The notes under the pieces were generated by a model. It was given only the letters and a program-made list of their open reading frames with translations. It did no database searches and was not told the origin of the DNA. The position numbers and the translations under genes are program-made. A stretch of 58,989 bases of DNA, filler included, from Dugesia japonica (Eukaryota): assembly GCA_001938525.1 (NCBI GenBank). It is 5 parts of 5 records of this genome, joined end to end, with 100 filler letters (N's around TTAATTAATTAA, not from the genome) between each part and the next. Parts side by side here need not be neighbours in the genome. Positions count along the whole stretch, not along the records: positions 1 to 10,694 come from MQRL01184903.1; positions 10,795 to 22,065 come from MQRL01366302.1; positions 22,166 to 32,361 come from MQRL01599835.1; positions 32,462 to 47,688 come from MQRL01593413.1; 1 more part is not named here. The stretch is one strand, 5' to 3'. This document shows, one piece after another, positions 1 to 58,989 of this stretch. Numbering within the stretch: position 1 is the first letter of the stretch; each line of letters begins with the position of its first letter.

Positions 1-310
1 CGTTAGTCGTCTAACAATTTCCCGTCATTTGAAAGGCATTGGAAAGAAAAAAAGATGGACCAATGGGTTCCTCACTTATTTAATAATTCCCAAAAATCGC
101 AAAGATTGAAAATTTGCGAAATGCTGCTTGATCGAAATAAATCGGAATCTTTTTTAGATCGCATTGTCAAGTGTGATGAAAAATGGGTTGGCAAAAAGGT
201 GTAGAATCCGATGGTGACTATTGTACTTAAATAAAATTTGATTTTATTAGGCTTTTATTGATTTTATTGTCTATTACGTAATCGGACATTTCATATATGA
301 CAACCTAATA
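1..310 (+). mobile_element. Internally deleted mariner transposon, 3' part with right TIR
   Basis: Translates TISRHLKGIG, (frameshift) WVPHLF...FLDRIVKCDEKW, joined directly to the C-terminal WQKGVESDGDY; ends ...caacctaa-TA (reverse complement TATTAGGTTG, mariner-type end). Confidence 0.9.
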
Positions 311-624
311 TTTAAAATTTCAAAATGGCGACTATGTATAAGAAAATAAAGTATCACAAACCCAGCCCCCGGGTCCAAATTGTGACAGTGTGCTACTATC
401 TACCTACTTATATCCGGATTTCGAATAATCCGATGTCCGATTGAAGTCCCTAGTGGTATTTATATTGCACCAGTCTTGTACATTTATTGAAGTCATATTG
501 TACAAATAATTAACTTATACTATATATGTAATAAACCATATTGTATATTCATTATACATACATGTTAATTTCTTCAAATGTTTTGTGACTTCTATTAAAA
601 AATTAAATTATTTTCCCCATGCTT

Positions 625-875
625 TTACATAATATTTTGAAAAAACTACTGTAGTGTGCAAGAAATGTAGAAAAACAATTAGGTGCAATGAATCTTCAAC
701 GACTCCAATGATAAATCATCTAAAAACTCACAGCATTGTTTTAAATAAGTCTTCGAATAATATTATACAAAACGATTCATAGAAACAAAATATTGACAAA
801 CCAATAACCAGTAATATTATGAAGTAATTCTGGAAAAAATTACTACAAGAAATTTTATTAAGAGTCGTGCAGTTA
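625..875 (+). pseudogene. BED zinc-finger fragment, probably hAT transposase N-terminus
   Basis: CKKCRKTIRCNESSTTPMINHLKTH (CxxC...STTxMxxHLxxH), stops nearby. Confidence 0.7.
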
Positions 876-1500
876 CAATATTGAATTAATTAAATAAATA
901 ATTTTCCTACCCAAAGATTCTCAATGTTACAAATCAGTATACTTTCAATTAGTTTATTACTATGATGAAAATATTACCATTCAACTCAAAATAAAAAGTT
1001 ATCTAAACATTGTCTAAAAGCTTATAGCGAAAATGCTTCCTTGAAAAATTAAGCTATAATTATAATAGTTAAATATAATGATAATATTTTCAAAGATTTG
1101 ACTCAGAATTAAATACTAAATATACTTTGCATAAAAGACTTATACCTAAAAATGCACCGTTATAAAATAATAAATAATGATCATAGTTACATATTTAATG
1201 ATAATGTAAAGATAATATTTGCTCACCATTCGATCCAGAATTAAAAACTGCCTATACATTGTTTAAATGACTAGTATGTTAAAACGATTGCTTCATGCTA
1301 AAAAATAAGCTTCTTTTGAGTACTGACATCTGGCACACTGGATTATCTCACCCCAGAATTAGATGATGTAATGAAACTTAATCCTATTGCATTTAGTTGA
1401 GAATTTAAAAGTGACATCATATTAGGTTATATTATTGTGGTTGTGTTTTGAAAAGCGAGTTAAAATTTTGGTGTCATTGGTGGTCATATTCTTTTTAAAA

Positions 1501-1562
1501 TCTTTCTACTTCTTACTAAAGAACCTCATTTTCTGACACGAAGCAAGCGTGTTCAGTACTAG
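1501..1562 (+). mobile_element. Tiny Helitron-like remnant / Helitron 3' end
   Basis: Starts TC; hairpin ACACG-aagcaag-CGTGT followed a few nt later by CTAG|T. Confidence 0.4.
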
Positions 1563-3666
1563 TCCTTTAGGAAATATATATAGGAAGTTTTTAATTATAT
1601 ATCAAATGGTATAAAATTTTAAACTGTATGATCAAAATTGACTGAGAAATCCTTGCAACAAAATTCAAATGTTCTGATGCGGTACTACACTTTTAGCGAG
1701 TACTAAACATGTTTAGAAATTATATTCTTACACAGAATTGAATTCCAAGTAAAACTATACCAAATTCAATATCATACCATAAAATTCGCCAAAAAATTAA
1801 ATTTCAAAAATTCGAATTTTCGAAATTCACAATAAAATAATTCGACCAACCAAAATCGAAATCGAAAAATTTCTGAAGTAATTGTAACGACCAATCAAAA
1901 TGATATAATACTAAAACAGTCAAAACAGCAAAATTAGTATAACAGTCAGCGGGGGCGGAGTGTTTCCGTGATTTACTGTTTATCTACTGGAGAAAATTAA
2001 TTAATTTAATTAATTCAATATTGTATGAATTTTAAATGGCTTGATAAATGGTTTTCACAAATTTTAATGGATTTAAGGGAAATCTTTGTGAATTTTCAAG
2101 GATTTATGGGAGTTTTCAGAACTTTAAGGGATTTATTTGATTTTTAGAAATTTTTATGGAATCTTTAAGTTTTTATGCATATATGATATTTTTATAGAAT
2201 TTTTCGGGATTATTTTATTATTATACTATTATTATTATACATGATTTTATAGTATTTTCACGTGGTTTCTCTTAAGTGTCTTATAATTGTTATAGCAATG
2301 TTACACGTGTAAATTAAAAATAATAATTAAAATATTCCACGTGGGAAATTTAATTAATAATTAAAATAATTATATTAAGAATATTGTTTTTTTTAATCGC
2401 ATGAATTTATTATAAAAGCATGTATGTATGTGTGTATTAATAATTTATGGTATAAACCAAGTATATTTATAGATTTTCGTTATAATTTAAAATGAAAAAA
2501 GTAAGTCTTTTTTTAAAAGATTTTAAATATTTAATTTATTTTTGGACTATAAAAAGGAAATGAACAATATAATGATTAGCAAAACAACTAACAATATGAG
2601 CATAAACTCACTGAAGAATGAAATCAATAAAGTAATTATGATCTTTAATCAATTCCATTTGATTTGGATATTTTAGAACCATAATGAAAACGTTAGGAAC
2701 AATGAAAATGAATTCTTGATAAACGAAGAATTGAATTGGAATTTTACGAAAAACCAAGGGGTTAATGCGAATATTATGAACCAAACTGATTTCATACAAA
2801 ACATAATTTAATGAAATTTTAAACTTGTTAGTTATTTTTATTTTTTTTTAAATTTAATTATTTTTGAAAAAATAATTAATATTTAACTTTATTGATTTAA
2901 CTTTTACTTAATTTAATAATTAGCTGTAATAATTTTCTTGTGACTAACTTTTAAAAATGTTAGTTTAATTTTTTTAATAATTCATTTCATAATTGTAGTT
3001 TTGATTTAAAATTCTAAGACTATAATTTAATTTGACATGTTTAATTTAATTTTAATCATAAATTTAAGGTTTAATAAGTATTGATCGAATAAATTATATA
3101 AATAAGTTTTAGATTTAAGTAACTTTTTAAGACTTGTTAATGTTAATGTTATTATTTACTTATATAATTGCTTTTTATAGAAATCTGAACAATATACACA
3201 AATGTTTGCGTTAATCAAATATATAGTGAAGACTTTCAGGAGAAAATGGAGAAATACTATGGTGTTTTCATAACAGATCGAAATACTATATAGATTTAGG
3301 TACATAAGATGAATTTTATAGGATCCATACACATCATTTATCACAATTTATTAAAACTAAAAAAGAATTATTACCAACAATACTTATTAACATAGATGAT
3401 CCACTTTGTATAAAGTTTAAATCTGAAGCCTTAATGATGATAAAAGTTTTGCTCCATTTTTTTATCTATCTGTTGATACATGTTTTGATCCGATTATTAT
3501 TTTAGTTGGTAATTCCAACGTTATTGTTGCTCCAGTTGTCGATCTAGTTGATGATCCGGTTATTTATCTGACTGATGATCCAGTTAATGATCTAACTGTT
3601 GATGGGTATTCCGAGATTTTTGTTGATGAAATAAGCAATCAAGAGATAGTTTATGAAAATGAGGAA

Positions 3667-5344
3667 ATGGATGGAGATAAACCGTTTAATATTCAAATAG
3701 GTGGTTCTATTTATAAAGCTGTAATTAAAACCGACTTGTATGGTTGTCATCAATTTTTTAAGCTGAATGTTAAGAGATTCAATATGACTGAGGTAATTCT
3801 AACAGTTAATTTGATCCAGAACTTATTTAAGATAATTCATAAAATGAAACATGTTAAGATTCAGTTTGGAATTCATATGGAATTTATTAGGAATCAAGAT
3901 TTAAGACCTAAAGATTATCGAATATTGCTCTCTCATTATCGGACAAATCTTTCGAAGAAAGTATAAAAGGATTAAATGAAAAGATTGTAGTAAGGTTTCA
4001 ACTAGGAAATAGTTGGATTCTTAGTAGAATATTGAAGATACACTTTAGGATAATTAAAGTTAGTGATATGAGCAGGTTGTTGGGAAGTAGTCATATCCCA
4101 ACACCTGAAAATCTTGTGAATAAAACAGCTGTTCTTAATGTTCAAAACAAAGAAAACATGTGTTTCATCTATAGTATTCTTGCTATACTTAAATAATGAT
4201 GAATTAAATAAGATAAAATTAGAGAATTTCATTAGTATCAAGCTCAAAATATAAACCATTATTTAGCTTACAATAGACTTGAACTACTTACTTTCTTTCG
4301 TATTCCAGGCATGTCATGGACTTCTGAATTGATGACTTAATTTTTTCATTAAACTAATTCAGCTATTGACTGACAATGACATGTAAATTTTCTTTGAGGG
4401 TAGTATTAGAGGTGGACTTACCTTTCTTAACAAGCATTATATAGCTTCTGATTAAAACACTGGCGTTTTATACATTGATATTAATAATTTTTATGGTTAA
4501 ACTTCAAGCCAAAAACTCCCTTATAAACATTTTGAATGGATCTATTCTGATTTTGATGACTAATTGAATTATTGCTTGATTCCTGACTTGAATTCTTTAT
4601 ATTATGGTTATACCTTTGAAGTAATAGTAATTTCTATTGAATTAAATGAGTATTTGTCTGACCTTCATGTTGCTGTTGAACACCAAAGTCCTCCTAGTTT
4701 TCAGGTGAAAATTTTGTTGCTAACACATTATCCTGAGAATAATTATTCATTGGAGATGAATAAAATTTTGTTGCTAACACATTATCCTGAGAATAATTAT
4801 TCATTGGAGATTGTTGCAAATATACTTACAATTAGGTGTTAAAATTAATAAAGTTCACAGAGCCGTTAAGTTTAGGCAGAAAAGTATCTATAAATATCTT
4901 GATAATACCTAATTAAGAGCATAAAGTAACTCCAATCTTGAAAAGAAATATTTTAAACTCTTGAATAATAGTATGTAAGAAAAATCTATAGAAAATCTTA
5001 AAAAACTTATGAATCTTAACATAAACGTCGAAACCGGGGTTTAGGAAATTCATTTCGACAGACAATGACCTGATTGCTGTCTTGTTGAATAAGAAATTAG
5101 TTTTTATAGATATACCTAGTTACATTGGTTAAACAGTTCTTAATCTTTCTAAATTAAGGATGTACCACTTACAATAAATCGAACGCAACAAATAAAAGAA
5201 GTAGGATAATTGTAAGATTAATATTGTTATAGTGAGGGTTAATCTACTTGACACTTCAAATTATTCAAAATCCCATCATCTTTATAGTAAAAAGTTTTAT
5301 TTGGTTAATGGAAAGTTTAAGGATGAAAATAAGGGTTATATATA
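3667..5344 (+). pseudogene. Protein-primed DNA polymerase B (Polinton/adintovirus type), internally deleted, copy 1
   Basis: GNSW..GSSHIPTPENLVNKTAVLNVQNKENMCFIYSILA; IPGMSW; LLTDNDM*IFFEGSIRGG; LYIDINNFYG*TSSQKLPYKHFEW; FKLLNNSM; DTSNYSKSHHLYS..GKFKDE; many stops; exonuclease region missing. Confidence 0.92.
4708..4811 (+). repeat. 54-bp tandem duplication inside PolB
   Basis: aaaattttgttgctaacacattatcctgagaataattattcattggagat at 4708 and 4762 (KILLLTHYPENNYSLE twice). Confidence 0.95.
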
Positions 5345-5638
5345 TGTTGGGAATATAGGATTTGATATTCGTTTTAATAATGATTACTTTATCTACATGT
5401 CTAGGGGCATACCTAAAATCCACAAGTATTTTTGTCACCTGTGTGACATGCCCCTTTTTTCCCATGGGTTCAGCGCGACTTTGTGGTATCGCGTCTTAGC
5501 TACTGTTTTCCTGAACCTAAACTAACATCACTCACATTTGCTCAGTATTAATGCACATTAATTATAAATTAAATTCGGCCATACATAACCACTTAAAATA
5601 AAATATGCATCAACATGACAATGAAAAACATTTATTAA

Positions 5639-5945
5639 TTATTCATCTACTTCTAAATTTACTGTGGTGTTATCCGCATTTGATTCTCCTGGTGCCTCTT
5701 GATACAGCAGCCATAACGAGCGTAAGTTATTGAACATTGTTGCCTCACGGTCGGCATAAATTTTTATTACATCCGCCATTAACCGATTAGCCTTTTGTAA
5801 GGCTAACTCCTTTTCTTTCAGTTTTCGATATCGGGCGTCATGTTCCGGGCGTCTTCGATCCTCAGATTCCGACGCTCCTCCTTCTATTTTTTCTGCATTA
5901 CTATTACCTCTTTCATGCTGACTTTATTTTCAGTTGCTTTGTCCA
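5639..5945 (-). pseudogene. Family X coiled-coil gene ('MADVIKIYADRE' family), copy A
   Basis: LKEKELALQKANRLMADVIKIYADREATMFNNLRSLW...VNLEVDE*; homologous to 21246, 34609, 40817. Confidence 0.75.
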
Positions 5946-6406
5946 CTAAATTATAATAATAATTAAGAAAATATTTAACACTGAATTTGGTTTAGTTAGG
6001 GGAGGAACAAAAACTGGGTAGTTTAACTTAAACTCGGCTGAAATCTGAGAAAACAAACAAAAAAGAAAAACTCTGACGTGTTAAAACCGCCAACTACACG
6101 ATTTATTCATTTCCGTGAATACCATCGTCTATACCACACTTAAACACATCATTCCTTGAAGTGCTAGTTATTTATGCTCTTATCAGTATTGACCATGCCA
6201 TCAAAATTGACACGTCCCGTTATTGCATAACATATACATTAAGAGAAAAAAAACTTGATAGCCCCACTCCACCGCCTCTGCAGTACTATTACTTTACTCG
6301 TGACCTACATATCACCTCTCTAACTCTTCTGATCAATGATAAAATTAAAACGAATTCCACATATCATTAAAGACACGAAACACTTTTATTCCACAGAATT
6401 TTAGTT

Positions 6407-6858
6407 CTACTCCGGATCTCTCAAATCCATCAGCTCTCGTACTATTGCCTGCTCCTCGGCCTCGTCGTTTACATCTTTATAATTGGCAAGTGAGAAAACA
6501 CGGGTGATCTTTGGCGATGAATTCGATAGCTCCTCCTGGAGTCGTTTCATCTGATTCAACAGGGATTTCCGAACCCTGTCTAATTGACACTCTAACGTTC
6601 TTATCATGGTACGCTGGACGGCTGTTTGCAAGCGAATCGTCTCGTTGTCCGCTTTGAGACTCTGGATTTCTAGCTGCTGCCTTACTAAATCATCTATTCT
6701 CATGGTTTGTACTTCGTCCCACTCGATATAGTATCGGCCTAACTCATCAATGTAGGGCCAGTTGTAACGAGGTCTCTGTAAATTTCGCCTGCTTTTAGTC
6801 ATCTAAGAATTGAGAAATTATGAAATAGTACAATACTGTTGGAACTTCTGGATGCCAT
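6407..6858 (-). CDS. Orphan coiled-coil protein of family X (131-aa open exon, possible short first exon with 29-nt intron)
   Basis: Open ORF with heptad pattern, GC-richer than flanks, preceded by ttcttag acceptor and followed by AATAAA. Confidence 0.55.
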
Positions 6859-7333
6859 TTTCTTAATTGAAATATAGATAAACATGATATTGAATATTTA
6901 TACATTAAGACATTGGGAGTAACAATTAAAACAAAGTCACTGATTAATCAAATTTATATTTAGCTGATAATTACAAATTAGGTTAATGTTGTTTCCCTTG
7001 TTACTGTTACTGTACTGTATCCTGATTCCGTTTTTATTTACAATTTACCGGGTGTCACTCTCACAGACGCACCACCTGCCTGTCTTCATTGGGCCATTCA
7101 CACACTAAATTTGACTCCGCCATTAGCGTCTCCACAACACAGCTTTACAATCTTTGAAAATCCTCAGACACTCTATATACAAATTGGAATTATTCTGATT
7201 ACGTATTGAATAAATATCTATATTTGTCAATCCATCTACTTCTACTATACCATTACTGTTTTTGATTTTTTGGAATACAAGTTTTTTTACATAGTCATAA
7301 AGTTACTATTTAATACATATAATCTACAGTATT

Positions 7334-7731
7334 TTACATCTCGGCATCCGATGTCATACGTAACTCTCTTCTCCATACCACATCCTCTCGCTTGTCTCGA
7401 TAGTGCTTAGGATTGTGGATACGCTCGGTAATCTGTTAATTTGGGATAAAACGAGCTCTGCATTATAGGCTTGCAACTCCTCCACTTAATGTCTCAGATC
7501 CTCTACGATTTTGTTAGTTCCACTCAAGGTTTGTAGGTAAAAATTCCGATTCTCAGTAATCTGTCGTCTTTGATTCTCTACTATTTTATTCAATCGGTGT
7601 ATCTGCATCACATAAAAATTTTGATTCTCCACAAGGGTTGCGTTTAATTGTCGCGTCTGTTATAACTGTTCGTTAAAAATATCGGAATTCCTCATTACGC
7701 GCCGGCAGTGTTCGTCCCATAAGTTCTCCAT
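7334..7731 (-). pseudogene. Orphan coiled-coil pseudogene with internal repeat
   Basis: MENLWDEHCRRVMRN...ENQNFYVMQIHRLNKIVENQRRQ / ENRNFYLQTLSGTNKIVEDLRH, in-frame stops. Confidence 0.5.
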
Positions 7732-7769
7732 TGTAAAATAAGGATTTAAAGGCTGATTAAGCAGTTGGG

Positions 7770-7950
7770 TATAAGTTCTTCGGCCTTCGGCCTAATAGTC
7801 TGATTCCAATGTTATATAACCTGAACCAGGAAAGATAACCAACCAATGTAAGCATCTTTCCTCGTTCCCGTCATCACCACTAATTTTGATGGGTTTTTCT
7901 GTATTCGTTAATATCGATTTACGTCAACTATTCCGTTCGACAAATTTTAA
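7770..7950 (-). pseudogene. Family X 'RPKN' gene, copy A
   Basis: MLTLVGYLSWFRLYNIGIRLLGRRPKN aligns with LLLLVGIFSGPCYRNGDEIIGPRPKN at 40299. Confidence 0.55.
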
Positions 7951-8954
7951 AAAAACAAAAACTTATTAGATAAATCAATGAAACCATAACTAAAGGACTA
8001 AAATTGTAATTAGATCTTTATTTTGATCAACACGTCAGCGCAAATATCTTCCTATGCATATTTGCTTAGAAAACAAAAATAAATCCTCGTTCTACTAATC
8101 TTTCGGTGAGAATAGCATAAATAATACCTCCGTTGATCACTTTAAATATCGAACAACCTTATTAAAATGAATAAATAATTATTTCACGAAAATCTAATTA
8201 ATTCCTAAAAATTTCAATAAGTCGGCACCATTTACTTGGTACAATAATTTTATTTAGACTTAAATATCATTATGTTATTATGCAATGAAATAAATAAATT
8301 GACGAGAATTATGTAATATAGAGTTTTATTAAAATTAAATCTTGATAAAAATAAAAAATAAATTTAAGATACAAGTATTTTAGTTACTAAACCAAACTGG
8401 AATTGATACTTTCCCATAAATCAAAACAGGCATTTTTCTCCCGAGACCGACCGAGCTCCATATATTCGCCATTGTTTAACCGGCTGATACTTGAATTTAT
8501 CCGATTCATCTCTAATTTCTCCTATTGCGATACTCATTAATTTTAACCCAAAATCATCCATTCTTTCTCTCGTATATTTAGGTATGATTCTCCGTACCAC
8601 CCTTTTCATTTCCTTCCTCATTAAATTTATTTAAAATGTTGGGTAGTTGCATAATTTATTCTCTCGATTCATTAATCGATGAATACTATAATTTTCTAGT
8701 GGCCTGCTCGATTTATAACTGCGGAACTTTAATGCATTGGCATATTCTTCAATAATTGGAACAAAAACCCAATAGCTCGATCCGTCCCGGAGAATTTAAG
8801 TTGAGAATGGCACTCGTTCATAAAAAAACATTTTTTAAATAAGCTGTAACTAAATGACAAAGATTTACTTTTAAAAGCTCCGGAATTACTGCTTCCTAAT
8901 GAAAGTTCTCTTATTGCTGCAAAATTAGAAAACGTGTCGAATATTTGAAACAAA

Positions 8955-9090
8955 TTCAAATTTTAACTCTGCCCAATATTTTCACAAAACTTAAATTTCA
9001 ACTTTTGCACTCGGTGCAATATTTCAACAACGATTAAATGTTCACTCTGCGCAATATTTTTACAAAAATTAAATTTTCACTCTGCCGTAT
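8955..9090. repeat. About 35-bp degenerate tandem repeat x4
   Basis: Recurring aaattt(t)cactctg(c/g)caatattt. Confidence 0.75.
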
Positions 9091-10208
9091 TTCTTCGCGC
9101 ACTCCCCTTTTATTTCAAGTTGGATAGGGAGATGGCTTGGCTCTCGATTAGCCTGCGAATAAGATTGGAAGTTTCACTATTGGCTTTTTGATTGGCTGCC
9201 ATCATCCTGATTTTGACGTGTGCATCCCGATGTTTCTTCATGTTTGTAAATATCGGTCATCACCTCATGTGACCTATGTGATGCATTAATTTGTTTCTAA
9301 GCAAAGTCCTTGTCTGAACGTCTGATGAATAATCCAGTTCGCTGTTTATTTATGACTATTATCATCAGATTCAGACAAGGCAAAAAGATGACTGGACCAA
9401 ATTAATTATTTTTCTAATAATATTAAACGCTATTTAGCGTTATTTATAATAAATAAAAACGGGTCGTAGAGGCCCTTCTAATATACTATTATATTATTGT
9501 AGATTATCTTTATTATTTGATTTTATATTTCCTTTCAGCTCGTATAATTTTCATTCCCACACGATGAAATTTGGGTCCTCTACGCCCGATTTTCGATTTT
9601 CGATATTTTAACAACTAATTATAATAATTATACTAATAATAATTACATCAGAATAATAATAATAATTTCGCATATAATAGGCCATTTTCTGGTCCAGCGG
9701 AAAAGGGTGTTCTTGAGACCTAAGTGTTACAGCCTTCTTAGCGAAAAGAGTGGATGAAAGCAATAACTAACACTAACGACAAAATAATATGGGTAGAAAA
9801 GAATAAAGGTCTAAAATACGGACCTAATGATGAGGAAACAACCTATTTAAAGGTAATCATTTTATTTGTTAATTGAAATTAATTAATTTTTTTATTTAGA
9901 TATTCAACCTTAAAGTTTCAGACGATTAAAGTAGATGAATAGAAGAGAAGATTTACTTTGAATAAATTGTTGTTTAAAAATCTTTTGTTCTTTTGTTATT
10001 TAAATTGTTATGTTTGTACTATTATTATACTGTAACATCAGTAATATTAAGTCTGTCCAGTTTAAATTCTAGTAATATTTTCATTTAAATTGTTATGTGC
10101 ATATTATTATTTCAATGATAATGATCAGTCAGGAAACAATTAGATTTCAATGTAGATATCACTTTGTAAGAATATTTATGGCATTTTCTATTTAATTTGT
10201 TATATATA

Positions 10209-10400
10209 TGTTGGGTTTCTATAATTTTGATATTTGAAAATATATTTTTTTCTTTTAGCTTCTCACTTCTGTATTTAATAATCCAACTTGCAATCGAGGT
10301 GAGTACCTAAAAATCACAAACAATTATGTCACCTCTTTGTCATGGCTCTCATTCCACAGGTCCAATGCGATTTTGCGGTATCACGTGATTTTCTCATTTA
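10209..10400 (-). mobile_element. Additional family X terminal segment
   Basis: TGTTGGG after TATATATA, then tacctaaaaatcacaa..tgtcacctc..catg..gcgattttgcggtatcacgt matching 5345-5500. Confidence 0.75.
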
Positions 10401-10738
10401 ATATAAAAATACAATCATTTACAACTTGCTCAGTACTTTTCTTAAAAAAATTAATATAAGTAGAGGGATAGTGGCGGTCTGGCGCACACATATTCAGTAC
10501 CCCCCCCNNNNNNNNNNNNNNNAAACGAAACATAATCCTAATGTATTTAGTCGACGATTTGAAATTGCACACCTATTAAGTAATTTTATGTAACTGCGCC
10601 AGTATTTTTTATGTGTATTAAGTTGGGAAAATTATTTGCAAACAAATTATGTCATAAGATAAATTTACGTAATAGGATTAAGTGGCTACATATTNNNNNN
10701 NNNNNNNNNNNNNNNNNNNNNNNNNNNNNNNNNNNNNN

Positions 10739-10750
10739 TTAATTAATTAA
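10739..10750. other. Artificial contig linker TTAATTAATTAA within N run
   Basis: Six-frame stop linker flanked by N runs. Confidence 0.97.
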
Positions 10751-12069
10751 NNNNNNNNNNNNNNNNNNNNNNNNNNNNNNNNNNNNNNNNNNNNAAGAAA
10801 GGAAAAGAATAAAAAAAGAAAATGGTGAAAAAAATAAAGTAAAATAAAGAAAAATTAAAAAATGAAGAGGGTTAAAGAAGGAAGAGGGTTAAAGAAAGAT
10901 TACGATAAAAAGGGTAAATGGTCATTATAAATAAACAAATTGGAATAAGTTTTATTTTATCTATGAAAATGGTAAATGTTGTTGAAGTTCGAGATAGAGA
11001 TTTACTAGAAGACGTTGGATCAAGAATGATTTGGAATGCAGATACTTGCATCTTGTATAGAAACCATTGCGCTAGTGAGTCACAATGGTGACTTNNNNNN
11101 NNNNNNNNNNNNNNNNNNNNNNNNNNNNNNNNNNNNNNNNNNNNNNNNNNNNNNNNNNNNNNNNNNNNNNNNNNNNNNNNNNNNNNNNNNNNNNNNNNNN
11201 NNNNNNNNNNNNNNNNNNNNNNNNNNNNNNNNNNNNNNNNNNNNNNNNNNNNNNNNNNNNNNNNNNNNNNNNNNNNNNNNNNNNNNNNNNNNNNNNNNNN
11301 NNNNNNNNNNNNNNNNNNNNNNNNNNNNNNNNNNNNNNNNNNNNNNNNNNNNNNNNNNNNNNNNNNNNNNNNNNNNNNNNTATTTCAAAATTTCTAACTC
11401 TTAAATAATTGGCTTTGTTAAATTTGAAATTTTAAAAATAAAAATTATGATTTTGTATCAAATAATTATAATAACAATTTTTGATTTTTAGTTAATAATT
11501 TTTTAGTTTCCTATGAATAATATATCTGCATATAAGCGTAATTCAGAAACTAAGCAACACAATAACACTCAATTTTAAATAGGCTATTTTTTTGCTGGGT
11601 TATCGTTATTATTATCCTTATGATCTGATTTTATAATTATCGTTTTTATTATTGTGGTACTATTACTAGTCCTATCATTATTTATTGTCCTTAGTATTAT
11701 CACAATTATTAAGCACAATCTTATTATTATTGAATCAATATCGATGTTACCACTGGTACATTCGTGGCTGTTAGCACTATAAGTTAATGTCATTACTATT
11801 AATATTACCGGTATTCCGCTCTTGGTGTATACGGTTAGTGCTCTTACTGCAGAGTAGTGTTACTCTTATAATTATATTCAGTATTATGGTCATGGTTATT
11901 ATGTGGCGTAACGGGTATTAACCGTAAGGTTCTCATTATTATTAGGAACGGTAAATTTATTATCATGTTATTAAATTCATTATTAGGATTGGCATCAGTA
12001 TTATTGAGATTATTATTCTTACCATCTTTAATAATGCTATTAATTTCTACTACCAATATCATTATTAAT

Positions 12070-15000
12070 CCTAATTAATGGAATTTACGATATTTTGAAA
12101 AGAAAAAAACAAGAAAATTATTTAAACATTTGAAAAATATAAAATTTTATAAAATCGAATATTTTAAAGATAGTAAAGATGAATTAACAAGAAATATTGA
12201 ACGATTACATTTTATATTAATAACCCGGATTAGAAAAGAAATTACTAAAATTGTTGATTTATATTTTGATTATTCAAAAAAGTTGATATTACGATTAAGT
12301 GTAAACTGTAATTATAATAAAGAAGATCAAGAAAGAGTATTTAATTCATATTCAAGTAATGAAAGAATAACAACGAAAGGCGGTGTAGAAATTGCTGTAA
12401 GTGAGTTATTAAATCAACTTCAAAGATATATCGAAGATGAAGATCAAAATGAATGTGTTTGGAATTTAGATTGTATTGTTGATTTCAAAATTGAATTATC
12501 AAAATATCAATCATTAGTTGGTGGCACCTATATAAAATTACCTTTTATTAAACGAGGTGTAATTAATATTTAAAATAAAGACAATTATTGTTTTCTATAT
12601 TCGTTTTTAGCACATAAACATGTAATACAAGATCAACCAACTAGAGTTTCAAATTATATTCCTTATTTAGGTGAATTAAAAATAGGGTAAATTAAATTTC
12701 CAGTAAATAATGATGATGTTAAAAAATTTGAAAGATTAAATGATTTTAAAATAAATGTATTAGAAGTAAACCCCAAAGCCAAAATATTTCCTATTTATAT
12801 TTCTTATTATAAAACTAATCCAAAACCATCTGAAAATAAAAGTAATTTATTAGTTTATAAAGAACATTGTATTTTATTTAGATATGTTAGTGTTTTAGTT
12901 AATACTAATAAAAATTATTTGTGTATATCTTGTATGAATTTTTATCATAGAAAAAATTAATGAATTAATCATCAGAAAGAATGTTTAAATCATGATTTAT
13001 CTAAAGTTTATTTTGAAAAAGAAAATTATTATTCATTTAAAAATCCTCATTTTGCAAATGAATTACCATTTGTAATTTACGCTGTTTTCGAAACTTATAC
13101 AAACACAATTACTAAAAAACAAAACCATTATCTCTTGGAATTTATTATCTCAACATTTAATGGAAAATGAATATAAAGTATTTTATGGAGAAACTATTCA
13201 TGAAGATTTCTTTAAATTCTTGTAAGAAATGAATGATAAATTAAAAGACATTAAAGAAAATAAATTAATCTTTATTTCAATAAAACAATTCAGACAAAAA
13301 ACTTTAAAGAATATCCTAAATGTAGATATTGTAATAAAAATATGGGGACAACAGAAAACCTAGTTATCGATTATGATAACTTTAATGGATAATTCACGGG
13401 TTAAGCTCATTCAAATTCTAATTTACAAGATAAATCGATTAAAGATTTATTTATTACTTTATATTTTCATAATGCATCTGGTTATGATAATCATTTGTTT
13501 TTCAAAGAATTATTCACAAAATACCCATCAGAAATAAAAAGAATAATTCAACAGACTGGTGAGATTTATATTTCCTTTGAATTAAGAAAGATCCGATTTC
13601 TAGATTCTTCAAGAATGTGTACTCAAACTTCAGTTGAGAAAATGGGGGAAACATTAAATTGTTAGGGAAGGTAGACATTAAAGTATGAAAAGACACAAAT
13701 ACAATAAGCAAGCATTAAAACATAACAGCATATATACACATAACAAACAATTCAGTGAATTCGAGATCAATACAATCATTCGATACCCAACAAACCAGCA
13801 AACTTCAGTGATCCAAATTTTGTAAAGAAACTTAATTGATCATCAACCTTGAACTTAATTTTATAATTGTGATCAATTGTTTATTTTAAATTTATTGACA
13901 ATTTTGGATCGATTAATTTTATAATTGTGATCAATCGTTTTTCATGGATTTACAATTTTGGATTTTAATCAGGTTCGAAATATTTTGTTATTGTATGGAA
14001 AATTTTTATAAAATTTTTTTTTATCATGAAAATTAATGTAAATATTTGGTAATTTAAATCAGGCTTGAAATATTTTGTTATTATATGGAAAATTTTTATA
14101 AAAATTTTTTTATAAATCATGAAAAATAATGTAAATATGCATGATAACTATGATAACCACTAGTATAAATAGTAGATTTTATTTCATATTTTTCGCCCGT
14201 TCTTGAAATTCTCAAAGAAGTCTAATACCTAAGGTAACAGACTCAGANNNNNNNNNNNNNNNNNNNNNNNNNNNNNNNNNNNNNNNNAAAAAAGTAAAAC
14301 TTGTTTTATTTAATATAAGACGACTATATTTATAAAAATATAATTCTATATATTAAACATATTAAGGTATAAGCAAACGAATATAATAATATTTATAAGT
14401 AAAAATTTGGATTTAGTTTCTCTAAGATATAAATAATAGAACTCACGTAAAAATCGTTGATTTGCCTTTGCGAAATCCCAAAGACATCTCAACAAAATGA
14501 ATCTAATAATTATAACTATTTGAAACCATTTAATCTTCATCCAAAGAAAATATCATTTCCATATGATTATGTTAAAGGAAATAATATTAATGAAGTAATT
14601 GAATTATTTAAAGGGGTTAACAAACCATCAAAAGAAGATTTCAATATATTAAAATATTAAAACAAAATATATTAAAACAAAAGAAAATAAATGATCAAGA
14701 ATATAATGAATTTTTAAATGATTTTAGTAACTTTAATAATTTATGGGATTATATGTTACATTATATGAAACTAGATGTAACTATTTTAGTTGATTACTTT
14801 GAAAATTTTAGAGAAACTGGTTTAAATAATTATCAAAAAGATCCTAGTTATTGTTACTAAGCTCCTGGATTAACTTGGAATGCGGGAATGAAATTTACCC
14901 AAGTAAAATTAAAATATGCTCAAGAAGAAACTTATGATATTTCCCTAAAAATTGAAAGAGGGGTTAGAGGCGGTTATTCGGGAGTTTGTGGAGAGAGACA

Positions 15001-16385
15001 AGTCTTTTGAAATAATCAAAAATCAATTAATAGATTTGAAAGAACTAGACAACTAAACAAAGCACAAGTTGGAGATATATTATTTTCATTTATTAAAAAT
15101 AAATCTATACCGAAAAATTGGAAAGATACATTTATTAAATATCTAGATGAGAAAAGTCTTTATGCTAGCTGTATGACAAAGCCTTTACCAACAGGAGAAA
15201 TAGTAGAATCAGATAAATTAATATATATACCAACAACTGATAAAATTAATTATATTTATGAAGTTGATTTAGAATATCTAAAAGAAATTCATGAAAAAAC
15301 TAAATACTTTCCATTAGCACCAGATCGAATAAACATTATAAAATAAATGTTAACACCTTATCAATTATCATTTAATAAGAAATTATCCAAGTAAAATACT
15401 AAATTGACACTAAATATATTTGATAAAGAAAATTATATAGTTTTAGAAAGTACTTTAGATTTATACATTTCTCTAGAAATGAAAATTAAAAAATCCATTC
15501 TAAATATATAACCCAACAAAACCTTGGTTAAAAGATTACATTCAATTTAATATTGATAAAAGAAACGAGGCTACAAGTAATCAAGATGTTTTTGGTGATG
15601 TCTTCTTTAAATTATTAAATAAGGCTTTCATGGGAAAACTTTAGAAAACATTAGAAAAAGATGTAATGTTGAAATAGTTGGAACAGATAAAGACTATTAA
15701 AAGTTTGCTTCAAAGATAAAATTTAGATCTAGTAAAATATTTACTTGTAAAGATACATGAGAAGCAAAAACAGCAGCAATTCATTTAAGACAAAGTAAAT
15801 TAAAATATAGTAAATTACCATACATTGCATTTACTATTTTAGAATACGCCAAAGAAGTAATTTATGATTTCACTTATAATCAAATGGATAAAGCAATTCC
15901 CAACAAATATAAAATTCATTAAAGTGATACAGATAGTGTCTTTGTAGAAAAAATTGGACAAGAGAATTTAAACAAAGTAACAAATTTATTAGGAAATAAT
16001 TTATTTTATATGAAAGATGAAAAACCAAATTCTGAAATATCTAAATGTGCTTTTATAAAACCTAAAGGTTATGCATATGAGTTTGATAACCAACTCGATA
16101 AAAGACATAAAAGTGTTTCTAAATTTAGGGATGAAAGAATTTGATAAAGCTTTAAATTTAAAAGAAACAATTTATAGAACTAATTATAGTTTAAAATCGA
16201 AAAAACTTGAAATAGAATTAACTGAACAAAGGAAAATAGCTTTAACCGGTTATGATGATAAGAGATTATTCGAAGACAATGGAATAAGGACTTGGCCTCA
16301 TAGAAATAAATTTAAATGTGAAAATTGTAGTGAGTGGGATTTAAGACTTGATAAATTACAACAATTAAATTGTAGTTTAATATAA
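12070..16385 (+). pseudogene. Protein-primed DNA polymerase B with endonuclease VII-like zinc motif (Polinton/adintovirus type), near full length, copy 2
   Basis: GGTYIKLP..VINI*NKDNYCFLYSFLA; CRYC..DYDNFNG*FTG*AHSNSNLQ; FHNASGYDNHLF; YISF..RFLDS; FPYDY; LDVTILVDYFENFR; RGVRGG; YLDEKSLYASCM; SDTDS; YDDKR. Confidence 0.95.
13660..14494. mobile_element. LTR-type insertion (solo LTR or gap-collapsed element) in PolB
   Basis: TGTT...AACA termini, perfect 4-bp TSD AAAT (13656-13659, 14495-14498); removal restores frame ETLN|ESNNY...FPYDY. Confidence 0.88.
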
Positions 16386-16501
16386 AATAAAGTGGCTCAC
16401 GCGAGAGTCGATTTCTAATTCAAATTTATAAAGTGGTGACTGCAGTCACAGGTTTTTTAATTAAAATCTAAAATCAAAAGTGTCGTCTGCAGACGCCAGC
16501 T

Positions 16502-16747
16502 TTATCTCTTTAATTTATTAATAACTTTTTGTTGATTTTTGCACTTTGTTTGCGTTAGCTCTATTTGTTCTTCAAGTTTCTTTAATAAATCCCCTTTTAA
16601 ATAACTTTCAAATTTAACTTCTTGAGAAATTAAATCTTTAACTTGTTTTATCATATTCTTACTTGTTGATATTTCTTTATCAGTTAGAAGACTATCGCTT
16701 AAAGCTTTTTGATGAAATAAAAATATCTTATTTTTAACCGTTTCCAA
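16502..16747 (-). CDS. Small Polinton-associated hypothetical protein
   Basis: Open 81-aa ORF abutting 16748 ORF in same frame (possibly one gene with a premature stop). Confidence 0.45.
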   Translation of the reverse strand: METVKNKIFLFHQKALSDSLLTDKEISTSKNMIKQVKDLISQEVKFESYLKGDLLKKLEEQIELTQTKCKNQQKVINKLKR

Positions 16748-17167
16748 TTAATGAATTAAATTTTTATACTTTTTCTTTTTGGATTTTATTAAAGATGAAT
16801 TCCAAGTACCAATAACTGGAATACAAGAAACTGAAGTAGTTAAAATAATTGGAATTAAATTTACGCCAATTCCAAAAGTTCCTAAAGAAATTAATATAGT
16901 TCCAGTTATTCCTACAATTGCACCAATAAATATTTCTGTAAATGTAATCGAAGTATCTAATCTTGACCATCTTTTATAAATCTTTTTGTAGTGGATTATT
17001 TTATCATTAATAAAGTAAAGATCTGATTCAATATCTACTATTCTTAAATTTGATAATTTAGTTTTTAAATCTTGAATTGTATATTTTTGGTCTTTATTAA
17101 TATAATTATCATTTAGTTGAGGATATACATTTTTATCTACTTGACCTTCTAGGATTTCATCAGACAT
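16748..17167 (-). CDS. Polinton-associated membrane protein
   Basis: 139-aa ORF with ATG; hydrophobic hairpin IFIGAIVGITGTILISLGTFGIGVNLIPIIL flanked by basic residues. Confidence 0.6.
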   Translation of the reverse strand: MSDEILEGQVDKNVYPQLNDNYINKDQKYTIQDLKTKLSNLRIVDIESDLYFINDKIIHYKKIYKRWSRLDTSITFTEIFIGAIVGITGTILISLGTFGIGVNLIPIILTTSVSCIPVIGTWNSSLIKSKKKKYKNLIH

Positions 17168-17191
17168 TTTATTTATTGTTTATTTAAAGAT

Positions 17192-18350
17192 TTAATATGA
17201 AATAATAATATTATAAATATAAATATTTGATGGAAAAATAAAAGTAATTCTTTCTATTGGTTTATTTAAGTTTTGATTAATATTAACACTAAAACGAAAG
17301 AAGTCATTATTAACAGAATGAAAATTATGTTCATCTAGTTTATTATTAATTATTATATAAACTTTAAAAAGATGTAAATCAGTAAATCCATTAAATAATA
17401 AATTTACTTCTTTTAATGAGTTTTTTAAATAAAAATAAAGTTCTAATGGTTCTTCAAGAAAATAATATTTATATGCTTTTCCTGAAACAATAAAAGATTT
17501 AAATATTACTTTTCTTTTTATTTTAAAGGGGGTTAATCCAGAATGATATGGTAATTCATTCTTTGTAAATAAAGTAGTTAATCTAAAAAGTGTTTTGTTT
17601 TGTGGCTTGGAGTGAGGATTAGTAAAATTTATTTTATCAGAGTAAGGAAAATAATTATCAGTTATTTCTCTAATCTTATTTAACAAGTCTTGTCTTTGGA
17701 GTTTTATGTTCTGGAACTTCATGATCTGAATTTGTTTTATTTTAATAATGTAATCATTAATTTCATTAACACGATCAATATGAAGATCTTGTTTTTTTTT
17801 ATTAAATTCTTCTTCTAAAGGATATAAAGGATTATTTAACAATTCGATTTCTTTTAAGAGCTTCACAATTTCTCAATTAATTTTATTAAACTTTTCAGGT
17901 GAACAAGTACTTGATAAATTATTAATTTTTTCTGAGAGCTTATCGATTTCATTTTTTAAATCACTTTGTTTTTGTTAGCATGGTTTTTAAATTACTCTTC
18001 GTTTCCACCAGCCTGGTTTTTAAATCATTTATTTTAATAATTAAATCGGCTTTATCTTTAATCCATGATTAATTATTTTTTAAAATATGAAGAATATAAA
18101 TATTTTGAGCATCTAATTGATTTTTTATTTCTGATACTTGTTTTTCTAATTTATTTAAATATTTTAAATTAACTGCATCTAATTCACTTTTAGGATCATT
18201 AATAATTTTTAAAGAAGTTATTGAATCTCCACTTTCATTAACAAATCTTTTATCGTTGGTTATTGATTCTAATTTTTATTTAGCATAATCATGTTTTAAT
18301 ATTTCAGCATTATTTTGACTATTTAAAGTTTCTCCACAAAAATTCATTTT
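17192..18350 (-). pseudogene. Polinton-associated hypothetical structural protein(s)
   Basis: 224-aa open frame plus disrupted upstream part containing DPKSELDAVNLKYL (DPxxxxDAVNxxY fibre-like motif). Confidence 0.45.
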
Positions 18351-18362
18351 TAAAAGTGATTT

Positions 18363-18830
18363 TTAAAGTAATTCTTTAAATGTTTCATATAATTTATTAA
18401 TTATTTCATCAAAGGATTTAGATTTAAGAGAAAATGAATATAAAAAATATATACATAAAACTCCACAAATACTTTTACTAAAAGGTTGAACTTGAATTTT
18501 ATTATAAACATTTACATATTTATCTAGTTCTTTAAATGGTTTTAATTCATAAAAATCAAAATAATATGCACCTTCGGTTTGAGCTTCGCGACCTTGGTAA
18601 AAAGCAACCCAATGAGTTCCATTTTGATTTATATTTTGATAATTAATAATTAATGGAACTCCTTCCAAGGGCGTATGCATACACCAATTATTATCTTAAT
18701 CTTTATTAATTTTAGGAGAAGTAAAGAAGCAAGCATCAATGATTTCTTCTTTCATTAATACTCCAACACCTAAATTTAAAAAAACAGCAATAGAATACAA
18801 AATCAAAATTAGTTTCAGTATTTATTCCAA
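18363..18830 (-). pseudogene. Adenain-like cysteine protease of Polinton/adintovirus
   Basis: IINYQNINQNGTHWVAF..YYFDF..QVQPFSKSICGVLCIYFL (His, Asp, Gln, Cys pattern); 5' part disrupted. Confidence 0.88.
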
Positions 18831-20342
18831 AAGTTTTTAAAAAATCTAGGATGCCGTAGGACTTTATCCTATAATTTATTCCTGACATTTTCTAATATGA
18901 ACTAATAATTAAATGGTTTTATCATTAAAATTTATTGGATTATTATTTTCATCTATAATAGTGTTGGGATGAAACACAACACTAAAGAAAAGGCAAAGCC
19001 GCCAGATTATAAAATGGTAAAAGAGGGAGAAAAATCATAAATGCAGATGAAAAATACTCAAAGATGGTTAAAATGAGAATAAGAACAAGAACGGGTTGAA
19101 AATTAATTAGTGGACGATCAAGAGTATGAAAAGTCGGCGGGAATGAACCCAGATAATCAAAGCCCGCATCCGCCCATTTAATTCAATTAAAAGAAATTAT
19201 AAATTAATATTCTAAGAAGGAAAATGTTTAATAAAACATTTAATAACAAGAAAAATATTAATTAAGTTTTAAAATAACCGAAAATTAAACCCAAAATTCG
19301 TTTATTTCAAATAACGTTGCTGCAAAAAATCACAGGACCTCGAGATAAGAAAATTCTAGAAGAATAAAGGGTAGGGCATCGGAATTTTATAATTAAAAAN
19401 NNNNNNNNNNNNNNNNNNNNNNNNNAAAGAGTCCAAAAACTAGACCAATGGGATACCTAAAAATAAAATTAGAACAAAGGAATGATTGTCATGTGCCATT
19501 CCAAAAATAGGCACCAATGACATGTCTAAAAACATGAAAAAAATGCTAAAATTGGCACTAGAACCAATAAGGTAGCAGAAATTAGAAGTAAAAATAACTG
19601 GTCAATGCCAAATTAGTGGGGGTGACTCGTAAAATGGTATTTAAACCCCCCAAAATTTAGACGAAGTTATCTGAAAAAAACACAATTATTAGTTTTATAC
19701 TACTCATAGTGAACTATTACTACCCGTGAATTAATTATCAGAGTTATCTCAGAAGATTATTAGTCATAACGACAAGTGAACTTTTAATTCGATCAAATCA
19801 CAATTTTACTTGCTAATTGTTAACAGTTAAGTAGTCCAGTCAACTTAACCATAACACTCGAAGGAAATTCATTAACGGCAACAATCAGAGAACGAAAATC
19901 TATTCACTCTTCACGCGTTGCAGAAAAATCCTGATTTATTAGTAAGCTATTCGATTTGTTATGTTATTAATAGTTAGGTGATGTTTTATATGATTTAATG
20001 CAATAATTATGTGGTTTAATATATTATTCACAACAAACATTTAATTTTTTAATTAATTATCTGGTGAATATAGTGCAATCTATATTATAATTTCCAGCAC
20101 TATTACTGATGATATTGGCTCTATTGTTTAAATAAGGAATGATATGCAGTGGCCCTTATTTTCATACTCTACTCCCTGATTACGTGCCTATAATTCCCAA
20201 GGCACAGTTAGTAAAATTACCTATAGAACCCACCAGTTTTTTTATAACCAGGGTTGTCGTCACTGGCAACCATTTTTTGTTATGGTTTTGGAGAACCAAA
20301 CCATGAATTTAATTTATACCTAAATATTTTGTCCTTTAGTCG

Positions 20343-20525
20343 ATGCCGGCGGTACTACGAAATACTCTTCGTTTAATAAGGAAACAACGTCAAACTACTC
20401 GCCTGAAGCAGCTGACAACATACTATTTAACAAATGGTAAAGTTGAACATCCCGACGAGACAGATCTGCAGTGTTTTGTTGAGATGTTCCCANTAGAGTA
20501 TAAAGTGNATATGGATGAGGAATAA
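20343..20525 (+). CDS. Orphan small protein exon, family X copy B
   Basis: 60-aa ORF after ctttag acceptor, GC-richer than flanks. Confidence 0.35.
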   Translation: MPAVLRNTLRLIRKQRQTTRLKQLTTYYLTNGKVEHPDETDLQCFVEMFPXEYKVXMDEE

Positions 20526-20583
20526 CTATTAGTTCCATCTTAGTGTAACTGGTGCATATAAAATAAAACTTAATTTTTGTTGT

Positions 20584-21072
20584 TTGATACATTTTTTATC
20601 TTTAATCGAATCATTACCAAATACTATTTTAGAGCATTATCAAATGGAATACAAGTGTGAAGTAAGCCTTGATGTAAATTCAGGCAGAACTGTGTTTAAG
20701 AGATACCAAAACCCATATGATCGTAACGCAAGGGTTTTGATAGAGCGATCAAATCTGCCGGCCGAACAAGTAATAAAAGAGAGGCGATGGGATGCCAGTT
20801 AGAGGAGTGCTTATTACAGCTGGTGTGGTTCTAGAAGGGATAGAGTCGCGTTTCCCACGGCTCCAATTTCTTTCGAGAGATCTGCTGAAGTATCACAGGT
20901 AGCGCGCGTGTGGCATGATGGGCCTTCATTAATCGGCATCACCACGAACCGCCTACCTTCAACTACCCAACTAACTTCTTTCGTCCAGAATTATTTGTGG
21001 AGTGCTCGTAATGGGGCGTCTAGTAATAACGACGAAAATGCCGAAGAGGAAATTGAGGAAGTTTCTCTATAA
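20584..21072 (+). pseudogene. Family X 'FKRYxNPY' gene, copy B (one internal TAG)
   Basis: EYKCEV..RTVFKRYQNPYDRN..NLPAEQ..*RSAYYSWCG..RVWHDGPSLIGITTNRLP..FVQNYLWSARN; homologous to 38226-38660. Confidence 0.8.
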
Positions 21073-21245
21073 TGTTGTTAAGAAGAATCAATGTTTGATT
21101 AGGCATTTGCGTTATCCGACTCGTTGTTACTTTTGTTAGTTATGAAACCAGTCTGTCTTTATTTATTAAACTATAAATCGTCTGAGATCCTGTTATTCTT
21201 TATCGTATTTGTATTTTAATGCATTCATCCTTGAATAAATCTCAG

Positions 21246-21531
21246 ACCACGAATAAAAAACTACGTGAAACCAGTGAGGACATGTAGCTCACGTGGGATT
21301 TATATCGGCTCGCTAAGCGGCGGTGGGAGGCTGAGACTGCAGTAGCTGAAGCTAAAGTTAAGCGCTATAAGCCGAAATGTTTAACCTTTAAATCGGAAGT
21401 AGAAGAGACCCAGAATCAAGAGAGGGTATGGAAATTATAAGTCGAATTCTTCACTGAAATCATTAAGTCTTATCAGGAGCGTGAAAATAAACTAGTAGAG
21501 AATACTCTTGGCCCCACATTTGATAGATAAA
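21246..21531 (+). pseudogene. Family X coiled-coil gene, copy B
   Basis: AKRRWEAE...FFTEIIKSYQERE, same W-to-motif spacing as copies C and D; two stops. Confidence 0.65.
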
Positions 21532-21638
21532 GGTACCCAGACTAACCGTTCCTGAGTTATCGTGTTTAAATTTTTGATTAACTTTAATAAATTATTTATT
21601 ATTTGTATCTTTTTTAATCTATTTCTCCGATTTTAGTC

Positions 21639-22058
21639 ATGGAGTTTGACTACTTAAACGATAATTTTTCTTTAGTGCAGCGAATTGTATTCCCAACTAG
21701 TTTGCGGAGATGTCATCGGATCATGCGCCGTCTGTTGCTAGAACGTCATTTAAAGTGTAAAACTGACCGGGCTCTGTTAAGACATCTCTCTCAGCGAGAC
21801 CAATTGATCAAGAAGTTAGACTTAGTGATTAAGAAACAAAATGATTTAGCCGAAAAAACTAAGGCTCTCGAAGCACAGAATACCCAGATATTGCAACGGA
21901 AAGTAGATTTATTAAAACAATATATAGCCGACCTGTCAAGTCAGATAGGCAACCCAACTTGGGTACAATGGGATGACAACGACGATATCGACGCCTTCAA
22001 TTTTTTGTCAACCAACCCGGACCAGTGGTTAGACCCTGGCGTGTTGGAAGAAATGTAA
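21639..22058 (+). CDS. Orphan coiled-coil protein with acidic Trp-containing tail
   Basis: Intact 139-aa ATG-to-stop ORF with heptad repeats. Confidence 0.6.
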   Translation: MEFDYLNDNFSLVQRIVFPTSLRRCHRIMRRLLLERHLKCKTDRALLRHLSQRDQLIKKLDLVIKKQNDLAEKTKALEAQNTQILQRKVDLLKQYIADLSSQIGNPTWVQWDDNDDIDAFNFLSTNPDQWLDPGVLEEM

Positions 22059-22109
22059 ATGTCGTNNNNNNNNNNNNNNNNNNNNNNNNNNNNNNNNNNN
22101 NNNNNNNNN

Positions 22110-22121
22110 TTAATTAATTAA
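22110..22121. other. Artificial contig linker
   Basis: TTAATTAATTAA in N run. Confidence 0.97.
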
Positions 22122-22165
22122 NNNNNNNNNNNNNNNNNNNNNNNNNNNNNNNNNNNNNNNNNNNN

Positions 22166-22655
22166 GAATTCTACCTTGTGGTATATTGCATTAATTTTTC
22201 TCACTTCTATCTCAGATTTGAGATCGGTTTTAGGTGTAAAGAATTCTTGACATACTTGTTTGATCAGATAATCTAAGCGATAGGCATTGCGACCTTTGGT
22301 TAGGCCCAATTTCTCAAAACATCTACCGTGTGATAGGTCTCTAATTCCCAATAAACGCTGCGTCGGGATACCAATAACTTTAATGATTTCTATAGCATTG
22401 CAACCAACGATTATTTTTCCATCAAAAAGTCGGTGCAATTTGGCTCTACAGGCATATTCATCTCAACGTCCAACTATTTCTGTTTCGGTTAATCTATGGG
22501 AATGAGTTTGATAGTGCTTTATGAGTTCTCTGGGAGTAATAATAGAGTTAATTATTAATTTCCCTTTGAAATTTTCTATTGATATTGATACTAATGCTGA
22601 AGTGTTTTCACCTTTGGTTGTTGCGTATTGTGCTGGGACGAAAAGTAACTTTTCT
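22166..22655 (-). pseudogene. DEDDh exonuclease-like domain (ISG20/REX4 family), catalytic residues replaced
   Basis: SALVSISIENFKGKLIINSIITP..IKHYQT..LFDGKIIVGC..IRDLS..RLDYL..SEIEVRKINAIY matches the REX4/ISG20 pattern; two ORFs in frame across one stop. Confidence 0.72.
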
Positions 22656-23355
22656 CGCTCGTCTTCTATTCGAGGTATCCGTTGGGCGCGCAATGAAAAG
22701 TGTTCCTTTAAATCATTCTGGTTAATATTGTAGATCCAATCCTCTACAGCTTTAGTTTCGAATAATGAGTTCTCTATCTGGGTGATAAATCTCGATGACT
22801 ACTAATACATTTGTTTTATTAGTGTGAATTTGCATATTCTTTTCTCGACTGCTCCCATTGTGAATTCTGTCATGAGAGTTCAACAGGCTCTACTGTTCCT
22901 GCAATTAGTAGCATTAACTTGTCTGATGGTACATGTACTACTAAGCAATCGGTGTTGATTTTCTTCAAATTAACTGGTATTAAGTCTAATAATTTGTTCT
23001 GAGTTTTTGCTTTAAGCCATATGGCTACCAATTCACGTTCGGGAGATTCTGGGACTTTGATCATGTTTGGGATCAATGTGCACTTTTGGTAATACCAAAA
23101 ACATTTATTTGAAGTATTATATTCTTTTGAGAAATACATAAGGAAACTTGTATAGATATATTTTGGTTTAATAGACTGCGTGATTTTTGTCTTGGACTCT
23201 TCTGTTGAGTAGTAGTACTGGAATCATCTAAAATTACTATTATTAACAAATTATCCTTATAACATTATAGGTGATAGTACAAGCTCTACTGCTTGATAAA
23301 TTTTAGTGCATTCAAGCTATTCTAGCTTATTTTTTGAATGCAATTTATGATGATT

Positions 23356-24330
23356 TTATATATCAGTGGTTTCGTATATCTGGTCATTATAATATACGTG
23401 AAACCTCTTAAAATGAATTTTAGCACAGATTGAAATAAATGCTACTAATGTCATCAACAGTACTAGGCCCATAAGTATTAATTGTAATTGCTCTATTGTT
23501 ATTATTCCCAACTTGTTTGGCGAACAAATACACGTATTATTTCGAATTTCCTGTAGGCGCAATGTGGTTTTTTCCATTTTGTTAATTTCGTTTATTCTCG
23601 TGGTGGGTGTAGTTGTATTTATTTGATTTATTTTTAGTCTAGATTTCAATCCTTTCCAAAAATTGGGTTTCATTTTATAAATATCATTTCCAAGCTTTTC
23701 TGTGTTACAGTTAGCTATTTGTAAATTTTGCTTTTCTTTTTTGAAAGTACGCATTTCTTGTCGTAATAAGATCCACTTTTGACCTTCCTGTCTGAAATAT
23801 TGAAATTTCAATATTAGTTTACTTTCACATTCATAAGAAATGAGTAAGTAAGTTGATTCTTTGGTGATGTTTTTATATCGAGATGTCGTATTCTTGATTA
23901 AAATACATCTGATCGCTTCATACCTTGGTACATGTGCAACTAACATAAGATGGGTATAGTTACTGACAGCTTTGACGTATGCTGGTTTAAATGTAATAGT
24001 TTCTTGTATTTCTACCGTATATACTCTGAATTGAGTAATACTCTTAGCTGTTCAGTTTGCTTCCATCTCTGTAATCATCAACTTAATTACAAAATGTTTA
24101 TTTCTGTGTATCTCGACTTTGGGTGAGTTAGTATTTAACTGAATATTGAGATTCAACCTAGAATCCATACTTTCGATCGTCACTGTGTGATTTCTATCTC
24201 CAACATGTTCTATCACTATAGTCCGATCTTGTGCATAAAACCGAACAAATTCTGTTTCTAATAACTTTGGAGTAAAGTATTCGGCTGGAGTTGTTTGTAC
24301 AATCTGTATTAAACTCATTATGACCAAAAA
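23356..24330 (-). pseudogene. Post-integrase type I membrane protein-like region
   Basis: Signal-like IVNFLVIMSLIQIVQT, beta-rich ectodomain, TM LQLILMGLVLLMTLVAFISICA. Confidence 0.5.
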
Positions 24331-24459
24331 ATTAACTATTTTTGGTGGTTGTTTAGATCTCAGAGTATATTTATGATCCTCTGTCGTACTTTGTTGCTTT
24401 GACCTTTTCTGAATCTTTTTATCTTTTATCTGTTTTACTTCAACCGCTTCTGTACTGGT

Positions 24460-25560
24460 TGGTATAAATTTCTTGCAACGATTAGCATGAACGAATATTG
24501 GTTCATGGTCTGGTTTATTATGTAGTTGTAATAACACGTTTGTATCGGTAGTTTTAATAACTTCTTAAGGTCCTTTAAATGGCCTCATTAACTTTGGTGA
24601 AAATCCCTTTTTATTGGAGTGTCCTTCTAACATCATTAAATCTCCTGTTATGAATGGATTTTCTTTCGTTGTTTTATCATATCTTTCTTTCATTGATTCT
24701 TGATTGAATTTGATATTCAACCCAGCTNNNNNNNNNNNNNNNNNNNNNNNNNNNCTCAATTCTACTGCATAATCTTTTTCATCCATATATTGTGAAATTT
24801 GTGGATAGAAAATTAAATCAACTGGCATATTTGTATGCCGTCCGTACATCATATAAAATGGTGATTGATTTATGCTTGGTTGTATTGCATTTCTGTACGC
24901 AAATAAGCACGATGGAATGTGTACATCCCAATCGGTTTGGTTAGTGTTAACATATGACGCGAGCATATTAACAAGCGTGTCATTAAATCGTTCTACTAGA
25001 CCATTGGTTTGTGGATGGTAGGGTGATGTATTTAACTTCAAAATTCCCAAAATACTCGTTTATTGCTTTAATGAGATTGCTCATAAAATTAGTTCCTCTA
25101 TCAGATAACAATTTTTTAAGAACTCCAAACTTAAATATTATTTGTTCGACAAAAACCTTTGCTATTGTAGGGGCTTCATGATTTGGTAAAGGAAAAGCTT
25201 CAGACCATTTAGTGAGATAATCGCAAAATACTAAGATGACTCTATTTCCGCTGCTTGTTAGTGGAAATCTTCCGAAACCTCGACGGCTAGTACATCCCAA
25301 GGATGTAATGATACTGGCATTGGTTTAATGGTTCTTTAGCTTTCTTTCCTGTGTTTCTTCTGGTAGCGCAAATTTGACATGATTGACACCATGCTTTAAC
25401 ATCTAGTTCCATAGATGGCCAAAAATATTTGAATTTTAATCTAGATAGTGTTTTTCTGGTGTACAAATGTCCTCCTAATGCTCCATCGTGATATTAGAGT
25501 AACAATGGATCTCTTAAATTGTTAGGAACAACAACAGTTGATTGTTGAGCATCCATAAAT
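24460..25560 (-). pseudogene. Gypsy integrase
   Basis: HH-CC zinc region, DYLTKWSEAFP, LLSDRGTNF, TSPYHPQTNGLVERFN, FKGP, VHANRCK. Confidence 0.95.
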
Positions 25561-25686
25561 TTAATAATACCTTCATCGATTATGAAACAATTTTGATCTT
25601 TGTGCCATCCTTTAGGCAATTCTGTTATTTCTCCTTTGATTAACTTGTTAACTAATTTTAATTCATCATCGTCTTGTTGTGCTTGT

Positions 25687-27000
25687 TTAATATCGATTTT
25701 GCTTCAGAATAGTAAATATAGTATCTGTCGTTTGATATTGCTCACTTGGCAAACGAGATATAGCGTCTGCGTTAGCATTGGCTTGTCCCTTTCTGTATCG
25801 TACTTCGATATCGTACTTTTGTAACTCTAATGCATATCTGATAAATTTAGATAGATTATTTTTATGTTTCATCAGCCATTGTAATGGGCAGTGATTGATT
25901 AGTACAATCACTTTTCAACCTCATATGTATTGTCTAAACTTTTGAACTGCGAAAATTATTGCATATGTTTCTAATTCAATGACTGCATAGTTTTTCTGAT
26001 GTTTTTTTAATAGCTGGCTCGCATATGCAACAGCACACTCTTTTCCATCATCATCTATTTGTCCTAGGACCGCTCCGACTGCTAAATTACTAGCGTCAGT
26101 CATTACATAAAATTGTCTTGACATATCTGGATGTCGCAAAATTGGTTAAGTAATCAATTTTTTTTAACGTTTCAAATGCTTGCTGTTGTTCAGCTCTCCA
26201 ACTGAATTTTACATTTTTTCTATCCAATTTAGTCATTGGATGCGCGATTTTTGCAAAAGTTTCAATGAATTTTCGATAATAATTAGCTAAAGCCACAAAT
26301 TATTTGGTTTCCATTTGATTTTTAGGAATTGGATAATCTTTTACTTTTTTAATGTTATTTGGGTCTGGTTTAACCCCATCTCTAGATATAACATATCCCA
26401 AGTATTCAATTTTGTCTTGACACCATGTGCATTTTGTTGGTTTCAATTTGATTCCTGCCTGTCTCATACGTTGGAAAACTACTTCAATGTCTTTCAAATG
26501 TGATTTCAAGTCTTCAGAAAAGATTATAACATCATCGATATACACGATGGCATGATCTACATCCATTAAAGCGAAATTCATAGCTCTTTGAAAAGTAGCT
26601 GGTGCTCTGGTTAAACCAAAGTGCATTAAATTGTACTCAAATAATCCTTTATCAGTGGCAAATGCTGTTATTGCTTTGGCTTTTTCATCCATGATGAAAT
26701 CCTATATTCGCATCTAGTGCTGAAAACATTTTAGCATTTCGTAGTCGTCGTATTATTTCCTCTATTAATGGTAGAGGGAAAGCATCCTTTATAGATACTT
26801 AATTTACTGCTCTGTAATCAATACACAATCGTATTCCTCCTCCCTTTTTCTTCACCACGATTAATGGCGAACACCAAGGTGATTTGCTTGGTCTGATTAG
26901 TTTGTGTTTACGCAGTAGTTCTACTCTTTCATGAACTAGCTTCTGTAATGGTTACGGTATTGGATACAGTCGTTTTTTGATTGGAGCAGGATTTATTAAT
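25687..27000 (-). pseudogene. Gypsy reverse transcriptase and RNase H
   Basis: [63 protein letters not shown]. Confidence 0.97.
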
Positions 27001-27444
27001 GTAATTTCGTGCTTTAGTATCTTACATACTCCTAAATCGAATTCGTGTTTTGAGAAAATATCTCCGTATTTTCTGAGTAAACTCATAAAATCGACTTTTT
27101 CTTCCATAGACAGTTCTAAATTCATTACTGATGGTGGATCATATATTTCTATTTCATCCACTTTAGGTTGTTTTGTTGATATTTCATCTCTTTGCATTAC
27201 TGTAATTTTTCCAATTTTTGTATTTGGAAACAACAATTTATTTTTGTTATCTAAATTACATATTCTGATTGGTATTTCCCCATTCTTCGGTTTAACTAAT
27301 GCAATTGCTGATCGGGATATTATATTTCCGTATGAATTCTGGATTTGGTTCAAACAATACGTCTTCCGTAATTTCTTTATTCACATTAACATAACAGATC
27401 ACTTCTGTTCTTCTAGGGATTTCAATTCTATTTGAGATAAATGC

Positions 27445-27840
27445 CTAATCTCTGTCGTAGACTATCTTTTTATCTGGTGTAATCTTTACTAGACTACCGC
27501 TAGTGCAATCAAAACTTACGTCTTGTAATTGCCTTAATACATCCATTCCCAATATGGCTTCACTAGGACAATTTATCATTACTCTCGCTGCTACTTCAAA
27601 TGTTTGATCACATACTTTGAATTTAAATTTTAAGTGTCCTTTCAACTTTACTTCTACTCCGTTTATTCCAGTAGGTATTATTGCTGCTTTTGTAATTTCA
27701 TCAATTTCTGTATAGTTTAATATTTTGTAGTCGATCAGTGTGACATCTGATCCGGTATCGATTATTGAGTATACCCAATGTCTGTTAACTTTTATTTTTA
27801 TAGTTGGTTTTTGATATTTAGGAGATTCGTTGGATATCAT
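27445..27840 (-). CDS. Retropepsin aspartic protease
   Basis: IIDTGSDVTLI and AILGMDVL. Confidence 0.93.
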   Translation of the reverse strand: MISNESPKYQKPTIKIKVNRHWVYSIIDTGSDVTLIDYKILNYTEIDEITKAAIIPTGINGVEVKLKGHLKFKFKVCDQTFEVAARVMINCPSEAILGMDVLRQLQDVSFDCTSGSLVKITPDKKIVYDRD

Positions 27841-27852
27841 AAATACTGACTC

Positions 27853-30213
27853 TTAGATTATCAATCCCTTTCTTTTCATTTCATCTTGTAGTTGTTGCTG
27901 TTGTTTCAACTGATCTAACGGTTTTATAGGATATTGAGATTGGATTGGTGCAGTAGATGCTGTATACTGCCATGATTTATTTCTATCATTGATCTGTACT
28001 TCGTCATCTGAATATGACGTAACCAAATTTTGATGATGCCTTTTTACTGTTAGAGAAAATATTTTAGTTCTTTTTTCATCCTCTAAATCTGAATAATCTG
28101 AAAAAAATTTTTAATGATGATTTATTTTGATTGGATTTCATTCTGTATTGTCAAGAGGCAACATGATATATGTTTTGTCTCACCCCTCCATCCTTTGGAT
28201 AGTTATCGTCCTGATGATCATCATCTTCAAAATAAATTTCTCTGTGTCTAGGCATTGATTGCTTTTGATTTAATTCGTTGATCAATTTATGATGCCTTCT
28301 GAATATAAGATGTGTTGCTATAAATGGACAACATCCAAATATTAATTTCCAAGTGCATCCAATTGTTTTGTAGATGTCTGCAAAAGATAATACCTGTTCT
28401 GCTGCGACTTTTATTAATACTAATATTATTAATATGCCTGAGATTCCTGCCATAGTTGTTCCAAAGGCAGTGAAACATCCCCATACGCTTCCCCATATTT
28501 GACGTGCAACACTTTTTGCCGCATGTTTGTAGTGTTCTATTCCAAATAATTAGTTATAATCTAGCATTTGCATTCCATTTTGGTAGATGGTTCTTATAAT
28601 TTCCGAAATTCTTCTTTCTCTTACTTTAGGAAAGAATATCGTTTTTAATGCTTCATCTATATCTTGTCGTGTATAGACTCTGTTTGTATTTATGACGTTG
28701 ATTGGTTCGGCTTCAAAGTTTTGATCTAACTTTATAGCCTATATTGTATGCACCTCAGCTGGTGGTGGCTTTCTATCTGGTAATGATATCCAGATGTTAT
28801 TGATTTTATATAATGGTAATAATACACCATTATACATAGATATTTGTGGTTTAGCTTGTTCATCTATCAATAAATGAGTGATAGGAGTCATAAATCGTCA
28901 TTTTTTTGATAAATTACTAGAAATTCGATCGTACACGGAGCATAGTTTGTTACTGCAACTACTACCGCTTCACAACGATACACATATAACGCTTCTGCCA
29001 TAATTCTACCGAACATTCCATCTTCGGCTATTATTTGAGTTATTAAATCTGGGTTAATTATTGATAGTGCTAATCTATTTCTCATAATTTCTCGATTTAA
29101 TCGACAGTCGTTTAGTATCACTTCTTGATAAATTTCTTTTAATTCTGCTTGAAGATCATGATACAAGTAATCAACTTTGTTATTAATATAATTTGTTAGT
29201 TTTATATCCATTGAATGTATCTTGTTAGCAGTTGATATTTACTTTTTGCTTAGATATATATCTTTATAATTGGTTTCGTAGACAATTTCTGCACATTTAG
29301 TGGTTTGAGCTTTTCGCACCAGTCTAATGGCATCTTTTGAATCTGCTGAAATTAACATTATCAGTGTTCTCTTTTCATCCAATCCTTCTTCTCTGCTTTC
29401 ATTTTTGGCTGTTTTTGCATTTATTTTATGGTTAACAACCTTTTCTGCTTTAAATTTTGTGCCATTTATTTTTTCAAAAGTCACTTGCTTAAGCAGTGCT
29501 AGTTCGCAAAAGTTTAATTGTGGTTTGTAAATCATTCTTGCTGCTTCCGTGGAGCATGGTGCATATTTCGAGTTGGATTCGGGATAATTAACCATTTTTC
29601 CCGTAATAGCTTCGAATACTCCTTCATATTCTAATAGTTCGACGACATATTCCTCAATATCTACAACCCCCGTTTTTACTCAAGTTTGTCCTCTCCATTT
29701 ACCGGGTCCATCGTAGGTTTTGTCGTCTTTAATGTAACCTCGTATCAATGTGTCTACTAGTTTTTTATTTGGCAATGCTTTAATTGATCTTTCTTTGTCA
29801 ATACGTAACTTTTGTGTTCCTAACGCATTTTCACAGTCTTCCGACAACACACGTATCGGTCTGGGTGTTATTTTCATTGATAGAAACACTGTGTATGAAT
29901 GTCTACCGCACCAATATTCGAAAGTAGATTGTTGTAATCTGCATTCTCTGACTTCCGTGCGATAGTACGTAGTTTCTTGGTACACGTAGTATGCTTCCGG
30001 ATTACTTCGCTGTAATCTTGTTGGATATGCAACTTTACATTCGATAGTATCAACTAAAGAATATATTTTGACTAATTCTGGCTTCTTGCAATCATACGCT
30101 ATCAATCCTGATGTTTGCGTGATCATTTGCGTTAAAAGAATTGTTAATAACATCAAAATAGTATTTTGTAAATTTAGTGGTCTCTTTACTGGTATTTGAT
30201 TGTTACCTCTCAC
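27853..30213 (-). pseudogene. Chuvirus-like (class III) envelope glycoprotein
   Basis: Signal peptide then GLIAYDC..YSLVDTIEC; C..S..YWCG.HS; YETNY; MDIKLTNYINNKVDYLY; LYVYRCEAV; C-terminal FGTTMAGISGILIILVLIK TM region. Confidence 0.82.
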
Positions 30214-30992
30214 TGTTCGTAATTATAGGAATTCGGACCATTGCCCATGTGTGACAATCCATGGTTCTACAAATTGTACGATTATGCCACTCAGCATTTC
30301 TATCTCTTGATCTAGGTCAAAATTTTTCTCGTTAGCATGTTCTATTCGTTTGATTAAATAAGCAAAAATATTACATATCTTTGCTTCATCTAGGCCAGTT
30401 TCATACACTTACCGTATGACCGCACTTATATTTTCACCGTCATATTGTACTGTCGGCAGTTGATCGATGCAACTCTTAATCAATTTTTAAATTGATATTC
30501 ACAATCCACTTTATCTAGTGGTAACTCTGGCATGATTTTTTTTTACTAAATTATTAGTTAACTTTTCAGTACTCGACATTCGATGTATAGGTACCTCTGG
30601 TGGTTGATTCCACGTTGGAACTGCTGCTGTAATTTGTCTTGCTCTAAGTGCACTTCGTGTTTCATCTGATAACAGATTTCTAAGTGGCGGTATTTACCCT
30701 GAATTAGGTGGTCTACCTCTTCGTCTTGTATTTACGTGAGAGTTAGCATGTCTAATTTGTGTTAGTACCTCTTGTACTGTACTTGTTTGATTAATAATTG
30801 GTGGTCTTATTTCTTCATCTGTAGGCACATTTTCTACATCAGAAATGATTACATCGTCTACATCTAAATCTACTTGATGCAATTGATTAATCGGCTCTAT
30901 CATAACCGGTATTACTGCTTCGGGAGGTGGGGGTGTATTGAGCTTATCCATCTCCATTCGATTATGTTCAGTTTCCTCTTCAGACTCTTCTG

Positions 30993-31230
30993 TTACCTCA
31001 ATTCAGGTACTACTTGTAGTACAACATTTATTTTTCTGTCTGCAAGATATCCAACATCGACCAGATATTCATCATCGTCAACTAAACTTCCATATATAAT
31101 TATCAGGTAAATATTTTGCTCATTAATTTCATGTCGAATTTCTCTCCTTAACCTTTTAACTTTAGTGAAACAATGATAATATTTTGTTATATTTGGATAG
31201 CCTTGTATAGCAATATCCAGTGTCAACATT
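30993..31230 (-). pseudogene. Ubiquitin-like domain 2
   Basis: TKVKRLRREI..IYLIIIYGSLVDDDEYLVDVGYLADRKINVVL resembles the ubiquitin C-terminal half. Confidence 0.5.
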
Positions 31231-31570
31231 CCTTGTCTGGATGGATTATGTCTGATAGCTTCGCCGTTTTTCCGCACGAGCATTTTTATTTCCGTTTGAT
31301 AAGGAGTGTTTAGACTCATTATTGGTAATATATTATCAATCAATTGTGCTAATGTATTGACAGGTATAGCTAGTATGATACAACAGCTTTTTAACTGTTG
31401 TATTATCTATAGTTAACTTTTGTAATTCATCTTTTATTTGATGTGGTAATGCTTCCATTTTTTCCATTTCTCTTGGTTCATATTCTATTACCAAACAACA
31501 TTGTTTTGATCAATACACATTGTAGAATTTAATGAATACCTAAGTCTTATCTCATTCGGCCAATCTGGGA

Positions 31571-31750
31571 TTAGTCCGTTTCCAGTAATGTTTTATTTGG
31601 ATCCATTAATTGTCCAAAATATCTGAGTTGAATTGGCTGTACTTTACGACACTGAAGTTTACAAATCAAGTTTTGTACTGTATCTAATGGTTTCATTTCT
31701 ATCTCAAAGCGATTACCGTGTGGTGGTTTAATCGCAATTAAGATTCTCTC
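31571..31750 (-). pseudogene. Ubiquitin-like domain 1
   Basis: ILIAIKPPHGNRFEIEMKPLDTVQNLICKLQ..QLRYFGQLMDPNKTL vs ubiquitin [46 protein letters not shown]. Confidence 0.72.
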
Positions 31751-32294
31751 AGCTCTAACTCTTGGTTTGAGCTGGCATCCGATTTTCTGTAAAATCGCTA
31801 ATGCTGGATCATCAAACATGTTATCTTCATTTACTCGAGTTGTAACAAGCTCTAATGCTTCCGGTATATCGCTATCCGGTATNNNNNNNNNNNNNNNNNN
31901 NNNNNNNNNNNNNNNNNGCATTTCATTTACTTTTTGTCTGTATTTGTCAATTTTTAAACATTTCCCCATGTCTGTTTTTTCTTCAAATGACGTATCTGAT
32001 AGTAAGAAATATACACTGTTTTCATCATCACTAGTCGTTGTATACGACTCATTGTCTGTATCGCTTTCAATTGCCTCATTTTTCTTTGCATAGAAAATGG
32101 TTTCATTGTTATCTGTATTTGTCGGTATGCTTCCTTGAGCATAGTAAATATCGTCATTGTCAGATTGTTCCTGCAATTTGCTCAGTCGCGTTCTCTCCTT
32201 CTGGAGTTCATATTCTAATTGTTCTAACAGGCTTTTGCAGTTGTCTTCATCTACTAAATGAGTAGTAGGTATTCCTTGTGTAATTTCCCTTGAA

Positions 32295-32361
32295 GCACTA
32301 CAGGATCTAGCCATGTGTCCGTACTTCTTGCAATTGTGACATTTTATTTGTCCCTCTGTAT
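32295..32361 (-). CDS. Gag nucleocapsid zinc knuckle
   Basis: CHNCKKYGHMARSC, in frame with ORF 31571-32314. Confidence 0.9.
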
Positions 32362-32405
32362 NNNNNNNNNNNNNNNNNNNNNNNNNNNNNNNNNNNNNNN
32401 NNNNN

Positions 32406-32417
32406 TTAATTAATTAA
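32406..32417. other. Artificial contig linker
   Basis: TTAATTAATTAA in N run. Confidence 0.97.
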
Positions 32418-33119
32418 NNNNNNNNNNNNNNNNNNNNNNNNNNNNNNNNNNNNNNNNNNNNACTTTATATTTTATTTACTTGTAAAATTGTTATAATTTT
32501 AATAAAGTTTACTATAAAATAAACGTGTTATTTTTTGATTTATCTTTATTTATTATTTATAATAAATAAAAGAATAGTTCACCTACACGCCTAGTAATTT
32601 TAAATTGGAGTCAGTTTATTTATTGTTAAGTACCTGAGCCCACTAGGATCTAACAAGAATATAAAAATGAAAATATCCAAACAAATTAATTTTATAAAAT
32701 TATATTAATTAATATAAAAACCGAAATTCAAAAGATGTTTTCTTTTTTAAATTTTTTGCAATACATCCAATGATAATAATGATAATAATATTTGAAACGG
32801 TTATTATTCTTCTAATAGGAGATTGATAATGATTTTTAGCTTTAATAATAATGTTTAATTTGGAGGTTTATAAGCTTCTTTATTCGATTTTATTTTCCGT
32901 TTGGTGATTGCCAAGAATTTTGTTTTTTTTCTTTATTTGAAAAGTAATTTTTTAATTTTAATTTTTTTATTTCAAATTCTCTGTCGATAATTTAATCAAA
33001 ATTTTTATTCTCAAATATTTCTATTATAATTATAGTAATACACGTGTGTATGCATTTATACAAACATATATAAACATTTTTAAAAAACATAAAAATAAAA
33101 ACAATAACATTACACAATG

Positions 33120-34288
33120 TCAATAATATGACTCCAAAAGATACAAAGTTAACTGCTAATTATGATGTCACTACTGAACCAGTAGAAGGCAATCTATCTC
33201 AAGGGGATTTGGATCACACAGTTGAAGTTCTTAATTCTTCAATAAACAAATAAAAGACCTCAGTTTTGTATGCGATAATACCAGAAATAAGAAAAATTAA
33301 AATCTGCTCTGACCAATTCAACACTTACAAAGTCTTCGTCTAAAAATGTAGAAAAATGATGGTATGGCTCCACAATCTGGCCGAAGTGACCAAAAAGCTT
33401 GATTGTGAGAAAGCTACCTGATAAAGAAACTTTTTGGTTTAGTGACGCATAAATAGATCGATATATTGAAGACAACCTCAAGAATGATAGGTCTGCGGTG
33501 ATTCCAAGTTGGATTTTCACTTTGACAAAACCAAAATCGACCTCTATTAGTGAAACATAGAATAAATTTGATTTTAGTAACATTTCCAGGATTTTCACTG
33601 TTATTCATGTTAATAATAATCCCTGGATTTTGTTCGTTGCCTAAAACTGCAAGTCTATGATTCTTGAAATCAAACTCTATTAATATTAGAAAGGAAATTA
33701 CCAACACCCTCAATTTAGAATTTTGTCGGAAGTTTGTTTTTCAAATAAAAAAACAAACTAATGGAAATGATTGTGGTACATTGGTCTGTTGATACATTAT
33801 GAAAATTTCCAATGACAAGATCACTTGGAATACTAACATTGATGAAATTTGTACATGGGTTCATAAAGTTGCCTATGAAACGCCTGATCAAATATTACTT
33901 TGGCTCAACATCTATTGATTCTCCGGATAGTAATTTAGGCATTTGGTATCAAATTCACCATGATCCCAATTTTATATTTGAAGAATTCGATCAATGCGAA
34001 CCATCCTAATAGAAATTCTATGTCAGATAGTAGACCAGGTATCATGAATGTTACTTAGAAGGACATTAAATATTGCGATCCAAAAGTCCAATTATTGTGT
34101 CTACTGTTCAACAGAATTTTTTAAACAGGCCAAGTTCTCAAGAGTTAGAAATCTTACTCCACTCTTTTGATTCCAAAACCTGACAAGGATAGTATAACAA
34201 AATTGGATCTTGGAGACCAATTGTCTTACTTGAGTGTACCTATAAACTATTTACTGCATGTTTGGCTAAAATGATTGAGAATTGAATT
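33120..34288 (+). mobile_element. Non-LTR retrotransposon (NeSL/R2-like), N-terminal region and start of RT, decayed
   Basis: RPG..CDPK..LFNRIF..TLLIPKP..GSWRPIVLLECTYKLFTACLAK. Confidence 0.85.
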
Positions 34289-34608
34289 TTTTGGGTTGCT
34301 AGGCTTTTGATGTTGTTTTAATTTAATTTATATTGATCTTTCTTTTTAATCTCTCGATCATCATTATCTCTTTTCTTTAATATCATTTCTGTCTCGGGGA
34401 TGATACCTAGCAACCACAGAAATTTGCGTTGCTCTCTCTAGCAACACGATCCTCCTTTTCCCGGAACCAGCGGGACTATCCTGTATCTCGTCTTGTGTGT
34501 TTAATTTCTCTTTTATCCGGCTCTCAACTTTGCAGTGTTGTTTGTTGTTATTAATAAAAAACTTCTCAGTTAAAACATTTGTAGAAAAGTTTTTTTAGAT
34601 ACTAGTAT

Positions 34609-34965
34609 TCACTCATCTATGTTGATGGTTTCTTTTTCTTTTTGAATCTCCTTGACGGGTTTCGTCACCTGTGTGAGTGTGCAAACGGTTGCGATCATCA
34701 CGCTCTCTCGGTCGGCATATGATTTGATGATGTCGGCCATCGCTCGATATGATTGCGATAGAGCAAGATCCATTTCCTGCAACTTAATACTCTTCGCTCG
34801 TAGGGTAGAGTTCTTTCTTTGTAACTCCGTGACTTCACCTTGTAACTTCCTTTGTAATGACGCCCATTTCTTACGAAGGTCCACTATAGAAATGTCTGTT
34901 AGTGTCCTGGTTTCTGACACTGAAATTATGGAAANATAAAATTCTATAACTTTAATTATCTTCAC
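34609..34965 (-). CDS. Family X coiled-coil gene, copy C
   Basis: LRKKWASLQ...MADIIKSYADRESVM...INIDE*. Confidence 0.75.
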   Translation of the reverse strand: MKIIKVIEFYXSIISVSETRTLTDISIVDLRKKWASLQRKLQGEVTELQRKNSTLRAKSIKLQEMDLALSQSYRAMADIIKSYADRESVMIATVCTLTQVTKPVKEIQKEKETINIDE

Positions 34966-35049
34966 ATAATCATTTTATTAAATGTAAAATTGTTCATCAC
35001 GTTATTTATCATCAATCATTTATAAATCGAAATCAATATAATTATAATA

Positions 35050-38000
35050 TGATTTCATCTTTAATTCTTTGTTATCAGGAGAGTGTTTTATATCATTATC
35101 ATTAAATAACCATAAGACAGAAAAAATTGTTAGATCTAAAAACTATATAGATNNNNNNNNNNNNNNNNNNNNNNNNNNNNNNNNNNNNNNNNNNNNNNNN
35201 NNNNNNACCATCATTTTGTAACATTAGTGCCAATATTTTAGTTTTTAATTTTCCAGATTTCGGTTCTTTATGTATAGTCTTGCATTGGACACAGGTTTTA
35301 CAATCAGTTCTTGAGAGAGCATCTGCATTCAGATGTTCTTCACCTTTTATGTATTCCATTTTAATATCCGAATTGCTAAGATGGTTGATTAATATCTGAA
35401 ATTGTGGTGTTTTTGGTCCTTTAGTCTTCCGCATAAATGTTATTGCTTTAAAATCAGTTCTTAATCGAAATCTCTGTCCATACAAATAATGTTTAAAATG
35501 TTCTGTGAAATAAACAATCGACAAAAGTTCTATTCTGGAAATGCAATAGCCCAGCTCGTGTTTACTCATGGCTTTAGATTCGTAAGCAATAACTTTTTCT
35601 TCACCATAGTTATCAATTTGACTTAAAACTCACCTATTCTATCAAAGCTGACATCAGTGTCCAATATAAATTCTATAGAAAAATTCAGAAACGCTAAAAC
35701 TGGAGCTTTTATTAGCTCACCTTTCAAATTTTTAAAAGAAATTTCGCACTCATCTGTCCAGTATATTTTTTCTGGTTACTACCACATAGATTTTCTAAAC
35801 ATTTTGAATACTTTGTGTAATCCTTTATAAATTTTTTATAAAAATTTGCGAGGTCTATAAAAGTTCTAAACTTTTTAACACATTTTGGGGTTTCAAAATT
35901 AAAAATGGCTTCAATTTTTCACTATCAGTATGGATCTCTCTTGAATTAATAATGTGACCCAGAAATTTTATCTCGTTTTTCATGAAATGACATTTAGATG
36001 GACTTATTTTTAAATCAGCTTCTTTTATACTATTAATAATATCCACCTTTTAATAATTGTGCACCTTTTGTCGAAAATGCAGTTTTACATTTTGAGTCAT
36101 CTGTTAATTCTACTTGATAGTAAGCATTACCCAAATCTATACTAGTAAAATATTTGGCTCCATATAAAATGGAATAAGAAAAATTGGTCTTTCTGTAACT
36201 TCGTTTAACAATCTATAATCTAAGCAAAGTCGTATGTCATCATGGTCTCGTTTTTTTACGCAAACCAAAGGAGCATTCCAAGGGGAGTCACATTTACATA
36301 TAATTCTATTTATATCCATTTCTTTAATATTTTGCTCAATTTAATCTATTAAATGATAAGGTTGACGCCTAAGAATATTTGCAATTGGTTTACTATTTGT
36401 TATTATTTCATGTTTTACAATAATACTTTTTCCAATATCCCATTTATGTTTAATTATAATGCTTTCATATTTTTCTAAAATCGTGAAAATCATTTTATCT
36501 TTAATATTTTCAATTACTAATGTTTTCGGTTTAAATTTATTTACATTAACAGATTCTTCATTAATGGTGAGTTTTATATTAAATTTATTCAATAGATTTA
36601 TTCCACAAATAACANNNNNNNNNNNNNNNNNNNNNNNNNNNNNNNNNNNNNNNNNNNNNNNNNNNNNNNNNNNNNNNTTAAATATACTTTTCCTACAATT
36701 TTTAAAGAACTATTATTCGCACATTTAACATTTATATCAGAATCAATTACTAAAACATTTGCAATTCTTTTTAATAATTCATATTTAATAAGACTAATTT
36801 TAGCTCAAGTATCAAGTAAACATGATGTAACAATATTATTAATTTTTAAATTTATCATAGGTCGACTATCTGCGGTATTATAGTTTTCATAAATTTCTTT
36901 ATCAAAATTATTAATAATTGATAAATTATTATTATCGTTATAATTTTCATTACTACTATAATTATTTTTATTATCCACAATTATATCAAGCATAATATCA
37001 TCACACAAATTTTTTTCAAGCAATCAATATCAATCATACCATTATTGCTCAAATCAAATCTTAAATTTTTTAATGAATCGCCCCGACAACTTCCTCTCTT
37101 GGAAGGGCTTTGGCTTTTGGCAATTGATCTGTCATCATCTGTCATCAAATCATCTGAATGTTCATCGTATGCTGCAACATTGTTTTGACGATAATCTCTT
37201 TTCATATCCCGAATCTCATAGCATTAATGTTTAAAATATCCAGGTCTGTTACACTGGAAACCTTTTACATTTGGACAATTAACTCTGACATGTCCTTCTT
37301 TTTTGCATGACCAACATCTTTTAGATCTTTGTGGAAAATTATTTTCCNTTCTCTTAAATCCTCTTCCGTNAAAACGATTAATGGGTGTACTTGAATTAAC
37401 ATATCTTCTGGAATTCGAATATCGGTTTCTGTTGTTTTCCACTAAGTTATTCCTTTTAAATGTGACTGGGTAATTTGACTGAAAATCATTAAATTTTGCA
37501 GTTGTTGCATAATTCTTCTTTCTGATTTTAATTGCTGCAACATTGACTTCTAGATTAAGCTCCTTCTTGATGTTGTCCATTTTTGAAAAAATGTCTTTCA
37601 TTTCTTCATTTGTACTGGATACTCGAATTTTTATTTCTTTTTTACATCCATATCTTCAACAGCGTTTTGTAAAAGAAAACTGATGAGATTTTCCTTTGTT
37701 AAGTTATGTCTAATTATATTCTCTGCAAGACTATCAATTTTGTTGAAAAACNNNNNNNNNNNNNNNNNNNCTTTTCGATAATTTAATGCAGATAATAAAT
37801 CTTTACCTGAGGAAAAAAATGCTTTCATAAATGTTCTTTGAACAGGACCTTGAGGCATTGTAAGCTCATAAAATCTTGCTATCTCGATAAAAAATACTTC
37901 CACATCGTCTCCAATATTGAAGGTTTTGGAGTAAGAACAAAGGAATTGAGCATATGTTCTTGGGTGGTCACCATGTTAGAAGTCTGTTTCATAACCATAA

Positions 38001-38173
38001 TATTTATTAATATGACAATCTAAAAATGATGGTTGACTTTACTTAATATAAATTTTAATAGTTAATTAGACTTAAACTACGAATCTAATTGATGAAAACG
38101 CAATGAGCAACTTAAGTAATTTATCTAATATTGGAAAATGACAAGAAAGATCAGAAACTCCTAACTTATAACA
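35050..38173 (-). mobile_element. Ty3/Gypsy element (gag, PR, RT, RNase H; integrase missing/gap) with 200-bp 5' LTR and PBS
   Basis: LTR 37974-38173 TGTTA...TAACA followed by TGGTGACCACCC; CWSCKKEGHVRVNC; LLDT; SPWNAP, CLDYRLLN; DTDVS, HLNADALSR. Confidence 0.92.
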
Positions 38174-38225
38174 AGAGAATTTATTAGAACAATCAAACAC
38201 AGTTAGCGGAAAACTTCAGTCATAG

Positions 38226-38660
38226 TTAAGTTTCCCCATCAACTACAGGGTCAGAACTCTCCGAGCTACTGTCATTTTCCGGGTTTCGGATATTCCAGAG
38301 GTGATTATGCATGAATGCACTTAAACCGGAGAAAGGTGGCAACTGTTCTGTATTAACACCAACTACAGAAGAACCTTCCTGCCATTCCCTGATTATCCGC
38401 GGCTCTCCATTCGTATCTATATGTATGGTTGTGACTGCGTGGTATACTGCGCGAGCACGATCGGGACCCTTCCAATCATAAAAGGCCTGACGCTCGGTAG
38501 CATTCAACTGCCTTTCCTCATTTGCTTCTTCAGCCGGCAGGTTGGCCGGTCTGAAAAAACGCCCACATCCCTATTGTAAGGGTTTTTATAACGTTTAAAG
38601 ATGGTTCTGTCTGTTGATTGATCTTAGTGAATCTCCCACTTATATTCCACTGAAGATAAA
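38226..38660 (-). pseudogene. Family X 'FKRYxNPY' gene, copy C
   Basis: EYKWEI..RTIFKRYKNPYNRD..NLPAEE..ERQAFYDWKG..REWQEGSSVVGVNTEQLP..FMHNHLWNIRN. Confidence 0.8.
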
Positions 38661-38699
38661 AAGAAAATAAATAAATAAATAAACGTGGAGAACGAGAAA

Positions 38700-41420
38700 A
38701 ATTAGGAGAAAGATTCGTGCTGCACCAGAAATGGGATCGTTATGAGTATTATTACCATTATTAATATGTAATTATTTTTATTATAATTATTATGAATTTA
38801 TTATAAAAATAGCGAAAAATGAAAATTGGGCTTTGATGATTTGGATTATAAAAATAAAACTTTCGAGAAATAGAACAAGAATGTTTAAAGAAATAATAAA
38901 AATAGTATACACCAAGATAATATTATATTAAAGTGGTCTCTACGACCCTATTTCTTTATTAAACTAACGCGTTAGCGTTTGATATTATTATTATTTTCAC
39001 TAATTAACTCTGGTCCAGTCATTAGTGCTTTATCTGCTGAACACGAAAATAGTAAAAAACCAGTGAATCACGTTCAGGCAAACAAAGACTTATCATAGCA
39101 ACCGGACTAGTCAGAGGTCACATGAGAAGACCAGCCGAAAATAAATCTTCCATCAAATAAAATACTAGTTGATATGCGCCAAATAACTATCAAAACGAGA
39201 AAGAGAGAAAAAGCACAAAATGAGTCGTGGCCGAGTGTCATCCAATCAGAGGTCCAGATTATCAAATACGTGATGATGATTAGTTGGTTAATGAACAGTC
39301 CTAATCTATAGTTGGAGGGGCTGAATAAAAATGAGATACTCAGAGAAAATAACAAAAACTTCATTTTAAAAATATTTTATGTTTTAAACCTGCTATAACG
39401 AAAGTACTTAAAAACCTATTTTTATAACAAGGACGAAATTTTTCACCAAAGGAAAAAACTACGTTTTTTAAAGTAAATTTATTTATTATTAGCAATTACT
39501 ATTTAATGAAACTATAACTTTATACAATCCGAGTGTGTTCGAAAGAAACCGATGATTGGGCTCCCATGAAAATTAATCACAAAACGAGATGTAGTTTAGT
39601 AAAATAAATATCGCATATGAAATTTAACCGAAAAGAATTCGTATAAAATTAAAAGACGGTTCGAGAGAAATGCAGCGGAACAATAAAGTTTGTTAGAGAC
39701 AAATTTAATGATAAAACGAGATGTAGTTCAATGAAATATCGCATATAAAATTTATTCAAGGGGAATTCATATCAAGTTGAAATATGGTTTGAGCACAAGT
39801 AATGCCAGAAATGAAAATCGTCCAAAATTGTAATATCAAAGTCAAATGTGGCACGAGAAATAATTGATATGCAAAAATGGAATATCGTTCTAAAAAATTG
39901 ATATAGAAATTACACATCTTTGAGAGCTCGGTTATCGTACTACATGTTGCCTCTTGTGTTAATGCTATTTTAAATTTGGTTAATAGATTTTGGAGTGTGT
40001 TTTCAACAATTGTATTTTGTGTAAAAGGAAAATATTACGTTTTAATTTGATAATTCTTAAATTTTTTTTATTATTGTCTTATTTAATTTTTAACTTAATA
40101 TTCATAAACTATGTCATAAGGTAAAATTAGATAAGTTTTATTTCAATTAATGTTCTAATAACAATTCAATGCGAATGATAATCATATTTTATATATGCAA
40201 ATGTTTTGTTTGTTATAAATGTTTTTTAACATCTCAGACGAACCAAATTAATAAGAAAAACCTTACTAGAGCTTCGCACTAGCAAGGACGAGCAAGGATT
40301 GCTGCTTTTAGTGGGCATCTTCTCCGGTCCGTGCTATAGAAACGGGGATGAAATAATAGGCCCTAGGCCGAAGAATCGTGAGATGACTATAGTCATTATA
40401 ATCATCCTGTTCATTAAGGAAATGTTCATTCAAAAATGTTTTTACAGATATGAAAATTTTATTTTTTTATTATTATCCGTGAGTTGTTTGAACTGAGAGA
40501 TATCATCCCGATAGAATTAGCTGGACATTAATAAATCATATCTACTGGTGTTGGAATTTTGTTGTTTTATTTGTTGTAGAAACGTGATATGTATGTCGCG
40601 AGCTCGTTTATAACTGTAGACTGCAGAGACAGTAGACGTTAAATGAATCATGAGTAGAGCATGTAATTGATTTAGTCTCTTTTGTGTATTTCATTGAATA
40701 AGCTGGCACAGAGTTTGAGTCGGTTCAAAATATATGATAATTAATAATATTATTTAAAAATGAAAACCACCTTTTTACTTCTCAGACTAAGGTAGTTTTA
40801 TCTTAAACTAACTTTAATGCACAAATCCATCGATGAACCACCCAAAACTAGAGAATTAGTAGCCGCACAGAAAAGATGGGCCGAAGAGCGAAAGGACATT
40901 CTGGGCGAAATCTTACGATGGAAAGGACAAGCAAAAATATCAGCATCCAAGTTTGCCCAGCTAAAGAAAAGGAGTTATCGCTGCAAATGGCAAACAGGCT
41001 CATGGCGGATGTAATAAATATTTACGCCATCCTTGAATCTACCATGTTTACTACACCCCACACGCTATGGGTGGACTACAGGCCCACACCAGTAGAGGCT
41101 GAGGAGAGTTTGCAGTTGGTTTAGATGCGTAAATAAAATACATAGTGCTTGAGGTTGTTACGATTTTTTGTGGAGTTTAATAAAGGTTTTAATCATTTGA
41201 TCGGAGTTGACAAAATTACTGAGCGTAGAAAAAATGTTTGTCCATTAACATCAATTGAGAGTAAGACGCGATACCGCAAAATCGCTCTGGATCTAGGAAA
41301 GAGAGGAGCATGGTACAGAGGTATGATAAATACTTGCGGATTTTAGCTATGTCCCTAGATTATGAATTTATTTCTTAAATGTAGAAGATAGTAGATGAGA
41401 GAGAAAGTTAAACTAAATAA
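38700..41420 (+). mobile_element. Family X cassette copy D
   Basis: Co-linear with reverse complement of copy A: ctctacgaccc, tggtccagtc, ggtcacatgag, RPKN gene, MADVI gene, taagacgcgatac...ccctaga terminal block. Confidence 0.75.
40817..41124 (+). pseudogene. Family X coiled-coil gene, copy D (frameshifted)
   Basis: AQKRWAEE..KFAQLK / EKELSLQMANRLMADVINIYAILESTMF. Confidence 0.78.
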
Positions 41421-41451
41421 AAATAATAATAAATAATAATAAATAATAATA

Positions 41452-41494
<43 letters not shown>

Positions 41495-41574
41495 NNNNNN
41501 NNNNNNNNNNNNNNNNNNNNNNNNNNNNNNNNNNNNNNNNNNNNNNNNNNNNNNNNNNNNNNNNNNNNNNNNNN

Positions 41575-41636
<62 letters not shown>
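41420..41636. repeat. (AAT)n microsatellite spanning a gap
   Basis: Direct reading. Confidence 0.97.
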
Positions 41637-43116
41637 TTTAAAAAGAAATTTTAATAATTTAAAATCATTATTTTTATTAATAATATTATTAATTTTTTTT
41701 GAGGTTTACTTTTTTATTGTTATGAATATTATGCGAGAGGTAGTTTGTTTTATTTATTTATATTGTGGCTGAGCAGTAATAATTAAAATAATAAATTAGA
41801 ATTGAAGAATAGTGTTAATAATCAGAGTATCTATTATATTTTTTAATATATATTTTTTTATTAATTATCAATATTTTTGAAATTGAAAATTTAATTATAA
41901 ATTGCAATAGATATTTTGGCTTTTTTATAGTCGCTCTTTGATTTATTAATAAAATTAATTAAATAATTAATATAAATAACAAATTATGAAAATACAAAAA
42001 TTTCAGGTGATATTTTTATGGAATTTTATAAAATAACTTTTTCTTCGAATGGTCAGAATATCGATCCTCACTTCTGTTACTAATACTCCCGGCCCGAATA
42101 ATTTAGCCTATAATTGATAGATTTTTATTATTTTGTGTAATATATTTTCGTTAAAATTGTTTTATCTATATAATAAATTTGAGTTTTGTAAAATAAAGAG
42201 GGGCAATAGTATTGCAATACCCATTTACGGCACCAACTGTTCAGCATCGAATTTTAAATATTTGAATTTTATTTTGTTCAACAAATATTTAAGAATAAAA
42301 AGGGGTAATTTAATTTCTAATTGTGTAATGAAATAAAATATGGAATTACACCCTTTACTCAAGAGAAAGTCGAATGGATAAGATATGTATATATTTATAT
42401 GAAGAGATGACTCAAAACTACCAAACAAGCATTATAATTTGGATCCTCGAATGAACACATTCGAGCCAATGGAACCAGTACCAAGACGCAAAAAAATTAA
42501 CCTTGAATCAGAAATTTGGAAGTTACGATTCAATAGGAACATCATTTATGATATGAACCTAGACGCTGAACCTGCATCGATACCCAATTATGACGAAAAC
42601 GCGTTAGCATTGGATAATACTACTGAAAGCCTAATAAGCAACAGTGATACAGTGACAAGCGATTCAGATTCGAACAATGAAGGCACAAGCTCGAGTGATG
42701 ATGTGACTGAAATTTATTTTAATAGTTTAAATATTAATGAATATAATTATTTTTTTCAGATCATTAGTAATATATTATGGAATATATTATGCCCGAGAAT
42801 GGAAAAGAAAAACTTCTGCTTCTTCACAAATTGGACTATTTACGTGGCATTGTTCATAATTTAGCGTTTTAAATAGATTTTTACATGCTTTCTTTTCTTA
42901 TAAAAAAAATATTATTTAATACTAGAATAAGAAAACTACTTTTTCAGAAAAATAGTTTTTTTCATTTTTCAATTTTTGAAAAAATATATTTTAATTTATT
43001 AATTCTTTCCATTATGTATTCTTTCTCTTTATTTTTTGCAATCAATTAAATTTGAAATTATAATTTCCATCTGAAAGAAATTTATATTTTAGTTTCCTCT
43101 AAATTTTAGTTACTTT

Positions 43117-43315
43117 AGCCAGGGGGATACTGTTCAGTGGAGATATTTTCTAGGATGAATATTGTCCAAGGGGATACTGTCCATGGGAGATATTGTCTAG
43201 GGTGAATATTGTACAAGGGAATATTGCCCAGGGTTAATATTGTCCAGGGGAGATATTGTCTAGGGTGAATATTGTACAAGGGAATATTGCCCAGGGTGAA
43301 TATTGTCCTGATACC
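43117..43315. repeat. 15-16 bp tandem array ending in GATACC, resembling a MULE-type subterminal repeat/TIR
   Basis: About 12 units of ccaggg(g/t)gaatattgt, with a 61-bp higher-order duplication. Confidence 0.7.
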
Positions 43316-43849
43316 AATTAGCAAGACTGGGAATTCCAGTATTTTTTTATGATCGAGATGATGATATTCAAATTCCTCACACATAATTGATGAAATAACG
43401 ACAAATAATGGTACTTTTTCATCATCATTGTAAGTATGATTTTAGATAGTTAAATTTTTCGATAGTTCGACCGAAGTTGTTAACGAAAATAGTTTAATAA
43501 ATAATTAAATTAACTTCTTGTAATAAAGTTAGAAAATTTAATTGAAAATATTTTTTGATTATAAAAATTTGTAAAATGAATTATTTTCAAAAATTTAATT
43601 CAGAATATTTTTGTTAAACATTAAATATTGTAAATGAATTATTTTTAAAAATTTTATTAAGAATATTTTAAAAAATTTCGGTCAGAATTAAATTAAAATG
43701 TTAGCTTGTTTTAAAAATTTGTTTCAAAAACCAAATTGATATGTTGTGTTTTTATTGTTGTCTTGAATAAATCTCAGTGTTCAATGAATGAAAAGTGTTC
43801 AATTTTTAAATGTAAAAATGAATGTTACAAATTCATATAACAATCATCA

Positions 43850-44340
43850 GCTACAAATGATTTTTCGAAGATGACTTTGGTATGTGCAAGAATTACATCA
43901 CAGAAAACTATGGTGCCAGTAAAAACAAACAAAACTACATATATACAAAAGGAGATGAAATTATACCGGGCGATTGGAAGAATGAAACATACTCTTTAAC
44001 GCATTTATAAGTCATTAATGAAGATCAAAACAACATCAACAGAATCGGAGCGGGTTTTTTCAATTTCTGGCACACTCGTAACACAAAAACTGGTGGGTCA
44101 TCAAACCATTCAATTGGTGTGTTGTGTTTTTTTTTAAAAACTTTGAAGTATAAAACTACGCATAAAAACTTTATTTTTGTTTTTATAACTGCTGTTTTTT
44201 TAATATAAATAATGAATTTAAAATGTAAAATTTGAAAAAAATTTATAATATTTTATAAAAAATCTACGATTAATCCCAGGATTTTATAAATTTTCAATTG
44301 CGAATCCCGGGAGTGAAAAAGTCAGGAAACAGCGCCCACG
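43850..44340 (+). mobile_element. hAT transposon 3' fragment (dimerisation domain and subterminal repeats)
   Basis: KEMKLY..LMKIKTTSTESERVFSISG; aatcccagga / aatcccggga motifs downstream. Confidence 0.85.
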
Positions 44341-45069
44341 AGTTGCGAATGAACTTAAAGTTTTTCATGAAGAAGAATAGTCAATTAATCAAAATAAATG
44401 TATCATTTGTTTGTACACACAAAGCACAAACCAATTAGAGATGGTTGCAGCTTGTGCCAACTCTGTTGAATATATCAAATTATCCGGAAATAGATGAAAG
44501 AGAAGCAAAACTTATCATTATAAATTGAAGCAACAATTATTATTGAAGAAGAAAACAATAAAACGAAAATTAAAAAGTAATAGACTTTATAATTATACGT
44601 TGTGCAAAGATCCAGTGTAAATTTACGTATCATTTTATTTTTATACAATGAATGTAAATTAAAAAACTTATTGTGAATCAATTATACAATTAATCTCAAT
44701 TATTATTTTTTTCTATTTCATTTTTAAACTAACCAAGTATCCTAAATTATTGAAGGTTTAAGAAGAAATATTGGAAATTGAATGAATACCATATAATTAA
44801 GGATGAATTTCGTAGTGTGAAGGTAACCAAAAAAATGATTTACTGCACGATTACCTGATTATGTCTGCCTTCCCTATTTAATATGTATATGTGGTACAAT
44901 TTTAATACTTGCTTAACTTATCATGTCACTTAGTTTGATTCTTTTCAATAATTTTAATTTTATTATTGTTATTATTTTATTAACTTATCTGAATAACTAA
45001 ATCAACAAATTAATTTTAAAAAAAAGCTTTCAGAAACAAAGTTCAGACAATGGCGATGATCTGATTTCA

Positions 45070-46590
45070 TGGGTTTCGATAATTTATCGTTTCCTATTCA
45101 AGAAGGTACTTGGAAGTCTGAAGGTTGTACGTAGCACAACAATGTTTGGAGAATATGGGTCGAAGAAACCTCTCAATATTGCCTACTTAGACTCTGGTAT
45201 ATGGAACCATTTCAATTAGACGTATTACTGGTATTCTTAGACTCGTGGGCATGGAAGTATCTGAAATAAATCTAATCAATAGCATTTATGATGATTGCTC
45301 ATCTTTCTATAACTGCTCTAGTATTGTCACCTAATCTATCGTAATCTTGAGAGGAGTCAGTCAGGGTTGTCCACTATCAATGCTTCTATTCAATATCGGA
45401 CTCAATCCTATTCTTACGAATGCTCTCTTGTCAGAAATACTGGAGCGCGTATCGGAAGTTTTAGAGTTGAATGTTTGTCATATGCTGATGATATTGCCTT
45501 AATTGTTTAAAATCATCAAGATATTCAAAACGTTTGGTCAATACAGCCAACTTTTGGACCAATTAAAGTAGTATATCTCTAAATGCTTCAAAATTCGGAC
45601 ACGTGGCCACATTTGATCGTTCGACGATTATTTATGTCAACAAATTTGCTATTCAAAATATCACCTATATGGATAAGTACAGATATTTAGGTGTCGATAT
45701 TAGCAAAAGACTGAAAGAATCCCCAGACAAGCTTTTAAAAGAGATAATTAATGACTTTGACAAGTTAATAAACTCAATCTTCTTTCCTTGGCAAAAGAAT
45801 GTAGCATTTAAAATCTTCACTTAATCCAGATTTACATTTGTATTCCGGAAATTTAGCCTTCCGAATCGTGAACTTGTTGAAGTTACACAATTACATACAG
45901 AAATAACATGCACATACATATACAAATATTATAAAATACTCAATCAACATGGATCAGAACAATTCAACAGTCCATAAGAAAAGCAACAAGTGATCGATTA
46001 TCATAGACTTTTATTCTTTGATATTTTGATTATTGCAGACTTCATCAAAAATACATATTTAGAGGTATATTCTTGTTATTTATATAAGGCAATTATTACA
46101 CAATATTACCCTGTTTATTATTTTCGATAAATATATTAATTATATAATATTGTATAGTCTTACGAAACAACAATATCAAACACCCTAAAATAAAAACTTA
46201 TTGTTGATCATTTAGTTTCAATTTTCGAACCATAAAATCTCTTTGTTGATTAGAAATACCCAATAAACTTGAAGATTATGGTCATTACGAAGTCAAAAAC
46301 AAGACTTTTAGCAAAGGTATGATGAAAATTTGATAAATATGGAAGAACATCATCAATCCAATATCTTAAAGTATCAAATATTCAAAAATTGCCTGAGCTA
46401 ATTCATAATGGCCTGAGCAAATTCACTGGAAAATTGTCCTTGGCAAATTTGTGGTCGAATGCCTTGGTTCATGGAGAGCGAAGAATGATGATACCCTGAG
46501 ACGTCTTAAAATTCCAAAATCAAAAATTGACAAAATCAAAAGTAGTATGATTATATCAAATGGAGCCAACTAGCATGAAATTCGCATTAC
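45070..46590 (+). mobile_element. Non-LTR retrotransposon (NeSL/Utopia/R2-like) RT and restriction-like endonuclease fragments
   Basis: EGC.H, AYLD, GVSQGCPLSMLLFN, YADDIAL, YRYLGV, PWQK; later FVVECLGSWRAKNDDTLRRLKIP. Confidence 0.88.
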
Positions 46591-47732
46591 ACTATAGGCC
46601 TTGTGGTTGGTGTCCCTTTGACATGGAGCTGATTGATATTAATTAAAAGATGATGGAAGAGATTTCGATAGATTGGGATCTCGTGGCATCCAAAATCAAT
46701 AATGATCATTATAAAGATTCAGTTTTAACATTTGATACGTTAGCTTCAGTTTTCCACTAAGCAAAAAACGATGTCAACGCAAGAAACGATAATTAAAAAC
46801 TGAANTCAGTTACCAAGGGTTGAAGACATNCTCTAAAAANAGTAGTCTTCAATGAGAATATTCCAAAAGAATCACTTGCAACTATGATGATGAATAAAAA
46901 AGAAAGAGCCATTCTTGAGGATGTTCTCTTAGGAAAATTCGTGGAGACGAAAAATCTCACATTTATCAAAGATTATAAATCCATTGTTTCCATCTAAGTA
47001 ACGCGAGTAAAATCACCGTAAGTCATCTCAGATCAATGAATGAATTTTTGAAGGTTTATACGTTGAAAAAGCTAAATGTTGAATCTATTAAAGAAATCAG
47101 AGAATTCTCCAGATCAAAAAACTTTTCTTCAACTAATGAATAAGTTTACAAATTTCTCTTTCCACCATTCAGATAAAACAATTCCATTGGATCTGGCGAC
47201 ATCTTCAAATTATGTTATTTCATCAGAACCAAATGAAAATGGTTTGACTCCTATAGTAGATAAGGTAGCTTTTGCTTATTGGATGCAGGCTATTCTAGGT
47301 AAGTCTAAATCACTTGCAATGTGTCAAGTTTAATGGAGCGCAATACAATGGTTGTGGTTTTGTTATTTTCTTTCTATCAATTTTCTGTTTATTTTATATT
47401 TAATTATTTATATGAATTTTTATCTCTGTGGAGAATTAGTAGGCCCCAAGAGAGTCACCGGAAAAAAATGTGTTGGGACACTTGGGTGTATGCTGTGCTT
47501 AACAATTTGATTATTAAACGATCAATTTATAATAGTTTTAAAGAGAATGTGATGACTGGGGACAATTTCTGTTTATTATAATAATATAAATAGTTATTAA
47601 AATTATTTAAATTAAAGAAAAAAAAATAATAATTATTTAAATAGCTATAAAATTATTTAAATTTAAATAATAAATTATAAACTCCAAANNNNNNNNNNNN
47701 NNNNNNNNNNNNNNNNNNNNNNNNNNNNNNNN

Positions 47733-47744
47733 TTAATTAATTAA
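47733..47744. other. Artificial contig linker
   Basis: TTAATTAATTAA in N run. Confidence 0.97.
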
Positions 47745-48349
47745 NNNNNNNNNNNNNNNNNNNNNNNNNNNNNNNNNNNNNNNNNNNNTTCGCCACCACA
47801 CTTCTCAGAAAAACCATCCATCCAATCTCATAAGTCCTTTGACAATGTATAAACTAAATTCTTGTCCAACAACAACCAAATCTTAAAAACCCCTGAAAAA
47901 TTATTTCCAAGATTTCCAGCTCTCCCTCGAGTTCAAATTCACTCTTTCACACACTCACATACACACAAACTCAACTTGACCTACTTTATAAAAATCCCCT
48001 TAGCAACCAAAGCACACACACGGGCACGAAAAAGAAAGAAAAGCGAAAAGAAAAATAGCACAAAGTGATGAAGAAATTGTGAGGTTGTTGCTACGAAGTG
48101 AAAGGAAGCTAATGTGACAAATAAAGTGCAAGTGAGAATAAAATGAGAACGATAAACTGTGAGTGGAAGTGTAATACAAAACAATCGTAGAAACTAAAAG
48201 GAGAAAGTATTAAAATGCCACAGGATCAAAAAAACTGATCCGATCAAAAAAATTTTGATCCCAAAAATCTTAGAGAAAAAACTACCCAAAAAATCACAGC
48301 ACAATCGTAATGTGTTTCTGAGCCTCCCCCCCTGGGGTGTCCACTCCAA

Positions 48350-49165
48350 ATTGATTCAGTGCTTATGCGCTACTATCCCCCTACTACCATAAATGATAAC
48401 CCTAACCCATTTAGTGATGCTCAGCATACTAGCTGTGATACAGGGGAATCGACTATCAATTATTTAGTTGATCTTCGTCAATGCGGTCTAACGAAACTCA
48501 AAAAAATAAAAATCAATGTAATTGAAGGAAAGCAATTTTCTGAGACCGTATTAGAGATGTTGAAAGACCAGTACTTGTAATACAAGAGAGAACAACCTAA
48601 CCCCGACGTGTATATAACCAATTCTACTGACGAAACTATGAGATTTGTTGGTAAAGGCAACTATAAAGGTTTGTATCTTAGTTCAGAGGATAGAAAGGCA
48701 GCAAAGTCGCAAGTGGTGTTATATGAATACTGTCGAATGCCGTTTGGGTGGAAGAATTGCTCAGCTGCTTTTCAAAGATTCATGGATACAATTCTGAGAG
48801 AGCATCAATGATATTATTAAATGTTCAAAAAATGAAGCAGGCCATGAAGATCATGTACAAAAAGTAACCAACACCATTTATTCTATTGGAGTAGAGATCA
48901 ATGCGGATAAGTGTATTTTTCGATCGCTGCAAGTAGAATTTTTTTGATTCAAGATATCAGAGAGTGGAATCCTTCCTAAAACTGAAACAATCAAAAGCTT
49001 GAGAGAAATGAGCCTTCCAGCCAACTTAAAGAGCTTGCAAAGATTTATCCAGCAATTGAATTATCCAGACAAGTCAAAACAATTTGTGTTAAGAACTGAT
49101 GCATCATTAGAACAATTGGAGCAAGTGGAATCAGAAGGCAAACATACTCCAATAGCATTTTTTTC
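48350..49165 (+). pseudogene. Heavily deleted Gypsy pol fragment (RT, RNase H start)
   Basis: YEYCRMPFGWKNCSAAFQRFMD; INADKC; LQRFI; YPDKSKQFVLRTDAS. Confidence 0.88.
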
Positions 49166-49680
49166 TGTTTTCTCCATTCGCCTCAACTCTCCTTTTTTCT
49201 CTCTTTTTGCGTCCTCTCTCATCGGTTCCCACTGTATCACTCCGTCCTGCTCTGTTCGCCTCGAATCTCCTCAGTTCCCTATTTTTCCTCCACTCTCCTC
49301 TGTTCGCCTCTACTCTCCTCTGTTCACTCCATTTGCCTCCACTCTCCTCTGTTCGCCTCTACTCTCCTCTGTTCGCCTCTACTCTCCTCTGTTTGCCTCT
49401 ACTCTCCTCTGTTCCCTCTATTTGCCTCCACTCTCCTCTGTTCTCTATTTTCGCCTCCTGTTTTCTCTGTTCGCCTCTACTCTCCTCTGTTCAGTCTATT
49501 TGCCTCTACTCTCCTCTGTTCCCTATTTTTCCTCCACTCTCGTATGCTCGCCTCTACTCTCCTCTGTTCCCTATTTTTCCTCCACTCTCTTCTGATCTCT
49601 CTTTTCGCCTCCTGTTTTCTCTGTTCGCCTCTACTCTCCTCTGTTCCATCCATTTGCCTCTACTCTCCTCTGTTCCATCT
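49165..49680. repeat. Pyrimidine-rich minisatellite (about 21/31-bp units)
   Basis: Recurring gcctctactctcctctgttc. Confidence 0.92.
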
Positions 49681-49844
49681 TTATTGAAACTGTCTCACTA
49701 CTTTTGAGAACACACCTTGCGTGTTCTTAATTTGTTCATTCCAAAAGCGAAGAAGTCCGGTGAAAAAGTGGCGACAAAATCACAAAAACCGTTTTTCACC
49801 GTTCTTCTTTAATATTTGAATAATTAGAAGTTGTCTAATACCAG

Positions 49845-49910
49845 GAAGAAAAGGAAACTCTGTCATACACCGTATTCATCAGACCTTGCTCCAATGGACT
49901 ATCATTTCGT
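49845..49910 (+). pseudogene. Mariner transposase fragment
   Basis: HTPYSSDLAPMDYHF (YSPDLAPxD motif). Confidence 0.75.
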
Positions 49911-50183
49911 CAGAGAAATGTTGGATCCAACAAAATACAACACAATACTGTACAAATCAATCAAAATAATCGAAATCAGTGAAAATTTGGTGATAAACAC
50001 AAAAATAAAGTTTTACAAAGATGAAGCAAATAAAAAAAACAGTGATAATTTTAGTGAAAACAGTTAATTTAGATTATTCATAAAATTATAATTATTTAAA
50101 TTGAAAACATAATTTAGAATTTGCAATCAATATTTTTAATAAATTAACAGAGATTATATAAAATAAATTAGATAAATACTCAC

Positions 50184-50764
50184 TTCTTGCATGCTGAGCC
50201 AATGCCAACATCATACTAACACTTGATAAAAGCGGTTGATTTTCAGTTTCATCATTACTATCACCATATCTCAATGGGGCAGTCACTAAGATCGCTTGCA
50301 TTCTTGCTGCACCTGGTGATCTCAAGATTCCATAGACATTTTGACCATCTAATTGCTACAAATATTAATAATAATAATTTAAATTACATAATATTTACCT
50401 GGAAATTTAAGAACTTATCATATTTAAACGTAAAATTATGAACACCAACATCAAGTTCAATATTTTCCATAGTTTCTTTTAACCATTGTTTAGTTTTTTC
50501 ACTATAATTATAATATTTTATAAATGATCGTGAAAATTACTACCTATCCCCATTACGAGAAAGAGTTAAAATTTCATTATAAAAATGATCAATAGCAGAA
50601 CGATTATTAAATTGTTGTTTAATTAATCCTACTAACAATGCATTTTCTGACACATACGTTTTTTGGCTAAATTCAAATTGAGATAGCATAAGAAACCAAA
50701 TAACACCAATAAGAAATGATAACAACGAAAATGAACGATTAGTTACAATGTTTATCAATTTCAT
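50184..50764 (-). CDS. GPAA1: GPI transamidase subunit GPAA1/Gaa1, exons 1-3 (50764-50544, 50501-50399, 50355-50184)
   Basis: N-terminal TM, TYVSENALLVGL, GQNVYGILRSPGAA, MLALAQH; GT-AG introns of 42 and 43 nt keep the frame. Confidence 0.9.
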
Positions 50765-51499
50765 TAGGATAAAATTTTATTTTTTATTTAAATAATAGAT
50801 TACTTAGACTAAAGATAAATTTAACAATAACTAATTATAAAATTATTCAAAAAATTTAATTTAAAGATTTAATAAATTAGAATTAAAATCTTTTAAATGA
50901 AATAGAAAAACAAAATTGAAATAAACTTTGAAATATCCTAAATTAATAAATAATAACTTTTAGAAATTTTAATTTTTATATGTAAAATTTTTACATTAAC
51001 AAAGTATCGTTTTAATAAAGTTGTACTATCATAAATAAACTTCTTAGTTTAAGCTTTTAATCCAACAAACTAATAAATCGAAATGTCTATATACTATTCC
51101 ATCATGTGCAAAAAATGCATTCGGAAGTTTATTTCTCTGAAAATATTTGATATTTTAAAAAAATGTACATTGCAATTAACTCAAAACCTATGAAAATATG
51201 TATATAACATAGTAGAATAACTGAGATTTACACCAATAAAACTTATATTTCTTAATATTAACCTGTACAAATTAACTTTGAAAATTATTTGTGAAAATAT
51301 AATTATAAAAGTTAAATAACAATAATGCTACTATAAAATATAAAATTGATTTTTAGAATTTAAAATATGCATTGTCAAAAATATTGAATATTGTTAAGAA
51401 AGTGTCAACATGGATCAATAATAATCGATATTGTCAAATAACTTTTGACTATATCTGAAATTTATTTATTTTTCTTGATCGACTGTTATTTTTCGAATT

Positions 51500-54400
51500 G
51501 ACTGAATCTTTGTTGTCTTGGTTGATCACGTATGTTGTTTTTATTACTAATTCGTCTACCCAATGCCTGTAATTAGTTTGTAATACTACTTCCTATCTTA
51601 AACCTGTTCAATGTTATGTGGGTGTAATAAGCCTTAGTCGAAGCTTTTGTTATGTATGTTAGGAATTCAGCTCTAGTTATGAAACTTTCTTACTCGTTAA
51701 TCGATTTCTTGTTGTCATGTGGTATTTCTTAAACTTCTAGTTTTTGTGTAACCATTCGATTGGTGTTGATACGAGTAACTAAATTACTTTTCAATTCCAA
51801 ATTTTCCTAGTTTCTATGTCATCACTTGACTTTCAAACACTTTGCTTCTGTCAGACAGAATGGATTTTGGTTTACCAAAACGGTATATCCACTTGTTTAA
51901 AATTATCTTAAAAATCATCTCTTCATCCATTTTTGATACTTCAGATAAGATGACTAGTTTGCAACAACGATCAATAGTCACAGCCATATATTTTTTTCCC
52001 GATTTCCTCTGTTCCATATGAACTATGTCCACTACGATTTGTTCTAAAGAAATTTGGTTTCTTCACTGTAAAACGTTTTCTTTTGTACGACTTTGTACTG
52101 CTTTCCTTTTGGCACACATCTCGCATTTATCAATACATTTATTAATTGTCTCGCGAATCTCTGGACAGAAATAACCATCTTGTACGTATGAAAATAACTT
52201 TTTCCTGTCCTCATGACATAAATCTTCATGAATTTGTTTTATTACTTTATCAACTATGCTTGTCTGAACCGTTAACAAAAACTTATTTCCTCTCTCTTTA
52301 ACTTATAAATCATCCACTATTTTCAATTCGTGCTTAAGTTTATTTCAGTAGCTTCCTTGTTCACTAATTTTAGTTTCTAAACCTTCTTCTTGCAACATTG
52401 TTAAACAGGTTTGATTTTCTGAATCTTCTGTATGAACCTGTCGAATCATTGTAATTATGTTGAATTCTATTGATATGTTTTACTATGGTCTTTTCTAATT
52501 TTGCGTCTATGTGTTTCATGCTATATTGTGAACATAAACTCTCCTTTAGCCTCGACAACCCATCTGTATTGTTGTGCTCTTCGCATTTTATATACTTGAG
52601 TTCAAAATAATACTCTCCTAAACTTGCAATCTACATCTGAAATTGTGGACTGATTAGTTTCTTTGTGTTGTTCAGAAACACCAACGCTTTTTGGTCGGTT
52701 CTAACAAGAAATCTCTTTCTAAACCAATATTGTTTGAAGTGTTTTACAAATTCGTGTAAAGCTAATAATTCTTCCCTTGTCACTAAATATTCTTTGTCAT
52801 GAGCTGTCAAATGTCAGGATCCATACGCTATTACCACTTCCTTTTCTAAGGACTGTACCCATAGCCAAAAAACTAGCGTTAATGTCTAAAATAAACTTCT
52901 GATCTTCCCTGGGATATTCCAATACTGGAGCACTTCATAACTTTTCTTTTAACGCATTGAAACTGTTCTTGCATGCGCTGTCTAAACTAACTGTTTGTTG
53001 CAACCTAAAGTTGCTTCATATAAAGGACCTGCTATTTTTGCTTAATCTTTTATTAAACGCCTATAGTAGTTTGTTAATCCGAGAAACGAAACGGAGTCTT
53101 GAAGAACATTCTGAATTCTGGAACTTTAGCATTCTTAATCTCTTGAATCTTAACTTCATTAGTGCGTATACCAGTTGTGCTAACTGTACATCCCAAGAAC
53201 AACACTTCTTTCTGATAAAACTTACATTTTTCCGGGTTTATTTTTAACCTTGAGTCTCTGATTCTGTAAAAGACTATCTCTAACATTTTGTCGTAACTCT
53301 CTAAGGTTTTTCCGTACATCAGAGTATCGTCCCGATATACAATAATTCCTTTGAAAATTAATACCTCCAATAACTCGTGTATTATTTTTGAAAAGTGGCT
53401 GGTGCCGTAGCTAATCCAAAAAGCATNCGGTTAAATCTGAATTGACTTTCCTTTGTGTTAAAAGCAGTGACATCCATAGACTTTTCCGCTAACTTCACTT
53501 GGTAATAAACTTGGCCCAGATTAATCGATGAAAATAATTTTGAGCTAGATAAATAATCTAATAATAACGGAATGTCTGGCATTGGAAAAGAGACTTTTCT
53601 GTCTTCAAATTAACTTGTTTGTAATCCACGCATATTCTTATCGAACCGTTCTTTTTTTACCTACAATCACTAATGGAGAATTCCAAGGAATATTACACTT
53701 GCTGATCCCACCAATCTTTGCTAATTCTTTAATAATATCTTCAATTTTCTTTTCTTGGTGCATTGGCTGTCTTCTATGGTGTTGTACTATTTGATCTCCT
53801 TTATTTTTTATTTCATGTATTACTTTTCTTGTATGCCCAATATCGAACTTTGAAGCCATGATTATCTCACCAAAATTCTGGATCAACTGAATCATTATTA
53901 TTTTATCTATTCCTTTAAACAAATTTAGAGCGTTACTTTTTCCTATTTTCATCAGAATGTGCTATCTTCAAACTCTCATTTTTTATATTATTTGTTTCTG
54001 TCAATTTCACTCCAAAACTTTGCATTGTATCAATACCGCTTATTAATTTGGGATGGATCTGTCTAACTTGGATGACTTTAATTTTCCTGACTTTCTTGTT
54101 CCACCGCATACTTAATTCTGCTGTACCCTACGGTTTTTCTCCTCTCTTATTAAATGCTCCATTTNATCTAATTTTGCATATCGACAACAATGGTTTTCCA
54201 ATTTTAATCCAACAGTTTTAACTTATGACTGTCGCCGAAGCTTCTGAATCCCAGAACATCTTTAACTTTAATACATAAACATATAACCTAGTCTACTCTC
54301 GTCCATCTTCTTTTTCAAATAACTCTCCTCTTTTATCATCATTTCGATTTATTTTGTCTTTTTCTATCCTGATTCCATGGACGAAATGTAAGCAATTGAG

Positions 54401-55191
54401 TCATTCCGGCTTTTCCCATTACTACATCATGATCTGTCATCTCTCATCGTCTTCTTTTGAATCGTCGATTCCTTTTGAATACACAAAACTTTAGTGTTCA
54501 TTTTACTAGATTAACCCTGTAAAATCAAACAAGATCTAAAATTATATTTAGTCTTGCCGCAAATTAAACATTTGCTTTTAATGAGCATTTGTATCATTTA
54601 TGCTCATGTTCTCTACAGTAATAACATTGTCCTTCTTGTAGTTTATCTTAACAAGGTTCTGGAAACCCGCTCTGTATATTAAAATAACTTCTTCAGTCTC
54701 TTCTTTTGTCATTACTAATTCTAAAAACAGCTCTGAAAACGATTTTTTAAAATCATAAATGTGTCTATGACCAATCGTTTGTCTTCATCAGTTGTGATCT
54801 CAATCTTTTAAAAACCTTTCCAACGAATTCCTGCTTCATCTGACAATAGTAGATCAAAGATCCCCAACAAATTGAAATCGGTAACGACAGTCATCTTCTC
54901 GATATCCTTAAACCATTTTGAAGCTTCTTCTGCACCTTTCCATCATATTTTCTGACGTTAAAATTTATTAATTCTTGCGCTTTTTTTGGTAACGCATTTC
55001 AAATTGCTTTAAGTTGATGCTGTTGCCTTGTCACCGCATTTACAGTTCTTGCGTGGTTGCCAGTTACAATCACTTTGTTTTATATAATATTTCAATAACA
55101 ACTAAGTGATTAGAATATTTATTAAATTTAAATTATAAAGTTAATTCGTATTATTCAAACAACGTTATTTCGAATTTTCATAACTGTAACT
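51500..55191 (-). mobile_element. Ty3/Gypsy element, decayed, with 130-bp 5' LTR and PBS
   Basis: LTR 55062-55191 AGTTACA...TGTAACT, PBS TGGCAACCACGC; PWNSP; MLFGLATAPATFQ; YRDD; RTDQKAL; HEDLCH..CEMC; ILSDRSKVF. Confidence 0.92.
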
Positions 55192-55505
55192 TTCTCCATA
55201 TTTTATTAACATTCATTGTAATAATTTTCAATAAATGCCAGCTAAAATATTTGCTTTTTAATGAAGGATCCGTATGTCTACTTCCTAACATGGTGGTAGC
55301 GGGTAGCACGGATTCCATAACGGAACGTTTGATTTCCGAAATATTTAGCAAATAAGATAACATGAAGAGGTGTATTCGGAAGTGCGATATGTACTTTGAG
55401 ATTAATTAACGAGAACAACAAAGGTTAGTCATATGTCTGATCAATGAACAGTTACTAAGAAAATGTGGGGAAACTTTCAGGAAAACAGAAGATTTTCAAG
55501 GGATA

Positions 55506-55890
55506 TTGCTAAAGGTTTTTAAAGAGACAAAACGTCATCTTAGCACACGCGTTAGTGAGCATATGCAATTGAGCAGGAAAAGTTCGGTTTTAGATCAAGC
55601 CTGTTGCTGCAAAAATAGGAAAGACAAATTAAGCATTGATGAGTTTACAGTTTTGAACAGCGGTTTTGGTAACTATTTTGAAAGAATTGTGTGTGAGGCT
55701 TTGAGAATTGGGTTGCATAATCCGATTCTTAATACTCAAATTGACACACATTCACTTTTAAATTTATTTTATTGGATTGATTACGTATTAGGTTTCATTG
55801 GCCAGTATATAAAAAATTTCCTTCTTATATTACCGTAGTGAATGATGATGGACATAGATTTGTCCGAAACAAGTCTTGCGAATAAATGTT
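55506..55890 (+). mobile_element. Penelope-like element 3' fragment (GIY-YIG C-terminal half and pLTR)
   Basis: ETKRHLSTRVSEH..S.V..F.VL..R.VCEALRI..HNPILNTQ; hammerhead core and AATAAA downstream. Confidence 0.85.
55834..55880 (+). ncRNA. Degenerate minimal hammerhead ribozyme
   Basis: aTGATGA-t-GGACA-tagatt-TGTCC-GAAAC-aa-GTC; first core C replaced by A. Confidence 0.65.
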
Positions 55891-56049
55891 TTAAAAAATT
55901 GCGTTTTTTCATTTTATTTAGATCAAAGTAATTTGTTCAATATGTTTTTGAATATATATAAGTTGGAATATTTTCTGGGAAACCATTTCAGAATCAAAGA
56001 TTTCGCCAAAGAAAAATTAACGGCTTAACTATTGGTACAATGTACCGAG

Positions 56050-56430
56050 AAAAAAAGAGTTAAACAAGTACTTTTGAGTAAAATGCAAAAGGTTTGAAGA
56101 AATGAAAAAGACCTTGAAACTTTTGGATAACTTAAGGAATAATAAGGAGTCTGAAAATGTCATGAGCTTCGCAGAAGTAATTAAAGAAAAGAAAGGAGGC
56201 AGACGATCTCAGGAGACAACCAGAAAATTTAGATTACGAAATAAGACGAAGAGAAAGACAGAATTATGGAAGAGATCTACGAGATAATACTAGTGTAAAA
56301 TGACTGTATTGTGTTGGAACTGTAATAAAGATCGTCACATAAAATGGGAATGTCCACTTCAATTAAAACTCAGGTGTTTGACTTGTGAACAAGTATATTA
56401 CACTAGCTGGAAATGTCCGGAGAAACGACT
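56050..56430 (+). pseudogene. Gag fragment with two zinc knuckles
   Basis: CWNCNKDRHIKWECP and CLTCEQVYYTSWKCP. Confidence 0.75.
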
Positions 56431-56599
56431 TTTCATTGAAAAAATTAATAGAAGCTATACAATAAAATGAGTTCAATATTTGTTTAGTGAAAATCAAGCA
56501 AAAGAAACACATGATTAAATATCACACCTTTTAAGAAATAAGAGTAATTTAGAAAATAAGACGCAAATATTTTCAATAAGTAAAATAAAAATTACTCTT

Positions 56600-56960
56600 G
56601 AAAATTTGTGATTTGAGTAGAGAAACATAATTATAATTAACTATAAAAATCAAACACCAAATGTAGTTTTATTAGGATTTATAAATACGAATGAATGAAT
56701 AAAAGGTTTTAAGTTTTTTTAAAATAAAATTTCTGAAAATGTTTTTGCGAAAAAGACGGTGTCAAAATTTATAGCCATTAACTTTTCATAGCATTACATT
56801 ATTTATATTCCAACAAAACATCTAAAAATAAGTTTATCAAAATAATAAATTTCTTTGTACGATCAATATAATTAAGATATTGATTGGTTTTCATTTAATC
56901 ATATCATAATAATAATTTATTCTAACTATGAAATGGTTAATTTTCAAAAATATTATATTA
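56600..56960 (+). repeat. Dispersed repeat copy 1
   Basis: aatttgtgatttgagtagagaaa and tctttgtacgatcaata...tttcaaaaatatta shared with 58120-58465. Confidence 0.8.
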
Positions 56961-57422
56961 TGCTTATTTGGATTTATTAAAGCTGAATTTCAGAAATCGA
57001 GTTTAGATTGATTATTTTATTGATAGTGATTTATAAGTAACAGTAATTTCACCGAACTGTTTAATTATAAAGACGAACAGAGTATGAATAAACGATGCTA
57101 ATGGCAATTGTTGTTTTTTAAAAAAAGAATTAAAATTTTCTTTATCATTATAATATGGAATAATTATTTATTATATTTTATTAAATTTAGATATTCCACA
57201 ATTTTTGCAATTTTCATTGTGTAATATTAATAACAAGACCATTCTGATCAGAAATTTGCTATATAAATAATTATATATGATCATAAATAATAAAGACCAA
57301 AGTAGTTTCACTACAAAAAAACTAGTAAATATTAAAATTCATGATATGTCAAAAACAGATATTTACAAAGAAAAAAAACTACACAGCCATAAGATATCAA
57401 AAATGAGTGATATATCAAAATA

Positions 57423-57917
57423 TTATGTAGGAGTCACTGTAAAAATTGCAAGAAATGATGAAAATATCATCAAAATAATTCCAATTGAAATCGATGATCC
57501 ACTGTTACAACCTTGTTTATTGTTGCAGTGGCAATATCTCACTTTTACACGAAGAGTTCCCATTCGATCTGTGCACCAACGACCTTCTTCTGCACCGATA
57601 TAACCAGTAACTGCACAATCTCTGTAATATCTTCGTTCCCAAACTCCATCATAATATAGTTCTTGGATAATTTTTCTGCACATGGAATAATTTTTACCGT
57701 CATTTGGACATCTTTCTAAAATCACTGTCTGATTGTCAAAAAAATCAGAACAATGTGGTTGCGTTAATGAATTACATTGATAACATTCAAGTTCTCTGCC
57801 GAATTCTAAGAAAAATTTCAAGTTATTAAAATTAAAATTTAATTTATTACGCTGAAATGCATTAATTGCAAATATTATAAACCCCGCCAATAAAATTACG
57901 AATAAAAGTTTTTTCAT
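57423..57917 (-). CDS. GPI-anchored Ly6/uPAR three-finger protein (quiver/sleepless/crooked-like); 45-nt intron 57806-57850
   Basis: Signal peptide, LECYQCNS..C..C..CRK..RDC..C..YCHC..GCN, hydrophobic C-terminal tail. Confidence 0.92.
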   Translation of the reverse strand: MKKLLFVILLAGFIIFAINAFQRNKLNFNFNNLKFFLEFGRELECYQCNSLTQPHCSDFFDNQTVILERCPNDGKNYSMCRKIIQELYYDGVWERRYYRDCAVTGYIGAEEGRWCTDRMGTLRVKVRYCHCNNKQGCNSGSSISIGIILMIFSSFLAIFTVTPT

Positions 57918-58119
57918 TGAAATATTAAATTACAATTTCCTATATCTTTAAATATCTAAGCTAACAAATATTCTTTAATTAGTCTATTAAAAGAAATTCA
58001 AAATTAAAAAGTTTCAAAAAAATTGTTTTGATTTAGAAGGAATATTTCCTCTTTATTATCAAAATAATTATTTATTATTTTTAATAAAGAACTTTAAAGA
58101 ATTATTATTGAAATTTAGA

Positions 58120-58465
58120 AGAAATTTGTGATTTGAGTAGAGAAATATAATTATAATAAACTACATAAAACATCTTAAAACCAAACATTCATAAAAACAA
58201 TTGGAGTATGAATTAATTTTGTTAAATTAAGTGTCTGAAATAACGGTAATTATCGCCGTTTCTGCTAAACATACGGTATTAAAAGTTATAGGCCTTTTAC
58301 TAATTTGTACTGCAATAAAACAATTAAATATAAGTTAATCAAGATATCAACTTGTCTTTGTACGATCAATAATAATTTTAAGATATTGGCTGATTTTATT
58401 TAATCCCATAACAGTAATAATTTATTCTCTAATTATGGATTGGTTAAATTTCAAAAATATTACAC
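58120..58465 (+). repeat. Dispersed repeat copy 2
   Basis: Direct-orientation match to 56600-56960. Confidence 0.8.
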
Positions 58466-58924
58466 CCTTTTCAAAAAATTTGCAAAAACTATTTCAAAAT
58501 TGGTACAATATATTCCAAAATTTGTATTAACTATTCCAAAATTAATAGGCAATATTATAAAATTGATAAAAATAAACTATTAAGCACAACTAAACTAAAT
58601 CTGAAAGTGTAAACGGGTTTAAAATTTCAGCAATCTATAATTTATTTATAAAAACTCACTGGAATCTAATTTAAAAATTTACTTATCAAACATTATAAAA
58701 TTTCTTATAAACTACATATTTACATGCTTTCTTAAAAATTAACATGAAATATCCTGTATCTTTCCATGTTTGCACTATATAAGTGTTTCCCATTTTTTTC
58801 ATGCCATGCCCTACCTAAGTTTTAAAAATTTTAATATGTCCTCCCATATAACAGAAAATTTTTTAATTGTTCAATAAGTATCTTAAATGATGGATGTCAG
58901 GTAGAAATAATATGGAAGTTATTA

Positions 58925-58989
58925 AACAAACATAATAATTCAATCAAACATAATAATTCAATCAAACATAATAATTCAATCAAACATAA
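58925..58989. repeat. 18-bp tandem repeat
   Basis: aaacataataattcaatc x3.5, runs off the window. Confidence 0.92.

Follow-up and report, generated by a model that had tools for sequence, protein, structure and literature searches.

Gene-carrying mobile insertions in the planarian Dugesia japonica that are probably solo LTRs of giant Gypsy elements

What are the long, diverged cassettes of small orphan genes that recur in the genome of Dugesia japonica? The window analysed here is a stretch of 58,989 nucleotides in which five scaffolds are joined by spacers, and three of the five carry copies of the cassette, called Family X. The first-pass annotation described four long copies (A to D) on three contigs and a fifth terminus (E, at 10209), and read them either as giant solo LTRs or as non-autonomous elements mobilised by an integrase. 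Family X (Table 1) consists of real, very abundant mobile insertions of 3-4 kb. Both ends are present in copy A only: the far end of D is lost in a (TAA)n run and a gap, and the boundary of B was taken from promoter offset and composition, not from alignment. A measures 4355 bp, D at least 2.7 kb and B at least 3.1 kb.

Table 1. Positions of the Family X copies and their parts in the window
Feature	Positions	Strand	Remarks
Copy A, whole element, 4355 bp, likely solo LTR	5345..9699	+ (genes on -)	splits PolB-like frame; empty-site joints; both ends common with D
A: TGTTGGG end and conserved ~150-bp subterminal motif, likely U3 start, at TATATA site	5345..5498	+	alignment, depth
A: MADIIK gene after AG|TG acceptor	5639..5945	-	stop and frameshift in 5' part
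A: intact 131-aa orphan ORF	6407..6802	-	ATG directly behind splice acceptor
A: 125-codon orphan ORF	7352..7731	-	two in-frame stops; in high-depth module
A: orphan ORF	8421..8830	-	frameshifted
A: CCAAT boxes 9195, 9183, 9168; TATA-like box 9114; candidate leader exon, donor 8868	8863..9195	-	putative function
A: conserved end module, likely R-U5	9268..9699	+	hairpin-AATAAA (9452-9457)-hairpin; ends CAGCG
Copy E: TGTTGGG end and subterminal motif at TATATA site	10209..10445	+	cut off by another repeat and gaps
Copy B, begins TGTTGGG on + next to Polinton DNA	18962..22065	- (genes on +)	truncated by scaffold end
B: three CCAAT boxes, TATTTAAA (19638), candidate donor (19942)	19445..19947	+	
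B: micro-ORF with EHxDETDxxC-x3-MxP motif	20340..20525	+	frameshifted
B: FKRY gene, 142 codons	20644..21072	+	one in-frame stop
B: diverged MADIIK homologue	21282..21530	+	in-frame stops; E 7.8e-4
B: intact 139-aa orphan ORF	21639..22058	+	coiled-coil-like
C: TTTTGGG end and subterminal motif	34289..34500	+	cuts LINE RT-like frame
C: MADIIK gene, open from AG|TG acceptor	34609..34919	-	only unbroken copy in window
Nested short Gypsy in C, not Family X	35207..38173	-	decayed gag-PR-RT-RNaseH, then gap
C: FKRY gene after AG|TG acceptor	38226..38649	-	one stop, one frameshift
Copy D, head to head with C	38718..41420	- (genes on +)	CAGCA end at 38718
D: CCAAT (39242), TATA-like box (39324), candidate donor (39473)	39242..39478	+	
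D: MADIIK gene	40817..41124	+	frameshifted

The discrete insertion of A was observed through its empty site. In 3 of 4 runs, DNA contigs join the left flank of A directly to the right flank at 5335 to 9710 (depth 744-1053), and in 3 of 4 they do so at 5345 to 9713; the joints have short sides of only 18-26 letters. RNA reads matching the right flank diverge at 9710-9714 in all three runs. The gene split by A appears to be a PolB of Polinton type, and the empty site is crossed in other copies of that host element. As had been claimed, a PolB-like frame is cut by A and a LINE RT-like frame by the terminus of C, both recognised by motifs and both below Pfam thresholds. A Pfam search of the A flanks gave no match for PolB; the right flank resembles the window's other PolB at a level reached by 14 of 2000 shuffles, and the left flank has no such match. 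A LINE RT-like frame resumes near 45060 and is a candidate only for the same copy as the LINE interrupted by C.

At the ends of A the summed contig depth reached 55-78k (TG end) and 9-32k (CA end), compared with 50-1100 in the private parts of A and 4-9 on unique flank contigs (three runs); the ends are thus more than a thousandfold deeper than unique flanks, a rough value, since summed contig depth is not copy number. At least 140 and at least 126 contigs diverge at 5498 in two of the four runs. Because A splits the gene of another element and an empty site exists, Family X is neither a single-locus host gene family nor a gene at a fixed locus. The multi-kilobase length and high copy number that a solo Gypsy LTR of this kind should have were both found.

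The two ends are common to A and D, which align over 9698-9338 of A with 38719-39067 of D on the CA side (70%) and over 5818-5400 with 40963-41359 on the other side (64%); one end is common to C and E. The ~100-bp subterminal motif of A scores 110 in D, 79 in E and 50 in C, with shuffle maxima of 50, 37 and 32 (100 shuffles each). Three matches to it in metagenome contigs, all at 50-55% GC and without further similarity, were put down to chance, and a candidate 5' half of C on the far side of D was rejected (best scores 62-64, shuffle maxima 53-63, AT-rich). The middles between the common ends are exchangeable. The empty site, the two common ends and these differing middles support the proposal that the copies are mobile insertions whose gene payload varies. 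The ends themselves appear to be of TG...CA type, no single copy having both intact. TGTTGGG, proposed as their general form, stood for A, B and E, but C has TTTTGGG and the opposite ends read CAGCG in A and CAGCA in D (CCCAACA in B); TGTTGGG and CAGCA/CAGCG match as imperfect inverted sequences over 5 bp only. Among the longest 25 of 50 inverted pairs, none joins the ends of A as a terminal inverted repeat of at least 14 nt. Helitrons have 5' TC and 3' CTRR ends, and the end sequences of Family X, on either strand, are not TC...CTRR.

As annotated, two termini (A and E) lie at TATA sites, both TATATA; fly Gypsy families favour TATA/ATAT with 4-bp duplications (PMC3276498, excerpt). Copy A, the only one with both junctions, has TATA on the left and none on the right, with no target site duplication seen; judged by the empty site, a few letters are missing at its right junction. 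None of three CA-end flanks starts with TATA. Neither PBS, PPT nor gag-pol was seen beside any of the six Family X termini in the window, where no copies are paired, or at loose contig ends of A among the matches listed (DNA and RNA runs). It is unlikely, in our judgement, that the copies are stand-alone non-autonomous cassettes that never were LTRs, DNA moved in trans by an integrase, transposase or recombinase recognising the two end modules. Such cassettes would agree with the lack of a gag-pol neighbour, the conserved ends with exchangeable middles, the missing target duplication and the several internal poly(A) signals, but not with ends that have no long inverted repeat and no TC...CTRR form, and a poly(A) signal and RNA opposite the genes would have no role in a DNA element.

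Signals for transcription are found at similar places in the copies. The CCAAT clusters of the first-pass annotation consist of three boxes within 150 bp in A and B (two of seven such triplets in the window), but of a single box in D, at the same offset. In the three copies that have a CA end (A, B and D) the promoter offsets from it are 587, 610 and 677 bp, not listed in the order of the copies, and all three candidate donors end in A; the promoter end of C was not recognisable. The ORFs had been described as preceded by splice acceptors and each followed by an AATAAA-like signal. AATAAA does occur within 60 nt of the stop at 7 of 11 ORF ends, whereas 14% would be expected from random positions (p 2e-4, with ORFs chosen after looking). 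The acceptors are putative, and no spliced joints were detected in three RNA runs. Copy A is barely transcribed (3 of 564 RNA reads at 99% or more). Both alignable copies (A and D) have an AATAAA on the strand opposite to the genes, ~240 bp in from the CA end and with a hairpin on each side; the hairpin z-scores in the end module are weak (-1.9 and -0.1). First mates of run X14 numbered 4 on + and 37 on - at 9508, and 10 on + and 0 on - at 6886; therefore the end module and the gene region appear to be read from opposite strands, in a single RNA run whose protocol is not known and with a 6886 signal of ~5 fragments (p 0.06). This suggests that RNA from related copies reads the CA-end module on the strand opposite to the genes.

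The same signals bear on a model in which the copies are LTRs with sense-strand genes, the U3 being ~600 bp long and the genes lying in a very long R/U5 with early polyadenylation. Although the clearest promoter faces the genes and the fly elements 412/mdg1 produce a short sORF1 transcript by early polyadenylation (PMC11952523, excerpt), transcription of the genomic RNA would need to pass several poly(A) signals without stopping, and the CA-end module has its own opposite-strand AATAAA and opposite-strand RNA. We regard this model as very unlikely.

Two protein families extend across the diverged copies. MADIIK had been reported in all four long copies, and a profile made from 17 outside proteins alone finds each of them among 1176 six-frame tiles (E 1.6e-19 in C, 2.3e-16 in A, 7e-11 in D and 7.8e-4 in B, the next unrelated tile being at 0.43). 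In B the homologue is the one at 21282-21530, and the ORF at 21639-22058 was ruled out. FKRY is common to B and C as described (E 4e-19). RPKN did not survive as a gene family of A and D: the similarity of the proteins has an E of 0.16, the DNA shares an 11-nt word only, and the family was rejected. In all five comparisons, codon differences were most frequent at the third position, less so at the first and least at the second. None of 13 Family X ORF pieces reached the Pfam cut-off, Rfam gave no matches, and no Family X protein belongs to a known family by Pfam, PDB or named protein; all 17 outside relatives of MADIIK are unnamed. Searches limited to proteins of near length gave no homologues among 4 candidates for the FKRY ORF of C alone, nor among 12 for the 131-aa ORF of A as a single sequence. 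FKRY had no usable match in the ESM Atlas and none in a PDB sequence search; its fold from a two-row alignment was uninformative (pLDDT 49.8) and had no viral-structure match at E 0.001.

The grouping by MADIIK raises the question of whether at least two unrelated families, A/D/E and B/C, have swapped gene modules. The noncoding DNA of B aligns to no other copy (its 5' region scores 40 and 40 against A and D, with shuffle means of 40 and 43) and C is fragmented, as would be expected; however, C combines the FKRY gene of B with the subterminal motif of A/D/E, and the promoter offset of B is the same. This is the least probable of the explanations, at the edge of what we would entertain.

MADIIK is predicted to fold as one helix over residues 16-105 (pLDDT 88), and its PDB matches are generic coiled coils (best E 0.063). 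SUMO is bound by SUMO-interacting motifs, which have a hydrophobic V/I-x-V/I/L core with acidic flanks. A similar C-terminal tail is present in 15 of the 17 relatives and in none of 1217 other windows, with a pattern written after the alignment was seen. The prediction for MADIIK is a SUMO binder built as a long helix, likely a coiled coil, that has a SUMO-interaction motif at its end. None of 65 pattern matches in viral contigs was confirmed as MADIIK.

The earlier statement that no RT is visible was wrong as to copy C, whose span contains a nested Gypsy gag-pol (RT_RNaseH, E 1.7e-17). It has a ~200-bp TGTTA...TAACA repeat candidate and a TGGTGACC primer-site candidate, and its second LTR was not found. 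As an internal region of Family X it was rejected: the flanking DNA differs on the two sides, and the same two genes are adjacent in B. Another element, on scaffold 3, has the order zinc knuckle, Monjiviricetes fusion, protease, RT, integrase and thus, by domain order, appears as a gag-env-pol element of the planarian Burro layout (PMC6431247, excerpt). Homology between its ORFs and those of Family X was rejected (best E 0.056).

Between the two options of the first-pass annotation, the giant solo LTR fits better, because of the TG...CA-type ends, the lack of a terminal inverted repeat, the promoter and poly(A) layout, the size within the range implied for Burro LTRs and the Burro-layout element in the same window; the non-autonomous integrase-mobilised element fits less well. 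Family X thus probably represents solo LTRs of giant, Burro-like Gypsy elements with an antisense array of spliced small genes. A Gypsy integrase would have integrated the parent element, and recombination between its two LTRs would have left the solo copy. The long part would be U3 and the ~430-bp CA-end module R-U5. The CCAAT/TATA promoter ~600 bp from the CA end would read the row of genes on the strand opposite to the element's own RNA; a short leader exon ending in A would be spliced to any one of several acceptors, and every gene would have a poly(A) signal of its own. Where the acceptor is AG|TG, the start codon ATG would be formed by the splice itself.

Burro exceeds 30 kb in total, with up to 25 kb internal and thousands of copies (PMC6431247, excerpt). 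Family X is likened to Burro/GYPSM1 by host group, layout, size and copy number, not by LTR sequence: the published sizes imply multi-kb LTRs, in thousands of copies and with accessory ORFs, but the excerpted text describes these ORFs and domains for the internal region, not as an LTR gene array (PMC6431247). Two planarian repeats, named GLT and GLT2 after RepeatMasker/Repbase annotation, have probes in the supplement of PMC8532177 (excerpt). By eye, the first ~400 letters of the GLT2 probe hold a pyrimidine-rich AG|TG acceptor followed by an open coiled-coil-like frame, and those of the GLT probe CCAAT and a TATA-like stretch upstream of a small ORF. With 3 mismatches allowed, one primer of each finds nothing in the window. 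Knockdown of smedwi-2 de-represses GLT2 (PMC8532177, excerpt). Family X may already be catalogued in Repbase without this anatomy.

Similar to Family X, the antisense additional ORFs of Grande, RIRE2, Retand and Boty are conserved orphans of no known function that are read in the opposite direction to gag-pol, but they occupy the stretch from pol to the 3' LTR and a solo LTR no longer has them, whereas the Family X genes lie within the termini (PMC7264820, excerpt). The sORF1/sORF2 of the Drosophila MDG1 group, likened by description only, are also small accessory Gypsy ORFs (70-110 aa, one nuclear, a poly(A) site between them), but sense-strand, unspliced, upstream of gag and outside the LTR (PMC11952523, excerpt). 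In the literature covered, gene arrays inside planarian LTRs were not described; Repbase and Grohme 2018 are outside this scope and may bear on novelty. Accessory regulators in or driven from an LTR are MMTV sag and HIV nef, in U3, and the antisense HBZ of HTLV-1. These are single genes in LTRs of ~1 kb or less, whereas Family X has three to four exchangeable genes.

The usual view is that LTRs are noncoding regulatory ends and that solo LTRs are inert. In the planarian host, PIWI control of such retrotransposons is essential (PMC8532177, excerpt), and SUMO links piRNA to H3K9me3 in flies (10.1101/533091, excerpt). MADIIK possibly blunts host silencing; only tentatively do we propose for it an accessory part in regulating SUMO-dependent silencing. 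It is doubtful, and offered as speculation, that planarian giant LTRs hold an accessory 'operon', with one antisense promoter, a leader exon that would give the A of the start codon to several exchangeable orphan genes, and a SUMO-binding coiled coil directed against piRNA-guided silencing; on this doubtful reading the array, because it lies in the LTR, would persist in thousands of solo copies, with possible supply in trans. If the copies are LTRs, the LTRs of an animal retroelement lineage serve as modular carriers, and the three to four selected genes in them outlast gag-pol; if they are not, they would be a very abundant gene-carrying element that fits no class, an even more surprising outcome. 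The MADIIK family is a concrete, testable candidate for an anti-silencing protein of an animal retrotransposon.

Copy A of Family X, a family of abundant insertions that carry small orphan genes and are present here as four long copies (A to D) and a fifth, cut-off copy (E), splits a frame that we take, from its motifs, to be a Polinton-type PolB (Pfam scores were below thresholds). In DNA contigs of other host copies, 22 letters stood between the left and right flanks of A, where A itself has 4.37 kb. The joint from 5335 to 9710 was found in three of four DNA runs and related joints in all four, with sides of only 18-26 letters, and RNA reads (3/3 runs) matched the right flank and then diverged at 9710-9714. 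Together, these joints and the divergence fix the boundaries of A at 5345-9699, and the empty site supports the proposal of the first-pass annotation that a mobile insertion interrupts PolB. Summed contig depth, which is no copy number, was 55-78k at the TG end (the TGTTGGG-type terminus) and 9-32k at the opposite one; it came to 8-19k over 7405-7818 and to about 50-1100 in the private parts of A. Unique flank contigs had 4-9 in three runs and about 20 in the fourth, a contrast of three to four orders of magnitude. In two runs, 140 and 126 contigs departed from the A sequence at 5498 with low agreement (about 0.5), so numerous subfamilies have only the last 150 bp in common. Family X is real and mobile, carries genes and is probably under selection.

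A and D aligned at both ends, one stretch of about 360 bp being 70% alike and the other, of about 420 bp, 64%; direct alignment found no alignable sequence between their middles. A subterminal motif of about 100 bp was also present in E and C, where it beat all 100 shuffles each. As had been claimed, the small-protein family MADIIK occurs in all four long copies: direct comparison showed it in A, C and D, and the B copy, at first weak (E 0.09-0.13), was recovered by a profile made solely from 17 outside proteins (E 7.8e-4; next unrelated tile 0.43). FKRY, a second family, is indeed common to B and C (E 4e-19); RPKN, the third, came down to an 11-nt coincidence between A and D (E 0.16). The word RQLNAT stands in both the third ORF of A (7640-7660) and the FKRY ORF of C (38490-38510, minus strand). 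These two ORFs were each other's best non-family tile at E 0.35-1.1, which is not significant; they may be distant paralogues.

TGTTGGG-type ends had been reported, and this holds for A and E, but C reads TTTTGGG, and the region of B at its TGTTGGG did not align to A or D. Since TGTTGGG is in excess in the window (11 vs 3 expected), the B end is based on promoter offset and composition shift, not on alignment. The opposite terminus (CA end) reads, on the same strand, CAGCA (D), CAGCG (A) and CCCAACA (B). A and E do lie at TATATA, and C does not; fly Gypsy families favour TATA-type insertion sites, according to a passage of PMC3276498. No target duplication was found at Family X ends, A being the only copy with both junctions. 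No terminal inverted repeat joined the ends of A among the longest 25 of 50 inverted pairs, and the Helitron signature was absent from the end sequences. None of the six termini in the window stands beside PBS-gag-pol-PPT sites, as expected equally for solo LTRs and for non-LTR elements, among them the main rival, a stand-alone cassette moved as DNA, which we regard as unlikely. The likeliest reading, which we consider reasonably probable, makes each unit the LTR of a giant Gypsy element: the integrase of the parent Gypsy would insert the unit as an LTR, recombination would then leave it solo, and subfamilies would exchange U3 gene modules while retaining their ends.

A TATA-like box lies 587 (A), 610 (D) and 677 bp (B) from the CA end, with three, one and three CCAAT boxes, respectively, in front of it; a donor-like site, whose exon would end in the nucleotide A, follows after 150-300 bp. 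Downstream, copy A has four ORFs, B another four in the part that is preserved, C two and D one clear ORF. Among nine candidate splice acceptors before such ORFs, three read AG|TG (MADIIK of A and C, FKRY of C) and are in frame given one added upstream base, a further three have the same phase and one meets ATG directly; those of MADIIK in B and D, both decayed, do not fit. The same junction is visible in translation in the outside relatives P0002 and P0008. Poly(A)-type signals had also been claimed, and AATAAA came after 7/11 ORF ends within 60 nt (null 14%). Opposite the genes, A and D each carry a further AATAAA, flanked by two hairpins (z -1.9 and -0.1) and some 240 bp in from the CA end. 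Splicing was not borne out in RNA, with no spliced joint among the joints listed. A is nearly silent (3/564 RNA reads were 99% alike to it) and its relatives are weakly read. First mates of a single run of unstated protocol (X14) gave 4 plus vs 37 minus at 9508 and 10 plus vs 0 minus at 6886, the latter from about 5 fragments. If the run follows the usual stranded convention, transcription is in gene sense in the gene region and runs towards the CA end in the end module. This pattern would be expected of an LTR whose U3 is long, whose R-U5 is short and whose gene array runs antisense.

None of the 13 Family X ORF pieces reached the Pfam cut-off. MADIIK relatives, of which the 50%-clustered library yielded 5 and the 90% set 17, are unnamed proteins of 63-115 aa on contigs of 0.5-2.2 kb, and the MADIIK model is a single helix (residues 16-105, pLDDT 88) with only generic coiled coils as PDB matches. 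The conserved core is xADxxKxYADRE; the C-terminus [VTI][VI]x[LIF][DE], found in 15/17 relatives and absent from 1217 other windows, resembles a SUMO-interaction motif. Fly piRNA silencing recruits SetDB1/Wde through SUMO-SIM contacts (part of 10.1101/533091), and a section of the review PMC6431247 notes a SUMO-like domain in Burro. Codon differences ranked third > first > second position in 5/5 comparisons (the three independent ones, with 187 codons in all, gave 90, 62 and 122 at positions 1, 2 and 3), as would be expected under selection on the protein, a pattern that protein-guided alignment also favours. Homologue searches found no outside relatives of FKRY or the 131-aa ORF of A, and the FKRY structure model was unreliable.

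Coordinates of the further Family X copies and other elements in the window
Feature	Position	Strand	Remarks
Copy B	18962-22065
Copy C	from 34289
Copy D	38718-41420
Copy E	10209-10445
Decayed gag-env-pol Gypsy, Burro layout	22166-32361	-	further ORFs beyond integrase at 22466-24564
Short Gypsy pair, related	35207-38173 and 51800-53960	both -	39% amino-acid identity over RNase H
Decayed Polinton	14500-18960		PolB + (15011-16382), adenovirus-type protease - (18366-18695)
Short repeat	10446-10690 and 1370-1435		78% over 67 bp; cuts off copy E
hAT dimerisation-domain remnant	43830-44134	+	E 0.036; between D and resumed LINE
Duplicated segment	56600-58460		69% over 379 bp; surrounds Quiver/Ly-6-like host ORF
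Quiver/Ly-6-like host ORF	57426-57929	-	E 2.6e-12
Tandem array	49164-49684		units of about 126 bp; within a Gypsy pol region

The five scaffolds between the spacers are AT-rich and animal. B begins beside the decayed Polinton, so two of the four long copies lie in or adjoin Polintons. The short repeat that truncates E resembles the end of a DNA transposon. The statement that no RT is visible proved wrong for the span, since a short Gypsy that has RT and RNase H is nested within C, but right for Family X itself. This minus-strand Gypsy, the first of the pair, carries a primer-site candidate, TGGTGACC, which we take to resemble tRNA-Trp. The decayed Gypsy on scaffold 3 has the order zinc knuckle, Monjiviricetes-type fusion protein (three pieces, E 1e-11 to 2e-18), protease, RT and integrase; no LTR was found inside the scaffold. 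An env between gag and pol is the layout of planarian Burro elements, as published in part of PMC6431247, and of other flatworm elements (an excerpt of PMC13524379), which points to a planarian host; the 24 runs listed for copy A all bear a single organism label. One ORF past the integrase has a signal-like and a hydrophobic stretch.

Gypsy elements of plants and fungi have their extra antisense ORFs outside the LTR (PMC7264820, in part), whereas Family X genes lie within the unit; fly sORFs (PMC11952523, in part) are on the sense strand upstream of gag, unlike the putative antisense array of Family X. The planarian GLT and GLT2 probes (from the PMC8532177 supplement, in part) have, by eye, a similar anatomy, and although one primer of each had no match in the window, related repeats have probably been catalogued. 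A literature search, with Grohme 2018 and its supplements and Repbase outside its scope, returned no account of gene arrays within planarian LTRs. Among giant Gypsy LTRs, Family X is probably a new variant.

Follow-up and report, generated by a model that had tools for sequence, protein, structure and literature searches.

An ISG20-type exonuclease fold without catalytic residues, encoded downstream of pol in a planarian retroelement: a candidate RNA-binding accessory protein

We analyzed a window of 58,989 nucleotides of Dugesia japonica DNA (assembly GCA_001938525.1), in which several contigs are linked via spacers of the form N+TTAATTAATTAA+N. The contig at 22166–32361 (MQRL01599835.1; next spacer at 32362) carries a retroelement on the minus strand, whose accessory gene sits at the contig's left end. 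The features are as follows.

22066..22165, no strand: assembly spacer (N run, TTAATTAATTAA, N run), a contig boundary and not biology
22166..23227, minus: accessory gene after pol (double-stranded beta-helix plus pseudo-DEDDh domain), broken, truncated by the contig end
22166..22660, minus: ISG20/ISG20L2-type DEDDh-fold domain without catalytic residues (alignment and fold match)
22205..22222, minus: exo III His...Asp positions, reading Leu...Glu (translation, alignment)
22385..22387, minus: exo II Asp position, reading Ile (translation, alignment)
22463..22465, minus: in-frame stop within the DEDDh domain, decay of the window copy (translation)
22628..22636, minus: exo I DxE position, reading P-A-Q (translation, alignment)
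22764..23214, minus: N-terminal AlkB-like double-stranded beta-helix without HxD...H; one stop and frame breaks in the window copy
23356..24340, minus: signal-peptide-like and transmembrane segment after integrase, candidate second surface protein (by-eye reading of the translation)
24472..27852, minus: pol with protease, RT, RNase H and integrase (Pfam RVP, RVT_1, rve_3), with stops and frameshifts
28226..30219, minus: env between gag and pol, Monjiviricetes_fusion (gB/chuvirus-type; PF24664, E 1e-16 and 2e-18, above cut-off)
31918..32359, minus: gag fragment with a CCHC zinc knuckle (PF00098), truncated by the right contig end

Read on the minus strand, the order is thus gag, env, protease-RT-RNase H-integrase, the signal-peptide/transmembrane segment and then the accessory gene. 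Stops and frameshifts occur throughout gag, env and pol, and the element is a decayed GAG-ENV-POL Ty3/gypsy copy. It is multi-copy: in four runs, 320, 273, 118 and 29 contigs matched 22166–24700 at 80% identity or higher. By gene order and env type it can be likened to HSV/gB-type errantiviruses, of which GAG-ENV-POL forms are described from Platyhelminthes, Nematoda and Bryozoa (PMC13524379), and to the planarian element Burro, whose extra domains are others (PMC6431247). The words "exonuclease" and "DEDD" do not occur in the main text of PMC13524379.

The accessory gene starts with a Met at 23227, as read from the translation, with a probable extra frame break near the start codon. A tblastn search with an intact sister (P0002) recovered three pieces in three frames, corresponding to residues 7–124, 127–160 and 163–359. 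The contig ends at approximately residue 359; the full gene encodes 582 aa in an intact sister. The window copy is therefore dead, and any selection would have operated at the level of the element lineage instead of this particular insertion. An earlier note on this DNA had placed the domain at the 3' end of the retroelement; its assignment to a retroelement stands, but the 3' end is not established because the gene is cut by the contig end.

The accessory protein is predicted to comprise two folded domains, an AlkB-like beta-helix without the iron motif followed by an ISG20-type fold, and a disordered tail (pLDDT mostly >90 across residues 21–360 of the model). The second domain has the DnaQ/DEDD fold, with ISG20 and ISG20L2 as the closest structures, and in the window its catalytic set, normally Asp, Glu, Asp, His, Asp, reads P, Q, I, L, E, so that all five positions are changed and the last is still acidic. 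In P0002 the set reads A, Q, L, L, E. The note had claimed from sequence an ISG20/REX4-like domain with every catalytic residue replaced, and both parts were borne out. The fold is that of the ISG20/ISG20L2/REX4-type DEDDh exoribonucleases (PDB 1wlj, 7yw5; PMC10899777), but here the five catalytic residues are replaced, an N-terminal beta-helix is fused, a long disordered tail follows and the protein is retroelement-encoded. Weak Pfam matches to DUF2845, UvrC_RNaseH and PH_fung_RdRP were below cut-off and were rejected.

AlkB 2OG-Fe(II) dioxygenases carry the iron triad HxD...H. The N-terminal domain is a double-stranded beta-helix with AlkB-like flanks, at ~6–13% identity to AlkB structures, and cupins and prolyl hydroxylases score within ~1–2 Z. 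When the triad was sought in the family, one column showed HxD/E, in no more than 3 of 53 rows, and just one His column was conserved; no 2OG-Fe(II) oxygenase Pfam family was among the matches listed (25 of 30 families, 62 members). An AlkB-like fold in a Ty3/gypsy accessory ORF is also described in Phalaenopsis, where the AlkB/2-ODD ORF encodes an active m6A demethylase with plant AlkB as a close relative (PMC9289625), in contrast to the low identity and missing iron motif here.

We compared the catalytic columns among family members. Of 75 aligned rows, 18 partial ones were dropped, and Asp or Glu was scored as intact at exo II. Among the 57 scorable rows, all five sites were kept in 33, none in 21, and one or two in 3; this count takes in the window copy, two proteins of cellular appearance and two rows whose tails are aberrant, the latter four being excluded from the column-conservation analysis. 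The family is DEDDh and not DEDDy, with His at the DEDDh position in 33/33 intact rows and RNase_T in 30 of 73 matches. Ranked by identity, the closest relatives with all five catalytic columns filled were P0002 (69%, 0/5 sites kept), P0003 (56%, 0/5), P0004 (38%, 2/5), P0005 (35%, 0/5) and P0007 (33%, 0/5), and the open frames of these dead relatives span 515–609 aa. The best relative with all five sites intact was 31% identical. Since intact relatives at 69% and 56% also lack the sites, the catalytic loss predates the decay of the window copy.

In the 33 intact rows, 17 columns outside the catalytic set reached at least 85% conservation; the 22 dead rows kept these at a mean of 71%, against 0–5% for four catalytic sites and the GHD Asp. 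Arg238 was retained in 22/22 dead rows, Arg301 in 20/22 and His249 in 18/22, and an aromatic residue occupied the ISG20L2 Met186 RNA-contact position, mapped by hand, in 18/22. Within the window lineage, the dead nuclease domain was better conserved than the N-domain and the tail in 5/5 pairs (e.g., 61%, 45% and 40%, respectively).

Phylogenies point the same way regarding the age of the loss. With the catalytic columns blanked, P0002–P0005 and P0007 formed a dead clade in the tree of both domains (SH-aLRT 99), and the window-lineage dead clade including the window copy received SH-aLRT 95, again with these columns blanked. For the nuclease domain alone, 17 of 19 dead members fell in one clade (SH-aLRT 88). 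A single origin of all dead members was not supported: the dead state needs two or three changes (three with both domains), with an AU p of 0.026 against one dead clade in a quick tree with long branches. Judged from these alignments and trees, the catalytic loss is common to an old lineage and is not post-insertion decay. The earlier suggestion that the scaffold was retained without catalysis, rather than decaying at random, is upheld by this comparison among copies, and we consider it very probable that the domain is a selected pseudo-nuclease.

A word-indexed homologue search with the fragment's length gave no match and one with a longer length gave one protein; a profile built from six dead members found no further relatives, and viral-contig scans for family relatives found none in 3/3.

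A metagenome scan with intact members yielded nine loci, seven of them from one assembly and hence not independent samples. L001 and L006 were too short for context, L008 duplicates L007 (99.9% identical), and L009, by eye an ordinary cellular REX4-type gene, was excluded as context. Gypsy pol lay directly upstream of the family gene at L002, L003, L005 and L007, with an env of the same family at two of these loci, and the family gene was a separate ORF downstream of pol at these four loci and in the window; at L004, the upstream ORF resembles the pol tail of L005. The window pol was ~38–59% identical to the pol of L002, L003, L005 and L007 over RT, RNase H and integrase (tblastn). An intact DEDDh set was found at 7/7 loci scored. 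At L007:7286-10371 (also L008), pol is succeeded by a dead and an intact paralogue of the two-domain protein in tandem and then by a 204-aa ORF; the dead member (sites S, R, Q, E, E) is immediately upstream of the intact one. The genomic context of dead members is thus drawn from two elements only, the window and L007/L008.

Some further features of these elements were observed. Beyond integrase, the pol polyprotein at L007:3-7106 also contains a second aspartyl protease-like domain and ankyrin repeats, and the second protease-like segment is likewise present in L002, L003 and L005. Tails similar to the window segment 23356–24340 (minus strand) occur in L002 and L003. Small accessory ORFs without a Pfam match lie beside the exonuclease gene at L003:9105-9770 and L002:11586-12020.

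Arenavirus NP uses a DEDDh fold against dsRNA sensing. In cells, the fold is kept without catalysis for nucleic-acid binding or scaffolding in the DEDD pseudo-nucleases PML PXL (PMC13659232), Maelstrom and EXD1 (PMC5408684) and Exuperantia (PDB 5l80), which serve as our working model; these are host genes, whereas the window protein is element-encoded and belongs to the ISG20/REX4 branch. The window domain lies outside the active ISG20/REX4 enzymes, and we infer that it works like these pseudo-nucleases. Our main reading, to which we assign a probability of roughly 0.5, is that the accessory protein, lacking DEDDh catalysis across an old lineage, is a non-cutting RNA-binding factor for the element. 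The ancestor would have been an element-borne active 3'-5' exoribonuclease in which catalysis disappeared on more than one occasion; retention of the fold may reflect a continuing grip on RNA 3' ends or stem-loops. During packaging, the dead protein could then coat, shield or chaperone the element RNA, or sequester small-RNA intermediates, as protection from the host's silencing and 3'-5' decay.

Precedents for binding without cutting are reported: ISG20 D94G, although inactive, retains binding to the HBV epsilon stem-loop (PMC5388505), and the PML PXL pseudo-exonuclease is an RNA binder (PMC13659232). RNA contacts of ISG20L2 include Arg226 and Trp229 (PMC10899777); by hand mapping, neither dead nor intact members have conserved equivalents of these at positions 245 and 248. 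Dead domains were not more basic than intact ones with the catalytic columns set aside (+2.7 vs +4.0, p 0.26). Support for RNA binding from these comparisons appears mixed, and the conserved residues could be purely structural; granted a selected pseudo-nuclease, the chance that RNA binding is its mechanism seems about even.

Other explanations differ in how they account for the same columns. Decay after insertion, acting on an active exonuclease gene, is scarcely credible as the source of the changes. The window copy has indeed decayed, with 2 stops in ~1,050 aligned nt of the accessory gene, a density like that of env and pol (13 stops in 5,262 nt), and where it differs from sister contigs in the frame of the domain, the nine differences are spread 4/3/2 over codon positions 1/2/3 (among 40 of 577 difference rows listed), but the same sites are missing from the intact relatives at 69% and 56%, and the dead lineage of P0002–P0005 and P0007 is strongly supported. 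Hardly more attractive, and very improbable in our view, is a protein that is still a nuclease through a rearranged active site built from the retained Glu and nearby acidic residues. Glu at the last catalytic site and Glu/Asp one residue before exo II, each in 14/22 dead rows, and Asp at position 261 in 21/21 would fit such a site; however, the His and both exo I carboxylates are lost, the replacements are heterogeneous with Arg and Lys among them, and mutation of any one of the five residues is reported to inactivate ISG20L2 (PMC10899777). An N-terminal beta-helix that performs the function by binding a ligand or modified base, with the DEDD fold as a structural mount, is improbable too, given that the dead nuclease domain is the better conserved of the two in all five pairs and that HxD/E is so rare in the beta-helix.

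We regard as unlikely, though less readily dismissed, that the dead protein acts via protein contacts as a partner, regulator or decoy, for instance with an adjacent intact paralogue or with host decay or piRNA factors. The tandem arrangement at L007/L008 and the lack of any gain of positive charge in dead domains agree with such a role, and because the window contig ends inside the dead gene, an intact paralogue further downstream is possible there as well. Against it, L007 and L008 amount to one independent element, the L007 paralogues are far apart in the tree, where the dead one does not group as sister to the window lineage, and the intact copies at L002, L003 and L005 have no dead neighbor in the DNA examined. 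A broader form of the RNA-binding reading is tentative but conceivable: in env-carrying GAG-ENV-POL elements, the two-domain family may have diverged repeatedly to give an active nuclease on one side and a double pseudo-enzyme on the other, the latter being an element-encoded RNA-binding suppressor of host small-RNA or decay defenses, at times beside an active paralogue. If true, it would be a transposon counterpart of viral silencing suppressors, built on a fold that serves hosts in antiviral defense.

The accessory family, including its AlkB-like and ISG20-like fusion, was not found described in the literature searched (subscription journals, Repbase annotations and bioRxiv supplements lay outside its scope), and the accessible part of PMC13269885 held nothing relevant. 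The two-domain family is apparently undescribed, the closest precedents found being the DEDDy ORFs of rotifers and the active AlkB of orchids. In rotifers, DEDDy ORFs whose catalytic residues are intact form part of LTR elements (PMC5408684, PMC5718144, PMC6338049, PMC6431247), and in bdelloid Juno/Vesta ORF3 and Terminons a DEDD-superfamily accessory ORF likewise lies downstream of pol (PMC5408684). Rotifer ORF3 is RNase D-like, DEDDy and intact, unlike the ISG20-type DEDDh domain here, which has a second domain, an accompanying env and dead lineages. As a precedent drawn from rotifer and nematode LTR elements in the earlier note, the rotifer half therefore applies loosely; the nematode half found no counterpart, with no mention in the accessible text of PMC5408684 and none in the literature searched.

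In invertebrate endogenous retroviruses, accessory genes have hardly been characterized, and counter-defense proteins of animal retrotransposons have rarely been identified. The 70-odd clusters of this family include active as well as dead natural versions of one protein, in one case as a tandem pair within a single element. This makes it directly testable what use a retroelement has for a 3'-5' exonuclease and why it would keep a disarmed one.

Elsewhere in the window, a 146-aa coiled-coil-like ORF (21618–22058, plus strand) lies at the end of the neighboring contig, in a stretch with a higher G+C content than the DNA around it, and has sub-threshold Pfam matches only; it was rejected as part of the element, being beyond the spacer and without a match to the family or its neighbors' ORFs. 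Three other decayed gypsy-like pol fragments occur on other contigs (35258–36517 and 51724–53889, minus strand; 48653–49136, plus strand), and tandem repeat arrays are present at 49177–49682 and 43127–43299.

Follow-up and report, generated by a model that had tools for sequence, protein, structure and literature searches.

The minus strand of the window (the whole 58,989-nucleotide stretch of Dugesia japonica DNA that was analyzed) carries what is very probably a decayed member of a Burro-like Ty3/gypsy family that is present in multiple copies and whose intact relatives likely encode Gag-side domains, a class III fusogen, and Pol as one polyprotein. If so, the TAA codon in front of the protease in this copy is likely a nonsense mutation rather than a read-through switch. 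The visible element is bounded by assembly gaps at 22165 and 32362. From 5' to 3', the following features were found in order, all on the minus strand: a CCHC zinc knuckle, a PF11976 domain, an unnamed domain, a Bcl-2-like domain, Env (also referred to as G, for glycoprotein), a linker, protease (PR), reverse transcriptase (RT), RNase H (RH), integrase (IN), and a second membrane-protein-like region. The window has four assembly gaps of 100 bases each (10695-10794, 22066-22165, 32362-32461, and 47689-47788), each centered on a TTAATTAATTAA linker, and two of these gaps are the ones that bound the visible element.

Decay and extent of the copy

Decay was evident along the entire copy. There were 19 in-frame stops in the 2,323 codons examined, or one per 122 codons, and these were distributed throughout (12 TAA, 5 TGA, and 2 TAG), with some falling within RT and RNase H. 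In addition, pol contained six frame changes. The last of the stops (23358) could be where the frame ends naturally. No long direct repeat was found in the window, and LTRs were not seen in the gap-bounded element. No capsid part of gag was visible either, the gap at 32362 beginning just past the CCHC knuckle, and there was no Pfam match to BIR, MATH, or ankyrin domains in 17 window ORFs, the 5' part of the element lying in or beyond the gap.

Contigs related to the element were compared in four public runs, which represent two organisms (three runs and one run, respectively) and three studies; one of the runs is possibly the source of the window itself. Related contigs covered 30 of the 30 bins of positions 22200-32360 in all four runs, mostly at less than 95% identity. 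An intact copy of exactly this family was not encountered. The depths given below are summed contig depths and not copy numbers.

The envelope glycoprotein

A chuvirus-like, gB-type class III glycoprotein was encoded at 28151..30129. The original prediction of a chuvirus-like glycoprotein was borne out by both profile and structure. Three separate pieces of G matched PF24664 (Monjiviricetes_fusion) with E values of 1e-16, 2e-18, and 4e-11, and a profile of 80 aligned sequences matched herpesvirus gB (E 7e-6). A structure model of the first 425 residues of G, with X at two stops, had a pLDDT of 90.8 and the class III fold. The top eight Foldseek matches of this model had 14-20% identity and E values from 2e-26 to 7e-23; the first was unnamed, and the named ones were chuvirus-type glycoproteins (E 5e-25 to 7e-23). 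TM scores to the top five viral matches were 0.61-0.78, and solved herpesvirus gB structures (HSV gB) were matched at E 1e-11. The model matched chuvirus-type glycoproteins best, and herpesvirus gB as well.

The two ends of the glycoprotein were found on the minus strand as they had been described, with the LIAYDC start near 30105 and the FG..AG..GI..I..IK membrane anchor, identified by hydropathy and of the same pattern in homologs, at 28400..28456. LIAYDC lies downstream of a hydrophobic, signal-like stretch at 30130..30162 (Kyte-Doolittle mean 2.5 over 11 residues), which agrees with the earlier suggestion that the signal peptide would be an internal one. Similar hydrophobic stretches precede Env in the homologs P0004, P0005, P0009, P0010, P0011, P0014, P0016, and P0019. 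After the anchor there was a second hydrophobic stretch, bearing Cys-Cys, at about 28345-28300, and the hydropathy values of the anchor and stretch pair were 2.28 and 2.03. G itself was not one frame in this copy, as it was broken by stops at 29682, 29241, 28741, and 28552 and by a frame change near 28895-28905.

A separate remnant of a related G was present on the plus strand at 48404-49166 (tblastn E 5e-8 to 8e-4), beside RT remnants of another decayed element. It had no Pfam match of its own.

Gag-side domains and the junction upstream of Env

The end of Gag was marked by the CCHC zinc knuckle at 32300..32356 (PF00098, E 1e-4), which aligned with the knuckle of P0018. Downstream of it was a ubiquitin/SUMO-like domain at 31574..31741, the match of which to PF11976 (E 0.003, 17.8 bits) was below the curated cut-off of 23.8, and then, at 31011..31379, an unnamed domain that is common to related polyproteins (tblastn E 4e-11 with P0003 and 2e-4 with P0011) and that had no informative Pfam match. 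The Bcl-2-like domain at 30226..30486, which contains a stop at 30411, lies directly before Env and aligned with P0004, P0007, P0018, and P0011. The window's piece alone had no Pfam match; the part of P0004 that matches it had weak similarity to PF00452 (E 9.6e-4) and to Bcl-xL chains in the PDB (E of about 0.01). The original placement of G between gag and pol was thus correct in that G lies between gag-side sequence and pol, but the ORF directly upstream is Bcl-2-like and not gag, which is visible only as the CCHC knuckle.

Env was in one frame with the gag-side domains across a single TAA at 30223..30225, between the Bcl-2-like domain and Env, which confirmed the earlier statement that the upstream ORF and G are in frame across one TAA. 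Four homologs aligned across this position without a stop, and on the basis of these homologs the junction appears to be open in intact relatives. A gag marker, Env, and protease were found together in one record in P0003, P0016, and P0019, and a gag marker and Env also in P0018.

These homologs bear on whether Env might instead form an ORF of its own, initiated at Met 30153 or 30126 and expressed from a spliced or sub-genomic RNA, so that its in-frame position would be incidental. The TAA does lie ahead of the signal-like stretch, and there are two Met codons within the stretch. Furthermore, the available text of PMC13524379 describes GAG-ENV-POL elements as three ORFs, and neither 'single ORF' nor 'polyprotein' was found in that text. 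However, the four homologs that cross 30223-30225 without a stop and the four records that join a gag marker to Env argue against a separate ORF, as does ORF1 of Burro, which is one frame (PMC6431247). We therefore consider a separate Env ORF improbable and favor the polyprotein, in addition to which a sub-genomic RNA may exist.

The junction between Env and the protease

The linker between Env and the protease (27856..28110), which is a predicted cytoplasmic tail and contains the motifs STAP and YPIKPL, was in frame with the protease across a TAA at 27853..27855. It had been thought that the tail of G runs into the protease across this single TAA, and that much is true of the tail. However, in this copy a TGA (28151-28153) closes the anchor-bearing piece of G, and the frame of that piece differs from that of the tail, which means that more than a single TAA separates G from the protease here.

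The TAA was not kept in all copies of the family. Its codon differed in 646.9 of 664.3, 777.9 of 803.2, and 18 of 18 depth units in three runs (97%, 97%, and 100%), and the TGA at 28151-28153 differed in 382 of 382, 509.3 of 509.3, and 19.1 of 21.6 depth units (100%, 100%, and 88%). Neither codon appears to be a stop in the contigs that differ. About 3% of the depth in two runs retained the window's letter at the TAA, representing its own locus or close copies. The deepest contig over 28032-28102 had a different length, which joins the anchor piece and the tail in one frame (X1, X4, and X8; there was no bridging contig in X2). Judging from this joint length, the anchor piece and the tail would be in one frame in the deepest contigs, although a stop within the letters of 28032-28102 is possible.

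Homologs of the polyprotein were also stop-free at this junction. In 11 of the 14 top homologs scanned, a single record free of stops encompassed both Env and protease, and the other three had no protease match and ended within or near Env. P0153 (4,844 amino acids) resembled the 11 in this respect. An Env in frame with pol, with no stop between them, was thus seen in the contigs of the family and in homologs, but not in the decayed copy.

The TAA had been proposed to be a read-through stop that sets the ratio of Gag-Env to Pol. It is in frame and 32 codons before the protease active site, and gag-pol read-through stops of gammaretroviruses lie at such a position before the protease. Retention of the window's letter in about 3% of the depth would also be compatible with programmed read-through. 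On the other hand, the stop is missing from the bulk of the contigs (97-100% of depth) and from the homologs, which makes read-through very unlikely. Moreover, TAA accounts for 12 of the 19 stops in the copy, and the tail and the anchor piece of the copy are not in one frame. An RNA run had one partial read over 27790-28190, which gave no evidence either way. This negative result is useful because a junction stop that is likely the product of decay is not a read-through signal to annotate here.

Pol

A retropepsin-type protease was encoded at 27448..27852, with DTG at 27759 (PF00077, E 2e-7; PF13975, E 4e-7). It was followed by a broken reverse transcriptase and RNase H at 25750..26960 (PF00078, PF17917, and PF17919) and by a broken integrase at 24343..25694, in which an H2C2 zinc finger, a core, and a C-terminal part were recognized (PF17921, PF00665, PF13683, and tblastn). 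The order PR-RT-RH-IN is common to Ty3/gypsy and BEL/Pao elements. RT, RH, and IN were of the gypsy type by the best PDB match (Ty3 RT, E 9e-33) and by PF17917, PF17919, and PF17921. None of the BEL/Pao-type Pfam families (Peptidase_A17 and DUF1758/1759) were found when the pieces of the window and the records of the homologs were scanned. There was a conserved stretch between PR and RT that had no match to PF00692 (dUTPase) by Pfam; in Burro, a dUTPase-like domain between PR and RT was found by HHpred (PMC6431247).

At least two protease-like repeats were present between Env and RT in P0003, P0005, P0007, P0015, P0019, and P0153, the last of these having as many as six stretches. A further protease-like repeat lay downstream of integrase in P0005. 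Two other decayed gypsy-type elements, with CCHC, RT, RNase H, and integrase remnants and no G match, were found on the minus strand of the window at 34600-37975 and 51700-53900.

Relationships of the glycoprotein

An exhaustive HMMER search with G returned 571 proteins at E values up to 0.001. Longer relatives of G were not recovered by a word-seeded search, a blank that reflects a limit of sensitivity given the 571 proteins found by HMMER. The window G was 28-39% identical to relatives embedded in polyproteins versus 14-20% identical to chuvirus-type Gs. In a quick tree, which was used for grouping only, it grouped with all 14 of the polyprotein-embedded retroelement Gs (SH-aLRT 100). This tree included 69 of 151 rows, as those with fewer than 400 matched residues were dropped and stand-alone rows were cut to 35; it was midpoint-rooted and had no labelled viruses.

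Because G grouped with the 14 embedded relatives, it is not a private capture. The original prediction of an independent capture by a Gypsy element is therefore supported in its second part, the pol being of the gypsy type, but not in its first. A recent, independent capture of G into a Gypsy copy, whether from a chuvirus or from an EVE of chuvirus origin, has been largely refuted and is very unlikely, for although the best named structural matches were chuvirus-type glycoproteins and PMC7642597 reports a similar event for mosquito Pao elements, the identity values and the grouping with 14 of 14 embedded relatives both point away from it, related contigs extended over both G and pol, and the discussion in PMC13524379 favors an ancient association.

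Comparison with described elements

The position of G, which had been considered atypical, is not so: the env-before-pol layout has been published (PMC6431247, PMC13524379), so the layout of this element adds nothing new. A description of the group appeared in 2019 and a survey across animals in 2026; the element in the window is a further, broken member of it.

The closest similarity in layout is discussed here for the planarian Burro and GYPSM1 giant gypsy-like elements. As described in PMC6431247, the Env of Burro has homology to mononegavirus glycoproteins, is preceded by a BCL2-like domain and followed by PR, and shares the frame of both gag and pol, between which it lies. The same source gives Burro an Ubi2/SUMO-like PF11976 domain upstream of BCL2 (below the curated cut-off in the element here) and the order PR-RT-RH-IN. 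The BCL2-like domain directly before Env is also shared, weakly here and by way of the homolog P0004. The element differs from Burro in that the copy is decayed, the distance from knuckle to Env is about 2.2 kb, and there was no BIR, MATH, or ankyrin match in the scanned ORFs. Neither its LTRs nor its full size can be seen in the window. It also has a post-integrase membrane-protein-like region, which is unmentioned in the Burro section of PMC6431247. Burro proper (Burro1-4) has BIR, MATH, and ankyrin cargo and a size of more than 30 kb, and the element here is accordingly filed as Burro-like and not as Burro.

PMC13524379 describes GAG-ENV-POL gypsy elements whose Env is of the gB type; they occur in nematodes, bryozoans, and flatworms, including six in Schmidtea, and an ancient origin is argued for. 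One of these, Smed_errantivirus_4, has a gypsy pol and a gB-type Env before pol, as does the element here. In the best-looking block, compared by eye with the sequence in that source, 31 of 44 residues were identical to Smed_errantivirus_4 versus 18 of 44 for Smed_errantivirus_2. Other blocks, also compared by eye, were clearly less alike, so the Smed_errantivirus_4 family is likely a sister family rather than the same one. This resemblance, together with the domain order, points to a planarian host. The non-canonical nematode ERVs of Sacco et al. 2022, as cited in PMC13524379, are metaviruses with ENV before POL, which is the same order. Anakin, a mosquito BEL/Pao element with a chuvirus G, likewise combines an LTR retrotransposon with a glycoprotein of this family (PMC7642597), but the pol in the window is Ty3/gypsy-like and Env is ahead of pol within the polyprotein. 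The Troyka elements were also considered for comparison and were set aside as not relevant, having no env according to the accessible part of PMC12440569.

A conserved motif in the tail

The original prediction also held that the STAP and YPxxxL motifs of the tail could be late-domain-like. STAP was not kept: it is not the canonical P[T/S]AP, which was present in one of 11 homolog linkers, and two of its four codons differed non-silently in the deepest contigs. The YP(x)L-type motif, on the other hand, was enriched in both linkers and tails. In the counts that follow, the comparisons with shuffled sequences are not probabilities, because the motif was picked after the sequences had been viewed and the proteins are related. 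Of the 11 homologous linkers between Env and protease, 10 contained [L/I/V/M/P]-Y-P (shuffled mean 3.05), a number that was reached in 0 of 20,000 shuffles, and six contained the canonical YPxL/YPx3L (shuffled 0.52). Fifty-four of 117 stand-alone G tails were kept for analysis, 56 having been dropped for length, four for having no anchor, and three for having short tails. The YP motif was found in 31 of the 54 (shuffled mean 14.6, maximum 25 of 2,000 shuffles) and the canonical YPxL/YPx3L in 14 (shuffled mean 2.9, maximum 10 of 2,000).

In the family of the window, the Y, P, and L of YPIKPL were unchanged or silently changed in the deepest contigs. L was the most frequent residue immediately before Y. 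A hydrophobic residue stood three places on in 25 of the 33 YP sites of the tails. YxxPhi is a tyrosine-based sorting signal, and the hydrophobic residue at this position fits such a signal too. The YP motif could be a budding signal of the ALIX type or, alternatively, a tyrosine-based signal for sorting, and it is the one lead worth keeping.

A polyprotein of the kind predicted for intact relatives would be inserted into the membrane as follows. From hydropathy and general knowledge of polyprotein insertion, the polyprotein would begin in the cytosol with the Gag, ubiquitin-like, and Bcl-2-like domains. The internal signal would then thread the ectodomain into the ER, with a signal peptidase cut just before LIAYDC, and the anchor would bring the chain back to the cytosol, a topology predicted by hydropathy alone and one that would hold if the second hydrophobic Cys-Cys stretch stays out of the membrane. 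The tail would tether Pol until the protease of the element releases it, and Gag, Env, and Pol would be made in a ratio of 1:1:1 unless splicing or early termination shifts it. Env would serve in cell-to-cell spread.

It is possible, if doubtful, that chuvirus-like or gB-type Envs of invertebrate retroelements bear an ALIX-binding (L)YPxL late domain in the tail, in both the stand-alone and the linker forms. In that case the Env tail rather than Gag would drive budding, and it would also hold Pol at the membrane where budding takes place. An open-access literature search, and a word search of PMC13524379 as available, found nothing on a late domain or ESCRT for such Env tails, a result that applies to these sources and does not show absence from print. 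The mode of spread of gB-type enveloped retroelements is called unknown in PMC13524379, and if the YP motif binds ALIX it would provide a first testable release mechanism for them.

The region downstream of the integrase

The second membrane-protein-like region, at 23356..24342, follows the integrase and is in its frame. By hydropathy it has a signal-like stretch at 24339 and an anchor at 23481. The protein ends in ...QIYETTDI-stop, and the T-x-I with which it closes resembles a class I PDZ-binding terminus in form. No sequence homologs of this region of the window were found by homolog search or tblastn, but the same post-integrase layout was present in P0005, P0009, P0014, and P0153. For the post-integrase region of P0009, the protein atlas gave FN3 families with scores of 0.88 or less, which is a weak lead only.

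Behind the long frame of the element, at 22118-23223 on the minus strand, there were three more ORF pieces (117, 111, and 114 amino acids). Related contigs covered these at lower depth, and the two pieces that were scanned had weak Pfam matches only. In its NCBI entry, the Env-Pol polyprotein of P0009 is called a hypothetical protein and assigned to a Flavobacteriaceae MAG, which likely reflects animal DNA in a bacterial bin.

Follow-up and report, generated by a model that had tools for sequence, protein, structure and literature searches.

A decayed retroelement copy of Dugesia japonica carries, between the zinc knuckle of its Gag and its envelope protein (Env), one ubiquitin-like domain (UBL1) and probably a second one (UBL2). 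We consider it about 50% probable that these UBLs are built-in, non-conjugated binding modules or decoys for the host ubiquitin/SUMO machinery and not cutting signals. The window, i.e., the whole stretch of 58,989 nucleotides that was analysed, is low in GC and consists of five assembly pieces joined by spacers, so that sequences flanking a spacer are not necessarily adjacent in the genome. Both UBLs are encoded on the minus strand, near the upper end of the piece 22166-32361. Gag's capsid part and the 5' LTR are cut off by the spacer at 32362 and are not part of the window. The features of this piece (Table 1) follow each other in the order knuckle, acidic linker, UBL1, spacer, probable UBL2, Pro-rich/acidic linker, putative Bcl-2-like domain, Env, protease (PR), reverse transcriptase (RT), RNase H (RH) and integrase (IN). 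Judged from its sequence, the stretch is very probably the middle of a Ty3/gypsy retroelement with Env between gag and pol, in which every gene is interrupted by stops and frame changes.

Table 1. Coordinates of the annotated features, counted along the whole window.
Feature	Position	Strand	Evidence
Assembly spacer, N44 + TTAATTAATTAA + N44	32362..32461	.	
Identical N-TTAATTAATTAA-N spacers, n=4	10695-10794, 22066-22165, 32362-32461, 47689-47788		
CCHC zinc knuckle, nucleocapsid end of Gag	32300..32341	-	Pfam PF00098 (zf-CCHC), E=1.1e-4, above cut-off
Acidic linker in the frame of the knuckle, spanning the 35-N gap	31754..32299	-	28 of 127 residues D/E in 31918-32299
UBL1, integral ubiquitin/SUMO-like domain	31536..31753 (in-frame part 31753-31580)	-	Pfam, PDB, shuffles
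Spacer between UBL1 and UBL2, about 98 codons, frame changes near 31497 and 31380	31242..31535	-	no third UBL by profile
UBL2, probable second ubiquitin-like domain, C-terminal end damaged	31002..31241	-	ESM Atlas
Pro-rich, acidic low-complexity linker	30487..31001	-	17 P and 25 D/E in 171 residues
Bcl-2-like helical domain, weak	30223..30486	-	viral Bcl-2 homologue chains 5ua4/6tzc, E=0.027-0.028, residues 10-88
Signal-peptide-like hydrophobic stretch	30103..30159	-	by eye; in frame with the upstream linker
gB/chuvirus-type Env with stops and frame changes	28154..30102	-	Pfam PF24664 in three pieces, E=1e-16, 2e-18, 4e-11, above cut-off
C-terminal membrane anchor of Env	28456-28400	-	
Aspartic protease	27523..27813	-	Pfam RVP, 1.8e-7
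Reverse transcriptase (part) and RNase H	25813..26701	-	RVT_1 1.6e-22; RT_RNaseH 1.5e-33
Integrase, in pieces	24568..25324	-	rve 7.7e-5, rve_3 3.4e-5, both below cut-off
Second membrane-protein-like region, in the frame of the integrase and 3' of it	23356..24330	-	hydrophobic start 24330, anchor 23481-23425
Weak ISG20-like exonuclease remnant, 3' side of the element	22169..22858	-	only two PDB matches: ISG20 E=0.025, ISG20L2 E=0.072
Zinc knuckle of a second LTR element	37316-37275	-	Pfam, E=0.003
RT RNase H of the second LTR element	35105-35629	-	E=3e-17

An earlier note on this DNA had described an ORF at 31571-32314 that continues from the knuckle through an acidic linker to a ubiquitin-like segment. 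This course is correct on the minus strand and the linker is indeed acidic, but the start given at 32314 corresponds to a Met within the knuckle, and the frame stays open up to the spacer at 32362. A gap of 35 Ns at 31883-31917 lies inside the frame from the knuckle to UBL1. A contig of sequencing run X3 is gap-free over 31781-32123, where it has 343 letters; as it bridges the gap without a change in length, both the length of the gap and the common frame of knuckle and UBL1 hold.

The piece 31759-31574 matched the Pfam models Rad60-SLD (PF11976, E=1.6e-4) and ubiquitin (PF00240, E=7.6e-4), both below the curated cut-offs and with the SUMO-like model outscoring the ubiquitin model. The 60 PDB matches listed are all ubiquitin, its variants or fusions; the best single-domain match has E=3.4e-4, and the much lower E-values in the list arise from adding up the repeats of polyubiquitin. 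With a profile made from 434 UBL repeats UBL1 scored 26.3 bits, a value that none of 1000 shuffles reached. When the same profile was run over 1572 six-frame chunks of the window only UBL1 was found (23.6 bits, against 4.1 for the next chunk and 5.8 for the best reversed one), with the restriction that the proteins behind this profile had been collected by means of UBL1, so that the profile leans towards UBL1 and is partly dependent on it. The resemblance to ubiquitin that had been seen by eye is thus confirmed by the matches in the Pfam ubiquitin clan, where the earlier note had proposed to look, and by the PDB and shuffle results: UBL1 is, on profile evidence, a ubiquitin-like domain. It is about 30% identical to ubiquitin-type repeats, with 24-38% across 99 matches in a representative library. 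Among these 99 proteins no CCHC knuckle or protease motif was found and a chance YxDD occurs in one, while the seven that were inspected are multi-UBL proteins. Among longer proteins none of 165 candidates was a relative of UBL1, in a word-limited search of little evidential weight.

The frame of UBL1 changes near 31575, before the last strand, and by eye a strand-like piece follows in another frame at 31553-31536. In an ungapped alignment with ubiquitin UBL1 has Arg at the position of Ile44 and is without equivalents of Ile44 and Leu8. SUMO likewise has Arg at the position of ubiquitin Ile44.

For the second, weaker UBL, which the earlier note had put at the end of ORF 30993-31343, the place on the minus strand is right and the evidence is divided. 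By eye UBL2 has the pattern strand-strand-helix-strand-G-strand. In the ESM Atlas it reached a similarity of 0.91-0.92 to ubiquitin-clan clusters, and seven of 30 matches had a common Pfam family, ubiquitin-like in all seven. Among the named clusters the first match scored 0.92 with 172 shared features and the best ten were all in the ubiquitin-like clan, values to be read against the 4-10% of shuffled proteins that reach 0.9 and the third that give ten of ten in one clan, in a search that is not calibrated on protein parts. Pfam gave no match for UBL2 and the PDB no relevant one; its score against the profile of 434 repeats was equalled by 296 of 1000 shuffles and its pairwise score with ubiquitin by 124 of 2000, and hhalign assigned a probability of 0.1%. 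The structure prediction that had been suggested was uninformative, since the two single-sequence folds (pLDDT 48 and 50) are too poor to judge; they contained no beta-grasp and no fold match at E<=0.001. Taken together, UBL2 is probably a second ubiquitin-like domain. In its non-significant alignment with ubiquitin the hydrophobic residues at the positions of Ile44 and Val70 are kept, and this difference from the Arg of UBL1 weakly hints that the two domains might have different partners. A third repeat, for which the earlier note had proposed to examine 31340-31560, did not appear: the windows past UBL1 were equalled by 108 to 277 of 300 of their own shuffles. The term tandem, used in the earlier note, applies only loosely given the about 98 codons between UBL1 and UBL2.

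Small parts of the stretch are present in 20 of the 24 listed sequencing runs, which come from 10 studies. Contigs of runs X1, X2 and X3, with one organism label, and X8, with another, together leave none of the 30 bins of 27400-32361 uncovered. Most of the long contig pieces listed are about 82-90% alike to the window copy, and a few low-depth ones about 96%. The UBL region is therefore a trait of the family and not a one-off insertion. At three of the frame changes between UBL1 and UBL2 the high-depth contigs are longer or shorter than the window copy, as would be expected if the frame were open in other copies; none of the contigs listed spans the whole stretch, and no individual natural copy showed the single frame throughout.

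Differences between copies suggest protein-level selection on the UBL region. There, 22 of the 40 differences listed (of 87) are at the third codon position (p=0.004), and in the spacer at 31246-31379 it is 9 of the 12 listed. For the two UBLs alone the 28 listed differences divide into 13 third, 12 first and 3 second positions; the third-position bias has p=0.10, and the scarcity of second positions has p of about 0.006, calculated by hand and chosen after the fact. No third-position bias was found at 14 Env positions (5 third, 6 second, 3 first). Raw RNA run X22 contained four reads, all less than 90% alike, which are too few for a conclusion on expression.

The earlier note was right to place a UBL in a retroelement Gag and missed the context that helps to explain it, namely a Bcl-2-like region, then Env, then Pol. 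In the PDB the best natural matches of the Bcl-2-like region are viral Bcl-2 homologues, outranked by four designed helical repeat proteins; Pfam gave no match. The region contains by eye W-x-x-x-x-G-x-W, which we take to be a BH2-like motif. This lends weak support to a helical domain of Bcl-2-like type. The signal-peptide-like stretch did not pass a hydropathy cut-off of 1.6 (19-residue). In word-limited searches, which carry little weight, there were no relatives of the Env piece among 189 candidates from longer proteins, and none of the region from the Bcl-2-like domain to Env among 4081 proteins of 1401-4459 residues; no Env relatives were found among viral contigs.

The nearest published layout is that of the planarian Burro/GYPSM1 giant gypsy elements, described in PMC6431247. 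These encode one polyprotein with Gag, CCHC knuckles and a Ubi2/SUMO-like PF11976 domain between MATH and BCL-2, and have Env in frame between BCL-2 and protease; they were proposed to meddle with host apoptosis and ubiquitination (PMC6431247). The window element shares with them a Gag with CCHC knuckle, a PF11976 domain, Env before the protease, PR-RT-RH-IN and, tentatively, a Bcl-2-like region ahead of Env, and PF11976 is both the domain of Burro and the best Pfam model of UBL1. From Burro's order Ubi/SUMO, BCL-2, Env, PR the UBL and Env were found and BCL-2 only at E=0.027 and outside Pfam. In contrast to Burro the window element is far more compact, with about 714 codons from the knuckle to the Env signal and about 7.8 kb from the knuckle to the end of the integrase. 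The span from knuckle to Env scanned by Pfam has no MATH, BIR, ankyrin or Smc match, the part upstream of the knuckle being outside the window. One knuckle is visible, there are probably two UBLs against the one motif mentioned for Burro, and the dUTPase-like region is without Pfam match. From these comparisons the window element resembles Burro in layout but has neither the giant size nor, in the pieces scanned, the other cargo that characterise Burro. By eye, the interval between protease and RT at 27100-27447 on the minus strand resembles the dUTPase-like region of Burro; Pfam gave no match for it in two pieces.

A ubiquitin-like domain in the Gag-Env position is already published for Burro (PMC6431247), so the element is not a new kind of system. 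What the window element adds is the combination of UBL and putative Bcl-2-like cargo in a compact relative in which the other cargo of Burro was not detected, which makes the pair a likely conserved core, and possibly the presence of two UBLs. Neither was found in the literature searched; the original Burro description, Repbase or the figures of PMC13524379 may show them.

Elements of the type GAG-ENV-POL with gB-type Env have been reported from nematodes, bryozoans and flatworms, and Schmidtea mediterranea has six (PMC13524379). Pfam recovered in the window the order of these HSV/gB-type errantiviruses, with Gag, Env and then PR-RT-RH-IN. The nearest of them is Smed_errantivirus_4, alike in gene order and Env type and identical to the window Env at 45 of 83 positions, compared with 33 of 83 for Smed_errantivirus_1 (hand counts; the other four were compared by eye only). 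Taken with the low GC, this likeness points to a planarian host. At such an Env distance the window element would be a different family, and the window copy, unlike Smed_errantivirus_4, is decayed. The word 'ubiquitin' is absent from the text of PMC13524379 and its seven text supplements, so the UBLs are not annotated there.

In the reading that we prefer, working copies would make one polyprotein, as published for Burro (PMC6431247), and the UBLs, which precede the Env signal, would face the cytosol. The aspartic protease of the element would release them, or they would remain attached close to the membrane, and they could act as adaptors or decoys for proteins of the ubiquitin or SUMO pathway. 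Together with the Bcl-2-like neighbour they may make up a cassette that shields the proteins of the element and prevents the death of the host cell. Precedents for such domains exist. The SUMO-like domains of Rad60/NIP45 and the coronavirus nsp3 Ubl1 are integral, non-conjugated UBLs without GG, which lie beside acidic low-complexity linkers. UBL1 resembles them in its lack of GG and its place beside acidic linkers, and has Rad60-SLD as its best model, a resemblance only, at a score below the Pfam cut-off.

Ubiquitin C-terminal hydrolases require a C-terminal Gly-Gly. As the earlier note had observed, no terminal GG is visible, and none of the minus-strand frames of 30900-31900 contains two glycine codons in a row. 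The end '..VVPELR-stop' after UBL2 is a lesion of the window copy, since additional letters are present at this point in a sister contig; by eye, they too are free of adjacent glycine codons. This bears on the proposal that the UBLs are processing signals of the type known from cytopathic pestiviruses, where a host deubiquitinase would cut after the UBL and free the downstream protein. The precedent is real (PMC8310069, PMC13517609): pestivirus polyproteins carry a ubiquitin-fold unit, sometimes in two copies, and the inserts derive from cellular ubiquitin and are cleaved off by host ubiquitin C-terminal hydrolases (PMC8310069). Lying between the Gag and the Env signal of a likely polyprotein, the UBLs would be suitably placed for such a role, and the damage to the C-terminal ends of both UBLs in the window copy leaves some room for it. 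However, the pestivirus inserts are recent captures of cellular mRNAs (PMC8310069, PMC13517609), whereas the UBLs of the window are old and divergent. UBL1 is far from the near identity to a cellular modifier expected of a cutting signal, and the element encodes its own protease. The proposal fails at its defining test, the Gly-Gly, and we regard it as highly improbable.

By analogy with the coronavirus nsp3 Ubl1, which binds nucleoprotein (PMC8769549), the UBLs may instead bind the element's own nucleocapsid or RNA complex and so connect it with the Env part anchored in the membrane. UBL1 is suitably placed between knuckle and Env signal and is flanked by acidic linkers, but Gag and Env would already be one chain and the domain of Burro sits among the host-derived regulators MATH, BIR, ankyrin and BCL-2 (PMC6431247), and a role in assembly seems unlikely to us. 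A UBL that mimics ubiquitin might also serve in budding by recruiting those ESCRT proteins that bind ubiquitin, as a substitute for a late domain. This role, which we hold to be quite doubtful, would agree with the envelope gene, with the hydrophobic positions of UBL2 in its non-significant alignment and with the two linkers scanned, in which no PTAP, PPxY or YPxL occurs; the Ile44 and Leu8 equivalents lacking in UBL1 speak against it, as does the fact that most of Gag is outside the window, so that a late domain may lie there. SIM-like motifs were absent from the same two linkers. Finally, the UBLs could be passengers or folding spacers, captured sequence without a specific partner, and UBL2 may not be a UBL at all. 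The non-significant third-position bias of the UBLs alone and the failure of UBL2 in the profile tests point in this direction. Against it stand the occurrence of the region throughout the family, in runs that carry two organism labels, the few second-position differences within the UBLs (a post hoc figure) and the retention of the same domain type in Burro (PMC6431247), and we give this explanation only a small chance.

If the UBLs are decoys for host ubiquitin or SUMO proteins, as we prefer to read them, they would give modest, testable access to the means by which enveloped retrotransposons counter host control. A bolder, tentative extension, which we think rather unlikely as a whole, is that compact enveloped planarian elements carry between nucleocapsid and Env a minimal counter-defence cassette of a SUMO-surfaced UBL, a ubiquitin-surfaced UBL and a Bcl-2-like domain. 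In the stem cells of the host it would jam silencing and cell death that depend on SUMO or ubiquitin, and the decoy would be common to the giant and the compact lineages.

Behind the integrase, the second membrane-protein-like region has a beta-rich-looking middle, and 6 N-glycosylation sequons occur in 23359-24570; no credible Pfam family was found for it. The ISG20-like remnant at the 3' side had no nuclease family in Pfam. In other pieces of the window a second, unrelated-looking decayed LTR element lies at 35102-37975 on the minus strand, and an imperfect pyrimidine-rich tandem repeat with a spacing of 20-49 nt at 49177-49682. On the minus strand at 57423-57929 there is an intact-looking frame of 168 amino acids with a signal-like start, a Cys-rich middle and a hydrophobic end, which by eye we take to be a host gene of the Ly6/three-finger type (quiver/sleepless-like).
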